NCBI RefSeq assembly: GCF_026571515.1
Contig: NW_026852332.1
Coordinates: 310,001 to 374,000 of the forward strand
Reading direction: 5' to 3'
Source of the DNA: Ruditapes philippinarum
Lineage: Eukaryota
Length of the DNA stretch: 64,000 nt
In this document: positions 1-64,000 of the stretch, piece after piece
How positions within the stretch are numbered: the first letter of the stretch is position 1
Layout: every line of letters begins with the position of its first letter
Program-made: the position numbers and the translations under genes
Notes under the pieces: model-generated
Databases searched by the model: none
The model's input: the letters and a program-made list of their open reading frames with translations, nothing else
What the model was told of the DNA's origin: nothing

Positions 1-390
1 ATATTTTGTCCAAGAAAGGCCCTATCTATTTAAACATAGCAAACCTTTTTAACAGATGATATTGTAAATTTTGAATGAAACTCATGTGTCTTAAATGCAA
101 AAAAATAAAGTGAAGAGTGAAAGAATTTGAATTACAATTTTAATTAAAAAAAGGTGAAATATTCAAAAGACAATGTCAACAAACATAAAACTTAAAATTT
201 TTTGTAAAAAAATAAAAAAAGTTGCAATAGATTGTAATGAATGTGTTTTAAAATTCAATGTATTGTGAACAATATGAAAGTATCTCATTTTTTAAAATAA
301 AGCCATCCCAAATATACATTCACTTCACCTGGAATATACATGAAAAAAAGAAATACTTTTGAAAAAATGGACAGAAAAAAACTAACGATC

Positions 391-905
391 ATGACATGAA
401 TTATCACTTACTTTACCATTAAGATCACTACATCATCAAAACATTAACTATCACTACATCATTATGACATGAATCATCACTTACTTTACCATTAAAATCA
501 CTACATCATCAAAACATTAACTATCACTACATCATTATGACATGAATTATCACTTACTTTACCATTAAAATCACTACATCATCAAAACATTAACTATCAC
601 TACATCATTATGACATGAATTATCACTTACTGTATCATTAAAACCACTTCATCATCAAAACATTAAATATCACTACATCATTATGACATGAATTATCACT
701 TACTTTACCATTAAAATCACTACATCATCAAAACATTAACTATCACTACATCATTATGACATGAATTCATCACTTACTTTACCATTAAATCACTACATCA
801 TCAAAACATTAACTATCACTACATCATTATGACATGAATTATCACTTACTTTACCATTAAGATCACTACATCATCAAGAAACATTAACTAAAACATTATG
901 ACTAT
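391..905. repeat. Minisatellite, 73 bp unit, about 7 copies
   Basis: atgacatgaat recurs at 391, 464, 537, 610, 683, 756 and 829; internal atcactacatcat subrepeats. Confidence 0.95.
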
Positions 906-2208
906 CACTACAATTTAAATACATGCTAAAGTTAAGTGTCTTGAACATTGACTTACAAGTTTAACCTCTAATACGTGATTGTGTAATACATTTATAATAA
1001 GCGCATTCCTTGAGCTGTTAAGTTTTTCCACATATCCTTTTTTTTAAAATTTGACTACAATTTGAGCTGATCATATCAAATTTGTCATGACATATAGCAT
1101 CTAAGGGAGACAACCTATTAACTATTAATTCATTCCCATGCATTTACATCTCAATCACTGGAAAGACCTTTTGGTTTTTAGAAAAAAATTTATTTTCAAA
1201 AATAATTAAAAAATTGGAAGCCACAGAATCTATTGTAACTGAAGATAGGTAATGAACATGTGAGTCTAAGGTAATAGACCTCTTAATCTTGTGACTTTTA
1301 TCAAAATGGGTCTTATGCAAGTTTAAGTTATTTGCAAGACATAATTTATGGTATATATTCAAATGTTTAGACTTTAGAGAAAGGATGGCAATATATGAAG
1401 TGCAATATATATTCTGGTGCATAGTGTGTTACACCCATTTACCAATTGCTAAAAAATCTTAAATGGACTTGTCAATCTGTAAACCTGGACAAAACCATTT
1501 ATCTTATTTTTTTTTTTGGAAAATTTCAAAATGAATAATGACTGGATAGCAAACAGTGCAGATATGATTCAGACATCACAGATGTGCCAGCTGGTCTGTT
1601 GGTCTGCACCAGTTGAATAGGTAGCACCATTTGCTGCTAGCAGGTTATGGGTTCAAGTACCCTAGATGTCTGTTATACAAAGCAACAACTTAATCTCAGA
1701 GTAAGACTTAGCACTGGACTCCCTTTCCAGCACAAGACCAAACTAGCTCATAGTTACACTCATACCCAGCTGAGTTTTCTGTAAAGTCAAGCTCGACATC
1801 CAGTTTTCATAATTTACTGAAAGTTGGTCAGCCCTAGTCTGACAAAAAATTATATAAATTTTTTTGCAGTTTTCCATTCCATCATTGTATAGCTATAATG
1901 AATATTAATGTTAATATTACCATAACAAAATTCAGCATAGATTATCTATTCTAGAAAGCTATACATGTACTATTAAATGCCTTAAAAGCATTAGTGTGCA
2001 TCTTTTGTCATCCCCCATGTTTTTCATAACATAATAATCTATATACATGTATAAATTTCCTATGCATCTTTAGACTACATATTTTAGCAATCCCAAATTT
2101 TATTGCATATTCCCCAATGCAATAACTATTGACATTGATTAGGATCTGTCACTCTGCATCATTTTGAGTAGATCTAAAACACTGCCCCTCATATGAATCA
2201 AATGAACT

Positions 2209-3630
2209 AACAAGAGCACCGCTAGGCGGAGCATTATATGCCCGAAAGAGATTTTTTTTTTTTAGTAAAGATGAAGCATTTGTAAGACATGGGAGTAAAA
2301 TAAAGTATTACCTCCTTCAAATAACTATGCTCCTTTAAAGTTTCAATATTGTGGTCCAAATGGAACTTTAAGTTATGCCCCAGAAACTGTTTTCAATTCT
2401 AAGGTAAAAGTGACCTTGACCTTTGACCTTGTGACCCCAAAATCATTAGGGGTCTTCTACCCAATATGGACAATCATACTATGAAGTTTAAACACAGTAG
2501 GCCAAATGATACTTAAGTTATATTCCGAAAACTGTTTTCAGTTTTAAGGTAATAGTGACCTTGACCTTGTGACCCCAAAATCAATAGGGGTCTTCTACCC
2601 AATATGGACAATCATCCTATGAAGTTTGAATATTGTGGGCTAAATGGAACTTAAGTTATGCTCAAGAAACTGTTTTCAATTTCTAAGTAATAGTGACCTT
2701 GACCTTTGACCTTGTGACCCCAAAATCAATAGGGGTCTTCTACCCAATATGGACAATCATCCTATGAAGTTTGAACACTGTGGGCCAAATAGAACTTAAG
2801 TTATGCTCCGGAAACTGTTTTCAGTTTTAAGGTAATAGTGACCTTGACCTTTGACCTTGTGACCCCAAAATCAATAGGGGTCTTCTACCCAATATGGACA
2901 ATCATCCTATGAAGTTTGAACACTGTGGGCCAAATGGAACTTAAGTTATGCTCCGAAAACTGTTTTCAGTTTTAAGGTCATAGTGACCTTGACCTTTGAC
3001 CTTGTGACCCCAAAATCAATAGGGGTCTTCTACCCAATATGGACAATCATCCTATGAAGTTTGAACACTGTGGGCCAAATGGAACTTAAGTTATGCTCCG
3101 GAAACTGTTTTCAGTTTTAAGGTCATAGTGACCTTGACCTTTGACCTTGTGACCCCAAAATCAATAGGGGTCTTCTACCCAATATGGACAATCATCCTAT
3201 GAAGTTTGAACACTGTGGGCCAAATGGAACTTAAGTTATGCTCCGGAAACTGTTTTCAGTTTTAAGGTCATAGTGACCTTGACCTTTGACCTTCTGACCC
3301 CAAAATCTAAAGGGGTCTTCCACCCAATATGGACAATCATCCTATGAAGTTTGAACCCTGTAGGCCAAATGGAACTTAAGTTATGCTCCGGAAACTGTTT
3401 TCAGTTTTAAGGTCATAGTGACCTTGACCTTTGACCTTCTGACCCCAAAATCAATAGGGGTCTTTTACCCAATATGGACAATCATCCTATGAAGTCTGAA
3501 TATTTTGGGCCAAATGGAACTTAAGTTATGCTCCGGAAACCAAATTGCTAACGGACGGACAGACGGACGGACGGACAGACGCCAGGGGGTATAACATAAT
3601 ATGTCCGAAATTCTTTCGGGCATATAAAAA
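2209..3630 (-). mobile_element. Non-autonomous Helentron/HINE-like element with internal 145 bp tandem array
   Basis: Subterminal inverted repeats tatatgcccgaaag / ctttcgggcatata, GGAC microsatellite, terminal hairpin near 2216-2233, and about 8 copies of a 145 bp gtgaccttgacc unit. Confidence 0.85.
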
Positions 3631-4635
3631 TAAGTATTACAAAATCTGTCAGAAGAAGGCAAGAGCAGCTCTTAGTTTATTACAATATTTTCTCATTAGT
3701 TAGTACTAACTTTTTATTAACCTATTCTTTAAAAAAATATTGTTGCAATTTATGTCACACTTTCACAGTATTGATTTCCAGCTTAACTGGTGGAGGAAGT
3801 CCTCAGAACTGGTGCACTTTTTGTGCTCTATTCAAGGCACTTACGCACACCTGAGTGTAAACACTAATATTCCCTAAACAGGCATGAATCCAAAGTCCCT
3901 ATCAGGATTCAAACCCATAGCCGTGAGGGACAAGTGGTTTGAAGTCAACGCCATAAACCACAAGGTTCATATGTCAAATGTCAATAGTTATTACACTAAA
4001 CTGTCTACAGCTAATATAAAATTCATCATTATTTTTAACTGAAAGCTATTGGGTGCCCAAATTAAACCAAAGCCCCCACAATACATGTAGGGCCTATTTT
4101 GGGCTTACCTGCTTTCCTAGGTTTAAAGGCATCTATAATGCAAAAATAAAATCTCTAATATTTATCATCATAAACAAAGAGATCATTTTGCTCCTCAAGA
4201 ATGCTTACAATTGTTGTTATAATGTTGTTTTCATTGTTGTTCTTCTTTTAAATAAGTATAGGATAAATAAGTAAAGTGAACAAGTTTTAAATATTATAGT
4301 TATTACTTATAAATAAAAAAAATATTCAAAATAAAAATTAAGTAAACTTAATGCAAAAACCATGATTACATGCATGTATGTTGTTAATTTTTATGATTCT
4401 TGTTTTACAAAAACAGTAAAAAATATAGCCTAATCAAATGCACACTGGTTTACATTAAATTTCATAACTCAATCAGAATTGATAAACAAGACCTAATTTT
4501 TGTACCTAGATAAAGAACCATTTTTAAGCTTAAATCAATTCCACATCCATGACACTATTCTAATAGTTCTAATTTGACAGATTGGGGTCATGCAGACATA
4601 TATGTATTGCAATAAAAATATGCAAGGTATGAATA

Positions 4636-4888
4636 TGTTTGTTTGATTGGGTTTTATGTCACACCGGCACAAAGTAGGTCATACATGTATGGCGACGTTC
4701 CAGCTTTAGTGGTGGAAGACCTCATGTGCACAAACAGGCACATTAGTAGAACCACCGATGTTCCGTAAGCTAGCTGGAAACCTTCATTACATAAAAGACT
4801 CTGAAGTCCCTGCTGGAATTCGAACACACAGTGATGAGGGGCAAGTGGTTTGAAGTCAATGACCTTAACCACTCAGCCATGGATGCCC
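4636..4888 (-). mobile_element. tRNA-derived SINE
   Basis: On the minus strand: A-box-like TGGCTGAGTGG, B-box GTTCGAATTCC, body with CTTCCACCA..AAAGCTGG, (AAAC)n tail. Related copies at ~3750-3965, 32095-32240 and 50005-50225. Confidence 0.8.
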
Positions 4889-4984
4889 AGAGGTTTGAAT
4901 AATATCAGGTATGTTACAAGCCAAGTCAGTCAAATGGTACAAATCATGTTATAAAAATTACAAATGGTGTCAGTAGGTTTTTTT

Positions 4985-5450
4985 TACAAATAATGTTAGT
5001 AGTATCATACAAATGTCAGCAGTATTATACAAATAATGTCAGCAGTATTATACAAATAATGTCAGTAGTATTATACAAATGATGTCAGTAGTATAATACA
5101 AATAATGTCAGTAGCATTATAGAAATTGTGGCAGTAGTATTGTGCAAATAATGTCAGTAGTGTGTTACAAAAATGTCAGTAGTGTTATATAAATAATGTC
5201 AGTAGTATTAAAAAAATAATGCCAGAAGCATTATACAAATAATGTCAGTAGTATTATACAAATAATGTCAGTATTATTATACAAATAATGTCAATAGTTT
5301 GTTACAATACACATGAGTAGTATTTGATTAATTATGTCGGTAGTATCTACTAATGATTTCAGTAATATTTTAAAATTAATGTCAGTAGTGTACTACAAAT
5401 GATGTCAGTAATATATATTAGAAATCATGTCAGTTGTTTGTTACAAATCA
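4985..5450. repeat. Minisatellite, 23 bp unit (caaataatgtcagtagtattata)
   Basis: Direct inspection; about 20 degenerate copies. Confidence 0.9.
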
Positions 5451-5859
5451 TGCCACTTAATTTTCGACAATGATTCAGAAGACTGCTTTCATTCCCATCA
5501 GTAATAAATCATAATATATAAATAATTATTAAGTTAAACGAAAAAATAAAAATCAATGTTCAGAATATCTAGTATATCCCACAGATTATTTCTATAAAAT
5601 AACTACAAATGCAATTTTTCTACAAGGTTCCACTTGGGTAAGACTTTTAAAGTCATTTTCAAACATATTCTATGTTGTACCTTATAACACTAAGAAATTC
5701 AAAACTTGAATGCCCCCTAAAGTCAGAACTTACCTCAAGTTTGGACTTCAATTGCTTTCATTTAGAAGTAATGGAATGTATTAAATTAGCACACTCTTTT
5801 TCTATTAATAAAGCTAATAACAATAAAATTGCTTCGACAAAAAAATCATAGAATTATAC

Positions 5860-6310
5860 ATTATTGCCCTGATAACAAACTGTAGAAGCTCTGATAACAA
5901 ACTGAGGAATTATATATTTTTGCCCGGACAACAAACTGTAGAACTATTGCCCCGACAACAAACTGTAGAATGATTGCCCTGACAACAAATTGTTGACTTA
6001 TTATACTGACAAAAAAAACTGTAGAATTATTGCCCTGACAACAAACTGTAGAATTATTGCCCTGACAACAAACTGTAGAATGATTGCCCTGACAACAAAT
6101 TGAAGAATTATTATACTGACAACAAACTGTAGAATTATTGCCCTGACAACAAACTGTATAATTATTGCCCTGACAACAAACTGTAGAATGATTGCCCTGA
6201 TAACAAATTGTAGAATTATTATACTGACAAAAAACTGTAAAATTATTGCCCTGACAACAAACTGTAGAATTATAGCCCTGACAACAAACTGTAGAATTAT
6301 TACCGACCAT
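5860..6310. repeat. Minisatellite, 27 bp unit (attattgccctgacaacaaactgtaga)
   Basis: About 16 copies; explains the GNNSTVCCQ ORF. Confidence 0.92.
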
Positions 6311-7367
6311 AAATCATAGTAATGAGATATTATTTAGACAGTCAGATGTCACACATGTTAGAATCTTAACATGCAAGATTTAATAAAACACTTTGTGGCT
6401 ATCTAAAAACAAGCAAGGAAACCCGGACTTTTTCTAGATTAGGAACATTTGAGAAATTCATAAAAGTAAAAAATGCTGCCTGATATTTAATTTTCGATTT
6501 TATTCATGTGCATGATCATGAAACCTGTATTTATTTTAGTCTCTGATTTACATTCTCAGGAGTCCAAACAGCTTTATTTTTCAGCCCCTGTTTAGGTTTT
6601 TTTTTACAAATTGTAAAAAAGAGACTAGGTTAGATTTGAAATGGGGACTTATATCAGCCCCTGATGTTGAAGCAAAAAGTCCTAGATTTTCAAACTTTTC
6701 TTGTACTTTTTTATTCTTCTTGTGTCTTGACAGACTGTAGGGCTTTAAATATTAGCCTACTGTAAAATTTGATGTTTTGTAAGGTCAAAATCAACATTTA
6801 AGACTTATTGGCAATGGTTATATTCATATGATACTCAGATAAATAGCAAACATTTATTTTGGCAAAGAAATAAATTTCAGAAATAGCCAGATTTGATCCC
6901 TCGATAAAATTTCTGATTTTTCAGTAGTTCTTTATAAATAAAGTATACCCATCTTATTCACTGCAAAGATGCAAAATAATCTTACTGTAGATGAGATGAA
7001 ATTTCGTTCAATCTTAAATTTGTGGATTGACCTACCAGTACCCACGAAAACCACGAAAATTAGTTTCCCACAAATAATACTGATTTTGCAGTATATAAAG
7101 TCCATTATGTTAATTATCTTTATTTCATTAAAAGAAAACATACAAATGTAACTACATTAAATATTAAACAAGTATATAAAGATGATATAAATTGATAGTA
7201 TATCACTATATTAGCATGCATAAATCTAATTCAATCTACAAAATGGGTTCAAGCAAATTATCTTATATCGACATTACAAATTACAAAACATATAGGTGTA
7301 TATTAAAGACATCTAGCATATACAATGAAAACAATCTATCGACACTGTGAGAGTTCTCTCCCCTTAC

Positions 7368-7458
7368 CTGTGAAACTGTTTGTTCCCCAATGGGTATATC
7401 GTCTGTTTTTATTGCAACTTTAGATACAATGCTGGAGCTGTCACAATCCAAAATAATT
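7368..7458 (-). CDS. COPZ1: Coatomer subunit zeta, internal coding exon (IILDCDSSSIVSKVAIKTDDIPIGEQTVSQ)
   Basis: 91 nt exon, TAG acceptor, GTAAGG donor; ends in the conserved EQTVSQ. The canonical last exon (…KWSLL) was not found in the window. Confidence 0.93.
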
Positions 7459-8107
7459 CTAAAAAAAGAAATTATCTATTTATCATTTCTATTATTTTAG
7501 ATACTCAAACTGATAAAAAAGGCCTTATACTGCTAAAACTGGAAATGATTAGACCTCACAGTCTGTGTAGTCTGACTTGACTTCAGACCTGACCAGACTA
7601 TATACAGTTGGTAATTCAATTTTCATATTTTGATTTTGAAATCCCTTTAACTTCAAATGGACTATTCCAAATTCAAAGCAGGGCCAATCCATTACACAAA
7701 TTACATTTGAGAAGAATTTTGCATACAAAATAATAAATACTTTTGGTGGAATTTAAGAAAGAGTAATAAATTTAAGTCACAAGGTAAACTTTTTGCTTTC
7801 ATGGCAAAAAAAGGAAATTTGAGTTGTTTTCGGTACAGTAATATTCTAATATATGCTTTCTAATTCATAGCCTTAATTGGTAGTTTTTACTCACTATTAA
7901 AATAACAAGATTGAAGCCATTCAAACAGGCATTTAGATAAAACCCTTTGTATACACATTTTTACAACATAAGGAAGGTTCAAATTTAGTGAACCATATAA
8001 TATATGGTTTATAGTATTATATTTGTTACACCAACAGCGAACAGTGAACAGTGCACTGAACATTCAATATACTTCAATGCAATTAACGAAGATCACTATA
8101 AATTTAC

Positions 8108-8241
8108 CCTCCATCACAAATTTCGTCCATAACTAGGAATCCAGCATCCATATTTTCTAACAAAGCTCTTTTTTCAACATTTCTTCTCAATATCTGACAT
8201 ATAGAGTCGTAAAATGCATTCAGAACACTGGCTAGAATAAG
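8108..8241 (-). CDS. COPZ1: Coatomer subunit zeta, internal coding exon ([45 protein letters not shown])
   Basis: 134 nt exon, CAG acceptor, GTAAAT donor. Contains [10 protein letters not shown] and DEI.DGG motifs. Confidence 0.95.
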
Positions 8242-8482
8242 CTGAAACAAAAACAGTCAATTTCAAACTTCATAACATTTGGTTTGAAGGTCATATTAAC
8301 AATAAGAAGGTCATATAGAGACATTCTAAGTATACCAATCAAAGAGAATCGCGCTTTGTAAGATTCTGTTCATTGTTCACTGTTCAGACTCACAAGCACT
8401 GTTAAGGTAATACTTCAACAGTTAACTTTTACCATTGAAAGAAGGCCCTATGAAACCCTGTATAAATTGTTCCGGCTCATCA

Positions 8483-8640
8483 GCCGTCCGGTTAGCTCAG
8501 TAGGTAGAGCATTGGACTGTGAAACAGGCGACCCGGGTTCAATTCCTGGACGGTGCAGATCACTTTCGTTTCAAAGAAGTTAACTGCATTATCAGATTAA
8601 TATATTACTGCTTAAAAATAAGAAGATAAGACGTATAAAT
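8483..8640 (+). mobile_element. tRNA-derived SINE or pseudo-tRNA (GTG anticodon-like loop) in a COPZ1 intron
   Basis: TAGCTCAGTAGGTAGAGC A-box and GGTTCAATTCC B-box are present, but the anticodon and acceptor stems are mispaired. Confidence 0.7.
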
Positions 8641-9097
8641 TGAGAAATTTCATTCATGATGTCACAGAATATTTTATGCTGCAAGATTTTTGTTCAACAT
8701 TTTTTTTATACATTATCTTCTTCTTAAATATGAACTTCTATATCAGATATCAACTTAATATTCTTATCACATCTATTCAAATTTGTTGAATATCTATACC
8801 TACAGCCAAGCTAAATATGTGAAGGTGCAATCACAATTTAACAGCATCAATAAATATCCATTTAAAATATCATAACTTTAAAGTCAATACTCTATTAAAA
8901 ATACAATACAAATGGATAATATGCATTAAAAAAACCTGGCTCCAAGGTTAAATTATCATCTTTGCAAATTAAAAACAGCACAAACATATATTTACAGATA
9001 GATACTGCACCCCACACATGTAGTACTATGCTAAACCAAAAGTTACCTTTAAGTCATACAAAAACCAAATCTGAAAACATTTTATGAATTGACATAC

Positions 9098-9189
9098 CTC
9101 ATTTTCATTGGTACTGCCAACAACATAAAAGAAGAGATCTACATTACTTCTATATACACAAGTCAATCCTTCAAACATGATAATTTCAG
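9098..9189 (-). CDS. COPZ1: Coatomer subunit zeta, internal coding exon ([31 protein letters not shown])
   Basis: 92 nt exon, CAG acceptor, GTATGT donor; lies within ORF 9026..9211. Contains the zeta-COP motif DL.FYV.GS..ENE. Confidence 0.95.
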
Positions 9190-9765
9190 CTGAAATACAA
9201 AGTAAAAACATTTATCAACTCTTGGGACATTATTACAAATATGCATTAAATGATGACAATATGATATTTACCTTCAAAATTATATTCAAAGGTGTTTTCT
9301 CTGTTTATTTAGGTTTTGAGCATTGATAAGTTTAAGAACCTATGGTGACTTTCCAGCTTTTATTCCAGCTTTAGTGGTGCAGGAAGACTGCCAAGCATTC
9401 AGGCAAAAGCAGGTTGAATACAAACTATCTTACATGTATGTGAAGAATATATGGTTCACTCTGGGGTATTTTATGACAATTGAATAATTTCAATAAAATC
9501 TATGATTTCCATATGAAAGTCACATTAAATGTAGTTTGATAACTTGCAAAATTCAAACTAACCTTTTTTAGTATGTTACAACGCTTAAGCAACTCAGATT
9601 GATTTATCATGTAAGTAACGTATAGTAATCTAATAAAAATTTCTAGGAAATGAGCGAGTTATTCTCTTGCCTGGGTTATATCACACTCAAATATATTGTT
9701 AAAAGTTGTATTCCTACTAGACTGCAGTCAGTGTAAGTGTGAAATACAGCTTTATGCAAAAAGAG

Positions 9766-10119
9766 CAGTGTTTTTTTCTTTATATAACTACTACCCTAAA
9801 ACGGTACTGTTCCCAATACAATATAGACATTAAAATTCCCAATTTCCAATGTTTAAATTCCCAAAATGGTTGTTCAAAATTTCCACAAGGCCAAGTGATT
9901 TCTCTGAAATCATTTAAATCGAACATATTCATTTAAATCACCACACAATAGTTCTACCTGGACAGTGGAGGCTGTTAGCTATCTTTATTCATGATTTCTA
10001 ATATTATTTGTAGCTGAAAAAATGCATTAAAAAATTTCCCAATTCAAGTCAAAATATCGCATTTTTTCCCAATCAGTCTGGTACCAGCACCATTGCCAAG
10101 GTAGAGAAAAAAAACACTG
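9766..10119. mobile_element. MITE with CAGTGTTTTTTT terminal inverted repeats
   Basis: cagtgtttttttt at 9766 and aaaaaaaacactg ending 10119; ttccc(a) subterminal repeats. Confidence 0.65.
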
Positions 10120-10320
10120 AAGAAGGATGTTATCCTCTTAAATAGCATGCCAATATAAATTCTCTTTCTATTATGTACATTCTTTCACAATTGTGACGTA
10201 CATGTAACAACTTCGGAACTGCGGAAAAACTGATCTTGAAGTATAAATTTCTTCAGTATGAGAATGACAGTTTTTTTCATCAGATCATTAATTTCATAGA
10301 TATAAGATAAACCCACTTAC

Positions 10321-10402
10321 CGTTTGCTCTATGTGTTTTATTGAACAGGTTCTTTTCGAATGTCTTCTGTTCTTTTGCTGATGGAAATTGATCATCAAAG
10401 TA
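10321..10402 (-). CDS. COPZ1: Coatomer subunit zeta, internal coding exon ([27 protein letters not shown])
   Basis: 82 nt exon, TAG acceptor, GTAAGT donor, phase-compatible with neighbours. Contains the zeta-COP motif KEQK.FEKN.FNKT. Confidence 0.95.
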
Positions 10403-10924
10403 CTAAAAGAGAAAATATAAACAATGAGACCATACACCATATTTGTTGGCTGTGTAAGTATTTAAAAATTATTGGTACTGCAAAAATAGTCACATAAAAT
10501 CAAAAATCAAGAACAAACTGAACCAAAACAAATCAAAACTGTGTTAATCTATTCATGAAATCTATTCAGTTTCAAATTTATAATAAGTTTAACAAAAACT
10601 ATAACAATAAGGGAAATGAAAGTATGAGCATATAAATATTATTTCAAATGAATTTATTATATTTCGGTCAACAAATAACTTCCATTATCAGGACCATTTA
10701 ATTCATGCTGTTTAGGACCTAGGGTATCTCTCTGTGCAACAAATTGGGACTTGCAAGACATGAATTCCTGCATAATTTTAGGAACCTTCTCTCAATTGAA
10801 CTTATTTGAATTTGCCACTACTACTTGTACTACTATAATTATACTACCTTAAGTCTACCAGGATAAGTATATAAACAAAAACTAAATTTACACTAAATGA
10901 TACTTATTAGCTCTTCGTTCTTAC

Positions 10925-10993
10925 CTTTGCCATTAGTCTGTTTCCATCATTATCTAAAATCATGATGGCTTTTACAGAGTACAAAGATGGTTC
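10925..10993 (-). CDS. COPZ1: Coatomer subunit zeta, internal coding exon (EPSLYSVKAIMILDNDGNRLMAK)
   Basis: 69 nt exon with CAG acceptor and GTAAG donor. Hand translation matches the conserved zeta-COP N-terminus (EPSLY.VKA..ILDNDG.R..AK). Confidence 0.95.
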
Positions 10994-12319
10994 CTGCAAG
11001 ATAAAAAGAGTATACATGTTTTGCATCACATGCAAACTACCAAGTTAAAAGGTAATCAATTTTTTATTGCTTGAATTGGTCTTTTTATGTATTGGGTTTT
11101 TAGGCACAATGATACTATAAACTGGAGCTTAACTTAACCTTGCCAACAAATTGACCAACATCTATGTAATATCAGTTTGTAAAATTGGAGTCCAGGAGGT
11201 GTAAAGTCTTGCAAACATAATATTGAGACTTAACTTAACCATGCTTACATTTACTTATACTATTGGACTTTTTCTCCTTTCATATCTTATTGTTCAACTA
11301 AAAAATTCCATAATTCACAATAATATATATTAAATAAATACCCATGTACAGACGGCATGTTTTATCAAAATAAAATTAGTTCAAGTTAAATTTCATGAAA
11401 TTCTTCACAGACACTGAATATTAAAAACTAAAAGTATTATTTATTACAAGAATTAGTTTTAAATTTTTGCTTATATTAGTATGAGACAGTTAAGTGTCTA
11501 ACACATAAACAAGTTTGAATAGAATTTCATAACATTTTAATAAAGTCAATTTTTTACCAACGCTTGAATTTCCTAAACATACCAAGCTTCGAAATATAAA
11601 CACAACTGACCTACATGAATTTCAAGCTTTTATATTATCGCATGCCATTTCTTTTTTGTGTAAATCAGTCGAGGTATATATTCTTCTAATAAATAAACAT
11701 ATGTTACTATCCGATTGTACCTTTCTTCCAAGCTTTGCACATTTACTTAAATTTTCTTAACCGTGTCACATGTTTGTTTGCGAATTCATGACAACTGGAA
11801 TGTTTCCCCAACGTACAGCGGAAAAATCGTAGGGAAACAGAAAATTTCGTATAGAAAGTTTAATGAATGAAAATGTACGTTGTTATCGTCTCACACACCT
11901 ACGCATGGTCTTTTTTTTCGGTAAACAATAAAAAATATAGAACAATTTTATTTCTTTTTTACGATAAGATTTTTACATTTCATTTTACTTGAATTATGTT
12001 TCTTTATAATTTCACATGGTTATCAAACTGGCTGGATGAAATTCCTCCGGATGTGATGATTCCGTGTAAACAAATGCACATGTTTTATTCGTTAGATAAT
12101 TATGTCTGGTTCTCTGCATTAAAATGAAAGCGCAAAACAGTGCTGAAACTCATTCCAGTCGTCTCACATCAAAGGAAATTGTACGTTGTTATCTTTTTGA
12201 AATTATGATATTTTAGGGACTTTTTTTAAACGTCAAAATAGCGGAAAACAAGTTTTATGTTCAAGACATGTGACCAGGTCGTAATAATATGCAAAATATT
12301 TTGATGTAAGGTTTGCCTT

Positions 12320-12535
12320 TGTTTTGTTTGTTTGTTTCATTTTACGCCTTTTCCCAACAGTATTTCAGTCATATAGGCGGGTAGTTTCCTAACCATCGTT
12401 CCTGGAGAGTTACACCAGTACTAGACTACCTTCCTCCGCGCTAAACTTCCAAAGCATCACCCGGGGATCAAACCCACGCCAGAGAGGTAACTGGATTAGA
12501 AGTCATTGACTCTAACAACTTGACCACAGAGGCGG
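12320..12535 (-). mobile_element. tRNA-derived SINE, degenerate
   Basis: (tttg)n tail on plus strand; minus-strand head TGGTCAAGTTGTTAGAG…GGTTTGATCCCC. Confidence 0.6.
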
Positions 12536-15500
12536 TTTGACGCACGGTTTGCAAGATAAAAATAGACATGGTGTATACAAGTACGGGTCAAGAAGGGGAG
12601 CCTTGCACATAACCCCCAAGTCAAGTGTTTGTGAATTTCTTGATAATAAAAATAGATAGATCTGAAAAGTATAAAGTAGGGGACCATCCTACACAGACTC
12701 TTTTGAAGTAATCGTACAGAATACTTAATCAAAATAAAATTAAATGAAAAACTCGATATTTCTATTCATATAAAGCGAAAAAGTGGACATATTGTTTAAA
12801 AATCATACCAAAACTTGAGAATCCATGTTTTAGTTTTTGACGTGGAAGTGTCACATAGACGCTTGATTATTTGATCGTAGGTATTTGCCGTACTGTGTCG
12901 TACCATAATTATAAGAATAATAAAGAATAATAAAAGCGTGGAAAATTAGGGTAACGCGTTGGGAAACTTTATTTTGCAAAAATTGAAATCTAAAACTCTG
13001 TACTAAAGTTCACAACAAAATTAATTTCTAAACTGACTTTTTATATAAATGAAATTTTTTAAGGTGTTTAAAACATGATTTGATTACAATGTTGAGCATG
13101 TTACGTACCGTTTCTAATTTGATAAATATTATATATCTTTGCATAACTACTTATGTATATCTATTTATTTATATCTTTTTAAATAATGCTCTCTTTTTCG
13201 TTTCCTTTCTTTTTAACTTAACACTGAGATTAGCTGAAGTACGTAAATTATTATGTTTACTACTATCATTTATATATCATAAATATAATATATAAATATA
13301 TAATCCAATTGCCAAATTTTTCAAAGATAATTAACTCTCAAACTAACTGAAAATAAGTCCTTAATTAAGTCCATTAATAATTCTTGTGGCGAATCGTTAC
13401 ATTACCATTTATTTCACTTTCTTCTGTTGAAAACTATAACACGTAGATCTAAGATAATAAATTATTTGTTTCAATAATTTCACGTGGATCCAACTAAATA
13501 TGCACTATCTAGATATACATCTTTTATTCTGTGTGTAAAATACTATTAAAGATTCGATCAAAACAGGGTATGATTTCTGATCATATTTACATTTACTATA
13601 CAATTATGAATCTCATTTAAACATATAAATAGAACATCATAAAAAATATAACAGCTGTATAGAGGCTAATTCTCATTCTTCATGCATACTGGTTTTGTGA
13701 TTTTTTTTTTGATTTTTTTTGTGACATACAATTTAAAATATCAAGAAAAAGTGGTCGAAGATAAGTATTGTTCTCTAAATCCTTACTAATTGGAGCCTGG
13801 GCCCCAGCTAATCTTCAAGTCATAAAACACCGTCAGTCAAAACGCGCACGTGCATTGAGGTACATGTATCTGTTGGACACAGTGTGTAATAGTCTATACT
13901 CAGGGTCATGCAGAAGATTTTGATACATGTATTACTGAATCAGTTTAGAGGTAGTAAGTAAATCTACAGATAAATTATAAATAGCCCCTTGAATGTGATG
14001 ATGATATATATCCGAATTTGCAATAAGTGCTTTTTAAAAGAAAAAAACTTTTTTAAAGATAAAATACAAAGCATTAATGTGAAATTTTACCTGTTAAAAT
14101 GTTTCAAAATTAACAGTTTAAGGTTTTTTTATGGTTTCTACTATACATTATGCAACCTTATTCATATTCGTATGAAATGAAAGTTTCGAAGAAAGGTCTG
14201 AAATTTTCTGGAAAATATAGAATGTGCATTTTAAAATGTGCACTCGAAAGTACATCAGAAGCTATCATTAATATTTCAAGAAAGACTAGCACTTACAACA
14301 CCACTCCATGTATAAATGTCTTTTTGTTGATAAAATGTAGAAATTGAAATTTTAATCGTATTTTTGGAATTACACCAGAAAACTCTATTTCATTATTAGC
14401 ACTCTAGTTGCATAATCTTAAGTCTGAGCCACGTTTAAATGTGCACGTAAAGTCTACCAGAAGCCACCATGTAACATGCAAATTTTCTTTTTTCCTGGGA
14501 AAAGGACTCCACAGACCCCCATCCACATTTTAGAAACAGGAGGGGGTCATTTTTAAGCATCCCTGCCATTTCCATATTTCAGCCTGCCTTATTGTTATTT
14601 AATACAAATTCAACAAAAATGAGGAAATGTAACTAAATGTCAGTAATTTTCCTTACTTGTCAATCATAAGTACATGTAAATGATTTTACTTGAAGCGTCA
14701 GTTTTTATTTACAATATCATTTTAATCACGTACTAGTTATATATACATATCACACTGCAACTGACAGAAAATATTTGCCAAATGCTGCTTAGGCCGGTTT
14801 TAGGAGACGTGGACAGTAGCTTACTCTTTCCAGTACTCTCGTTGAACTGAATCATTCTTACCGAGCCTGCAAACTTTTAAATTTTGCCGTTTTGGAATTT
14901 CTTTTGGGATTCTAGTTCTCTCTATTTTACGTTTAAAACCAAATATTTAAATAATTTGTTTGATCTGTATGATTTGGTACAGCTTGGAAGACATCACGTT
15001 CTTCCCAGGGTACACTTGCACTAGGAGACATTAATAATAGTGTGCTCAACTCAATGTAATAATAAATTTCATACATGTGAACAATTTTCGATGATCAAGT
15101 GGGAGATTATTCTTCAAAAAGAGGGAGATTTTAAAATTTGCAATAATCAAAGAAGGAAGTTCTGACTTCAAAAAAATAGGTAGATTTCTTTAATTTGTGA
15201 AAATACCCCTTATTTTAAGAAAAATCTTTGAAAATATGCCTTCAGAAAGTGGGAGTCTCCCGCTAAAAGTGGGAGAGTTCACATGTAACTATGTGTATTT
15301 AGGGAGGATTATCCCATTATAAAATATTTTTCAAAAATAATTTACATGTAGATCACAGTACAGAACTAGTCAAACTAATTGAACTGCGCAATGAGATATT
15401 GTGCTATTTTTTGACTGTGCAATATCTCGCCTCTAAAAGCGAGATTTTGACCTAGAACGAAAATATCTCAGAATCTAGCTATGACACGTCTATATATTTT

Positions 15501-16563
15501 GACTATAAGTACGGTACGATCACATAGGTTGGCAAAATCAAACAGATGCTAAAATTATTTTTCTACAGTACACTATATAAGAATTCAATATTTATGAACA
15601 TTATTTTTACTCAGCAAGTGCAAAATTATTGATTAATGGATGAAAGTTAACAATAGGATTACGCGTGATTCTGTTGTGCACTCTAAATATCACATCACGG
15701 TATAGTACGGTCCTTAACGGAGAAAAGCACAGTTTCTTTCAAAAATCACGGTGTGGCTGCGTTATGGCGTCACCTGCCTAAGGTTCACAACACAAAATTT
15801 TGAGAGAAGATAACTTTCAATAAAATGCTTCTGATGATTCAAAATATACTCAAAAGTATGCCATTCCCTTAAATGTACATTAATGATGTATTTAACATAT
15901 TCAGTAATGAGATTTTATAGTCAATATTGATGTTAAAGGTGAAGAGAATTTTAAGCGCGAAGGGTGCGGGTGGGGTACAACTAAATTTTTATGAATATAT
16001 TTAAGGGCCTATTTCAGGCATATTCTGACGATAAACAGTGTTGATGTGTGTTAAAAAAACAACACGTGAGATCCTTTTTAACACAACGTTATATAGCTAC
16101 CTCGTATAGATTCCATGATAATTTCCTGTTAATTTTTTGTGAAGAAATTTTTAGAATCTCATTCTGGGTCAGTTAGGCCCTGAAACTATGCCTTATTTTC
16201 ATCATTTATGACTACCCTTCAGCCTGTGACCTAAATAGATGTCTTGGGTAAATGCTTTTGCAGTAACAAATGTCATCTGAAATTACACATTGTTTAGCCG
16301 AAACTCGACAGTTTGGTCCAAAATCCAATCTAAATTTGTTTTAAACAGGTAGTTATCTGCTAACCCAACAATCTGTTTGATGTACTAATTACTTAATATG
16401 TTACTGTTCCTTAATTATCAAACAAACGGGCTAGAAAAAAATGTTCTTATTATAATGTAAATATTAAATCAAGATTTCAATATTTACGCATATTGATCAG
16501 ATCGGACAGAAAATAACCAACCAACATTTAGTGGTGTGTCATTAATATTTTGATGATATTAAT

Positions 16564-18313
16564 TAGGTCTGTCATGGATGGAAAATTTTTTATTGATATA
16601 TTGAGAGACAAATATTGACGATATATCATCTTTGACAGTAGATAGAATGAAAAACATAAATATGTCATGTGTTATAAATATGTGTTATAAATTGGGAATT
16701 CATGGGTTTTAAAATGGCAATGCACATTTAGCTTGTAAATAAAACATTATAAATACTACAAACTAACAGAAATTTTGTTTTTCTATAATTTTTGTCAATG
16801 AGATTTGAAAATGAAGTTTAAAGTTTGTTAGCCAAGAAAACTTAAAAACAATGACTTCCCTTATTTCGCAAAATAGAGAAGGTAATATTCACAAAAAAAT
16901 AAAAATAAATGTGAGCTTGTATTGATATTTGAAAGTGTGTATTGATATTATATCTGATTATGAATATTGATGGTATATCCAGTGATTAATCTAGATGTGC
17001 GTCTTGCGTAAAATACGCATAAAAATCGAAAAAGACGCACAGTTTCAAAATATGTGCGTTCAATTTGACGCATGAAAATCAGGTGGTTTATAATCGAAAA
17101 TATCATGATTAGTGATTTCTATGTACTGTTTTAATCAGTTGAATAATTTTTCAATTTCTTCAGTTGAATAATTTAATTTCCGATGATTACTTGTGCAAGA
17201 CTAATCCCCAATTTGCTTGAAACGTTAAATCCCTGCGATCGGTAACCGCCCATTATCGGCATTAGCCAATTAGAGCGCCCATTTTGCATGAGAGCGAATC
17301 GCCTACAATGGTGAAATATGCAGAGATCTGCCTGTGCCATTGGCGCTAAAAAATGAGAATGGCACAGGAAAATCGTCAGCAAAGGGCCAAGGGTGCATCT
17401 AAAATCTGTGCCAGACTTATATTGTATGTTATTTCGTCATCCAGACAAAACTGGTACCAACAGCAACAGGTTACCCATTCCCATGTAATTCCGCATTATT
17501 CTTGAGTTTATCCATTTCCATATAGCATTTTTCCAATTATCTACTTACCTTATCCCTTTCCCACACAGATAAGCATTTCTACTACCGTAAATTTAATCCA
17601 ATAAACAAACAAAAAATCATTAATCTACTTAATATTTTAAATAAATATCGGTAACTGAAAAAAAAGTGTTGCTATTTTAAGAAATGCTGTAAGTTACAGT
17701 ATAATCTGACAGGTGTGTAAATTGAATTCCCCTAAGGTCACTCAAGTTCACGCGGAGTGTAAAAAAAAAGATGTCTATTACGTCATCAGAATATTTGACA
17801 GGGTGATTAACCAATCAGGGAAACATTGTGCATGACTTTTTCATGATCAAAAGGTCTGTCTGTGTATGCTTTCTACACAGAGGCCATACAAGGAGCAATA
17901 AAAGTTGTCAGTATGTTATACAGTGTTTAAAGGGACATTTTTTTGCAAATTACGAACAATTAAAATGGATAATGCACAGTATTAGACATAAGTAGTAAGA
18001 AAATATAAATTATGCAAATTAGATTTTTGAGCAGCCAATAAAAATTGTTTTGCCTGCAATTAATATTAGTACCAAAAAAAAACTTTTTTATACACTTTAA
18101 TTACTTAATCGCTTGTTATAAAAACATGCAAATCATGTCAAAGATCTGCTTTTAAAAAAAAAATTCTGCTAAGACGCATTTATTTTGCTACATGACTCAT
18201 TGATTTTGCTAAAGGACTCATTGTTTTCAAACATGTGCGTCATCCGACGCATTGTAAGGAATTTCTAGATTAATCACTGTATATCAATATTGTGATATTC
18301 AATGACAGCCCTA
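16564..18313. mobile_element. hAT-like non-autonomous element (TAGG(G/T)CTGTCAT ends) hosting a nested insertion
   Basis: taggtctgtcat at 16564 and atgacagcccta ending 18313; gatat/atatc-rich subterminal repeats. Confidence 0.6.
16980..18279. mobile_element. 1.3 kb non-autonomous DNA transposon, 16 bp perfect TIR, 6 bp TSD
   Basis: CAGTGATTAATCTAGA at 16980-16995 and its reverse complement at 18264-18279; TATATC on both flanks; multiple gacgca/tgcgtc subterminal motifs. Confidence 0.88.
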
Positions 18314-18846
18314 GATTACATTAAATTACAGAGTGAATCGGATTTCACAAATTTATTAGAAGAGTCTGAATGATTCTGACCCTATACAAGCTGGGTACAA
18401 GGCATGCATTAAAACTAATGGTTATACTAACTTCTTCATGATTTTCTTCAAGAATCTTTGAAATAATGTTCATTTACAATAAATGTTTTACCAATGCAAA
18501 ATCCTTCCTCTTGGACAGGGGAAACCTGTAGAGTTTAGGGTATGCAACAGCCATTTGTTGCTGCCAATTTCAACTTTACCGCTTATAGCCACAGCAACCT
18601 ATCAATTAATTTTATTGAATTAATTTTTATTATCTGAAAAAAATCACAGCAATTTGCTGCGAAATTGCCTTTTTCTAATAAAGAATGCTCAGTATTTGAA
18701 GTTTTGGCGAGCTAATCAGGGCTGTCATGAATCTTTTGTTTCAAGTTTGGTAAGAAGTTTTTTAAAATAAATTTTTATTTGCTTCTTTCAGATTGACATT
18801 TTATCCACATAACAGTAGTTTAATTGAAACAGAAGCAGCAGCGGAA

Positions 18847-19645
18847 ATGGCAGCAAAACAGAAAGAAGAGGTAGTGGACAGTTCTGAAGATGAGGCTGAT
18901 AGTTTTGATAATTATGGTGTGTTCCAGAGTGACTATGAATTTAAATTTGTACAGGAGGGTAATGATAAGACAACACTTATGTTGCCTCCTGTTACATATG
19001 ACAGTATGGAAGTCAAGTATTTCAATGTTGAAATAGAGGTTGACAGTGAATTGCTTGTTAGTGCACTTGAAAAAGAAAAGACAGTGAATGGCACAACCAG
19101 ATTTTTTTTCCGAATAGCTAAATCTGGTGGGCAACTTGGTCAAGGGGATGATGGTGAGGCATATGAAAAGCTTGGTGAAGATGGTTATGATTATGGGGAA
19201 ATGAAAGACAAAGCTGAAGTACAAGCAAAAAAGCCAAAGGGAAAAAATCCTAAGGCCAGAGCTCCAATGGATGCTCACAACTACAGTAAACAAAAAGTAA
19301 TGGTGAAGTCTGCACCAACTATTAAAGTTGAAAGCGAAGAATTGCCAACAATGAATTTGGATGGTACACAACTTGATGATGAGGAGGAGGAAGAAGAAGA
19401 GGATGAAGGCGAAGATGTGGAAGATGATGGTGATGACGATGATGATATGGATGATCTTGAAGAAATTGAAATGTTAGGAGATGCGTCACTGGCAGAGGAT
19501 GACCAGACTGGTTCACCAAGAACACCAAAAAGGAAGAAACCCAAACAAGAACCAACATCATCTGGCAAGAAGAGACGAAAGTATGACAAGACAAATTATT
19601 ACAGTAAAGAATCTACCAACTTCTCTGTAGAGATGACAGATGAAG
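18847..19645 (+). CDS. Constant (shared) coding exon of a multi-isoform C2H2 zinc-finger gene: N-terminal domain, acidic tract, NLS
   Basis: Acceptor ttctttcag at 18791; first ATG in gaaATGg context at 18847 (frame is open upstream, so an earlier coding exon is possible). 266 codons with a D/E tract and PKRKK/KKRRK. Ends GAA G|GTTAGT, a phase-1 donor. Confidence 0.88.
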
Positions 19646-20385
19646 GTTAGTCAATCTGATTTTCTGTAACTTTTACATGAACATCTCAAGTCATTTCCTT
19701 AACACTTAGCCTGCTGACTCTGGGGAAAATTATGGCTAAAATTGCTAATTTGGGAAGTAAAAAAGCTGGTGTCAACTGTTAAGTTCAGATTTTTTGGAAG
19801 ACAGTTTTTCAGAAAAGATAATTAATACCACTTTCTTCTGCGCAAAGTTGAGGGTCAGTTTATAAAATAGATTTTCATAGACTTAATCTTGATAGTGTTT
19901 AAGGTTTTATAATTTTTATGGAAATGTCTTGGATGTTCTTTTAGTAATAGGTTTTTCCCAAATCCTACATATTGAAATTTTACACATAGCTAAATAATAA
20001 TGAAATAGAAAGTTATTCAAAGTTTAAAAAATGTTAATTTATCATTCTGATGTCATGACACCAGATTTCAAATATTTTGTTTCACCAATATAAATATATA
20101 GACAAGGAATTGGGAAAAAGCCTGTTTTTTACTGTAAAGGGGTAACCCTTGGGTCATTTCACACATGTCTGATGATTTTAGAATAACTCTCCTTGAAACT
20201 TCATTTAAGCCCTGTTTCTATTTATTACAATCATTTTTACATATGTATGCTTAAAAAATAACCGTCTGAATTATAAAAGAAAGCATGAACAGAGTCAAAG
20301 GTAATGAAATGTTAATAACTTAATGTGATTGCAACCAGTCTAAATATCAAACATATGAGGGTTGATTGAAATTCTGACTGGTTTC

Positions 20386-20611
20386 AACCCATAACCTGCT
20401 GATTTTGTGTTATAGATTTGTCCTGCTTAGAATTTGGCAAACTCTTATCAAAGTTTAAAGGACTTCAATATCAAAATTAAAAAAATGAAGCTACTGGCTA
20501 TATATACAGAAAGGCCAGGTCAGACTGTGCATATGTGTAGGCTGGCACTGGCTTAGTTGTATACTAGTGGCAAAGATTTGTTACCTTTAGTTCCAGCAGA
20601 TTATGGGTTAA
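20386..20611. mobile_element. piggyBac-like MITE
   Basis: aaCCCATAACCTGCT … AGCAGATTATGGGttaa inverted ends; a related element lies at ~22285-22490. Confidence 0.6.
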
Positions 20612-21899
20612 TCTTCTGATTTTACATGTACAACCTCAGCATTTCTGACATGTTACCTTTAACATCCTAATGTTCATGAGTCCTAAGTTGCATTTTAAGT
20701 TCCTGTAAACAACTTCTTGAGTCCAGGAAGCCTATGTAAAGAGGTCCTGGAACACACATGTAAATGGAATAAGAATAAATATTTTTGCTCCATTTTATGT
20801 TTGAATAAGAGTTGACATTTAGAAAATTTTCAAAAACAAACTTTTGACAAGAAAAATCTACAAGAATCGTCTTTTTGAAAGAAGAAGATAATGCTTAATA
20901 TATGAGCTTTAAGAGTTAAATCTGAGGATATGCTGGCAGTCTCGGACAGTATTGAAGAGGTAAGTCCTTTTGATTTCTGAACCTTTTTATGTAGGATTCC
21001 TGGATTCTCTTTGTAAATTAATTGGATAAGAAGCATCTATAATGAACCCTAGTGTTATGTATTTAGTGAAATTTTTAGGAAAAATTTTCTAAGCAAAATG
21101 TGTTTGATTTTTGTGACAGTATACTAAGTTTCACATTGTTTCAGTCAAGTAATTCTGAGAAGTCTTGTTTTCAAGTGTTTTTGGATTGACGTACAGTGCT
21201 AGTCTTTTCTTGATGACATGATTAAGTAACTTCTCAAGTAACTGCGAACTTCTCTCAATGAATTACTAAGATAAGTTGATGGATTAATGGTCCTGTACAA
21301 AGTTTCAAGATTGAATGTTTCTTTATATATTATATGGACAGCGAATTTTTTCCTTCTTTGATTGTGTATGGTGAATTTTCCAAATTGAAAATACAGACAT
21401 TTTTTCCCAATTCTAAACAAAAAACACAACAATTATATTGGCATAAGGTATGATATTCGCCGAGAAATCAATCCTTGGAAAAAACTTCATTATTTTACAT
21501 TAGAACGCACCGATGAAACATATTCACATAGAAATGATAAGATAGACAAGGCACAATTGTAAAACAAAAGGCAATTTTCTGAACGCAGCATGTTTTATTG
21601 TACTAATACTTTGTATACCTGCAAATGGGAACTGAAGGCATGTAGGGCAAGGGACATTATTAAGTGATCAGTATTTCTAGAGTTCTGTCCCTTCTTTTAC
21701 ATGGAAAATAAACTTGTATTATTGTAGACAATATCTTTCACATTCATAGATATTCATCTTAAAGTGAAGTGCATATCAGTTATACCATCACAACACTTTT
21801 GAATTTAATTATATCATTGTTGCAATAAAAGGAGCTCTTTTGAGTTAAAAAAATCTAATAACAGAAAATTTGAAATTCTTACATAGATCAAGTGAAGCA

Positions 21900-21936
<37 letters not shown>

Positions 21937-22971
21937 CAAAGGAAAGTAAAAAATGCTCATTAAATTGAAAAATTTTGTGTGCCTAATTTTGTAAGTTACT
22001 AACACTTCATTTTTGGATCATTTTGCGCAATTTACATCATTGAACAGATGAGCCTTGGCACAATATGTGTTGTGCTTGTATTTATTTGTGGGGACATTTC
22101 ATCAAATGCATGTCTTTAATTTATTCCAAGTGGTGGCTTATTTTGTGGATAGGCATGCAGTGTTTTAAATTATTTATTTTGTGAAACTTGTCCAGCTAAT
22201 TGTTCTAGATATGTCTTAAGTTTTACTGTCTTTAAAGCTAGCGATTACTAATTCACTAATTTATGTAATACTAGAATGCCAATGAACCCTTAGCCCGCTG
22301 GTGGCAAAAGATTCTACCCATGCAACTAGTGCAAACCAAGAGGCACATCAATACTTTTGAATTTCATTTGCACTGTAGGCTTTTCAGTCAGTACTTAGTT
22401 CGAAAATTTCCCGTAAAAATGAAAAGTGGTTTTGTCCTGAATGAAAGATTGACAAGTCACTTTTAAGATGTTTAGTGCGGTAGGGGTTAAAGCTGTTTGT
22501 ATTTTAGCTTTTTGAACCTACTGTAGAAGGTGTTTTCCTATATAACTTGTATCATGATAATATTCCTATTTGGAGAGTCAGGTCAACTGGCATAGTACTT
22601 ATTAAACATTAGTCCTGATTCTAAAAACCTGTATAATGACCTTAACTTTCTTGATATTGACAATGGACACTGTGTTGTATTTACTAAGTCATTGATGAAA
22701 GGTTAAAGCTTGTAGTTCTAAACTTGTTTAAATTTGTCATATCTTGAAAAGGAAAGTTATAGAGGTTGAGATTTGGGGTATAAAGTACTAAAAAAAATTT
22801 ATTTAATAAATTTATTTGAAACCTCGGATAAGCTTTATTTTGTCAAAATAAACAAAAATGTTTTATGTTACTTAAATAATGTTTTCAGTGCAGTTTAAAA
22901 AATTTTGTTTGGTCATTTTTTTTTCTACATTTATACATGTTTAAATCTCAACCTCTCAATTTCCTTTACAG

Positions 22972-23630
22972 GAAAGACAAAATTCATCTGTAGGCATTGT
23001 GGGAAGATTTGTAATACAGCCGGAAACATGAGGGATCATTTAGTGATACACATAGACAAAAGAACATTTGCATGCGATGAATGTCCAGCTTGGTTTAAAA
23101 GTATGAAGGCTCTTCAGCGGCATTCTGTGCGTCACACTGTCAAGACTGTCAAGTGCGGTACTTGTAGTGCACTTTTTTACACAACGTCAGAATGTAAGAG
23201 CCATGCAAGTGTTCATATGGACGACAGAAAGTACATTTGTGATATTTGCAATCTAGCGTTCAATCATTCAACGTCTCTATCACGTCATAAAAAAGTTCAC
23301 GCGAGTAGGGGCGACCGGCAGCAGTTTCTATGTCATTTATGTACAGCAGTGTTCTACCGCAAAGACAATATTAGACGTCATTTGAAAAGTATTCATGGAT
23401 CGGATGAAGTACCGGAGCCTCGTAAACAAAACGCAGATAAGTGGATTAGGAACAAACGTATACAGACAAGAGGTAGAACAACTAAATTCTGGTCTGATCC
23501 TCATGATGTTGCACAAAAAGGATTTGATAAACTTGAGGACGATCAAAGTAAAGGGAAATCAAGTGTTTCAAAAGGACGTCGAAGTTTGACTCGGTGCAAA
23601 ATAAACAATACATTAGATTCCACAGAATGA
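22972..23630 (+). CDS. Alternative terminal exon A, 5 C2H2 zinc fingers
   Basis: ttcctttacag|GA AAG ACA AAA TTC ATC TGT; phase 1, in frame with the constant exon. Five CxxC…HxxxH units; ends TGA. Confidence 0.9.
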
Positions 23631-24402
23631 TACATTTTGACATTTACAAGAGATTGAAAAAATCTATGAAAAAATTCTGTTAACTGTCGACAGATATTCT
23701 GTCGACAGCAGTTGGGTTATTCTAAGTATTGTCAATAATTTTAACACTGATAATCATGATGATAGCAGTACAAATATGTGTAGGCAAATATCAGAAGGTG
23801 GCAGTTGTGACAGTAATTTGAAAGAATCCACTGTCGAATTATGGCATACTTACATGTACGAAATATCTATAAAAGCTCTATTAATGTATAAAAAGAATGA
23901 AATAGATGAATGCTTTGAAGATCATCTTCCAAAGAGTAACGAAGACAAATTTTGTGTCGAAGAAATAAAAACGATAACAAGTTCAGCATGTTTTAAATGT
24001 GAAATTTTTACATTTTATACCTATATGTGTATGTATTAACAAAGTTTTTAGAGAATGTCAAATGGAAAGACTGTTTCATTATTTAGATCTAACTTTTTGC
24101 AAAGCATTAGCAAAGAAACTTAAATATGAAACCTTATAAATTGTATTGAAAGTAGAAATGTAATTTTTATGTTGCCTCGAAAAGGCGACATATAGGTGTT
24201 ACTTTTGTCTGTGTCGTTGTCGGCATCCCCTAAGGCTCGTCCAGAGCATAAATCAGTCACTATAAGTTGGATTGACTCCAAACATGGTATGCATGCTTTC
24301 TTCAATAACACAATGTGCAGTGCACATGAATCGGTACTCAGCACGTCTTTATTATGGAATTGAAACTATCAATAGTTATAATTATGTAGTCTGAAGAATA
24401 TT

Positions 24403-24995
24403 TGACATTTTTGCATAAATGTAGAATACTCCGACATTATTTGCATAAATGTAGAACGGGCTGACATTATTTGCATAAATGTAGAACAGTCTGACATTGT
24501 TTGCATAAATGTAGAACAGTCTGACATTATTTGCATAAATGTAGAACAGTCTGACATTATTTGCATAAATGTAGAACAGTCTGACATTATTTGCATAAAT
24601 GTAGAACAGTCTGACATTATTTGCATAAATATAGAACAGTGACATTATTTGCATAAATGTAGAACAGTCTGTCATTATTTGCATAAATTTAGAACAGTCT
24701 GACATTATATGCATAAATTTAGATCAGTCTGACATTATTTGCATAAATGTAGAACAGCCTGACATTATTTGCATAAATGTAGAACAGTCTGACAATATTT
24801 GCATAAATGTAGAAGAGGCTGACATTATTTGCATAAATGTAGAACAGTCTGTCATTATTTGTATAAATGTAGAACAGTCTGACATTATTTACATAAATGT
24901 AGAACAGCCTGCCATTTGCATAAATGTAAAACAGTCTTTCATTATTTGTATAAATATAGAACAGCCTGACATTATTTGTATAAATGAAGAACGGC
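24403..24995. repeat. Minisatellite, 30 bp unit (ctgacattatttgcataaatgtagaacagt), about 20 copies
   Basis: Direct inspection; explains the MQIMSDCSTF ORFs. Confidence 0.95.
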
Positions 24996-26059
24996 CTGTT
25001 TTGAAAATTGTTGAGATATTTAAAAACCTATTAAACACCATATTAAATTGTTTTATTGCTTTTGAGTATTTACTTCTTATTTATTTCATTTCCCCTTCAC
25101 ATTGCTTACTTGCTCCTATTATTGCAGACCACTTCATCTGTAGGATAATTCAAATGTTTTTCTATTAAGGAAATTATAATTATATCAATTAAGAGTGTAT
25201 ATTACATCAATTGATGTTTTCCGCTATATTTTACAGCAGCACAATAAAGGCTGTTACTCTTAGCCCAAAATTGGTATATTTTCCCCTAAAAATGCTAGAA
25301 TATGTATAGCCTTGAAATGCCCTGTGCACATCCTTTATCAGAACCATGACTTAACAGCAGCTGACTTATATCAGCTTGTTGGAAAAATTAATTGACTGAA
25401 AGACAGAAAGCTGTCAATATAGATAGTCTCTGCTATGTACCATGCATGGCAAACTGAATTAAAATTGAATATTGTATTAGATATGGGTAAATTCCATTCT
25501 CAGTTGTTGGAATTTGATTCAGTCCCCCCCCCCCTTTTAATGATGAATCATGCTATATTTTCCCCTTCAGAAACAGGTTATTTTGAAAACTGGGGGAAAA
25601 ATACTTTTTTTATAGAAAAATGCACAATTCCATATCAAGTGTGAAGGAATATAGTCATGAATTCTGGTAGCATTTGAAATTGTTATACTATTTTTTTTTT
25701 GCATTTTAGAAAACTTGCTCTATCATGGAGTGTTAAAATATATAATTTTCATTGGCCTTGGCATTGTTTTGTGCCTAAATCAAGTTTGATGCAATCTTGA
25801 ACAAAATACCACCCAGTTTAAAAAGATACATTTCAACAATGATTTATCTGGTTGGATCCTATCCATAGATGATCATGAGTGAAAAAGATATGACTGGCAT
25901 TTTATTACTGTAAAACAAGCAATTTTTATGTATGTATGGAGTTGTAGCCAAGTGTTTTAAGCTTTAATTTTGTGGTATGCTTATGGAGACTTGAGATAAG
26001 TTACCCAACATTTTTACTGTAACATTAATTTCCTTCATTTTGTTTCTTTTAATTTTCAG

Positions 26060-26817
26060 GTAATAAAGTTTTCAAGTGCAACACTTGTGATTACGTATCG
26101 AAATGGCCAGGCAACATGCGTGACCATGTTCGCGTCCATACTGGCGAAAAACCATTTGGCTGTGACAAATGCAGTAAGAGTTTTGCCAACCAATCTGGCC
26201 TACAGAAGCACAGTGTCATCCACTCCGACGAACGCCCACATATTTGTGACATCTGCGGCTTTGCTTTTAAGCTGAAACGCCAGCTGGTAAAGCACTATAG
26301 GCGTCACCTTACACCAGGGTCCATATTATGCCCGTATTGTGGTAAACGTTATTACTCCCAGTCGGAACTAAGACACCATATGCCAACACACACTGGTGAG
26401 AGGAAGTTTGAGTGCGATGTATGTAATAAGATGTTTGCCTCAGTATCTTCTTTGGGAAGACATAAGGCTCTACATTCAGGGGCGAGGTTTGAATGTCACA
26501 TCTGTGGGAATTTATCAATGCGAAAAGAGTACTGGCGTACTCACATGATCAAGTATCATCATTTTAGTGAGAACGATGAACTGCTGGCAAAGAAGATGCG
26601 ATTCAATCGCTTATATGATCAAACTGAGGAGATGAAAGTACCGAGTGTACATAAAATTAAAGTGGTAAAAGCAGAATCAATGAATGTCGAGGAAGGTGAA
26701 ATTATCGAAGGTGAAATTATTGAAGGCGAGCAAATAGCAGAAGTTCAGGAAATAGTGGCTGGACAGGAGATAAATGATGAAAATGTCCAGTATATAATTA
26801 GCCTGAACTATAATTGA
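26060..26817 (+). CDS. Alternative terminal exon B, 6 C2H2 zinc fingers plus acidic tail
   Basis: aattttcag|GT AAT AAA GTT TTC AAG TGC; phase 1. First finger begins upstream of the ORF-track Met; TGEKP linker; ends TGA. Confidence 0.92.
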
Positions 26818-27629
26818 CCTTTTTTGAAATTGAGAAAATACTAAAAAAGATTCTTGTTTAATTGCCTGTTCTAGGGCTTATTTATTGTTAATATGAATAT
26901 TTAGAAACTCAAAACTATATTGTTTGTGACATGAACACTAATCATTATATTGTGATTTGAAAACTGTTCTTACTCTTGCATTTGAATGGATAGAGTGTTT
27001 CTGATTCAGTTAGAATGCACTGCAATTTGGGTGATTTGAGTTACATTTATTTATATATTTGATACAAAAATTTGTGTGAAGCCTATGGTATTGTTCACTA
27101 GTGTGTTTTTGTGTCTCGGACAACTATTTAATATGTATACTTGTATTTTATGTATTGATATGGAAAACAGAATTTTCAATAGGATTGGTACATGTTTCAT
27201 TATTTAAACTTCTGTATCAAATGTTTTTTCTGTACTGCAATTAAAATGTTTTACCTGGGTAAAATTTATACATAGTTAATTTGGATACAAATGCCTAAGT
27301 GTTCACCTTTAACATAAATTTTAATGCAATAATGGAAAATTTAAATTTTAACATGAATTTTAATTCAAAAATGGAAAATTTAAACTTTTTAGAGTTGGCA
27401 CTCGAAGCATTTAATACAGTAAATACATGCCTATGCTAGTAGTTAAGAAATATGCCAGTTTGACCATTTGTTCAGTCTGACCATATTATACCATATTAGC
27501 ATATATACCATACTATTAATTTTGAAAGTACAGAAACTTATAAAATTAATGATAAAACTTCCAAATGCAAAGCATGGCAAATCAGTTGCACAAATTCAGA
27601 TGCACAATAGTAAACAATTCTTAACTTTG

Positions 27630-28295
27630 TTATACCCCCACAAACGAAGTTTAGGGGGATATATAGGAGTCAGCTTGTTGGTCTGTCATTCTGTCCACAT
27701 CATGATTTCAGGACGGTAATTACAGTTTGGAATGGGGTATTGTAATCAAACTTGGTATATAGCAACCATATGTGGAAACTCTGGTTGGTATTGCATTTGG
27801 ACCTCTTGGGGGCAAGGTCACCATTACTAAAAAAAGAAAAATGGTTACTGGACTAGCTAGAGTTAGGAATGAGATATTGTTATCAGAAAGCTTACATGAA
27901 GACCCTGGTTGTTATTGCATTTGGATGGCCTGAGGTCATGGTCACCATTACTAAAGATAGAAAAATAGTTTTCGGACAACACCTAGAGTTAGGAATGAGA
28001 TATTGTAATCAAACTTGGTGTATAGCAAGCTTATACGAAGATCCTGACTGGTGTTGCATTTGAGCTTCCTGGGGTCTAGGTCACTGTAACTAAAAATAGA
28101 AAAATGGTTTCTGGTCAGTAACTAGAGTTAGGAATGAGATATTGTTATCAAACTTGGTTTATGACAGGTTGGGATTGCAATTAATTAAACACCTTTACTA
28201 TAGGTTGAGTTCAAATTTTTCTTCAGACCAGTTATTTTTCAAATGGTCAAAGCTGCTGGTGGGGGTATTTATCACCTTCAGTGATAGCTCTAGTT
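27630..28295 (+). mobile_element. HINE-like element with ~130 bp internal repeats
   Basis: ttataccccca 5' end, tgggggtat subTIR, 3' hairpin tatcac…gtgata and ctagtt end. Confidence 0.75.
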
Positions 28296-28894
28296 GTGTC
28301 AAGGGTTAGCATGAATTTTTTCCAGATTGCTTGTCTCACAGAAATGTCGATGCTTTACTTTTTGTAGTAGGATGTATTTTCAAAACGTTTTAAGCAATTT
28401 ATATTCTTTTCAAATAACTATCAAATTTTCCCAGTATTCAGGGAACATTTTTTAAAAGCCACACTTTAGACTGGAATATTATTTGGCATTTTGCTCAAAA
28501 TTGGGGGGAGAGGACTTTTTTTGCGATGGCAATATATTGTTCCTTGAAGGCTTAACATGTAACCAAATCAATCTGTTCTATTGCTCTGTGTTACAAACCT
28601 GTTTTTGTTCACTCGATCTGTTTTAGAACTTCAATTTGATGTGTGAAATTGGTGTTAAAGTTTTGAAATTTACATATTTTACAGTTGTTTAATGTTTTTT
28701 GAATGTTTGAAATTCTTGGTTCTTTTTCTCTACAATTGTTGATATCTGTATTAATAATTCCATCACATTGAAGCATGTTTATTCAATAGTGCATAAAATT
28801 ATATAGATTTCCTACATCTTTTGTGAAAATATTCTGCATGTTTGGTTGAGTCACATGATCACCCTATTTAGCTTTAATTTTGCCAATTTTGTTG

Positions 28895-29290
28895 CATCAT
28901 CTTATTCAGCAGTAATATTTTATCATATCACATTATAACTATTTTTAGCAGTAATATTTCTGATTATGTCACATAATCTTATTCGGCAGTAATAATTCTG
29001 ATTGTGTCACATCATATTCAGCAGTAATATTGATGCTGATTATGTCACATTGTATTATTCAGCAGTAATATTTCTGTGTGTGTCTTGTCACATCATATTC
29101 AGCAGTAATATTTAAATTTTATGCTGATTATGTCACATTGTCTTATTCAACAGTAATGTTTCTGATTATTTCACATCATTTTTATTTTTAGCAGTGTTAT
29201 AACTGATTATGTGACATCATCTTAGTCAACAGTAATATTTCTGATTATGTTCAGCAGTAGTATTACTATGTCACTTCATTACAATATTCA
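28895..29290. repeat. Degenerate minisatellite (~40 bp; tattcagcagtaatatttctgattatgtcacat)
   Basis: Recurrent cagcagtaata and gattatgtcaca motifs. Confidence 0.75.
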
Positions 29291-29702
29291 GAAGAAATAT
29301 AACAGCCCAGTTAGTTTAGTATTTGTGTAAACATTATAGGTGCTGTTATATCTTTGTTTTGAAATCCTATCAAGTGAAGAATTAGTGTTAAAATTAAATG
29401 AATGGATTAATTATGTTATTTGTTGTACAAGTTGTTGATGTGATGTACGGGGGAATATTGGCTGAATGAGCACTTGGGGTCATATTTATCTCATTCAGCC
29501 TTACTTTCTCCCATATATCCAGTTAGCAAATTAACAAAAAGCAAATTTATAATAACGCAAATTGTTTTTGAACAAAAGTTCTTAAGAAAATCCAGTAATT
29601 TTAGACTGTTTTCAAAGAAGCCAGAGAAAAATGTGCGCGTAAATAAGATGACATTGGATGTTGAACTGCTACATGTATGCCAATGCTGTACATAAAAAGT
29701 AA

Positions 29703-31459
29703 TTGTCCCCCACCTTTTCGAAGAAAAAAGGGAGATATAGAAATAGGCTCCGTCCGTCTTTCCGTCCGTCCATCAGTCACACTTTCGTGTCGGGTCCATA
29801 ACTTTGTCATTTATTGAAGGAATCTGAAATAACTTAGCAAAAATGTTTGTTATAATAAGACGATGTGTCATGCGCAACAACCAGACCCCTACCTCCAGGG
29901 TCAAGGTCGCACTTGCTCATTCAAGGTCAGCATTGTCTATTTGAGGGTATATCTCGTGTCCGGTCCATATCGTTTTTACCTTTGAAGGGATTTTGTAAAT
30001 ACTTGCCACAATTGTTCACAATAATGAGAAGATGTGTCATGTGAAACAACTGGTCACCTACCTCCAAGGTCAAGGTCACACTTGGTGGTTAAGATTAACA
30101 TAGTCTGTTACAGGGTATATTTCGTGTCCAGTCCATAACTTTGTCATTGATCAAAGGAATTTGAAATAACTTGGCACAAATGTTTGTTATAATAAGACAA
30201 TGTGTCATGTGCAACAACCAGACCCCTACCTCCAGGGTCAAGGTCGCATTTGCTCATTCAAGGTCAACATTGTCTATTTGAGGGTATATCTCGTGTCCGG
30301 TCTATAACTTTCTTATCTTTGAAGGGATTTTGTAAATACTTGCCACAATTGTTCACAATAATGAGATGATGTGTCATGCGCAACAATCGGTCACCAACCT
30401 CCAAGGTCAAGGTCACACTTGGAGTTCAAAGATTAACATAGTCTGTTATAGGGTATATGTTGTGTCTGGTCCATAACTTTTTCTTATATGAAAGGATTTT
30501 GAAAATACTTGGCACAAATAGTCACTATAATAAGACGTGTCATGCGCAACACCAGCATCCCTACCTCCAAGGTCAAGGTCACATTTTGAGGTCAAAAATT
30601 AACATAGTCTTTTAAAGGGTATATATTGTGTCCAATGTAGAACTTCTTCATAGTTCAAGGGATTTTGAAATAACTTGGCACAAATAGTCACAATAATAAG
30701 ACAATATGTCAAGTACAACACCTGCACCCCTACCTCCAAGGTCAAGGTCACACTTAGAGGTCAAAATAACAGTCTGTTATATGGTATATTTTGTGTCCCC
30801 TCCATAACTTCTTCATAGATCAAGGGATTTTAAAAATACTTGGCACAAATAGTCACAATGATAAGATGATATGTCATGCGTTACACCAGTGTCCCTACCT
30901 CCAATGTCAAGGTCACATGTAGAGGTCAAAGATTTACATAGTCTGTTATAGGGTATATTTTGTGTCCAGTCCATAACTTTTTCATAGATCAAGGGATTAT
31001 AAAATACTTTGCACAAATAATCACAATAATAATTAGACGATATGTCAGGACCCTACCTCCAAGGTCACACTAAGAGGTCAAAGATGAACATAGTCTAATA
31101 GAGGGTATATTTTGTGTCCCATCTATAACTTCTTCATAGTTCAAAGGATTTTGAAAATACTTGGTACAAATAGTTACAATAATATGACGATATGTCATGC
31201 GCAACACATGCACCCCTACCTCCAAGGTCAAGGTCACACTTAGAGGTCAAAGCTCAACATGATAGATTTTTAAATTCAGTGTTTTATTTTATTTCTTTAA
31301 TAAATTTATTGTTGCATTTGCAGATCTAGCATTGATCATAATTTTGGACGGAAAGTCCTTAGATCCATACCTCAATCTTTTGAAAAAGCACAATTTTATG
31401 CTTCATATAAAACTTCCCCGAGGCGGGGGATGTTGGTAACTCTGTTACAAATTCTTGTT
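29703..31459 (+). mobile_element. HINE-like element with ~175-180 bp tandem array
   Basis: ttgtccccc 5' end, ccgt microsatellite, repeated cctacctccaaggtcaaggtcac units, ggggga subTIR, gtaac…gttac hairpin, cttgtt end. Confidence 0.85.
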
Positions 31460-32611
31460 CAAGTTTAAACCGTCTACAATATAGAAATACATTGTCATTT
31501 GTGCGCCCGCCGGTTCTTCATGGTGTTTACACTTTATACAGCATGATATACAAAATGTTTAAGCCAATCAAATTTGAGAAATTTATTTTGCATTTTTATA
31601 ATCTTAATAATGTAATTATTTGGCTGAAGGTTTTCATTCATTATGTGTTGATTAATAGTAATACATTAAGTACTGATTTATTACCAAGGATCACTGGTTT
31701 AGTGCCCAGGATCATTCATTTTGAAATGTCCCAAGACTACAGAAATGAATACCTCACTATAATGCCATTTAATTCTGGCTGACGATTAACTTTTTTATTG
31801 TATCATATGTATATATATGTATATACATGTATAATATGTAAAGACAGTATTTCTAAAGTTGTAGCAATTTTTAATCAAAACTTGCTTTGTAATATGTTCA
31901 TGGGTAACTTTGAAAGTAGCTTTTATATTTTGAATTGTTGGACGATTTTAACAAAAAAGTAACAAAATACAAAGAGAGTTAATGTTGGTAGTACATAAAA
32001 TTTTATTCCGAACCTAATGAAATAGTTGTTCTGTGTATATAACTTTACATTTTGATTATGTTTATGTATAACTTAAAGATATACTATACTCCTCCTTGAG
32101 TGGTTCTACTCAGGTGCCCGTTCGTGCCTGAAATAATGCACGGAAGGGCACCTGAGGTCTTCCTCCACCAGTAAAGCTGGAACTTCACGATATGACCTAT
32201 ACTGTGTCGATGTGACGAAAAACCAAAAACAAACAAAAACCTCTGAGTGAAATATGATATCTTAAAAAAAATCATGGAAATTTTTTGAAATCTATGAAAT
32301 TCTTCCTGAATATCTCTAATTTAAATAAAAGAATGAATAGACTATGTATGGGAAGCTGTGTTTCCTATTACTGGTCAAGCAAAGTCGGCACGTTCTTTAA
32401 AAAACCGCCAATTTTTTTTTAATGACACTACATGTTCATATTATGACCACTTATAGCGTATAGTGTTTTAAATATAACTTATCTACTTCGTGTGAAATCA
32501 AAACATGTTTATTTTATACATGTATTGATAAAGAGACTTTAAAGTAATAATCAATATTTTCTAACATCAAATTTGAGCATAGTATATCTTTAAGGTAATT
32601 TTATGTAACAT

Positions 32612-33471
32612 TTTTATGCCCCCACAATGTGGGAGCATATAGCGTTGCACTTGTCCGTCCGTCCGTCAATCCGTCAGTCAGTCAGTCCGTCCGTCCGTCC
32701 GTACGTCCCGAAATCTTGTGAACGCAACTCCTCTTAAACCGGATGGCAGATTTTGCTTAAACTTACAGGGATGAACAACCTTAATGTGTAGATGGTAGTA
32801 AAGGAAGGAATTTTTGTTGCGACCAAATTTAACAGAATTATGGCCCTTTGTTGATTTTTTCACTATATACTATGTAGAAATTTTGTGAACGCAACTCCTC
32901 TTAAACCGGATGGCAGATTTTGCTTAAACTTACAGGGATGAACAACCTTAAGGTGTAGATGGTAGTAAAGGAAGGAATTTTCGCTGCGACCAAATTTTAC
33001 AGAATTATGGCCCTTTGTTGATTTTTTCACTATATACTATGTAGAAATTTTGTGAATGCAACTCCTCTTAAACCAGATGGCAGATTTTGCTTAAACTTCC
33101 AGGGATGAACAACCTTAATGTGTAGATGGCAGTAAAGGAAGGAATTTTTGCTGCAACCAAATTTAACAGAATTATGGCCCTTTGTTGATTTTTTCATTAT
33201 ATACTATGTAGAAATTTTGTGAACGCAACTCCTCTTAAACCGGATGGCAGATTTTGCTTAAACTTACAGGGATGAACAACCTTAATGTGTAGATGGTAGT
33301 AAAGGAAGGAATTTTTGCTGCGACCAAATTTAACAGAATTATGGCCCTTTGTTGATTTTTAGTTTTCAACTTGTGGCACATGTAGTCCAAAAAATATTTG
33401 ACCTAGAGTCATAAGATTGACAGAACAGTGGCGTGTGGGGGCATCAGTGTCCTATGGACACATTTCTAGTT
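32612..33471 (+). mobile_element. HINE-like element with 167 bp tandem array (about 4 near-identical copies)
   Basis: ttatgccccca 5' end, GTCC/GTCA microsatellite, gtgaacgcaactcc recurring every 167 bp, gggggcat subTIR, tgtcc…ggaca hairpin, ctagtt end. Confidence 0.9.
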
Positions 33472-34578
33472 TGTCTTTGTAATGTTTTTAACACAAAGGA
33501 ACATAAATGATTTCAAACAGTCCAATATTTTTAATTGTTGTAAAATTATAGATTAGATAAGTTATTGTAATTTTAAGGGTGGATCTGCATTTTGGTTGCT
33601 GTCAATATTCACATGTAAATTAGAAAATAAACTTCTTCAAAATTGATTTGTATATTGTTCTGCAAATGTAACATCAACCTTGCATACCAAAGTATAAAAA
33701 GTATTTTAATCAGCAAAGATGGTTTACTAGCAGTAAACGTATTGTATATCTCTTTTAATTTAATAATTTCAAATACAGTTCTTGAAAATGTTATAAATAA
33801 GTGCCTTTTTAGCTCCCATCTTATACATGATATTTCACCCAATTGCTTTATTTCAAGACCATTCATCAATTTTATGAAAATTTTTAAAATATGTACCGAC
33901 TGAATAGCAAACAGGGCAGGCCATGGTCAGATGGCATAAATGTGCAAGCTGATCTTGGGTCTGCACTGGATGCTTGGGTAGATTTTGTAGCTGCCAGCAG
34001 GCAAATTACATGAACATCGGTTTATGTTCCTGAAGATAATATTTCAATACTTACAGATAATATATGTGGGTTTTGCAAACCCAGTATAGTTGCATAGGCT
34101 TCAAGATTTTAGAGGAACCCAAGAGTATCTTGAAATTATAGACGAAGCTTTATATAGAAATATTTCATTTCTCAATGGAAAGTTTGCATGTCAGAGGAGC
34201 ATTCTTTATTTGATAACTAATATAAGGGTGCCAGTTTTACTTGAACAGGAATTTGTGACTTACAATTTAGTTCATTTTACATAATATTATCCTTAAGTTT
34301 TTTGAAACTCAATACTGATAGCCATGGGCTTATTTTAGATATTTGGTATGTAGAATTGCCTAGTAGGCGACTATTACAGTTGCATAACTCTTCCCCTTGG
34401 TTTAAAGAATGTCTCAGCCCAAGGTCACTTTTATATTTGACTTGTATTGGAACAGCTTGAGAATTGTCACCAAATGGCTACAACCTGGTATTATTATTGT
34501 AATGTGGACATTCGTAATTTACAAAAGCTCAGAATCCTTATGTTCTGTGTACTTTTGCATTCTCTTTAAATACCGTTT

Positions 34579-34745
34579 CAGTGTCTAGAAATAGGGGGGC
34601 TTTTTATCGAAAAATGAGAATTCTTTACATTTGTTGATATTTTTCCTTCTTTCTGTATGTAAACCCCCCCCCTGCCTCTGAAAAAATAGGGGGTGGGGCT
34701 CTAAAAATGAGTGAATCCCCCATTCCCCTCCTAGAATAAACACTG
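34579..34745. mobile_element. CAGTG-TIR MITE with 6 bp TSD, present in all three triplicated units
   Basis: cagtgtcta…tagaataaacactg; CCATTT flanks (left flank clearer in the copies at 38702 and 42800). Confidence 0.7.
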
Positions 34746-35337
34746 CCATTTACGTCACATATAGTTTTATGTGTTGAAAAATAACCTTTCACATATTATA
34801 ATAAGATAATGTTGAACCTCACTTACTTGAATTATAAACCATCTTCTGGTTGAAGATAAGGTATGGATTCATTGTTTAACTTTGATTTGACTTTAGCCAA
34901 ACTTACAAATAAAGAGAGGAATGGTCCTCTAGAAAGCTTGTTTAAACTATGGGCATTGAGTAGTTGTGTATGCTGGTCCTACTGATTGACTTGATTGAAT
35001 GATATCAACTAATGATCTCCATTATAGAAAATATGACCTTTTTGTAATTGTGCTCAGGTGAACGAAATATATAAGACCGATTATAGTTCTTGTATGACAG
35101 TTATTTAACCCTAAAAAACACACAAAAATTATGTACGATTGAATGAAGTTGTAGTTTCTGCACAAAATCTATGAAAAAAACACAAAAAAACAAAAAAACA
35201 CAAAAAAAAACAACAACAAACAAAACAAACTTTTATTTAAACCAACAAAACAACTGGATTTGAGCGTATGTGTCCATGTTTTATTTTTTTACGCACATCT
35301 TTTATTGAGATCTATCTTAAAATTATTTTCCTTTCAG

Positions 35338-35903
35338 GCAAGAGATTCTTCAAGTGCACACATTGCAAATATAATACACCAATAATCGGAAATATGAAGA
35401 TACATGTACGGAGACACACGGGAGAACGTCCTTTCTCTTGTGACATGTGCATCAAAACGTTCACGTGTGGGGCCACTCTAAAGCTTCATAAGAGAACCAT
35501 TCACTGTGAGGAACGTAGCGAAATCTGTGAATATTGTCACGCCTCTTTCAAAACAAGACAGAATCTCAAGATGCATCAGAAGCGTCATTTTGATATTAAG
35601 AAGCACCTTTGTCCATTTTGTGGCAAAAGAATGGCCAATAAAATGGCTATGGAAGAACATGTGAACACACATACAAAGTCACAGAAGTACATGTGCGGAA
35701 TATGCGACAAAATAGTTTCAAGTGACTCGGCCATGAAGCGGCATATGCTATTACATACCGGTGGAAATGTTAAGTGCCATTTATGTTCGAAAACTTTTGT
35801 TCGGAAAGAAATCTGGAGAAAACATATGATTAATGAACATAAATATAGCGGCAATGAGGACATTTTGGGAAAAAGGCAAAATCAAGTGCAGAAAGTAATA
35901 TAG
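35338..35903 (+). CDS. Alternative terminal exon C, 6 C2H2 zinc fingers
   Basis: ttttcctttcag|GC AAG AGA TTC TTC AAG TGC; phase 1; TGERP linker; ends TAG. Confidence 0.92.
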
Positions 35904-38900
35904 ATGTTTTGAGATTTCTTTGATGAAGCTTTAATCGCATGTGCATTGATGTTGAAATTATTTGAGTATAAGTCTGTACTGTGTTTCGTAATGTGATGGT
36001 AGAAGATAACTAAAGCGGACAGACAATTAGACTTATCGGTTATAATATCAAGAAAAAGCAGTGCTAAACTTAAGGTTCAGACCAGATTTCATCTCCATGG
36101 AAACAGACTTAAGTTCATTCAATTAATTGATGAGATTAATAAATCAATTTAAAAAAAACCTGTTAAACACGTTCATTTGAATGAAAGATTGATCTGTCTT
36201 AGTCATTAAAAAGTGGAAACATTACCATATTAAAGACGTTTACTAAAGTTTTCAAATAAGCAGAACGAAAACTTTGCATGGTCTTTGTAATTGTCTTGGA
36301 TTTTTTTTAGAAATTGTCTTCATTTTTAAGATATCATATTGTAATACAATAAATGGAATATCGTCCAAAATTTAGTTTGATTGGATAGTATTTGTTGTGA
36401 ATGGTGTTGATGAAATACCCTCTTGAAAATATATTGGTAATTTGTAATTGTCTGCTGAAGATAATCCATGAACAATTTTATATATTGTATCTTGTTTACT
36501 TGACATTGTTTAGGTAAATGTGTTTTGTAAAAAGTTCAAATACACAGGAAGCATTCGCTTTGTTGTTTTAATGTAATGATTTTTTTATTTACAGTCAAAT
36601 TTGCTGTGAAAGACCAGTTTTTGAGAAAAATATTTAATGTTGGTGATAGGCCATCTGTGGCCAAATAACCATGTCCTGAAATTGTAACGTGGTCGGCGCT
36701 TCTTTAGAATGTGCTTTGGTGCTCATCTGACTTTGATGTTAACTATTTAAAAAATTTTTTCATAATATCTTTGAAGTATTGAAGATTTTGTGTATTAAAG
36801 AATCAGATTTGGTGTATTTATAGGCATTTCAGTTACACGATGTTGATGTTAATGATTTTCAAAGTTCATTTGGCACAACAGATCTTTTCTTTCCTTCTTC
36901 AGTGGGCGGGTAGTTAATCAAATTTCTCAATATATCGCCTTAACTGGCACAATAATTATTCAACAGTTGATCTGTTTTTTTTCGGCCGTAGGCCGTCTGA
37001 TTTCACATTGACTTCCTCTAAAATTAACAGTAAAGATATGAATATAGGCAGAATTTTCTATAGCCTGACCGTTTGATACTTTAGAAGAGCTTCCGTTATA
37101 GGTAGAGGTATGTTCGATTGCACGATGGCAAGAAGTGTTGGACAGAATAAATATAAAACACAATAATGATATTTTCTAGATGTTTTCTAACAGCTTTTCA
37201 ATAATATATGAAATCGCCTTTTTGATACTTCTGTGTTCGATTGGGTTTCTCATCTGTTCTAGTCATTATATTCTCTTCTCGAACCGGGCATAAGACGATT
37301 GAAACGAACTTTAGACTAATTTACAGTTGCAAAATTCTCCGTGGAAGTAGTGTACAGTATCTACTAAATTTTTGTTTTATTATAAATCCCTAGTCAATTC
37401 AAATTCCATTTTGATTAAAATCAAATAATGTAAGTAATATTGTTTAAATCTAAGATGACAATTAATTGGGAAAAACATTGCAGGTAAAAATGAACTGAAA
37501 TAGAACTATTGAAGACGAATAAAATCTTCTGTTTGCGGTTAGCGTGGTTAGTAGTAGCTTATCCTATGCAAGTTAACAAGTTTGACTTCGGCCGAGTATC
37601 TTTTTAAAGATACTTCTTGTTAAAACATTGTTTTAAAATCTGTACAATATTTTGTAGGCACAGGCTGCCTCTTCTTCTTACACAATAACATCCTCAAGAA
37701 AAGGGTAATACATTTAAAAGAATCGCTTTCTGATATTTAAGTGTAAGAGGCATCCGACCTTATTCTTAGTCATACCGAATGTCTATGCAATATGCTAAGC
37801 GAATTTGTACTAGCCTCTTAATATATGGGAGCAGTGGCAAATAAAATGAAACATTCGAAAAGCTTGATTTTACGTAATTATAGATCTTTCATTTTGTAAC
37901 TTGTATAATTTATAGGACAATATTATCCTATTAAGCGCCAGAGCAAGAAAAGAGGGAAACAACATCGCGGAACAATGTCAACATTTTTTTTGTGGTAAGT
38001 CGTCAATATTTAAGGTCATTATGGTCATTTGTATATGTTGTAAAAGTTTATTTTAATAGCAGATCTTGGGTCTGCACAGGATGAATGGGTAGATTCTGTA
38101 GCTGCCAGCAGGCAAATAACATGAACATCGGTTTATGTTCCTGAAGATAATATTTCAATACTTACAGATAATATATGTGGGTTTTGCAAACCCAGTATAG
38201 CTCTATAGCCTTCAAGATTTTAAGAGGAGACCAAGAGTATCTTGAAATTATAGATAAAGCTTCATATAGAAATATTTCAATTCTCAATGGAAAATTTGCA
38301 TGTCAGAAGATCATCCAGTCAGATGACATTTTTATTTGATAACTAATATAAGGGTGCCAGTTTTACTTGAACAGGAATATGTGACTTACAATTGAGTTCA
38401 TTTACATAATATTATCCTTATTTAAAACTCAATACTGATAGCCATGGGCTTATGTTTTAGATATTTGGTATGTAGAATTGCCTAGTAGACCACTATTACA
38501 GTTACATAACTCTTCCCCTTGGTTTAAAGAATATCTCAGCCCCCAGGTCACTTCTTTTATTGACTTGTATTGGAATATCACCTTTAGAATTGTCACCACT
38601 GGTATTATTATTGTAATGTGGACCTTTGTAATTTACAAAAGCTCAGAATCCTTGTCTGTGTACTTTTGCATTCTCCAAGATAAGGCCTTTAAATACCATT
38701 TCAGTGTCTATTCTAGGATTTGAGAAATAGAGGGGCTTTTTATCGAGAAATGAGAATGTTTTACATTTGTTGATATTTTTACTTCTTTCTCTATGTAAAA
38801 TTTCCCCCCTGCCTCTGAAAAAATAGGGGGGGGATTCTAAAAAAAATGAGTGAATCCCCCATCTCTCCTAGAATAGACACCAGTGACATTTACGTCACAT

Positions 38901-39455
38901 AGTTTTATGTGTGGAAAAATAACCTTTTACATAAGACAATGTTGAACCTCACTCACTTGAATTATTAGCCATCTTCTGATTATAGATAAGGTATGGACTA
39001 ACGGCTTAACTTTAATTTGACTTTAGCCAAACTTACAAATAAAGAGAGGAATGGTCCTCTAGAAGGCTTGTTGAAACTATGGGCAGTCAGTAATTTTGTA
39101 TGCTGGTCCTACTGTTTGACTTGATTGAATAATATCAACTAATGATCTTCATCATAGAAAGATCATAGAAAATATGACCTTTTTGTAATTGTGCTCAGGT
39201 GAGTGAAATATATAAGACCGATTATAGTTCTTGTATGACAGTTATTTAACCCTAAAAATCCAAAGAAAATTATGTACGATTGAATGAAGTTGAAGTTTCT
39301 GCATAATATCTATGAAAAAAAAAACACACAAAAAAACTTATTTAAAACAACTAGACAACTGAATTTGAGCAAATATTTCCCTGTTTTAACGGAAGTCCGT
39401 AAATCTTTACGCACATCTTTTATTCAGATCTATCTTAAAATTATTTTCCTTTCAG

Positions 39456-40021
39456 GCGACAGATTCTTCAAGTGCACACATTGCAAATATAATTCACCAA
39501 AAATCGGAAATATGAAGATGCATGTACGGAGACACACGGGAGAACGTCCTTTCTCGTGTGACATGTGCATCAAAACGTTCACGTGTGGGGCTACTCTCAA
39601 GCTTCATAAGAGAAGCATCCACTGTGAGGAACGTAGCGAAATCTGTGAATATTGTCACGCCTCTTTCAAAACAAGACAGAATCTCAAGACGCATCAGAAG
39701 CGTCATTTTGATATTAAGAAGCACCTTTGTCCATTTTGTGGCAAGAGAATGGCCAATAAAATGGCTATGGAAGCGCATGTGAACACGCATACAAAGTCAC
39801 AGAAGTACATGTGCGGAATATGCGACAAAATGGTTTCAAGTGACTCGGCCATGAAGCGACATATGCTATTACATACCGGTGGAAATGTTAAGTGCCATTT
39901 ATGTTCGAAAACTTTTGTTCGGAAAGAAATCTGGAGAAAACATATGATTAATGAGCATAAATATAGCGGCAATGAGGACATTTTGGGTAAAAGGCAAAAT
40001 CAAGTGCAGAAAGTAATATAG
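39456..40021 (+). CDS. Alternative terminal exon D, 6 C2H2 zinc fingers (paralogue of C)
   Basis: ttttcctttcag|GC GAC AGA TTC TTC AAG TGC; phase 1; 8 amino-acid differences from C; intact ORF. Confidence 0.92.
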
Positions 40022-43000
40022 ATGTTTGAGATTTCTTTGATGAAGCTTAAATCGCATGTGAATTGATGTTGAAATTAATTTGAGTATAAGTCTGTACTGT
40101 GTTTCATTATGTGATGGTAGAAGATAACTAATGATGCGGACAGACAATTAGACTTATCGGTTATAATATCAAAAAAAGCAGTGCTACACTTAAGGTTCAG
40201 ACTAGATTACATTTCCATGGAAACAGACTTAAGTTCATTCAATTAAGTGATGGGATTAATGAATCAATTAAAAATAAACTGTTAAACACGCTCATTTGAA
40301 TCAAAGATTCATTAAAAAAGTGGATACATTACCATATTAAAGACGTTTACTAAAGTTTTCAAATAAACAGAACTTAAACTTTGCATGGTCTTTGTAATTG
40401 TCTTGGATTTTTTTAGAATTTGTCTTCATTTTTAAGAGTTCATATTGTAATACAATAAATGGAATGTCGTCCAAAATTTAGTTTGATTGGATGGTATTTG
40501 TTGTGAATGGTGTTGATGAAATACCCTCTTAAAAATATATTGGTAATTTGTAATTGTCTGCTGAAGATAATCCATGAACAATTTTATATATTGTATCTTG
40601 TTTACTTGATATTGTTTAGGTAAATGTGTTTTGTAAAAAGTTCAAATACACAGGAAGAATTCGCTTTGTCATTTTAATGTATTGATTTTTTATTTACAGT
40701 CAAATTTGCTGTGAAAGACCAGTTTTTGAGAAAAATATTTAATGTTGGTGATAGGCCATCTGTGGCCAAATAACCATGTCCTGAAATTGTAACGTGGTCG
40801 GCGCTTCTTTAGAATGTGCTTTGGTGCTCATCTGACTTTGATGTTAACTATTGAAATTTTTTTTTGTAATATCTTTGAAGTATTGAAGATTTTGTGTATT
40901 AAAGAATCAGATTTGGTGTATTTATAGGCATTTCAGTTACACGATGTTGATGTTAATGATTTTCAAAGCTCATTTGGCACAACATATCTTTTCTTTCCTT
41001 CTTAAGTGGGCGGGTAGTTAATCAAATTTCTCAATATATCGCCCCAACTGGCACAGTAATTATTCAACAGTTGATCTGGTTGTTTTTCGGCCGTTGGCCG
41101 TCTGATTTCACCTTGACTTCCTCTAAAATTAACAGTAAAGATATGAATATAGGCAGAATTTTCTATAGCCTGACCGTTTGATACTTTAGAAGAGCTTCCG
41201 TTATAGGTAGGGGTATGTTCGATTGCACGATGGCAAGAAGTGTTGGACAGAATAAATATAAAAACACAATAATGATATTTTCTAGATGTTTTCTAACAGC
41301 TTTTCAATAAATATATGAAATCGCCTTTTTGATACTTCTGTGTTCGATTGGGTTTCTCATCTGTTCTAGTCATTATATTCTCTTCTCGAACCGGGCATAA
41401 GACGATTGAAACGAACTTTAGACTAATTTACAGTTGCAAAATTCTCCCTGGAAGTAGTGTACAGTATCTACTAAATCTTTGTTTTATTATAAATCCCTAG
41501 TCAATTCAAATTCCATTTTGATTAAAATCAAATAATGTAAGTAATATTGTTTAAATCTAAGATGACAATTAATTGGGACAAACATTGCAGGTAAAAATGA
41601 ACTGAAATAGAACTATTGAAGACGAATAAAATCTTCTGTTTGCGGTTAGCATGGTTAGTAGTAGCTTATCCTATGCAAGTTAACAAGTTTGACTTCGGCC
41701 GAGTATCTTTTTAAAGATACTTCTTGTTAAAACATTGTTTTAAAATATGTACAATATTTTGTAGGCACAGGCTGCCTCTTCTTCTTACACAATAACATCC
41801 TCAAGAAAAGGGGTAATACAGAATCGCTTTCTGATATTTAAGTGTAAGAGGCATCCGACCTTATTCTTAGTCATACCGAATGTCTATGCAATATGCTAAG
41901 CGAATTTGTACTAGCCTCTTAATATATGGGAGCAGTGGCAAATAAAATGAAACATTCGAAAAGCTTGATTTTACGTAATTATAGATCTTTCATTTTGTAA
42001 CTGGTATAATTTATAGGACAATATTATCCTATTAAGCGCCAGAGCAAGAAAAGAGGGAAACAATATCGCGGAACAATGTCAACATTTTTTTTTGTAGTAA
42101 GTCGTCAATATTTAAGGTCATTATGGTCATTTGTATATGTTGTAAAAGTTTATTTCAATAGCAGATCTTGGGTCTGTACTGGATGAATGGGTAGATTCTG
42201 TAGCTGCCAGCAGGCAAATAACATGAACATCGGTTTATGTTCCTGAAGATAATATTTCAATACTTAAGATAATATATGTGGGTTTAGCTAACCCAGTATA
42301 GGTGCAAAGCCTTCAAGATTTTAGAGGAAACCAAGAGTATCTTGAAATTATAGACGAAGCTTTATATAGAAATATTTCATTTCTCAATGGAAAGTTTGCA
42401 TGTCAAAAGAGCGTCCAGTCAGATGACATTTTCATTTAATAACTAATATAAGGGTGCCAGTTTTACTTGAACAGGAATTTGTCACTTACAATTTAGTTCA
42501 TTTACATAATATTATCCTTATTTGAAACTCAATACTGATAGCCATGGGATTATATTTTAGATATATGGTATGTAGATTTGCTTAATAGTCGACTATTAAA
42601 ATTGCATAACTTCCCCTTGGTTTAAAGAATGTCTCAGCCTTCAGGTCACTTCTTTTATTGACTTGTATTGGAATATCACCTTAAGAATTGTCACCACTGG
42701 TATTATTATTGTAATGTGGACCTTTGTAATTTACAAAAGCTCAGAATCCTTGTCTGTGTACTTTTGCATTCTCGAAGATAAGGCCTTTAAATACCATTTC
42801 AGTGTCTATTCTAGGATTTGATAAATAGGGGGGCTTTTTATCGAGAAATGAGAATGTTTTACATTTGTTGATATTTTTACTTCTTTCTCTATGTAAAATT
42901 TCCCCCCTGCCTCTGAAAAAATAGGGGGGGGGGGGGATTCTAAAAAAAATGAGTGAATCCCCCATCCCTCCTAGAATAGACACCAGTGACATTTATGTCA

Positions 43001-43548
43001 CATAGTTTTATGTGTGGAAAAATAACCTTTTACATAAGATAATGTTGAACCTCACTCACTTCAATTATTAACAATCTTCTGATTATAGATAAGGTATGGA
43101 CTAACGGTTTAACTTTAATTTGACTAGAAGTGAGGAATGGTCCTCTAGAAGGCTTGTTGAAACTATGGGCAGTCAGTAATTTTGTATGCTGGTCCTACTG
43201 ATTGACGTGATTGAATAATATCAACTAAATTATAAATGATCTTCATCATAGAAAGATCATAGAAAATATGACCTTTTTGTAATTGTGCTCAGGTGAGAAA
43301 TATATAAGACTGATTATAGTTCTTGTATGACAGTTATTTAACCCTAAAAATCCAAAGAAAATTATGTACGATTGAATGAAGTTGAAGTTTCTGCATAATA
43401 TCTATGGAAAAAAAACACACACACAAAAACTTATTAAAATGAACTAGACAACTGAATTTGAGCAAATATTTCCCTGTTTTAACGGATGTCCTTGATTTTT
43501 TACGCACATCTTTTATTCAGGTCCATCTTAAAATTATTTTCCTTTCAG

Positions 43549-44114
43549 GCGACAGATTCTTCAAGTGCACACATTGCAAATATAATTCACCAAAAATCGG
43601 AAATATGAAGATGCATGTACGGAGACACACGGGAGAACGTCCTTTCTCGTGTGACATGTGCATCAAAGCGTTCACGTGTCGGGCCACTCTAAAGCTTCAT
43701 AAGAGAAGCATCCACTGTGAGGCACGTAGCGAAATCTGTGAATATTGTCACGCCTCTTTCAAAACAAGACAGAATCTCAAGACGCATCAGAAGCGTCATT
43801 TTGATATTAAGAAGCACCTTTGTCCATTTTGTGGCAAGAGAATGGCCAATAAAATGGCTATGAAAGCGCATGTGAACACACATACAAAGTCACAAAAGTA
43901 CATGTGCGGAATATGCGACAAAATGGTTTCAAGTGACTCGGCCATGAAGCGACATATGCTATTACATACCGGTGGAAATGTTAAGTGCCATTTATGTTCG
44001 AAAACTTTTGTTCGGAAAGAAATCTGGAGAAAACATATGATTAATGAGCATAAATATAGCGGCAATGAGGACATTTTGGGAAAAAGGCAAAATCAAGTGC
44101 AGAAAGTAATATAG
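43549..44114 (+). CDS. Alternative terminal exon E, 6 C2H2 zinc fingers (paralogue of C/D)
   Basis: ttttcctttcag|GC GAC AGA TTC; phase 1; 4 amino-acid differences from D; intact ORF. Confidence 0.92.
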
Positions 44115-44767
44115 ATGTTTGAGATTTCTTTGATGAATCTTAAATCGCATGTGAATTGATGTTGAAATTAATTTGAGTATAAGTCTGTACTGTGTTTCAT
44201 AATGTGATGGTAGAAGATAACTAATGATGCGGAAAGACAATTAGACTTATCGGTTATAATATCAAAAAAAAAAAAGTGCTACACTTAAGGTTCAGAAGAC
44301 TAGATTACATTTCCATGGAAAAAGACTTAAGTTCATTCAATTAAGTGATGGGATTAATAAATCAATTAAAAAATAAACTGTTAAACACGCTCATTTTAAT
44401 CAAAGATTCATTAAAAAGTGGATACATTACCATATTAAAGACGTTTACTAAAGTTTTCAAATAAGCAGAACGAAAACTTTGCATGGTCTTTGTAATTGTC
44501 TTGGATTTTTTTAGAATTTGTCTTCATTTTTAAGATTTCATATTGTAAAACAATAAATGGAATGTCGTCCAAGATTTAGTTTGATTGGATAGTATTTGTT
44601 GTGAATGGTGTTGATGAAATACCCTCTTGAAAATATATTGGTAATTTGTAATTGTCTGCTGAAGATATTCCATGAACAATTTTATATATTCTATTTTGTT
44701 TACTTGATATTGTTTAGGTAAATGTGTTTTGTAAAAAGTTCAAATACACAGGAAGCATTCGCTTTGT

Positions 44768-46045
44768 TATGCCCCCGCCATGTAATGGCCGGGGCATATA
44801 GTGTTACCCTGTTCCGTCCTTCCGTCATTCCGTCCTTCCGTCATTCCGTCATTCTGTCATTCCGTCATCATCAGTTTCCGTTCATTATCTTAGTAACGGT
44901 TGCATATATTCAACTCAAACTTGACATATGGATATGTCATTAGAAAATACAGGTCAAGTTCGAATTTGGTCATGTTTCGATGATTTTTTGGCAGAGTTAT
45001 GCCCCTTTTACTTTGAAAATAATATGAAATTTTCAGTTTCCGTTCATTATCTCCCCAACGGTACAACACATTCAACTCAAATTTGACATATGGATATGTC
45101 ATGAGAAAATACAGGTCAAGTTCGAATTTGGTCATGGTTCGATGATTTTTGGCAGAGTTATGCCCCTTTTACTTTGAAAATAATATGAAATTTTCAGTTT
45201 CCGTTCATTATCACCCCAACGGTATAACACATTCAACTCAAATTTGACATTAAATATGTCTTGAGAAAATACAGGTCAAATTTGAATTTGGTCATGGTTC
45301 GATGATTTTTGGCAGAGTTATGCCCCTTTTACTTTGAAAATAATATGAAATTTTCAGTTTCCGTTCATTATCTCCCCAACGGTACAACACATTCAACTCA
45401 AATTTGACATATGGATATGTCATGAGAAAATACAGGTCATGTTTGAATTTGGTCATGGTTCGATGATTTTTTGGCAGAGAAATGCCCTTTTCGCTTTGAA
45501 AATGATATGAAATTTACAGTTTCTGTTCATTGTCTACCCAACAGTGTTACATATTCAACTCAAATTTGACATATGGATATGTCAAAGGAATGGGCAGGTC
45601 AAGTTGGAATTTGGTCATGGTTCGATGATTTTTTGGCAGAGTTATGTCCCTTTCACTTTGAAAATAATATAGATACATCTTCGGAATAAGCAGTTTAAGT
45701 TTGAATTTGGTCGTGGTTCAATGATTTTGGACAAACTTATCTTTCTTGAATATTGGAAAAATTTTGAACTTTCAGTTTCAGCACTCATACTTTTGTTGAA
45801 ATGTATGTAGCCATTATTTTGGCTACAAATATGAAATATGCTATTTTCAAAAGGTTAAGACTGAATAATTTCAGTGCCTTGAACATTGTATGAAAATGGT
45901 TTGTGTTAACATTGAAAAGTTTTAAGGGCTTTGAACTTAAAATGAAAACAATAATTTGTGCAAACAAATTTGGAACTAAATATTATAACATCTGAAATTT
46001 TGGCTGCATGTGGGGGCATCCGTGGCATGATGACACATTTCTAGT
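44768..46045 (+). mobile_element. HINE-like element inserted at TT downstream of exon E
   Basis: Absent from the paralogous sites in units 1 and 2 (gctttgttgtttt). tatgcccc…ggggcat subTIRs, ccgt microsatellite, ~155-160 bp array, ctagt end. Confidence 0.92.
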
Positions 46046-47521
46046 TGTTTTAATGTATTGATTTTTTATTTACAGTCAAATTTGCTGTGAAAGACCAGTT
46101 TTTGAGAAAAATATTAAATGTTGGTGATAGGCCATCTGTGGCCAAATAACCATGTCCTGAAATTGTAACGTGGTCGGTGCTTCTTTAGAATGTGCTTTGG
46201 TGCTCATCTGACTTTGATGTTAACTATTGAAAAAACTTTTTTGTAATATCTTTGAAGTATTGAAGATTTTGTGTATTAAAGAATCAGATTTGGTGTATTT
46301 ATAGGCATTTCAGTTACACGATGTTGATGTTAATTATTTTCAAAGCTCATTTGGCACAACATATCTTTTCTTTCCTTCTTAAGTGGGCGGGTAGTTAATC
46401 AAATTTCTCAATATATCGCCTTAACTGGCACAGTAATTATTCAACAGTTGATCTGGTTGTTTTTCGGCCGTAGGCCGTCTGATTTCACTTTGACTTCCTC
46501 TAAAATTAACAGTAAAGATATGAATATAGGCAGAATTTTCTATAGCCTGACCGATTGATACTTTAGAAGAGCTTCCGTTAAAGGTAGAGGTATGTTCAAT
46601 TGCGCGATGGCAAGAAGTGTTGGACAGAATAAATATGAAAACACAATAATGATATTTTCTAGATGTTTTCTAACAGCTTTTCAATAAATATATGAAATCG
46701 CCTTTTGATACTTCTGTGTTCGATTGGGTTTCCCATCTAAGCTGTTCTAGTCCTTATATTCTCTTCTCGAACCGGGCATAAGACTTTAGACTAATTTACA
46801 GTTGCAAATTCTCCGTGGAAGTAGTGTACAGTATCTACTAAATCTTTGTTTTATTATAAATTCCTAGTCAATTCAAATTCCATTTTGATTAAAATCAAAT
46901 AATGTAAGTAATATTGTTTACATCTAAGATGACAATTAATTGGTAAAAACATTGCAAGTAAAAATGAACTGAAATAAAACTATTGAGGACGAATAAAATC
47001 TTCTGTTTGCGGTTAGCATGGTTAGTAGTAGCTTATCCTATGCAAGTTAACAAGCTTGACCTCGGCCGAGTATCTTTTTAAAGATACTTCTTGTTAAAAC
47101 ATTGTTTTAAAATATGTACAATATTTTGTAGGCACAGGCTGCCTCTTCTTCTCACACAATAACATCCTCAAGAAAAGGGGTAATACATTTTAAAAAGATT
47201 GCTTTCTGATAATTAAGTGTAAGAAGCATCCGAGCTTATTCTTAGTCATACCGAATGTCTATGCAATACGCTAAGCGAATTTGTACTAGCCTCTTAATAT
47301 AAGGGAGCAGTGGCAAATAAAATGAAATTTTCGAAAATCTTGATTTTGCGTAATTATAGATCTTTAAGTTTGTAACAAGTATAATTTATTAAACAATTTT
47401 GTCCTATTAAGTGTCAGAGAAAGAAAAGAGGGAAACAATATTGCGGACCAAGTAAACATTTTTTGTGGTAAGTCGTCAATGTTTAAGGTCATTATGGTCA
47501 TTTGTATATGTTGTAAAAGTT

Positions 47522-47834
47522 TTTATCACACACCCGTGCCGATTTTGCGACTCCGTAAATATGGTATTGCACGGCCTTGCATATATTTTGACGTGACGTC
47601 ATTAGCGTTATACACGCGCTAAATGTTAGCGTTTTACTATAGGCGCGTCAATGAAATATGACTCTTATTTCACTTTAAACGGTCTTTATTTTGGGTATTG
47701 AAAATAATATAATCAGTAGTTCATACAATTTATTGCACTCGTGATAAAAAATATGCTCGCATGCTAATATATATTTTATTCAACTCGTGCAATAAATTCA
47801 GTATGGAACTTACACTCATTCAATATCCTCTATA
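47522..47834. mobile_element. ~310 bp non-autonomous element without TIRs or clear TSD (possibly Crypton-like)
   Basis: Defined by empty sites in units 1 and 2 (aaagttta|tt..aatagc); ends tttatcacac … aatatcctctat; internal inverted repeat tttattgcac/gtgcaataaa. Confidence 0.7.
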
Positions 47835-47979
47835 TTTTAATAGCAGAAGATAAGAAAAGTTTATTTGGCCGCAGTCTTTATTTTGGTTTGTAAATATATC
47901 TTTGATGATCTTTGATATTCACCTTTGTCGTTATAAACCAAGCACCTGGTTGATCTAGTTGTTGTTTATTTCACTGCAG

Positions 47980-48533
47980 GAGAGAGAATTTTCAAATGCA
48001 GATTTTGTGCAAGAGTGACGAAACGTGCCAGCGATATCAAACGCCATATAAGAACGCACACAGGCGAACGACCTTATGCGTGTGAAAAGTGCAATAACCA
48101 GTTTGCTAGTCTTTCTAACCTTATTGCCCATAAGGAAACTCATTCCAAGGAACGTTTATACATATGCGATATTTGCGGACTCAGTTTCCGGACAAAGAAG
48201 ACTATGAAATCCCACTATAGGCGTCATGTGCAACCTAGGAAATTTCCGTGCATGCATTGCAGTTTTTGTGCCACTTCAAACAGCGCTCTCACGAACCATA
48301 TGAATTTTCATACTGACAGAAAAAGTCAAACTTATGTCATCTGTCATCCCAAATTCCACTGTAAATTATGCTCTTATTCACATATGCAGGAGGAATACTT
48401 GAGGCATCATCAGATACAATGTCATGGTTTTACTGGAAATGAACAAATAATTGCAAAGAAGAATATCAAGGTGCAAATTCGTTACAAAGTTAACAATTCT
48501 TCGTCTGTCTCGGATAATTTCGGCCAGCAGTAG
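47980..48533 (+). CDS. Alternative terminal exon F, 5 C2H2 zinc fingers (fifth-position finger collapsed)
   Basis: tttatttcactgcag|GA GAG AGA ATT TTC AAA TGC; phase 1; TGERP linker; ends TAG. Confidence 0.9.
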
Positions 48534-50004
48534 TTGAATTCATTTGCGAGTGACTGGTTAATGCGGGCTTTTCGAGTTCACTAATTGTTTTGAAACTTTT
48601 GAAACAAACTTGAGTTGGATGAGTAAGAAACCACAACTCAAATTGTTCTGTTGTTGATCATCCGTAGACTCCTCTTTTTTAACATTTGTATAGAAATGTG
48701 AACTACTTGGACCTTTTCTTTGCATAATTCCATAGTTGTTACAAATTAAATTTCAGTGTGAAAAAATATTTTACGGACATTTGTTTTTGCCTTGTGAGAC
48801 TATAACTGTCGTGGTCTTTTTCTGTCCTCTTTTGTAAGCATGTTGCCTTTACATTTTTTTCATTATTTGCAGATACTTAATAATATAACACTTATTAACT
48901 ATGTGTTGTTTTTTTTCAAGCTCTTGTCACTTGCTACGAAGGACCGAGTTTTAGGCATAAATACCAAAATACAAAGATTGAACTTTACACAGTGCGTAGG
49001 CTGGTCTGAGTTAACAATGGAATTTTTCTTGGGTATACGCTATACCTCGTGCAAAGTAGTTTAAAGCTCACTTTAAGCACGCTTTGTGACGTTCTACTTG
49101 ATAATTATAAGTTAATATGCAATTATAACTACTTGTAAAATATCGTGTATAACACTCTTATACATGTATTAAAACGGGATAATGTTGCTTCACATCCCAT
49201 GATGTGTTAATTTTTTTTTTACAGTTTGGTTTAAGTCTGTTGTCATTTGTTTCAATTTAAACATGATTAAATTTACTATGTGCATGACGTTTTACTTTCT
49301 TTTATAGAACACATTCACCTTGTATGTTTATAATAAATGAAAAATACGATGACTTTTTGTTAACTTGTCAGGAAAATCAACACGATCAGTTCAAAATGTT
49401 GTATTTGGAAGTGTTTCGAATAAATTTATGTAATAAAGGCATGAGCAAGTAAGTTATGTATACCTAGTGTTTTTATTTAGCCTTTAAAAAGTATTACATG
49501 TATAAGTGAAAATGTCATCCCTAAAAAGTCATAATAGTCGGTAATGACCAAAATACATCCATTCGGGTATCATTTTCCAAGTTTCCTAGAAAGAAATCCT
49601 GTTATTCGATGCAACCTCTGCAAAGATGCCCTGTGTAGAACAATTACCTTTTTTATTCCTCCTGAAGTTAAGACTGCATGAAATTTAACCTGTCCAGACA
49701 AAACCTCTTAGCAGTGTTTTTTCTCTCTCTTAATGAAGATGCCTAAGCACCTTGATTTTGGGAAGAATAACTGCTCAGTTAGGAAGCTTAAAGCAGGTGT
49801 CCAGATTTTTGGAAACATGATTTTAAAGAAAATTTCAAATGGAAAGACGCCTTTTAAAGGCATCTGGTGAATCAGGTAAAAAAAAATCGCTACCTAGCCA
49901 AAACAAAAATCCTTAGTCTCCCAGGTGTTCTGCAACGGTTGAATTTTTTGTATGTTCAAATGTACAGTGAAATTTCAGTCATCTTATTTTTCAAGGTAGT
50001 CATT

Positions 50005-50230
50005 GGGCGTCCGTGCCCGAGACAGAGTGGATAAGGTGTTTGACTTTAAAACCATTTGTCCCTCGCTAAGGGTTCGAATCCCGACATGAACTTTTGATTC
50101 TTGTATCGCGTGTCGGTTCGTGCCCGAAATATTGCACGGAATGGCATCTGAGGTCTTTCTCCACCAGTAAAACTGGAACGTCGTCATTTGACCTATACTG
50201 TGTTGGTGTGAGGTTAAACCCAATCAGTCA
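50005..50230 (+). mobile_element. tRNA-derived SINE
   Basis: GGGCGTCCGTG…AGTGGATAAGG, GGTTCGAATCCC B-box, ctccaccagtaaaactgg body. Confidence 0.8.
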
Positions 50231-51498
50231 ATCATATTAAGGCGAACATCTATACGATATATGCATGCTTAATTCCTATCCAAATCTGGTGGATCAGATC
50301 AAAAAGAAGTATAATTATTCGTTGTGTCGCCAAATTTTAATTTTTCAAAACTGATCATCATAAAAGACCTCATGTGCGTCATATTACAAAACGTACCTTA
50401 AAGAATAATTTTCATAGAAAATAGGAGCTTGTTAGATTTAAGCTTGTATGATCAAAGCATAATACTGACTGAGTCTTCTAGATTATAGTTGGTGGTGATT
50501 GTCATAACTCTAGCATTGATTTCCACTATTATTTTGTGAATTTATAAATTTTCCAGTAAGACCTTTTCTTGCAAGGTCAATATCCACATCTATGGCAGAA
50601 ATTTAAATGTAACGCGTCTTTTGGATTATAATTGAGGGTAAATGTCCAAGACTCGGAACTTTGGGTAGAATTAAACTATTATCTGAGTCTTTATAGTGAT
50701 TGAGAATTAAGTTTTAAGTGACTGGTTGTGCTACGTAACGCTAGGCAAATCATTGTTCGGACCTCTTTCTTTAAAATAATTTCAACATTGACATGATTCT
50801 CTGCAGAAACCATGACATTCTTGTTTACAAATAGAATGAAGTTTACTATATACATGTATATTAGTTTGATATGTAATAAAGCGATACTTATTTTGTCACC
50901 CCAGATGTTTTGAAAATGTTTTTGCAAACTTCTGATAGCCACACTAGCTTTTTGAATTGTCAAGCATGAAGGAGATAGAATGTTAATATGACTGACTTCT
51001 TATCTAAAATGAAGACAAATCCCCCCTTAACCATCTAGTCATTGACGTCCTGTAAAATTTTCTTAGTTGAAATATTGTTTATTGCATTAAATACATGTAC
51101 ATGTTTACAAACATATACAAATGATGAGTATATATCAAAAGGCAACAAGTTCTTACAACATGAGATTAAGATAAAATTTTCTTGAGAGTACACCTTACAA
51201 AAGCAGATCAAAGCATACACAGAGAAGATCCTAAATACTAGGACCAACACAATGATAATTAAGAAGCTGTATATGATATTTTTATGTAACACAAAAAAGT
51301 GACATGACATATTTCATAAAATTTCAGTTGTAGAAACTTTTTTGAACTATTCCTGAACCATCTAAATACTATGAAGTTATAAAAGTCTACATGAAATGTT
51401 TTGTTGGGACTGCATACACATTTGCTTTCCAGTTAATTTGCTTGTCAATTAAATGGACAATGCCAAATTCCTACCAATCTTTTTCTCTCCATTTACAG

Positions 51499-52073
51499 GT
51501 AAAAGAATGTACAAATGCGACTTTTGTGAATACTCGTCGAATCAGACAACAAACATTGTAAACCACGTTCGGAGACATACCGGAGAAAGACCGTATGGAT
51601 GTAAGCTCTGTAGCGTACGATGCTATACGTCCGTTGAATACAAGAAACATCTCGAGACTCATAATACGAAGAATTTGAAAGAATGCCATCTCTGCGGCCG
51701 CTCTTTTAAAACGGCCCATACGTTAAGATACCACATACAAAAACATATTAAACGTGGGGCGCATATTTGTGATGTGTGTGGAAAAGATTTTGAATACCCT
51801 TCTGCATTGCAGACCCATTATGTAACTCACACAGGTGAGAAAAGATATGAATGTGGCGAATGCTTTGAAAAGTTTAGCCACAGGAATTCGCTGATGCGAC
51901 ATTTAAGAATCCATGACGGTGACGGATTTAAGTGTCACATATGCGATAAAACGTTCACAAGAAAGGACTACTGGCGTAAGCATTTCATTAAAGACCATGA
52001 CTTTACTGGCAATGAAGATTTCCTTGCAAAGAATTGGTATGGAAAGGTTGATCGTCTTTACAAAACTGAGTGA
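51499..52073 (+). CDS. Alternative terminal exon G, 6 C2H2 zinc fingers
   Basis: tctctccatttacag|GT AAA AGA ATG TAC AAA TGC; phase 1; TGERP and TGEKR linkers; ends TGA. Confidence 0.92.
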
Positions 52074-53542
52074 AGCTCGAAGTGTTAATGTCACGTTCAA
52101 TGCAATGGTTTAAAAGTTTCCTGCTGACGTGATAACTTGATAGAATACTATGTATGTTTACGTGTATATGATGGCATTTTAACAGTTTAAACACACTGTA
52201 AAAAGTGTACAGAATGCATTGTTTATGTAAATCATTATTTTGCAAAATATTACATGCAAGTTGATTCACGCTTCTAGGTATTTTCGAAGGAAAAATCAAG
52301 TATTGCCACAGTCATGTCGTCCTTTCCTGTGACTTTCCGACATTGGCCATTATTTTGTTTATTTCTCAAGTGAGTGTCCACTTACTTGAACACAACAATG
52401 CTTTGGACAAGACTTTTAAGTAGACGAGACTGAACCTTACATTGACTCATAAATGACTCTGACCGTCAATGTTAAATGATTGAATTTTGCTTTATTTTAT
52501 ATATAACTCTGTTAAATTTGAATGGATTTGGGTTATACATGGACACATTTATCATTTGACCTTCCAACAGACCAAACTGATAATGACCTTCACTCCTCAA
52601 TGGCATTGAAGGGGGTTGAATTAATGAATTTTGCTTCATGTTTGCCATAATTATTTATGCATAGATAGTCTTCATACTTGGACACATAATCCTTTGAACA
52701 CAATACAAGAAAATTATATTTTGGTCTTCCGTTGAATACAAGAAACATCTCGAGACTCATAAATTGGTTGTTGACTTTTCGACACTTGAGATCAAATTGG
52801 TAATTTGGAATCTTATGCCAAAACAATTAAAAAATATGACCTTGGCATTTATCTTACATTTACTATCAAAGTCAAACTTTTGAAATTTGTTTAAATTGTC
52901 AGTACTTTGTTATTTATTAAAGACTTGGACAATAATTTGGAAGACCAAATTAATTGTGACCTTTACATGCTTTACTCATCAATAACATTGACCTTTGACG
53001 TCAAATAGTTTTTTTCCAATTGTAATTGTAACTTTATAATTAGCTTTTACTTTATAAATAATGAATGTTTTTTCTTCCTACTTGTGTACAGCAGTCACTT
53101 TGGTAAGACATTTAAAAACATGTAGATTAAATTGAACTTCAACTTGACTTTTCGACACTTGAGATCAAATTGGTAATTTGGAATCTTATGCCAAAACAAT
53201 TAAAAAATATGACCTTGGCATTTATCTTACATTTACTATCAAAGTCAAACTTTTGAAATTTGTTTAAATTGTCAGTACTTTGTTATTTATTAAAGACTTG
53301 GACAATAAAAACACAATATACTAGAAACGGCTGTACAACTTTAATGTGTGACAGTTTCTATCAGTTGATACCAATCATAACATTTTCGGACAAACTTCAT
53401 GATTACAGTTTTCCCTAAATGAAAAGTTTTTTTTAATATCATTTTAATTTTTATTTCTAAAATAAATAAGTTGTCGGATTTCATTTGCCGTTTTAGCTAG
53501 CTAAAACATCTTGTTTTTTATTACACTCACATTGTACTAATA

Positions 53543-53921
53543 ATATCTGTCATATGTTGCGGTTCGGATCGGAATATCCGTCCCGCTGTGACCTTCCCAT
53601 GGGCGGGTTACAGAAGGACGGATATTCCGATCCGAACCGCAAACATATGTCAGATATTTTTTCTTGCATATTCTACCATATTCCATTATATTTTAAATTC
53701 TTTATCTTTATTTTCAATGGATATTTATATCATTACAACCGTAACTTCTTTCTAACTACAGCCTATGAAATTACAACTTCATTCATAACGGTAAGATGAC
53801 ATCATCCTAAGCGTGCCATTGTACAGCACGCGACTAATCTGGCACCCCCCATGCCAGATAAAATTTCCGGCATGGATGAAACTAACGGAAACGCCAGTCT
53901 GATATGATATGCAAGAAATAT
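53543..53921. mobile_element. Hairpin-containing non-autonomous element
   Basis: ~40 bp inverted arms (atatct.tcatatgttgcggttcggatcggaatatccgtcc / ggacggatattccgatccgaaccgcaaacatatgtcagatat) plus a ttcttgcatat/atatgcaagaa pair. Confidence 0.65.
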
Positions 53922-54312
53922 TTGCCTATGCCTTTCTCAGCTCTAGTGTCAATGTAAGAAATTTGGTCTGCCCTGTAAATAACATTGGGAGAAAAGTTGT
54001 TCTAAATATCTTTGAGTGCGCAGAGTGTTTGGAACTGTATTTGGTAGATTTAATCTTTATTAAGCCTTTCTGATATGGTTTACATCGCCAATGTTTGATG
54101 CGATTTTGTACATTTTGTTATTGTGTTCATTGTAGCATATCAAATTTTCGTCTGTTTGTTTGTTCATAAAATAAAATGAAATCGCAAACAAAGAAACATT
54201 GTGGCTTTTCACACCCGTATAAAGTTAAACCAACCCGAATCACTTTTTAATGATAGCCCTTTTCAAAGCATAGCAAGTCTTAGTTCCGAAATTTGATAGG
54301 GAAAAGACAAGC

Positions 54313-54500
54313 ATTGCCGAGTGGTTAACGCAACGGACTAGTTATCTAATGATCGCTAGCCGTATGGGTTCAAACGTTTTCATGGGAAAGTCGTTGTTTC
54401 CTTGAGCAAGAAACTTTACACTAATCGTCAGTACTGGTTGGTTCCAGGAACGGATAAGGTGTGTCTATACGCTTATAGCTTTATACACGATCGAACTAAG
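54313..54500 (+). mobile_element. tRNA-derived SINE (second family)
   Basis: TTGCCGAGTGGTTAA A-box, GGTTCAAAC B-box, CORE-like ccttgagcaagaaactttacac. Confidence 0.65.
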
Positions 54501-55004
54501 ATAATTATGTAGTGGGAAAATCTTTGTAATGATAAATTGAATCTTGTAGGACAAGTGCTTCAGCAAACTACAACATCAGTTGCTCAAGGTAACTTTGAGG
54601 TATTTTCTTAATCAGCTCTATGAAACGTCAGAACTATTAAATATGTGTACATAAATATGAAATCCCCTTCAGTATTTCTCTTATAAAAATAGTGCTCTTA
54701 AAAGAAATAAATGGTTATTTGTTAAATTGCTAGGCAATGAATAATAAATTAATTTATAAATACATTTATATATAAATAGTAATAAAATGACGAACAAATG
54801 TAAAACAACACTTTATGGAATGTAATGATATAAAGTAGTTTATATTTGTTACGATAACCGTTTCATATATTCTATAATTTTGCTCTTTGTTTGCTGCATT
54901 CGTTTAAAAAAAAAGATCCCTAATTTAGAAAGGTGTATTTCTTTTTTCCCCTTTTTTCTCCCCACTACCTTCCTGTTGTGATAATTTATGCACTGAATTT
55001 TTAT

Positions 55005-56270
55005 TTTTTAACCAGGTTTTCCGAAGGAAAAAAAACTGGTTATTAGATTGAGGTATGTCGGCGGGCGGACGGGCGGGCGTAAACAATTTCTTCTGTGCGC
55101 AACTCCTACATTTTTCAACGGATTTTGACCAAACTTTCACATAAGCTTTGTCATCAAGTGACCTTGCGCATATTGTCGGGGTTTTGTGATTGGATAATAT
55201 TTGACCTAATTATGGCCCTTTGTTTTTTTTCCTTATATAGAATATATAGTGAATAATTTCTTCTGTGCCCAACTGTTCCTACAGTTCTCAATGGATTTTG
55301 ACCAAACTTTCACAGAGGCTTTGTCATCAAGTGCCCTGGCCCATATTGTCGGGGTTTTGTGATTGGATAATATTTGACCTAATTATGGCCCTGTGTTTTT
55401 TTTTCCCAATATAGGATATATAGTGAACAATTTTCTGTGAGCAACTCCTCCTACATTTCTCAACGGAATTTGACCAAACTTTCACAGAGGCTTTGTCATC
55501 AAGTGCCTTAGGGCATGTTGTCAGGGTTTTGTGATTGTATAATATTTAACCTAATTATGGCCATTTGTTTTTTTTCCTTATACAGATTATATAGTGAACA
55601 ATTTTTACCATGCGCAACTTCTCCTACATTTCTCAACAGATTTTGACCAAACTTTCACAGAAGCTTTGTTATCAAATGCCCTGGCCCACATTATCGGGGT
55701 TTTGTGATTGGATAATATTTGACCTAATTATGGCCCTTTGTTTTTTTTCTTATACAGATAATATAGTGAACAATTTTTACCATGCGCAACTTCTCCTTCA
55801 TTTCTCAACAGACTTTGACCAAACTTTCACATAAGCTTTGTCATCAAGTGCCCTGGCGCATATTATCGGGGTTTTGTGATTGGATAATATTTGACCTAAT
55901 TATGGCCCTTTGTTATTTTTCCTTATGCAGAATATATAGTGAATTTTTTTTTCTGTGCTGAACTCCTACATTTCTCAACCGATTTTGTTCAAACTTTTAC
56001 AGTAGCTTTGTCATCCAGTGCCCTGGCGCATATTGTCGGGGTTTTGTGATTGAATAATTTTTTATTTAATTATTGCCCTTTGTTTTTTTTCCTTATACAA
56101 AATATAATTATAGTGAACACTTCCTCTGTGGCAATTCCTCCTACATTATTCATGTTTTACATTGCACATAGTTACATTGTTTGTAGCTTGTATTTGTATT
56201 TCAAATGCAACATATTTATGTTATGATAATTAAAAACCTGGTTTCATGGCATTGCCATGTTTCTTGTTTT
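55005..56270 (+). mobile_element. HINE-like element with ~180 bp tandem array
   Basis: aaccaggtttt / aaaacctggtt subTIRs, GGCG microsatellite, about 6 units, catggca.tgccatg hairpin, cttgtt end. Confidence 0.88.
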
Positions 56271-58414
56271 CTTTATGTTAACTGGCAGATCATATTTTCA
56301 TACTAAATTAATATAGTAATAAATTATCGTGTTTCCATTTGTTTACGTTGTTTCTAGCTTTCTGTACTATTTATATATTAAGTAACTAACTATCTCATAT
56401 TGTTTTTTTTTTACATTTCACAGTTCAGATTGGTAACTGTCGAATGAGTTTTTTCACCGCGCGACTTCCAAAATATTACCCTTATTTCAAAAACTAGGGG
56501 AAAAACCATCAAAAAAATAATTTAACCTGCTTTGCAATTGAAAATTTAATTCATTTTTATTTTTACCATTTTTTCACCAAATATATTTCGCTGTGCGATT
56601 CCTTTGATCAGATACTTCTCAAAAGTTTATCTATATATATAATCGTGTCAGTTAATGAAATAAATGGTTAGTAAGTTGTACAAAATCAATTAGATCTACC
56701 TCTTTTCCACCCAGAGCCATTTCTATATCTATATTTCCCAATCAACTGCAGTTTTAATACTGGGTCTATGAAAATGTGTTAAAGGATACTCCTAAATATT
56801 TTTTACCGTTACGCAATTATCATAATCATTGGTAAACACATTTTTTATTATTCAAATGTTCACCCATTTATGGCAGCAAATGCAATGGTTCTAAGAAGAC
56901 CTTTCCAAATGACTTCCTGTTCACGATATTTAAAGCATTGACTGCTAACATTACGCAAATATTAATCAGTTCAAGATATTCAAAATAATAAAAATAAGTA
57001 TATGCATTAACTTTCAGATATTGAATATTTTAAATAATGTATCTGTCTTAATGTCAAAGCTTTGAAAACACGCAAACGCCTGTACACGTATTTCTAGTTA
57101 ATTGATACCCATAATATCTGCGACTGGGTAAGCCTTTTCCCAATGGATTGGTAAAAGAGATAAACTGGCTAGATATGGACCTTATAAAAATGTTAATTGC
57201 TCTGCAAATGCGAGAAAGTCCACCAAAAACGGCTGTAATTCTCCTCTGTGCTCGAAAAATGTAATGATCTTAATGGATGCTTCGCAACCAGTTATTATAG
57301 ACTTAGTCAAGATTACATCCTTTCACTTGTAGTAATACTATTTATAGTAATATACTACAGCAGGATAGCCTTATACATTCAAAAGGTTACGATAGTATTC
57401 ATTTGTTTGTTAACTTATTTCGTGCATAAATGACATATTCGGATTACTAATAACGAAGAAAGCCGTAACGATTCATCGAACGATGTATCTATGCATCGCG
57501 CTATGAGCTGTCTTTGACATCTTCAATGGAAAAAAAGAGTGCAATAGAGATTTCACTTTCCAATGCTTGGAAAGGAGAACCTCTAAACTAATACGAGGGC
57601 CAATCCACATAGGAATCAGACAAATGATCTTTTAACGGTTTGCACCAGAATATGTTGATTAATACGAAAATTCATACTCCTTTATACATAAAGGGCAAAT
57701 AAATATAAATAAATAAATAAAATAAATAGTAAAACAGAATTGAAAATAAAGGAGTCCCGCGGAGAACAATGCGAAAACACGGCAAAGTCACTACTTTGTC
57801 GTATTTTAGCCCTTCAATTAAGGCGCCATTCAGAAACACGTGTTTTTTGCCTGGCGCCCAGGAGCGAAAATACGACATGGCACGAATCAACCACCATGAG
57901 GTTATTCAAAATTTTGCTTACTTTAGCTAAGGCCATTCATATTCAACTGCGACAAGACGCTTATTATTTGGTCATGCAATCATTAGGTTATATGAATTGT
58001 GTTTGTTTAAATTGTTTATCAAGGAGAAGCAACTCAAAAAAGAATGTGTATATCGTGTAAAGGCAGTTTTAAATTTACACACATGTCATACATAACAGTA
58101 AAAGTTATAGCTGTATTTACTAGTTTATTATTGTTGCTTTATTTTATATGGATAAACACTAATAATCAATATAAAATAGCTTACTATTATGTTTACTACA
58201 TGTAGTTGGAGATGATATGATAATGAGACCACATTGTATCATTTCAGAAAAGATCTAGAACATGGAAAGGTCAACTATTATAACAATTGTAAACATTGTT
58301 GGCTTGTTAATTATTTAAAAAGCAATTTCTGATAAGAAACAAGATCTAGTTCAAATTCAGTTGATTCGTCTTAAAGGCAATGCAGTTCAAGTATAAAGAC
58401 AATCAATTCCATAA

Positions 58415-59330
58415 AGTAGACCTTTCAAATTTGTATAAGATCGAGTACGCAATGTCGAGTCCGCAGCGAAGGCAGACAAATGGTGTTTAAGTAGTTGTAC
58501 TAAGAATATTGTGTTTTTACGAAAATTTATACACTTTATAGACAGAAAGAACTAATCTCCTGTCATCAAAAACGACCATGCCATGCGGAGATCTCACGGA
58601 TGTTTTACTTGGGCAAGAGTTTCAAGTCTTATATTTATGTAAACTAGACCCTCCAAATTTGTAAAAAATCGAATTCGCAACATCAGAGAAATAGTGTTTA
58701 AGAACGTTGACTAAGAATATTGTGTTTTTAACGAAAAATGTATACACTTTATATACAAATCGCCGGCCATAAAAAAATGCCACGCGGAAGTCTCACTGGT
58801 GTTATACATGGGCTAGATCTTCGAGTTTTATATTTCTGTAAAGAAAATCCTCCAAATTTTTACAAGATCGAGTCCGCAACAAAATCAGACAAATTGTGTT
58901 AAAGTAGTTGTACTAAGAATATTGTGTTTTTTACAGAAATTTATACACTTTATATACAGAAAGAGCAAATTGCCAGTCATAAAAATGGCCATGTCACGCG
59001 CAGAGCTCACGGATATTGTACTTTGGCTAAAGCTTCGAGTTTCTGTAAAGTAAATTCTCAAAATTTATTCCAGATCGAATTCGCAACGAAATTAAACAAA
59101 TTGTGTATAAGCAATTGGATTGAGAATACTACTATATTGAGAGTTTTTAACGATTTTTTATGCACTTTATATACAGAAAGAACAACAAAGCGCCGGATAT
59201 AAAAAACGACCATGCCATGCAGAGTTGTCACTGATGTTTTACTCGGGCTAGAGTTTTGAGGTTAACATTTTTTTAAGTAGACCCACCAAATTAGACCCAC
59301 CAATTTGTACAAAGTCGAGTCCGCAACGAC
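58415..59330. repeat. Older, diverged copies of the ~205 bp satellite
   Basis: Shares agaccctccaaa…tcgaattcgcaac, tttatacactttata and ccatgccacgcggaa-like motifs with the 60.9-63.7 kb array. Confidence 0.8.
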
Positions 59331-59729
59331 TTAAATATAAGCCAAATTGTTCAACATGCCTGTGCACCTATGACAACATCTATCTATGGGTATGCTTTTA
59401 AATCAATTCATTCTTAGGACACCCAATTACAAATTTATAGCATCATAAAAATAGATACTGTATTTTAAATTTCTGTCATTTATTTCAATTATACTTTAGT
59501 CCATATACAAGATCTAGGTCAAATTCAGTCGATTCGTCTTAAAGGTAATGCAGTCCAAGTATAAAGACAATCCATTTGATAGGCAATTAAATCAGACAGA
59601 AACATAAAAAAAACAATAATTTTGACCTAAAAGGTGATAGTCAATCAACTTTTGTTAGTTTGTTTTTGTTTTATTTTTTGTTTTATCCTTTTCAAAGGTT
59701 ATTTAGTCCAAATGTGAAACATTCCACGT

Positions 59730-60112
59730 ATATGTTAGTGTTCATCCGTGCTGTTCTATTAGAAACTTCGACGGGAGCGATAGCGACAGAAGAATGTTTC
59801 TAATTTCTGTAGAACAGCACGGATGAATACTAACATATTTAGTGTCAAGCTTTATTTGGCCTCATTATCGTTTACTTTACTACGTCACTATGCGGTTTTA
59901 TGAAGTACTATGAAAAATAGAAGTCGACTATGGACTGAATTAGATATAGTTTCGACTTTTGTACTTCTATGAAAATTAACGCACACAATTTTTAAGAAAT
60001 ACAGCGTTTTCATTGGATGACAAATAAAGTTGTCATAAAGTGTCCAGCTTTATTTGTCATCCAATGAAAACGCTGTATTTCTTCAAAATTCTGTGCGTTA
60101 ATTTTCATAGAA
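59730..60112. repeat. Two adjacent long inverted repeats
   Basis: 59731-59837: ~35 bp arms. 59966-60112: ~67 bp near-perfect arms with a ~12 nt loop. Confidence 0.9.
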
Positions 60113-60859
60113 ATTTTATTCTATATCCAATATTTATATTGTGTAACTCTAATTTTATATGCTATACCATAATATTTATTCAATGTTGCTGAATATTTGT
60201 TCATCATAAAAAATATTTGTGTCCGATAATTTTCTATATGTATGTTCTATAATTGAAAATATATATTGTATAATTAAATTATTTATTGTATAGATCTACT
60301 GAAACATATTTATTTGATAATTATTAGCATATTAAGCCCGCCTATAAAGTAAGCACAAAGGTCTGATAAAGCGTTATCATCCTGATTAAACTAGACTATA
60401 GTGTAGTGGAAATGACCAGCGTTCCTGTGAATGTCATTCAAAGAAGACCCTCAAAAGTTTTACAAAATCGAATTTGCAACGATATTGGTCGAATTGTGTT
60501 TCAACTGTTGACACGAGAAATTGATGCGTTTTTAACGAAATTTCTTAAGACTTTGTATAAATAAATAACAAATGGCAGGTCCAAATAGCGACTGTAAAAC
60601 ATGAAGTAGTTGCTCTTATTTTCCTTGAGTTAAATCTCTGTGCCTTTAAGCCTTATATAGCAGTGAAGATGTTCCTTTTAATTAATACAATCTAGATTTT
60701 TTTTAAGAAGGTGGCGTTCATTTTGTAACCGCTAACTGTACATGATATCAATTCCTAAAAGATCGAGCTCTCTCAAGCGCGATTTTGTCACACACACCAG
60801 AACTGATTTACATTTACCACTGTGTGAACGGTTGGCTCTAAATAATGATTTTTTCTCGA

Positions 60860-63727
60860 AAATGTATACACTTTATATATAGAAAGAGCTAATCGCCGGA
60901 AAATGACCTTGCCATGCGGAAATGTTCCTTGGGTTAGGGCTTTAAAACTTAAAACATGTAATGTAGATCCTCCATAGTTGTACAAAATTAAATTTGCAAC
61001 GGAATTGATCAGATTGTTTTTGAACCGTAGGCTCGTGAATATGTTTTTTCCGAAATTTACATAGATATAGAAAAAATCGCCGGTGCAAAAAATGAACAAG
61101 CCATGCGGAAATATCCTGGGCATGTTCCTTGGGTTAGGGCTTTAAAATGTAAAGAAGATCCTCCATAGTTGTACAAAATTAAATTTGCAACGGAATTGGT
61201 CAAATAGTTTTTGAACTGTAGGCTCGCGAAAATGATGTTTTTTACGAAATTTATATATAGAGAGAAAGAACAAATCGCCGGTGCAAAAATGACCATGCCA
61301 TGCAGAAATATCCTGGACAAGTTCCTTGGTTTAAGGCTTTAAAACTTAAAACATGTAAAGTAGACCCTCCATAGTTGTACAAAATTAAATTTGCAACGGA
61401 ATTGGTTTATTGGTTTTTGAACGTTAGGCTCGTGAAAATGATGTTTTTTTTATGAAATTTTTATGGAGAAAGAACAAATCGCGGTGCAAAAAATGACCAT
61501 GCCACGCGGTAATCTCCTGGACATATTACTTGGGTTAGGGTTTTAACCTTAAAACATGTAAAGTAGACCGTCCATAGTTGTACAAAATTGAATTTGCAAC
61601 GGAATTGGTCAATTATGTATTAAACAATAGGCTCGTGAAATGATGTATTTTTTACGAATCGCGGTGCAAAAAAAAAAATGACCATGCCACGCGGAAATCT
61701 CCTGGACATATTACTTGGGTTAGGTCTTTAAAACTTAGAACTTGTAAAGAAAGCCCTCCATAGTTGTACAAAATTAAATTTGCAACGGAATTGGTCAATT
61801 GGTTTTTGAACGATATGCTCGTGAAAATGATGTTTTTTACTAAAATTATATGTAGAAAGAACAAATCGCGGTGTAAAAAATGACCATGCGACGCGGAAAT
61901 CTCCAGGACATATTACTCGGGTTAGGGCTTTTAATCTGGAAACATGTAAATTGATTTTTGAACGGTAGGCTCGTGAAAATGGTGTTTTTTTACGAAATTT
62001 ATATAGAAAAATAACAAATTGCGGTGCAAAAAATGACCATGCCACGCGGAAATCTCCTGGACATATTACTTTGGTTAGGGCTTTAAACCTAAAAACATGT
62101 AAAGTAGACCCTCCATAGTTGTACAAAATTGAATTTGCAACGGAATTGGTCAATTATTTATTGAACGATAGGCTCGTGAAAATGATGTTTTTTTACGAAA
62201 TTTATAAAGAAAAAGAACAAATCGCGGTGCAAAAAATGACCATGCCACGCGGAAATCTCCTGGACATATTACTTGGGTTAGATCTTTAAAACTTAAAACA
62301 TGTAAAGTAGACCCTCCATTGTTGTAAAAAATTAAATTTCCAACTGAATTGGTCAATTGGTTTTTGAACGATATGCTCGTGAAAATGATGTTTTTTTTAC
62401 ACAAATTATATGTATAAAGAACAAAGCACGGTGCAAAAAATGATCATGCGACGCGGAAATGTCCTGGGCATATTACTTGGGTTAGGGCTTTTAACCTTAA
62501 AACATGTAAAGTACACCCTCCATAGTTGTACAAAATGGAATTTGCAACGGAATTCGTCAATTATTTATTGAACGGTAGGCTCGTGAAAATGATGTTTTTT
62601 TCTTTCATGAAATATATGTGGAGAAAGAACAAATCGCGGTGCTAAAAATGACAATGCCACGCGGAAATCTCCTGGACATATGACTTGGGTTATGTCTTTA
62701 AAACTTGAAACATGTAAAGAAAACCCTCCATAGTTGTACAAAATCAAATTTGCAACGGAATTGGTCAATTGGTTTTTGAACGGTAGGCTCGTGAAAATGG
62801 TGTTTTTTTACGAATTTTTTATGAAGAAAGAACAAATCGCGGTGCAAAAAATGACCATGCCACGAGGAAATCTCCTGGACATATTTCTTGGGTTAGGGCT
62901 TTAAACTTTAAAACGTGTTAAGAAGACCCTCCATAGTTGTACAAAATTGAATTTGCAATGGATTTGGTCAATTATTTATTAACCGGTAGGCTCGTGAAAA
63001 TGATGTATTTTTCACGTAATATAATATGGAGAAAGAACAAATCGCGGTGCAAATATGACCATGCCACGCGGAAATCTCCTGGACATATTACTTGGCTCAG
63101 GTCTTTAAAACTTAAAACATGTAAAAAAAAAACCTCCATACTTGTACAAAATTAAATTTGCAACGGAATTGGTAAATTGATTTTTGAACGGTAGGCTTGT
63201 GAAAATGATGTTTTTTTTTACGAAATTTATATAGAAAAGGAACAAATCGCGGTGCAAAAAATGACCATGCCACGCGGAAATCTCCTGGACATATTACTTG
63301 GGTTAGGTCTTTAAAACTTAAAACATGTAAAGAAAGCCCTCCATAGTCGTACAAAATTAAATTCTAACTGAATTGGTCAATTGGTTTTTGAACGATATGC
63401 TCGTGAAAATGATGTTTTTTTTACGAAAATTATATGTAGAAAGAACAAATCGCGGTGCAAAAAATGATTATGCGACGCGGAAATCTCCTGGACATATTAC
63501 TTGAGTTAGGGCTTTTAACCTTAAAACCAGTTAAGTAAACCTTCAGAAGTTGTTCAAAATTGAATTTGCAACGGAACTGGTCAATTATTTATTGAACGGT
63601 AGGCTCGTGAAAATGATGTTTTTTTCTTTCACGAAATTTATGTGGAGAAAGAACAAATCGCGGTGCAAAAAATGAACATGCCACGCGGAAATCTCCTGGA
63701 CATATCACTTAGGTTAGGGCTTTAAAA
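60860..63727. repeat. Satellite array, ~205 bp monomer, about 14 copies
   Basis: aaatttgcaacggaattgg recurs at ~203-207 bp spacing; explains all ORFs in this interval. Confidence 0.95.
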
Positions 63728-64000
63728 GTTAAGGTATTAGGACCCTAATGGGCACTATCAGGAACTAAAAAATTGACATCATAAGTCAGATGTATACCTT
63801 AAAGTACACCTTTATGCAAAATTTAAACAAAGTTTACCGTACGGAAATCAAGTTATGGCCTTTTTTCTGAACTCAAGCTAGGATGTTATGAGGGCCCTTT
63901 TTTAGAAAGTAAGAACCTTTAAATAATCTGCAATAACATTCTAATGAAAAATGTTTTCCCATTAATTTTTGGTAAGAAACAAATAGTACCATTCAGCTAA

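What the first reader, a model, noticed from the sequence alone, without database searches (positions are those of the whole stretch)
18792..52073. One constant exon plus a cassette of seven alternative terminal zinc-finger exons: a lola-like transcription-factor diversification locus outside insects
Seen in sequence: the constant exon ends GAT GAA G|GTTAGT (phase 1). All seven downstream zinc-finger ORFs have a polypyrimidine tract and CAG at the homologous position, supply the last two bases of a Gly codon, and reach the first Cys six codons later (G-KTKFIC, G-NKVFKC, G-KRFFKC, G-DRFFKC x2, G-ERIFKC, G-KRMYKC). Each ends in its own stop, so they cannot be chained. None has a Met between acceptor and first finger, and no second copy of the constant exon occurs between them; the 4.1 kb duplicated unit carries only the finger exon. 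Inference: one gene makes at least 7 proteins of about 450-520 aa with a shared effector/NLS region and interchangeable DNA-binding arrays. Established: Drosophila lola, broad, fruitless, tramtrack and mod(mdg4) use this layout with a BTB domain and short variable finger modules. Here there is no BTB and whole 5-6-finger arrays are swapped, so it looks independently evolved. I know of no description of this in molluscs but cannot search the literature.
Basis: partly seen in the sequence, partly recalled or inferred. Interest (0 to 1): 0.95.

Follow-up and report, generated by a model that had tools for sequence, protein, structure and literature searches.

The report
Clam gene with swappable zinc-finger ends
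In the Manila clam, one gene joins a single shared front half to any one of seven alternative last exons, each encoding a different zinc-finger DNA-binding array; this resembles the insect gene lola but is built on an unrelated, clam-only front domain, and automated database annotation already models most of it.

Summary
A constant coding exon (18792-19645, single copy in the 1.4 Gb genome) ends in a phase-1 donor. Seven same-strand C2H2 zinc-finger exons follow. Each has a pyrimidine tract plus CAG acceptor in the matching phase, five or six fingers and its own stop.

The genome is Ruditapes philippinarum. RefSeq isoforms X2-X6 are exactly the constant exon plus exons A, E, C1, C2 and D. Mercenaria mercenaria has isoforms X1-X7 with one N-terminus and seven different finger tails. 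A tree pairs five Ruditapes exon types with Mercenaria orthologues, so the cassette predates the split of these two venerids. A 1915-base Logan contig from another species encodes constant region plus a B-type array in one open frame, as a spliced mRNA would.

The constant region has no BTB, KRAB or SCAN domain, no Pfam or PDB relative, and only six representatives among 1.84 billion proteins. All named relatives are Venerida clams.

The most likely mechanism is ordinary cis alternative-last-exon choice. I found no trans-splicing motif and no docking/selector pairing. I found no paper describing the locus. This is a convergent variant of a known design: real, conserved and moderately interesting.

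The parts
18792..19645 (+). Constant coding exon. The putative acceptor ...ttcag| ends at 18791 and the ATG is at 18847. It encodes 266 aa plus the first base of the junction Gly: an orphan beta-rich N-domain (aa 19-93), an acidic tract (aa 171-215) and basic clusters (KRKKPK, KKRRK).
   Evidence: It is single copy in the genome and is the exact N-terminus of RefSeq isoforms X2-X6. The upstream acceptor is read from sequence only.
19646..19651 (+). The only 5' splice site of the cassette, GTTAGT, phase 1, with a non-consensus T at +3. Reading into the intron gives Gly then TAG.
   Evidence: Constant-only ORFs from three other species also stop right after this Gly, which implies a stop at intron +3..+5 there too (inference).
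22972..23630 (+). Alternative last exon A: 5 C2H2 fingers and a distinct basic tail. It is the most divergent type.
   Evidence: It equals the tail of RefSeq X2 (P0004). Its orthologue is Mercenaria X6, 70% identity, support 100/100.
26060..26817 (+). Alternative last exon B: 6 fingers and a long acidic tail ending VQYIISLNYN. It is the most conserved type.
   Evidence: Its orthologue is Mercenaria X2 (76%). B-type tails are joined to the constant region in Mactra P0014 and in Logan transcript P0018. The frame closes 3 codons upstream of the acceptor. The Ruditapes isoform itself was not retrieved.
35338..35903 (+). Alternative last exon C1: 6 fingers.
   Evidence: It equals the tail of RefSeq X4 (P0019)..
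39456..40021 (+). Alternative last exon C2: 6 fingers.
   Evidence: It equals the tail of RefSeq X5 (P0003).
43549..44114 (+). Alternative last exon C3: 6 fingers, intact, 4 aa different from C2. No isoform was found for it.
   Evidence: pN/pS against C2 is 0.18.
47980..48533 (+). Alternative last exon D: 5 recognisable fingers (the fifth is degenerate), fast-evolving.
   Evidence: It equals the tail of RefSeq X6 (P0002). Its orthologue is Mercenaria X3 (44%, support 92/93), with a long branch of 1.51.
51499..52073 (+). Alternative last exon E: 6 fingers.
   Evidence: It equals the tail of RefSeq X3 (P0023). Its orthologue is Mercenaria X7 (48%, support 87/84).
33947..46300 (+). Three tandem 4.1 kb units (starting at 33947, 38058, 42160), each carrying one C exon and no constant exon. 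This is a recent, Ruditapes-side triplication.
   Evidence: Self-BLAST gives 88-93% identity. Exon divergence is 1.6-3.5% against 3.6-9.8% in the upstream intron, with no indels in the exons. The C1-C3 clade is sister to the single Mercenaria X5.

Best explanation
This is one Ruditapes philippinarum gene for a clam-restricted C2H2 zinc-finger transcription factor. A single promoter-proximal coding exon supplies an orphan N-terminal domain, an acidic tract and nuclear-localisation-like basic clusters. Its one phase-1 donor is spliced in cis to one of seven downstream acceptors. Each chosen exon is a terminal exon with 5-6 fingers, its own stop and, by inference, its own poly(A) site. Exon choice is therefore alternative-last-exon selection coupled to polyadenylation. 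The products are 450-518 aa proteins that share effector and localisation parts but carry different DNA-contact residues, so they should read different target sites. Shown here: the exon anatomy; the single-copy constant exon; exact database isoforms for five exons; the same design with orthologous exons in a second venerid; purifying selection on the young copies. Inferred: cis splicing, poly(A) sites, nuclear and DNA-binding function, differential regulation.
For: Anatomy and phase match at all seven acceptors. The constant exon is unique in 1.4 Gb. The closest kin of each finger exon in the genome are the other exons of this locus (E about 1e-44 against 1e-29 for everything else). Other zinc-finger loci in the genome are 11-22-finger arrays of a different build. 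RefSeq isoforms X2-X6 equal the constant region plus A, E, C1, C2 and D exactly. Mercenaria X1-X7 share one N-terminus with seven different tails. Exon-level orthology holds for A/X6, B/X2, C/X5, D/X3 and E/X7, with support 87-100. P0018 is a 529-aa ORF on a 1915-base Logan contig, that is constant region plus B-type array without an intron. For C1-C3, pN/pS is 0.18-0.53 and the exons diverge less than their upstream introns. Contact residues (-1, +2, +3, +6) differ between exon types but are largely kept between orthologues A/X6 and B/X2.
Against: The Ruditapes evidence therefore rests on automated Gnomon models, whose RNA-seq support I could not inspect. The exon B isoform (expected X1, 518 aa) and any C3 isoform were not retrieved. 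Poly(A) hexamers occur at about 3 per kb throughout this AT-rich window, so their presence after each exon says nothing. The exon order in Mercenaria could not be checked. DNA binding and function are untested.
Confidence: 0.85

Rival explanations
1. The same isoforms are made by trans-splicing, as in mod(mdg4) and lola. In that case the variable exons would be transcribed from their own promoters and joined to a separately made constant-exon transcript.
For: The layout is the one in which trans-splicing is known (PMC4387717, PMC11426971). Introns are long (3.3 to 32 kb from the donor). Nothing tested here excludes it.
Against: All exons lie on one strand in one order. No strong pseudo-5' splice site like the U1-binding TSA core was found: no site with 9 or more of 11 matches in intron 1, and 2 in the whole locus against 4.6 expected from shuffles. 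Cis alternative last exons are the common case in animals.
Confidence: 0.07
2. Only some exons (for example A and B) are really used. The others would be silent or decaying duplicates that the annotation pipeline joined to the constant exon.
For: Read support could not be inspected. Exon D has lost a finger and sits on a long branch. No C3 isoform was found. Exons C, D and E are only 44-53% identical to their Mercenaria partners.
Against: All seven frames are intact with preserved acceptors. pN/pS is below 1 and the young copies have no indels. Orthologues of C, D and E are also intact and annotated as isoforms in Mercenaria, which is not expected of unused exons over that divergence.
Confidence: 0.06
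3. The finger ORFs are separate genes with private small 5' exons and promoters, and only look like a cassette.
For: In-frame ATGs exist upstream of C1, C2 and E, and a Met lies inside exon E before the first Cys.
Against: A, B, C3 and D have no usable ATG before finger 1, and B's frame closes 3 codons upstream of the acceptor. The upstream open stretches are not conserved even between C1, C2 and C3. All database proteins start in the constant exon.
Confidence: 0.02

Closest known systems
Drosophila longitudinals lacking (lola)
   Same: Common 5' exons are joined to one of many alternative 3' exons, most of which encode different C2H2 fingers with their own stops. One locus therefore yields a panel of factors with a shared N-terminus and different DNA-binding ends (17 of 20 isoforms carry fingers, PMC11426971).
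   Different: lola's constant part is a TTK-type BTB domain, which is arthropod-specific and reported absent from Mollusca (PMC11426971). Here the constant part is an orphan beta-rich domain with no BTB. lola variable exons carry one or two fingers, whereas here each carries a whole 5-6-finger array. lola uses trans-splicing with a U1-binding intronic motif (PMC4387717), and no such motif was found here. lola has 20 isoforms against seven here.
Drosophila mod(mdg4), broad, fruitless, tramtrack
   Same: A shared N-terminal module with alternative C-terminal DNA-binding or interaction exons.
   Different: All are TTK-type BTB genes. mod(mdg4) swaps FLYWCH domains, is made exclusively by trans-splicing from independent promoters (PMC13490949, PMC12692577), and has variable exons on both strands (from my own knowledge). 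broad, fru and ttk have 2-4 variants with a pair of fingers each (from my own knowledge).
Generic alternative-last-exon genes (splicing-coupled alternative polyadenylation)
   Same: One donor, several competing terminal exons, each defined by a 3' splice site plus a poly(A) site. This is the mechanism I propose.
   Different: Usually there are two or three unrelated terminal exons. Here there are seven paralogous exons that replace a complete DNA-binding domain and keep being duplicated in tandem.
Human PEG3/ZIM2 (from my own knowledge; the paper I opened, PMC4196374, does not state it)
   Same: Two zinc-finger products share 5' exons and differ in their 3' finger exons.
   Different: There are only two products, it is KRAB/SCAN-related and imprinted, and it is not a tandem cassette of paralogous exons.
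Clustered protocadherins and UGT1A
   Same: A tandem array of paralogous, duplicating variable exons combined one at a time with constant exons.
   Different: They are the mirror image: variable 5' exons, each with its own promoter, and constant 3' exons. They are not transcription factors.

Membership tests
lola / TTK-type BTB-zinc-finger multi-isoform loci | The constant region contains a (TTK-type) BTB domain | tested here: not met
   Pfam scan of the constant exon gave 0 families at E <= 0.1. No PDB sequence relative was found. The cropped AF2 model is all-beta with no structural match. The literature reports no TTK motif in Mollusca (PMC11426971).
lola / TTK-type BTB-zinc-finger multi-isoform loci | Alternative 3' exons encode different C2H2 fingers, one per mRNA, each with its own stop | tested here: met
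   RefSeq isoforms each carry exactly one variable exon.
lola / TTK-type BTB-zinc-finger multi-isoform loci | Trans-splicing promoted by a strong U1-binding pseudo-5' splice site in the last common intron | tested here: not met
   The motif scan found no site with 9 or more of 11 matches to the U1-complementary consensus in 19646-22971. Trans-splicing itself is not testable without reads.
Alternative-last-exon gene | A single upstream donor and several downstream acceptors in the same phase, on one strand and in one transcription unit | tested here: met
Alternative-last-exon gene | Mature mRNAs join the donor to each terminal exon | tested here: inconclusive
   Five of seven joins exist as RefSeq model proteins. 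The B-type join is seen only in other species. No C3 join was found. No reads could be examined.
Alternative-last-exon gene | Each terminal exon has its own functional poly(A) site | not testable with these tools
   AATAAA/ATTAAA hexamers follow every exon but occur at about 3 per kb everywhere in the window, so they are uninformative.
C2H2 zinc-finger proteins | Tandem C-x2-4-C-x12-H-x3-5-H units with significant Pfam zf-C2H2 matches | tested here: met
   PF00096, PF13894 and PF13465 are above the curated cut-off in all six exons scanned, namely A, B, C1, D and E (PF13465 narrowly misses in A), and C2 and C3 are 94-98% identical to C1. Each exon has 5-6 fingers.
KRAB-, SCAN- or BTB-zinc-finger families (the names given by automated annotation: 'ZBTB17-like', 'SCAN domain-containing 31-like', 'KRAB domain-containing') | Presence of a KRAB, SCAN or BTB domain N-terminal to the fingers | tested here: not met
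   No such Pfam hit in the constant exon. The precomputed Pfam lists of the full isoforms hold only finger families. The automated names reflect finger similarity only.

The most novel reading that the evidence does not exclude
Venerida clams independently invented a lola-type 'one effector, many DNA-binding ends' transcription-factor locus on an orphan N-terminal domain. They have kept at least five orthologous alternative finger arrays since before Ruditapes and Mercenaria split, with a B-type array already present in Mactridae. The cassette is still growing by exon-only tandem duplication. If so, the same solution to diversifying a regulator has arisen twice in protostomes, and the clam version is a natural system for seeing how new DNA-binding isoforms are born and recruited. 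A further possibility is a finger-less isoform that ends at the stop codon sitting at intron positions +3 to +5.
Probability: 0.6. Interest if true: 0.7.

Novelty: new variant of a known kind. Interest (0 to 1): 0.58.

Why it matters
Loci that swap whole DNA-binding domains onto a common effector are textbook cases in insects and are tied there to an arthropod-specific BTB subtype. This locus is a second, unrelated origin in bivalves, with complete 5-6-finger arrays as the swapped unit. It shows exon-level orthology across a family-level divergence and has a fresh triplication. Together these show the design is a recurrent evolutionary solution and not a quirk of BTB genes. It offers a tractable case for asking how alternative-last-exon choice is controlled and how new isoforms gain targets. 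It also flags that the automated names of these proteins (ZBTB17-like, SCAN-domain-like, KRAB-domain) are misleading. The practical novelty is limited, because RefSeq already models most isoforms and the function is unknown.

Tried and rejected
The Mercenaria locus, the Logan contigs and the RefSeq gene record could not be fetched.

**Searches for splicing control elements**
- Docking/selector RNA pairing between intron 1 and the regions upstream of exons B-E gave nothing. Complementary-strand short matches (736) were no more numerous or stronger than same-strand control matches (807), and none shared one docking site.
- A TSA-like strong pseudo-5' splice site was not found.

**Attempts to identify the constant domain**
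- Pfam gave nothing, and the ESM Atlas gave no usable hit.
- A PDB profile search gave only a chance-level hit in the low-complexity part (E 0.066).
- The whole-region AF2 model was poor (pLDDT 49.6).
- The cropped domain model was moderate (pLDDT 75.8) but had no fold match: Foldseek E > 1 and best VIA Z 3.0.
- The homodimer test of the N-domain returned 'no answer', which is no evidence either way.

**Attempts to find more relatives or isoforms**
- A profile search added no proteins beyond the first search.
- The metagenome contig scan found none.
- Exact look-ups of the stand-alone finger ORFs, made to find isoform X1 or a C3 isoform, found none in the collection.

**Other checks**
- Poly(A) hexamers are uninformative at the background density.
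- Pfam on ten larger flanking ORFs gave nothing.
- Joined exon models were never typed or searched. Isoforms were matched to exons by comparing database proteins with per-exon translations.


Full report
**1. Observation**

The ORF list and direct reading of the junctions confirm every coordinate in the finding.
- The constant ORF (18793-19650) ends ...GAT GAA G|GTTAGT. The donor at 19645/19646 leaves one base of a codon, so it is phase 1.
- Seven downstream ORFs on the same strand each have a 68-82% pyrimidine tract and CAG. The acceptors are at 22972, 26060, 35338, 39456, 43549, 47980 and 51499.
- Each acceptor supplies the last two bases of a Gly codon, reaches the first finger Cys six codons later, and runs to a private stop.
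- All seven match C2H2 Pfam models and carry five or six fingers.
- tblastn of all eight exon translations against the window finds only these eight features, all on the + strand. Mercenaria tails find no extra remnants.
- One detail of the finding is inexact. Exon E has a Met before the first Cys (G-KRMYKC), and in-frame ATGs lie upstream of the C1, C2 and E acceptors.
- Upstream of the ATG at 18847 there is a pyrimidine tract and CAG ending at 18791. The constant exon is therefore probably exon 2, preceded by an unseen non-coding first exon.

**2. Is it one gene?**

- The window is G000:C819:310001-374000. The constant exon occurs once in the 1.4 Gb assembly.
- The closest relatives of the finger exons in the genome are each other: E about 1e-44 to 1e-38 within the locus against 1e-29 or weaker elsewhere.
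- All contig C819 hits lie inside the window, so the cassette is complete here.
- Other zinc-finger loci sampled from the genome are 11-22-finger arrays of a different build.

**3. Database proteins**

- A search with the constant exon identifies the organism as Ruditapes philippinarum and returns RefSeq isoforms of one gene.
- I compared those proteins with per-exon translations, without ever joining exons myself. This shows X2 = constant + A, X3 = constant + E, X4 = constant + C1, X5 = constant + C2 and X6 = constant + D. Each is exact to the residue and joined at the predicted Gly.
- X1 was not retrieved. From its rank it should be the longest product, constant + B at 518 aa. No C3 isoform was seen.
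- Mercenaria mercenaria has isoforms X1-X7, with one shared N-terminus and seven different finger tails.
- Mactra antiquata (Mactridae) has the constant region joined to a B-type array (P0014).
- P0018 is a 529-aa ORF on a 1915-base Logan contig, constant region plus B-type array without interruption. This is most simply a spliced transcript of a further species.
- Alternative Gnomon isoforms are normally called from transcript evidence. That is my own knowledge of the NCBI pipeline. I could not inspect the support for these records.

**4. Evolution**

- A maximum-likelihood tree of the 16 finger tails pairs A with Mm-X6 (100/100), B with X2 (91/93), the C1-C3 clade with X5 (100/99), D with X3 (92/93) and E with X7 (87/84). 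Mercenaria X1 and X4 form their own pair (97/97) with no Ruditapes partner.
- The cassette therefore held at least five exon types before these two venerids diverged. Both species are Veneridae, and Mactra is in another superfamily of the same order.
- Orthologue identities are 70% (A), 76% (B), 53% (C), 44% (D) and 48% (E). The N-terminal domain (aa 19-93) is 93% identical.
- Residues at the canonical contact positions differ between exon types but are nearly the same in A/X6 and B/X2.
- Exon D of Ruditapes has a degenerate fifth finger and a long branch.
- C1-C3 lie in three tandem 4.1 kb units. Their exons differ by 1.6-3.5% with no indels, the upstream introns differ by 3.6-9.8% with many indels, and pN/pS is 0.18-0.53. 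All three copies therefore look constrained.
- Of the 12 amino-acid differences among them, two fall on canonical contact positions, against about 1.5 expected. I see no clear enrichment.

**5. The constant region**

- It has no Pfam family and no PDB sequence relative.
- There are only six representatives among 1.84 billion proteins, and a profile search adds nothing.
- All named relatives are Venerida clams. The others are unnamed Logan, ENA and JGI contigs.
- A cropped AF2 model of aa 15-100 is a small all-beta domain (pLDDT 75.8) without a match in the PDB.
- The rest of the region is an acidic tract (62% Asp/Glu over aa 171-215) and basic clusters.
- The automated names (ZBTB17-like, SCAN-domain 31-like, KRAB-domain) are not borne out. 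The region contains no BTB, SCAN or KRAB domain.

**6. Mechanism**

- The simplest reading is cis alternative-last-exon choice. One donor competes for seven acceptors, and the chosen exon is defined as terminal together with a downstream poly(A) site.
- I looked for the two special mechanisms known from comparable loci.
- The first is docking/selector RNA pairing (PMC6191721). There is no excess of complementarity between intron 1 and the regions upstream of the variable exons over a same-strand control.
- The second is the U1-binding pseudo-5' splice site that promotes lola and mod(mdg4) trans-splicing (PMC4387717). No such site was found.
- Poly(A) hexamers follow each exon but are as frequent everywhere else.
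- The donor has an unusual T at +3, which puts a TAG directly after the junction Gly. Constant-only ORFs from three other species also end right after that Gly. The feature therefore seems conserved. It may mark a deliberately weak donor or allow a finger-less product. This was not followed up.

**7. Comparison and novelty**

- The layout works like lola, broad, fruitless, tramtrack and mod(mdg4) but is not a member of that family. The defining TTK-type BTB domain is absent and is reported to be arthropod-specific and missing from Mollusca (PMC11426971).
- Whole 5-6-finger arrays are swapped here, not one or two fingers.
- Seven literature searches found no description of this locus or of a lola-like design in molluscs. 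The library lacks most subscription journals.
- RefSeq already models the isoforms in two species, so the gene structure itself is in public annotation.
- I class it as a new variant of a known kind: a convergent alternative-last-exon transcription-factor cassette on an orphan domain.

**8. Limits**

- No read-level junctions, poly(A) sites, expression patterns or second-species genomic layout could be examined.
- The homodimer prediction gave no verdict.
- The earlier notes of this scan on the same stretch (s1-803971, s1-804124, s1-804498) were seen by title only.

Noticed in passing
window 19646-19651, and proteins P0005, P0010, P0011: The donor GTTAGT has a non-consensus T at +3, which places a TAG right after the junction Gly. 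Constant-only ORFs from three other species' contigs also stop immediately after that Gly, so the feature looks conserved. It could mark a weak, regulated donor or allow a finger-less isoform.
   Followed up: partly
window 8098-8247 (-): This is an exon matching Clat_adaptor_s (PF01217, E 3.5e-4).
   Followed up: partly
window 47980-48533: Ruditapes exon D has only five recognisable fingers. The fifth is degenerate (...FHTDRKSQTYVICHPKFHC...), against six in its Mercenaria orthologue, and it is the longest branch in the tree. This suggests relaxed constraint or a changed function.
   Followed up: partly
window 35338-44114: Among C1-C3 there are 12 amino-acid differences. Only two sit at canonical contact positions (Gly/Arg at +2 of finger 2, Glu/Lys at +6 of finger 4) against about 1.5 expected, so I see no clear enrichment at base-contacting positions.
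   Followed up: partly
window 24403-24992; 29783-31261; 32710-33360; 44871-45670: Intronic tandem repeats: a 30-bp minisatellite (about 20 copies) between exons A and B, and 162-169-bp satellite-like arrays in the B-C1 and C3-D introns.
   Followed up: no
all non-A finger exons, e.g. window 26530-26580 and 51990-52040: A conserved motif directly after the last finger (H-x-[FY]-[ST]-x-N-[ED]-[ED]-x-L-[AG]-K) is shared by exon types B-E and their Mercenaria orthologues but is absent from A/X6. B-type tails also end in a conserved VQYIISL motif across Ruditapes, Mercenaria and Mactra.
   Followed up: no
constant region aa 139-150 (window about 19261-19296): The invariant MDAHNYSK motif does not fit the strict HCF-1-binding pattern [DE]-H-x-Y, as I recall that pattern, because Ala precedes the His. 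LDGT(Q/E) and RKY...YS are other invariant short motifs.
   Followed up: no

What the first reader, a model, noticed from the sequence alone, without database searches (positions are those of the whole stretch)
33951..47847. The cassette is growing by tandem duplication of exon-only units, with a microhomology breakpoint
Seen: exons C, D and E sit in three ~4.1 kb head-to-tail copies. Each holds acceptor, finger exon, 3' UTR and a conserved AATAAA (36348, 40454, 44552) followed by GT-rich sequence, i.e. a self-contained terminal-exon module. The novel junction aatagcaGAtcttggg joins the unique right end (tagcaga|agat, ~47847) to the unique left start (aagctga|tctt, ~33951) through imperfect microhomology agc(a/t)ga. 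The same junction appears at ~38061 and ~42163. Inference: one microhomology-mediated duplication followed by unequal crossover; new isoforms arise without duplicating the promoter or constant exon.
Basis: partly seen in the sequence, partly recalled or inferred. Interest (0 to 1): 0.75.

Follow-up and report, generated by a model that had tools for sequence, protein, structure and literature searches.

The report
Duplicated zinc-finger end-exon in clam gene
A Manila clam gene-regulator gene is followed by a row of zinc-finger end exons that are likely used as alternatives, and one of them has been copied head-to-tail with its flanking DNA (a real duplication; the third copy in this assembly is less certain), which likely gives the gene new DNA-reading versions without copying the whole gene.

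Summary
Observation largely confirmed. Three head-to-tail units lie at 33953-38063, 38064-42165 and 42166-47847. The third is 5.7 kb, not 4.1 kb (two insertions), and coding exon is only 14% of a unit. The window is a Ruditapes philippinarum locus: one constant acidic exon and seven phase-1 terminal exons of 5-6 C2H2 fingers; five match RefSeq isoform models, and Mercenaria has the same layout. The novel junction stands in 3 of 3 DNA runs laid, so the duplication is real. The middle unit is a chimera (copy-3-like 5', copy-1-like 3'; 0 of 1000 permutations), as unequal crossover predicts, but so would a haplotype switch in assembly; contig depth fits two copies in two runs and is ambiguous in the third. 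The microhomology is weak: 2 bp perfect (chance 0.19), 5 of 6 imperfect (0.036). New here: 4 of 8 amino-acid differences between exons C and D fall on base-contacting helix positions (p 0.01-0.04, post hoc), and the constant region has no BTB or other known domain. A lola-like design on an unrelated scaffold, with an ordinary duplication mechanism caught young.

The parts
18792..19647 (+). Constant coding exon (ATG 18847; 267 codons; conserved beta-rich stretch, acidic tract, basic end); phase-1 donor GAAG|gttagt
   Evidence: 100% identical to the N-terminus of RefSeq isoform proteins; no Pfam family
22972..23630 (+). Terminal exon A, 5 fingers
   Evidence: identical to tail of P0004, isoform X2
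26060..26817 (+). Terminal exon B, 6 fingers
   Evidence: acceptor and frame; 75% identical to Mercenaria X2; no Ruditapes isoform protein for it was retrieved
33953..38063 (+). Unit 1 (4111 bp); left unique boundary 33951-33953
35338..35903 (+). Terminal exon C, 6 fingers; candidate poly(A) signal 36348
   Evidence: identical to tail of P0016, isoform X4
38062..38063 (+). Novel junction 1 (2-bp overlap GA)
   Evidence: joint 38061->33951 in X1, X3, X10 and 2 reads of X23
38064..42165 (+). Unit 2 (4102 bp), chimeric: like unit 3 from about 38544 to 41082, like unit 1 from 41177 on
39456..40021 (+). Terminal exon D, 6 fingers; candidate poly(A) signal 40454
   Evidence: identical to tail of P0003, isoform X5
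41082..41177 (.). Inferred exchange interval in unit 2 (crossover or assembly switch)
   Evidence: best maximum-chi-square break between unit-1 positions 36977 and 37072, 0 of 1000 permutations, mapped
42164..42165 (+). Novel junction 2
42166..47847 (+). Unit 3 (5682 bp); right unique boundary 47847
43549..44114 (+). Terminal exon E, 6 fingers, intact; candidate poly(A) signal 44552
   Evidence: no matching protein in the cluster of D
44770..46047 (.). 1278-bp insertion in unit 3 with an internal array of about 160-bp repeats; mobile-element-like; absent from contigs of X1 and X3 that span this place
   Evidence: (table 8, records 5 and 21)
47529..47839 (.). 311-bp insertion in unit 3 with a 28-bp hairpin, ending 8 bp before the right breakpoint
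47980..48533 (+). Terminal exon F, 5 fingers
   Evidence: identical to tail of P0002, isoform X6
51499..52073 (+). Terminal exon G, 6 fingers
   Evidence: identical to tail of P0020, isoform X3

Best explanation
A clam zinc-finger gene has one constant coding exon followed by seven finger-encoding end exons that are likely spliced to it as alternatives; one end exon with its flanking DNA was duplicated once by a non-homologous join, and the third copy in this assembly likely arose later by unequal crossover, while the two older copies differ at residues predicted to contact DNA. Steps. (1) Shown: layout, phase-1 donor and acceptors, intact frames. Inferred from RefSeq models (5 of 7 exons) and conservation in Mercenaria: each mRNA uses one end exon and its own poly(A) site; choice most likely by competition between cleavage after a near exon and splicing to a farther one (known for other alternative last exons; untested here). 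About 0.9. (2) Shown: a single 4.1-kb tandem duplication with a fixed junction exists in three data sets. About 0.97. It carried acceptor, exon, 3' UTR and candidate poly(A) signal, so the copy could work at once without a promoter (inferred). The break used at most a 2-6 bp overlap; end joining or template switch cannot be told apart (microhomology causal about 0.5). (3) Inferred: misaligned copies recombined within 41082-41177, giving a 3-copy allele that is probably not fixed. About 0.6 that it is real on one chromosome. Short exchanges between copies also occurred in the first 470 bp. (4) Shown: C and D differ at finger 1 positions -1 and +6, finger 3 +6 and finger 4 +6. Inferred: altered binding preference, about 0.5.
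For: Layout and isoforms: (tails of P0004, P0016, P0003, P0002, P0020 identical to exons A, C, D, F, G); 7 Mercenaria isoform proteins with one constant part; an unnamed 1915-bp contig encodes a constant-type region joined to a B-like finger tail (P0023). Junction in 3 of 3 DNA runs from three studies. Unit 1 versus units 2/3 differ by 9-10% in the upstream intron, whereas unit-1-type contigs in the runs differ from unit 1 by 2-4 letters in 188-429 (about 1-2%; table 8), so C and D are paralogues, not alleles. Independent JGI proteins carry the C set (P0018, 7 of 8 diagnostic residues) and the D residue at finger 4 +6 (P0017). Chimera: informative sites where unit 1/2/3 is the odd copy are 114/27/35 in 34421-36977 and 5/5/44 in 36978-38063; 0 of 1000 permutations; long indels follow the same switch. 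Coding exon more conserved than intron (3.4% against 9.0%; pN 0.022, pS 0.088 for C-D). 4 of 8 C-D changes at -1/+2/+3/+6 positions, p 0.010; 0.042 with structural residues removed from the pool. In X1 the junction contig (8.26) and the D-like exon contig (9.0) are about twice the unit-1-type contigs (3.1, 4.5).
Against: In X3 and X10 the junction contig (17.5; 12.3) is no deeper than unit-1-type contigs (16.8-19.6; 11.5-12.5), which fits two copies; in X1 the same numbers also fit two copies with haplotype-split contigs (flank bins 5.9 and 6.9), and the tool warns that these depths are not copy numbers. Unit 2 differs from its two 'parents' by 1.0% (3' part) and 1.6-3.3% (most of the 5' part), the range of alleles. 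No E-type protein in the cluster. The RNA run (about 4% read) gave almost no depth over the coding exon and no listed splice or poly(A) end. Contact-site enrichment is post hoc, rests on 4 changes, and is absent for D-E (0 of 4) and weak for C-E (4 of 12, p 0.05-0.17). Some 'unit-1-only' letters are missing from unit-1-type contigs of other runs, so part of the C-D difference is polymorphism.
Confidence: 0.58

Rival explanations
1. The array has two copies; the middle unit is an assembly chimera made by switching from the second copy of one haplotype to the first copy of the other, so D and E are alleles.
For: Predicts the same chimera and the same doubled junction. Depth in X3 and X10 fits two copies. 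Unit 2 is 1.0% from unit 1 in the 3' part and 1.6-3.3% from unit 3 in most of the 5' part. Contigs of X1 and X3 with unit-3 letters lack the 1278-bp insertion, so it is polymorphic. No E isoform protein.
Against: X1 depths of about 1:2:2 (unit-1-type 5' contigs: D-like exon: junction) fit three copies, and high-copy repeat bins put X1 at about 0.23 of X3's depth, i.e. about 4 per copy (this ratio is biased low in shallow runs). Units 2 and 3 differ by 7.3% in their first 500 bp, high for alleles. How the window was assembled is not known to me.
Confidence: 0.3
2. Three copies are older and the mosaic comes from gene-conversion tracts (unit 1 and 2 homogenised at the 3' end, 2 and 3 in the middle), not from one crossover.
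For: The first 470 bp are roughly equidistant among all three (odd-copy counts 8/16/17; second break at 34420, 0 of 1000); unit 2's distances to its two parents are unequal (1.0% against about 3%).
Against: Two of three DNA runs look two-copy, which an old triplication would not give; one crossover explains the main switch with one event.
Confidence: 0.08
3. The duplication is real but neutral: the extra exon is redundant or rarely used, and the contact-site changes are chance under relaxed constraint. (Not exclusive of the others; confidence is for this point alone.)
For: [quoted passage not shown]
Against: Frames, acceptors and the AATAAA are intact in all copies; pN/pS about 0.25 for C-D; exon 3.4% against intron 9.0%; both C and D types recur in independent proteins.
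Confidence: 0.4

Closest known systems
Drosophila lola (also broad, tramtrack, fruitless): BTB-zinc-finger loci with alternative last exons
   Same: A common N-terminal region joined to one of many last exons that encode zinc fingers and have their own 3' UTRs; lola has 20, 17 with fingers (PMC10551640, passages read); isoforms bind different sequences (PMC3668361, passages read).
   Different: No BTB domain: the 267-aa constant part has no Pfam family, no solved relative and no fold match, and its relatives were found only in proteins of clams or unnamed sources. End exons carry 5-6 fingers; the characterised Lola isoforms use a pair. Trans-splicing (known for lola, PMC1947980 legend read) not testable here. 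It works like lola; it is not a lola member.
Tandem exon duplication, e.g. Dscam variable exon arrays
   Same: Isoform repertoire enlarged by copying an exon inside a gene; staggered homologous recombination is cited for Dscam (title in the reference list of PMC3342872; paper not read); birth-and-death of exons (PMC3236188, passages read).
   Different: Here the unit is a 4.1-kb terminal module with its own candidate poly(A) site, the original non-homologous junction is still readable, and copies show exchange, whereas no conversion was found among Daphnia Dscam exons (PMC3236188).
Two-step tandem array origin, e.g. yeast CUP1
   Same: First duplication by non-homologous recombination, later copy-number change by unequal crossover (PMC4232551, abstract and start of introduction read).
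   Different: The unit is part of a gene, so copies add isoforms, not dosage.
RefSeq isoform models XP_060604114/122/133/140/147 (Ruditapes) and XP_053408886-890 (Mercenaria)
   Same: Same locus and its orthologue; the alternative ends are already in automatic annotation.
   Different: Given generic 'zinc finger ...-like' names; exon E, the duplication and the constant domain are not described in them.

Membership tests
lola-type BTB-ZF alternative-last-exon loci | N-terminal BTB/POZ domain in the common region | tested here: not met
   No Pfam family in 18847-19647 or outside the fingers in 5 full-length isoforms scanned; RefSeq models start at this ATG. A further upstream coding exon is not excluded by RNA.
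lola-type BTB-ZF alternative-last-exon loci | Array of last exons with same-phase acceptors, zinc fingers and stops downstream of one donor | tested here: met
   7 phase-1 exons with 5-6 fingers
lola-type BTB-ZF alternative-last-exon loci | Each last exon joined to the common exon in mRNA | tested here: inconclusive
   RefSeq models for 5 of 7 exons and contig protein P0023 support it; the RNA run laid had too little depth and the stretch did not include the donor
lola-type BTB-ZF alternative-last-exon loci | Isoforms with different DNA-binding specificity | not testable with these tools
   Only helix residues compared
lola-type BTB-ZF alternative-last-exon loci | Trans-splicing of common and variable exons | not testable with these tools
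   Needs allele-resolved RNA; all exons here are on one strand, so cis-splicing suffices
Tandem exon duplication | Head-to-tail copies inside one gene with a novel junction present in sequencing data | tested here: met
Tandem exon duplication | Copies are paralogues, not alleles | tested here: met
   For C versus D/E: 9-10% intron divergence against about 1-2% between unit 1 and unit-1-type contigs. For D versus E see next row.
Unequal-crossover expansion | Chimeric middle copy and three copies on one chromosome | tested here: inconclusive
   Chimera met; three copies in cis not shown; depth fits two copies in 2 of 3 DNA runs
Microhomology-mediated duplication (MMBIR/MMEJ) | Breakpoint overlap above chance, no long flanking homology | tested here: inconclusive
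   2 bp perfect, chance 0.19; 5 of 6, chance 0.036, on ends that have since diverged; no long homology between the two flanks

The most novel reading that the evidence does not exclude
Heterodont clams independently evolved a lola-like transcription-factor library on a clam-restricted, undescribed N-terminal domain, and in the Manila clam it is changing now: a terminal finger module duplicated, was re-tuned by selection at base-contacting residues, and segregates as 2- and 3-copy alleles, so individuals differ in their set of DNA-binding isoforms.
Probability: 0.25. Interest if true: 0.68.

Novelty: new variant of a known kind. Interest (0 to 1): 0.42.

Why it matters
How alternative-last-exon arrays such as lola are built is usually read from old, saturated exons. 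Here the birth of one exon is still legible: breakpoints, unit content, later exchange and the first residue changes. If C and D bind different sequences, it is a small, testable case of a new transcription-factor specificity arising without gene duplication, and it shows the lola design on a non-BTB scaffold in molluscs. The mutational steps themselves (non-homologous duplication, unequal crossover) are ordinary, and the isoforms are already in automatic annotation.

Tried and rejected
No whole genome was held, so no genome-wide copy or repeat check. Metagenome contigs: 30 pattern matches, none a relative of exon D; 0 matches to the junction motif. Constant domain: 0 Pfam families, 0 PDB sequence matches at E up to 5, no usable Atlas hit, model of mean pLDDT 67 from 8 sequences with no Foldseek match at E<=0.001 and no VIA-align match at Z>=2 among 48161 chains; a weak model shows nothing about novelty of the fold. 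Homodimer prediction gave no answer (score 0.01). Of 12 profile hits, two (P0024, P0028) were dropped as short repeat matches. A docking-site/selector pairing between the first 1.2 kb of the intron after the donor and 400 nt before 5 acceptors (A, B, C, F, G; D and E left out as copies) was not supported: 22 of 300 random draws reached the best score. No further finger motifs beyond the 7 exons in six frames. Homologous recombination between flanking repeats as first step: rejected, no long flank homology, although a short high-copy element lies at about 33878-33925, 26 bp left of the breakpoint (loose ends). Single-copy artefact: rejected by the joint in 3 of 3 DNA runs. Only 4 of the 24 runs listed were laid, on unit 1 plus 473 bp of left flank only; 286 letter rows, 71 indel rows, 6 joints and 1237 loose ends were not shown, so E-specific letters and spliced read ends could not be checked. 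Earlier findings: none near or by sequence.
Full report
What the window is. The window is 33% GC with many short satellites. The frame at 18766-19650 is 100% identical over its coding part to RefSeq proteins of Ruditapes philippinarum named as isoforms X2, X5 and X6 of one gene; X3 and X4 came from cluster look-ups. The constant exon has its ATG at 18847 and a phase-1 donor at 19647. Seven downstream exons (A 22972, B 26060, C 35338, D 39456, E 43549, F 47980, G 51499) start AG|G in the same phase, encode 5-6 C2H2 fingers and end in a stop; no other finger motif is in the window. The tails of five RefSeq proteins are identical to A, C, D, F and G. These are computed models, not experiments. 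No protein for B was retrieved (X1 was not among the hits), and none for E among 4 of 4 members of the cluster that holds C and D.

The repeat. Units run 33953-38063 (4111 bp), 38064-42165 (4102) and 42166-47847 (5682); pairwise differences are 4.6% (1-2), 5.8% (1-3) and 3.9% (2-3). Unit 3 is longer because of insertions of 1278 and 311 bp. Coding sequence is 566 of 4111 bp. No part of the constant exon is repeated.

Is the duplication real? I laid three DNA runs from three studies and one RNA run (4 of the 24 listed) on 33480-38063. The joint 38061->33951 ('goes back 4111', 2 letters fit both sides) stands in X1, X3 and X10 and in 2 reads of X23. Unit-1-type contigs differ from unit 1 by 2-4 letters in 188-429, while unit 1 differs from units 2 and 3 by 9-10% in the upstream intron. 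Two JGI proteins carry the C and the D residue sets. So at least two paralogous copies exist in the species. One of the DNA runs may be the window's own source; the other two would still be independent.

Is the third copy real? Unit 2 is a mosaic. Sites where unit 1, 2 or 3 is the odd copy number 114/27/35 in 34421-36977 and 5/5/44 in 36978-38063; the switch lies between unit-1 positions 36977 and 37072 (41082-41177 in unit 2), with 0 of 1000 permutations as strong. Unequal crossover between copy 2 of one chromosome and copy 1 of another gives exactly this. So does a haplotype switch during assembly of a two-copy array. Unit 2 is 1.0% from unit 1 in the 3' part and 1.6-3.3% from unit 3 over most of the 5' part, but 7.3% in the first 500 bp, where all three are about equidistant, a sign of short exchanges. 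Contig depth, which the tool says is not a copy number, gives junction/unit-1-type ratios near 1 in X3 (17.5 against 16.8-19.6) and X10 (12.3 against 11.5-12.5) and near 2 in X1 (8.26 against 3.1 and 4.5; D-like exon contig 9.0). X1 can also be read as two copies with haplotype-split contigs (flank bins 5.9 and 6.9). Contigs of X1 and X3 carrying unit-3 letters span the site of the 1278-bp insertion without it, so that insertion is polymorphic. I put the third copy at about 0.6 real in the source animal and unlikely to be fixed.

The breakpoint. Left flank, junction and right end share GA exactly and 5 of 6 letters with one mismatch. Among about 20000 random position pairs, 19% had at least 2 bp of perfect overlap and 3.6% a match of 5 or more with at most one mismatch. 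The ends have since diverged by several percent, so an original 6-bp overlap is possible but not shown. There is no long homology between the flanks, so the first step was non-homologous; this two-step path is the one described for yeast CUP1 arrays (PMC4232551, abstract and start of introduction read).

What the copies changed. C and D differ at 8 of 187 residues; four are at finger 1 -1 (I/K) and +6 (I/M), finger 3 +6 (M/T) and finger 4 +6 (E/A). Positions -1, 2, 3 and 6 are the canonical recognition positions (PMC3668361, passages read). The chance of 4 or more is 0.010 over all codons and 0.042 with zinc ligands, core and linker residues removed; dropping the one difference not seen in P0018 gives 0.006 and 0.024. 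The test is post hoc and small. Overall the exon is constrained (pN 0.022, pS 0.088; exon 3.4% against intron 9.0%). D and E differ at 4 residues, none at these positions (one at +1, one at +5). RNA did not help: X23, about 4% read, had near-zero depth over the coding exon and similar low depth in introns.

History of the array. Mercenaria mercenaria has seven isoform proteins with the same constant part. In a tree of 15 tails, C, D and E group together (100/99) as sister to Mercenaria X5 (100/99); A pairs with X6 (100/100), B with X2 (87/91), F with X3 (85/93), G with X7 (90/89); X1 and X4 pair with each other (96/98) and have no partner in this window. So the array is old, only the C module is young, and turnover looks like birth and loss. 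Related constant regions occur in Mactra antiquata (P0015), Mya arenaria (P0025, named isoform X3; whether its isoforms differ at the 3' end was not checked) and unnamed contigs; several read through into intron at the same place, and one 1915-bp contig joins it to a B-like tail (P0023). The profile search over 1.84 billion representatives gave 12 hits, two of which I dropped as repeat matches. The conserved stretch has no Pfam, PDB or fold match.

Mechanism and comparison. Most likely each transcript splices the constant exon to one end exon and is cleaved behind it; such choices are often set at the poly(A) step (PMC10551640, passages read); untested here, and a pairing-based selector was not supported. 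The design works like Drosophila lola (PMC1947980, PMC3668361, PMC10551640, passages read) but fails membership for lack of a BTB domain. Tandem exon duplication is common, in 7-17% of metazoan genes (PMC3342872, passage read), and Dscam arrays evolve by birth and death (PMC3236188, passages read). Searches for a description of this layout in molluscs gave 0 papers; looser searches listed 15 of 63 and 15 of 237 papers, none with the missing term (listings only). The library lacks most subscription papers and no supplements were read. Earlier AI notes of this scan report lola-like arrays on other scaffolds and in other animals (unchecked), which lowers the surprise of the layout.

Verdict. Observation mostly right; duplication real; third copy and microhomology open; contact-residue divergence and a non-BTB scaffold are the added value. 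New variant of a known kind, interest 0.42.

Noticed in passing
window 10321-10996, minus strand: Exons of a coatomer subunit zeta gene (24-aa exon matches COPZ1 structures at E about 2e-7); GC skew flips near 12000, so it may share a divergent promoter with the finger gene, whose first exon was not located.
   Followed up: partly
window 18898-19134: A 79-residue beta-rich stretch is highly conserved among clam homologues (36 invariant columns in 8 sequences) with no family, structure or fold match; a candidate undescribed domain.
   Followed up: partly
window 36999-37621 and copies in units 2, 3: About 600 bp of each unit is a high-copy genomic repeat (summed depth in the thousands), as are short bits at about 33878-33925 and 34589-34725; the duplication carried old mobile-element remnants.
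   Followed up: no
window 2331-3540, 29783-31260, 32614-33470, 44770-46047, 55079-56147, 60825-63732: Elements with internal arrays of 145-200-bp repeats, some with shared end motifs; they resemble the satellite-bearing Helentron-type elements of bivalves (label recalled, not tested).
   Followed up: no
window 47980-48533: Exon F has a degenerate fifth-finger region and the longest branch in the tree (1.54); it may be decaying or evolving fast.
   Followed up: no
window 52732-52760 and 52771-53308: A 29-nt piece of exon G coding sequence appears again about 680 bp after its stop (seen by eye), next to a perfect 165-bp direct repeat (52771-52935 and 53144-53308): another small local duplication.
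   Followed up: no
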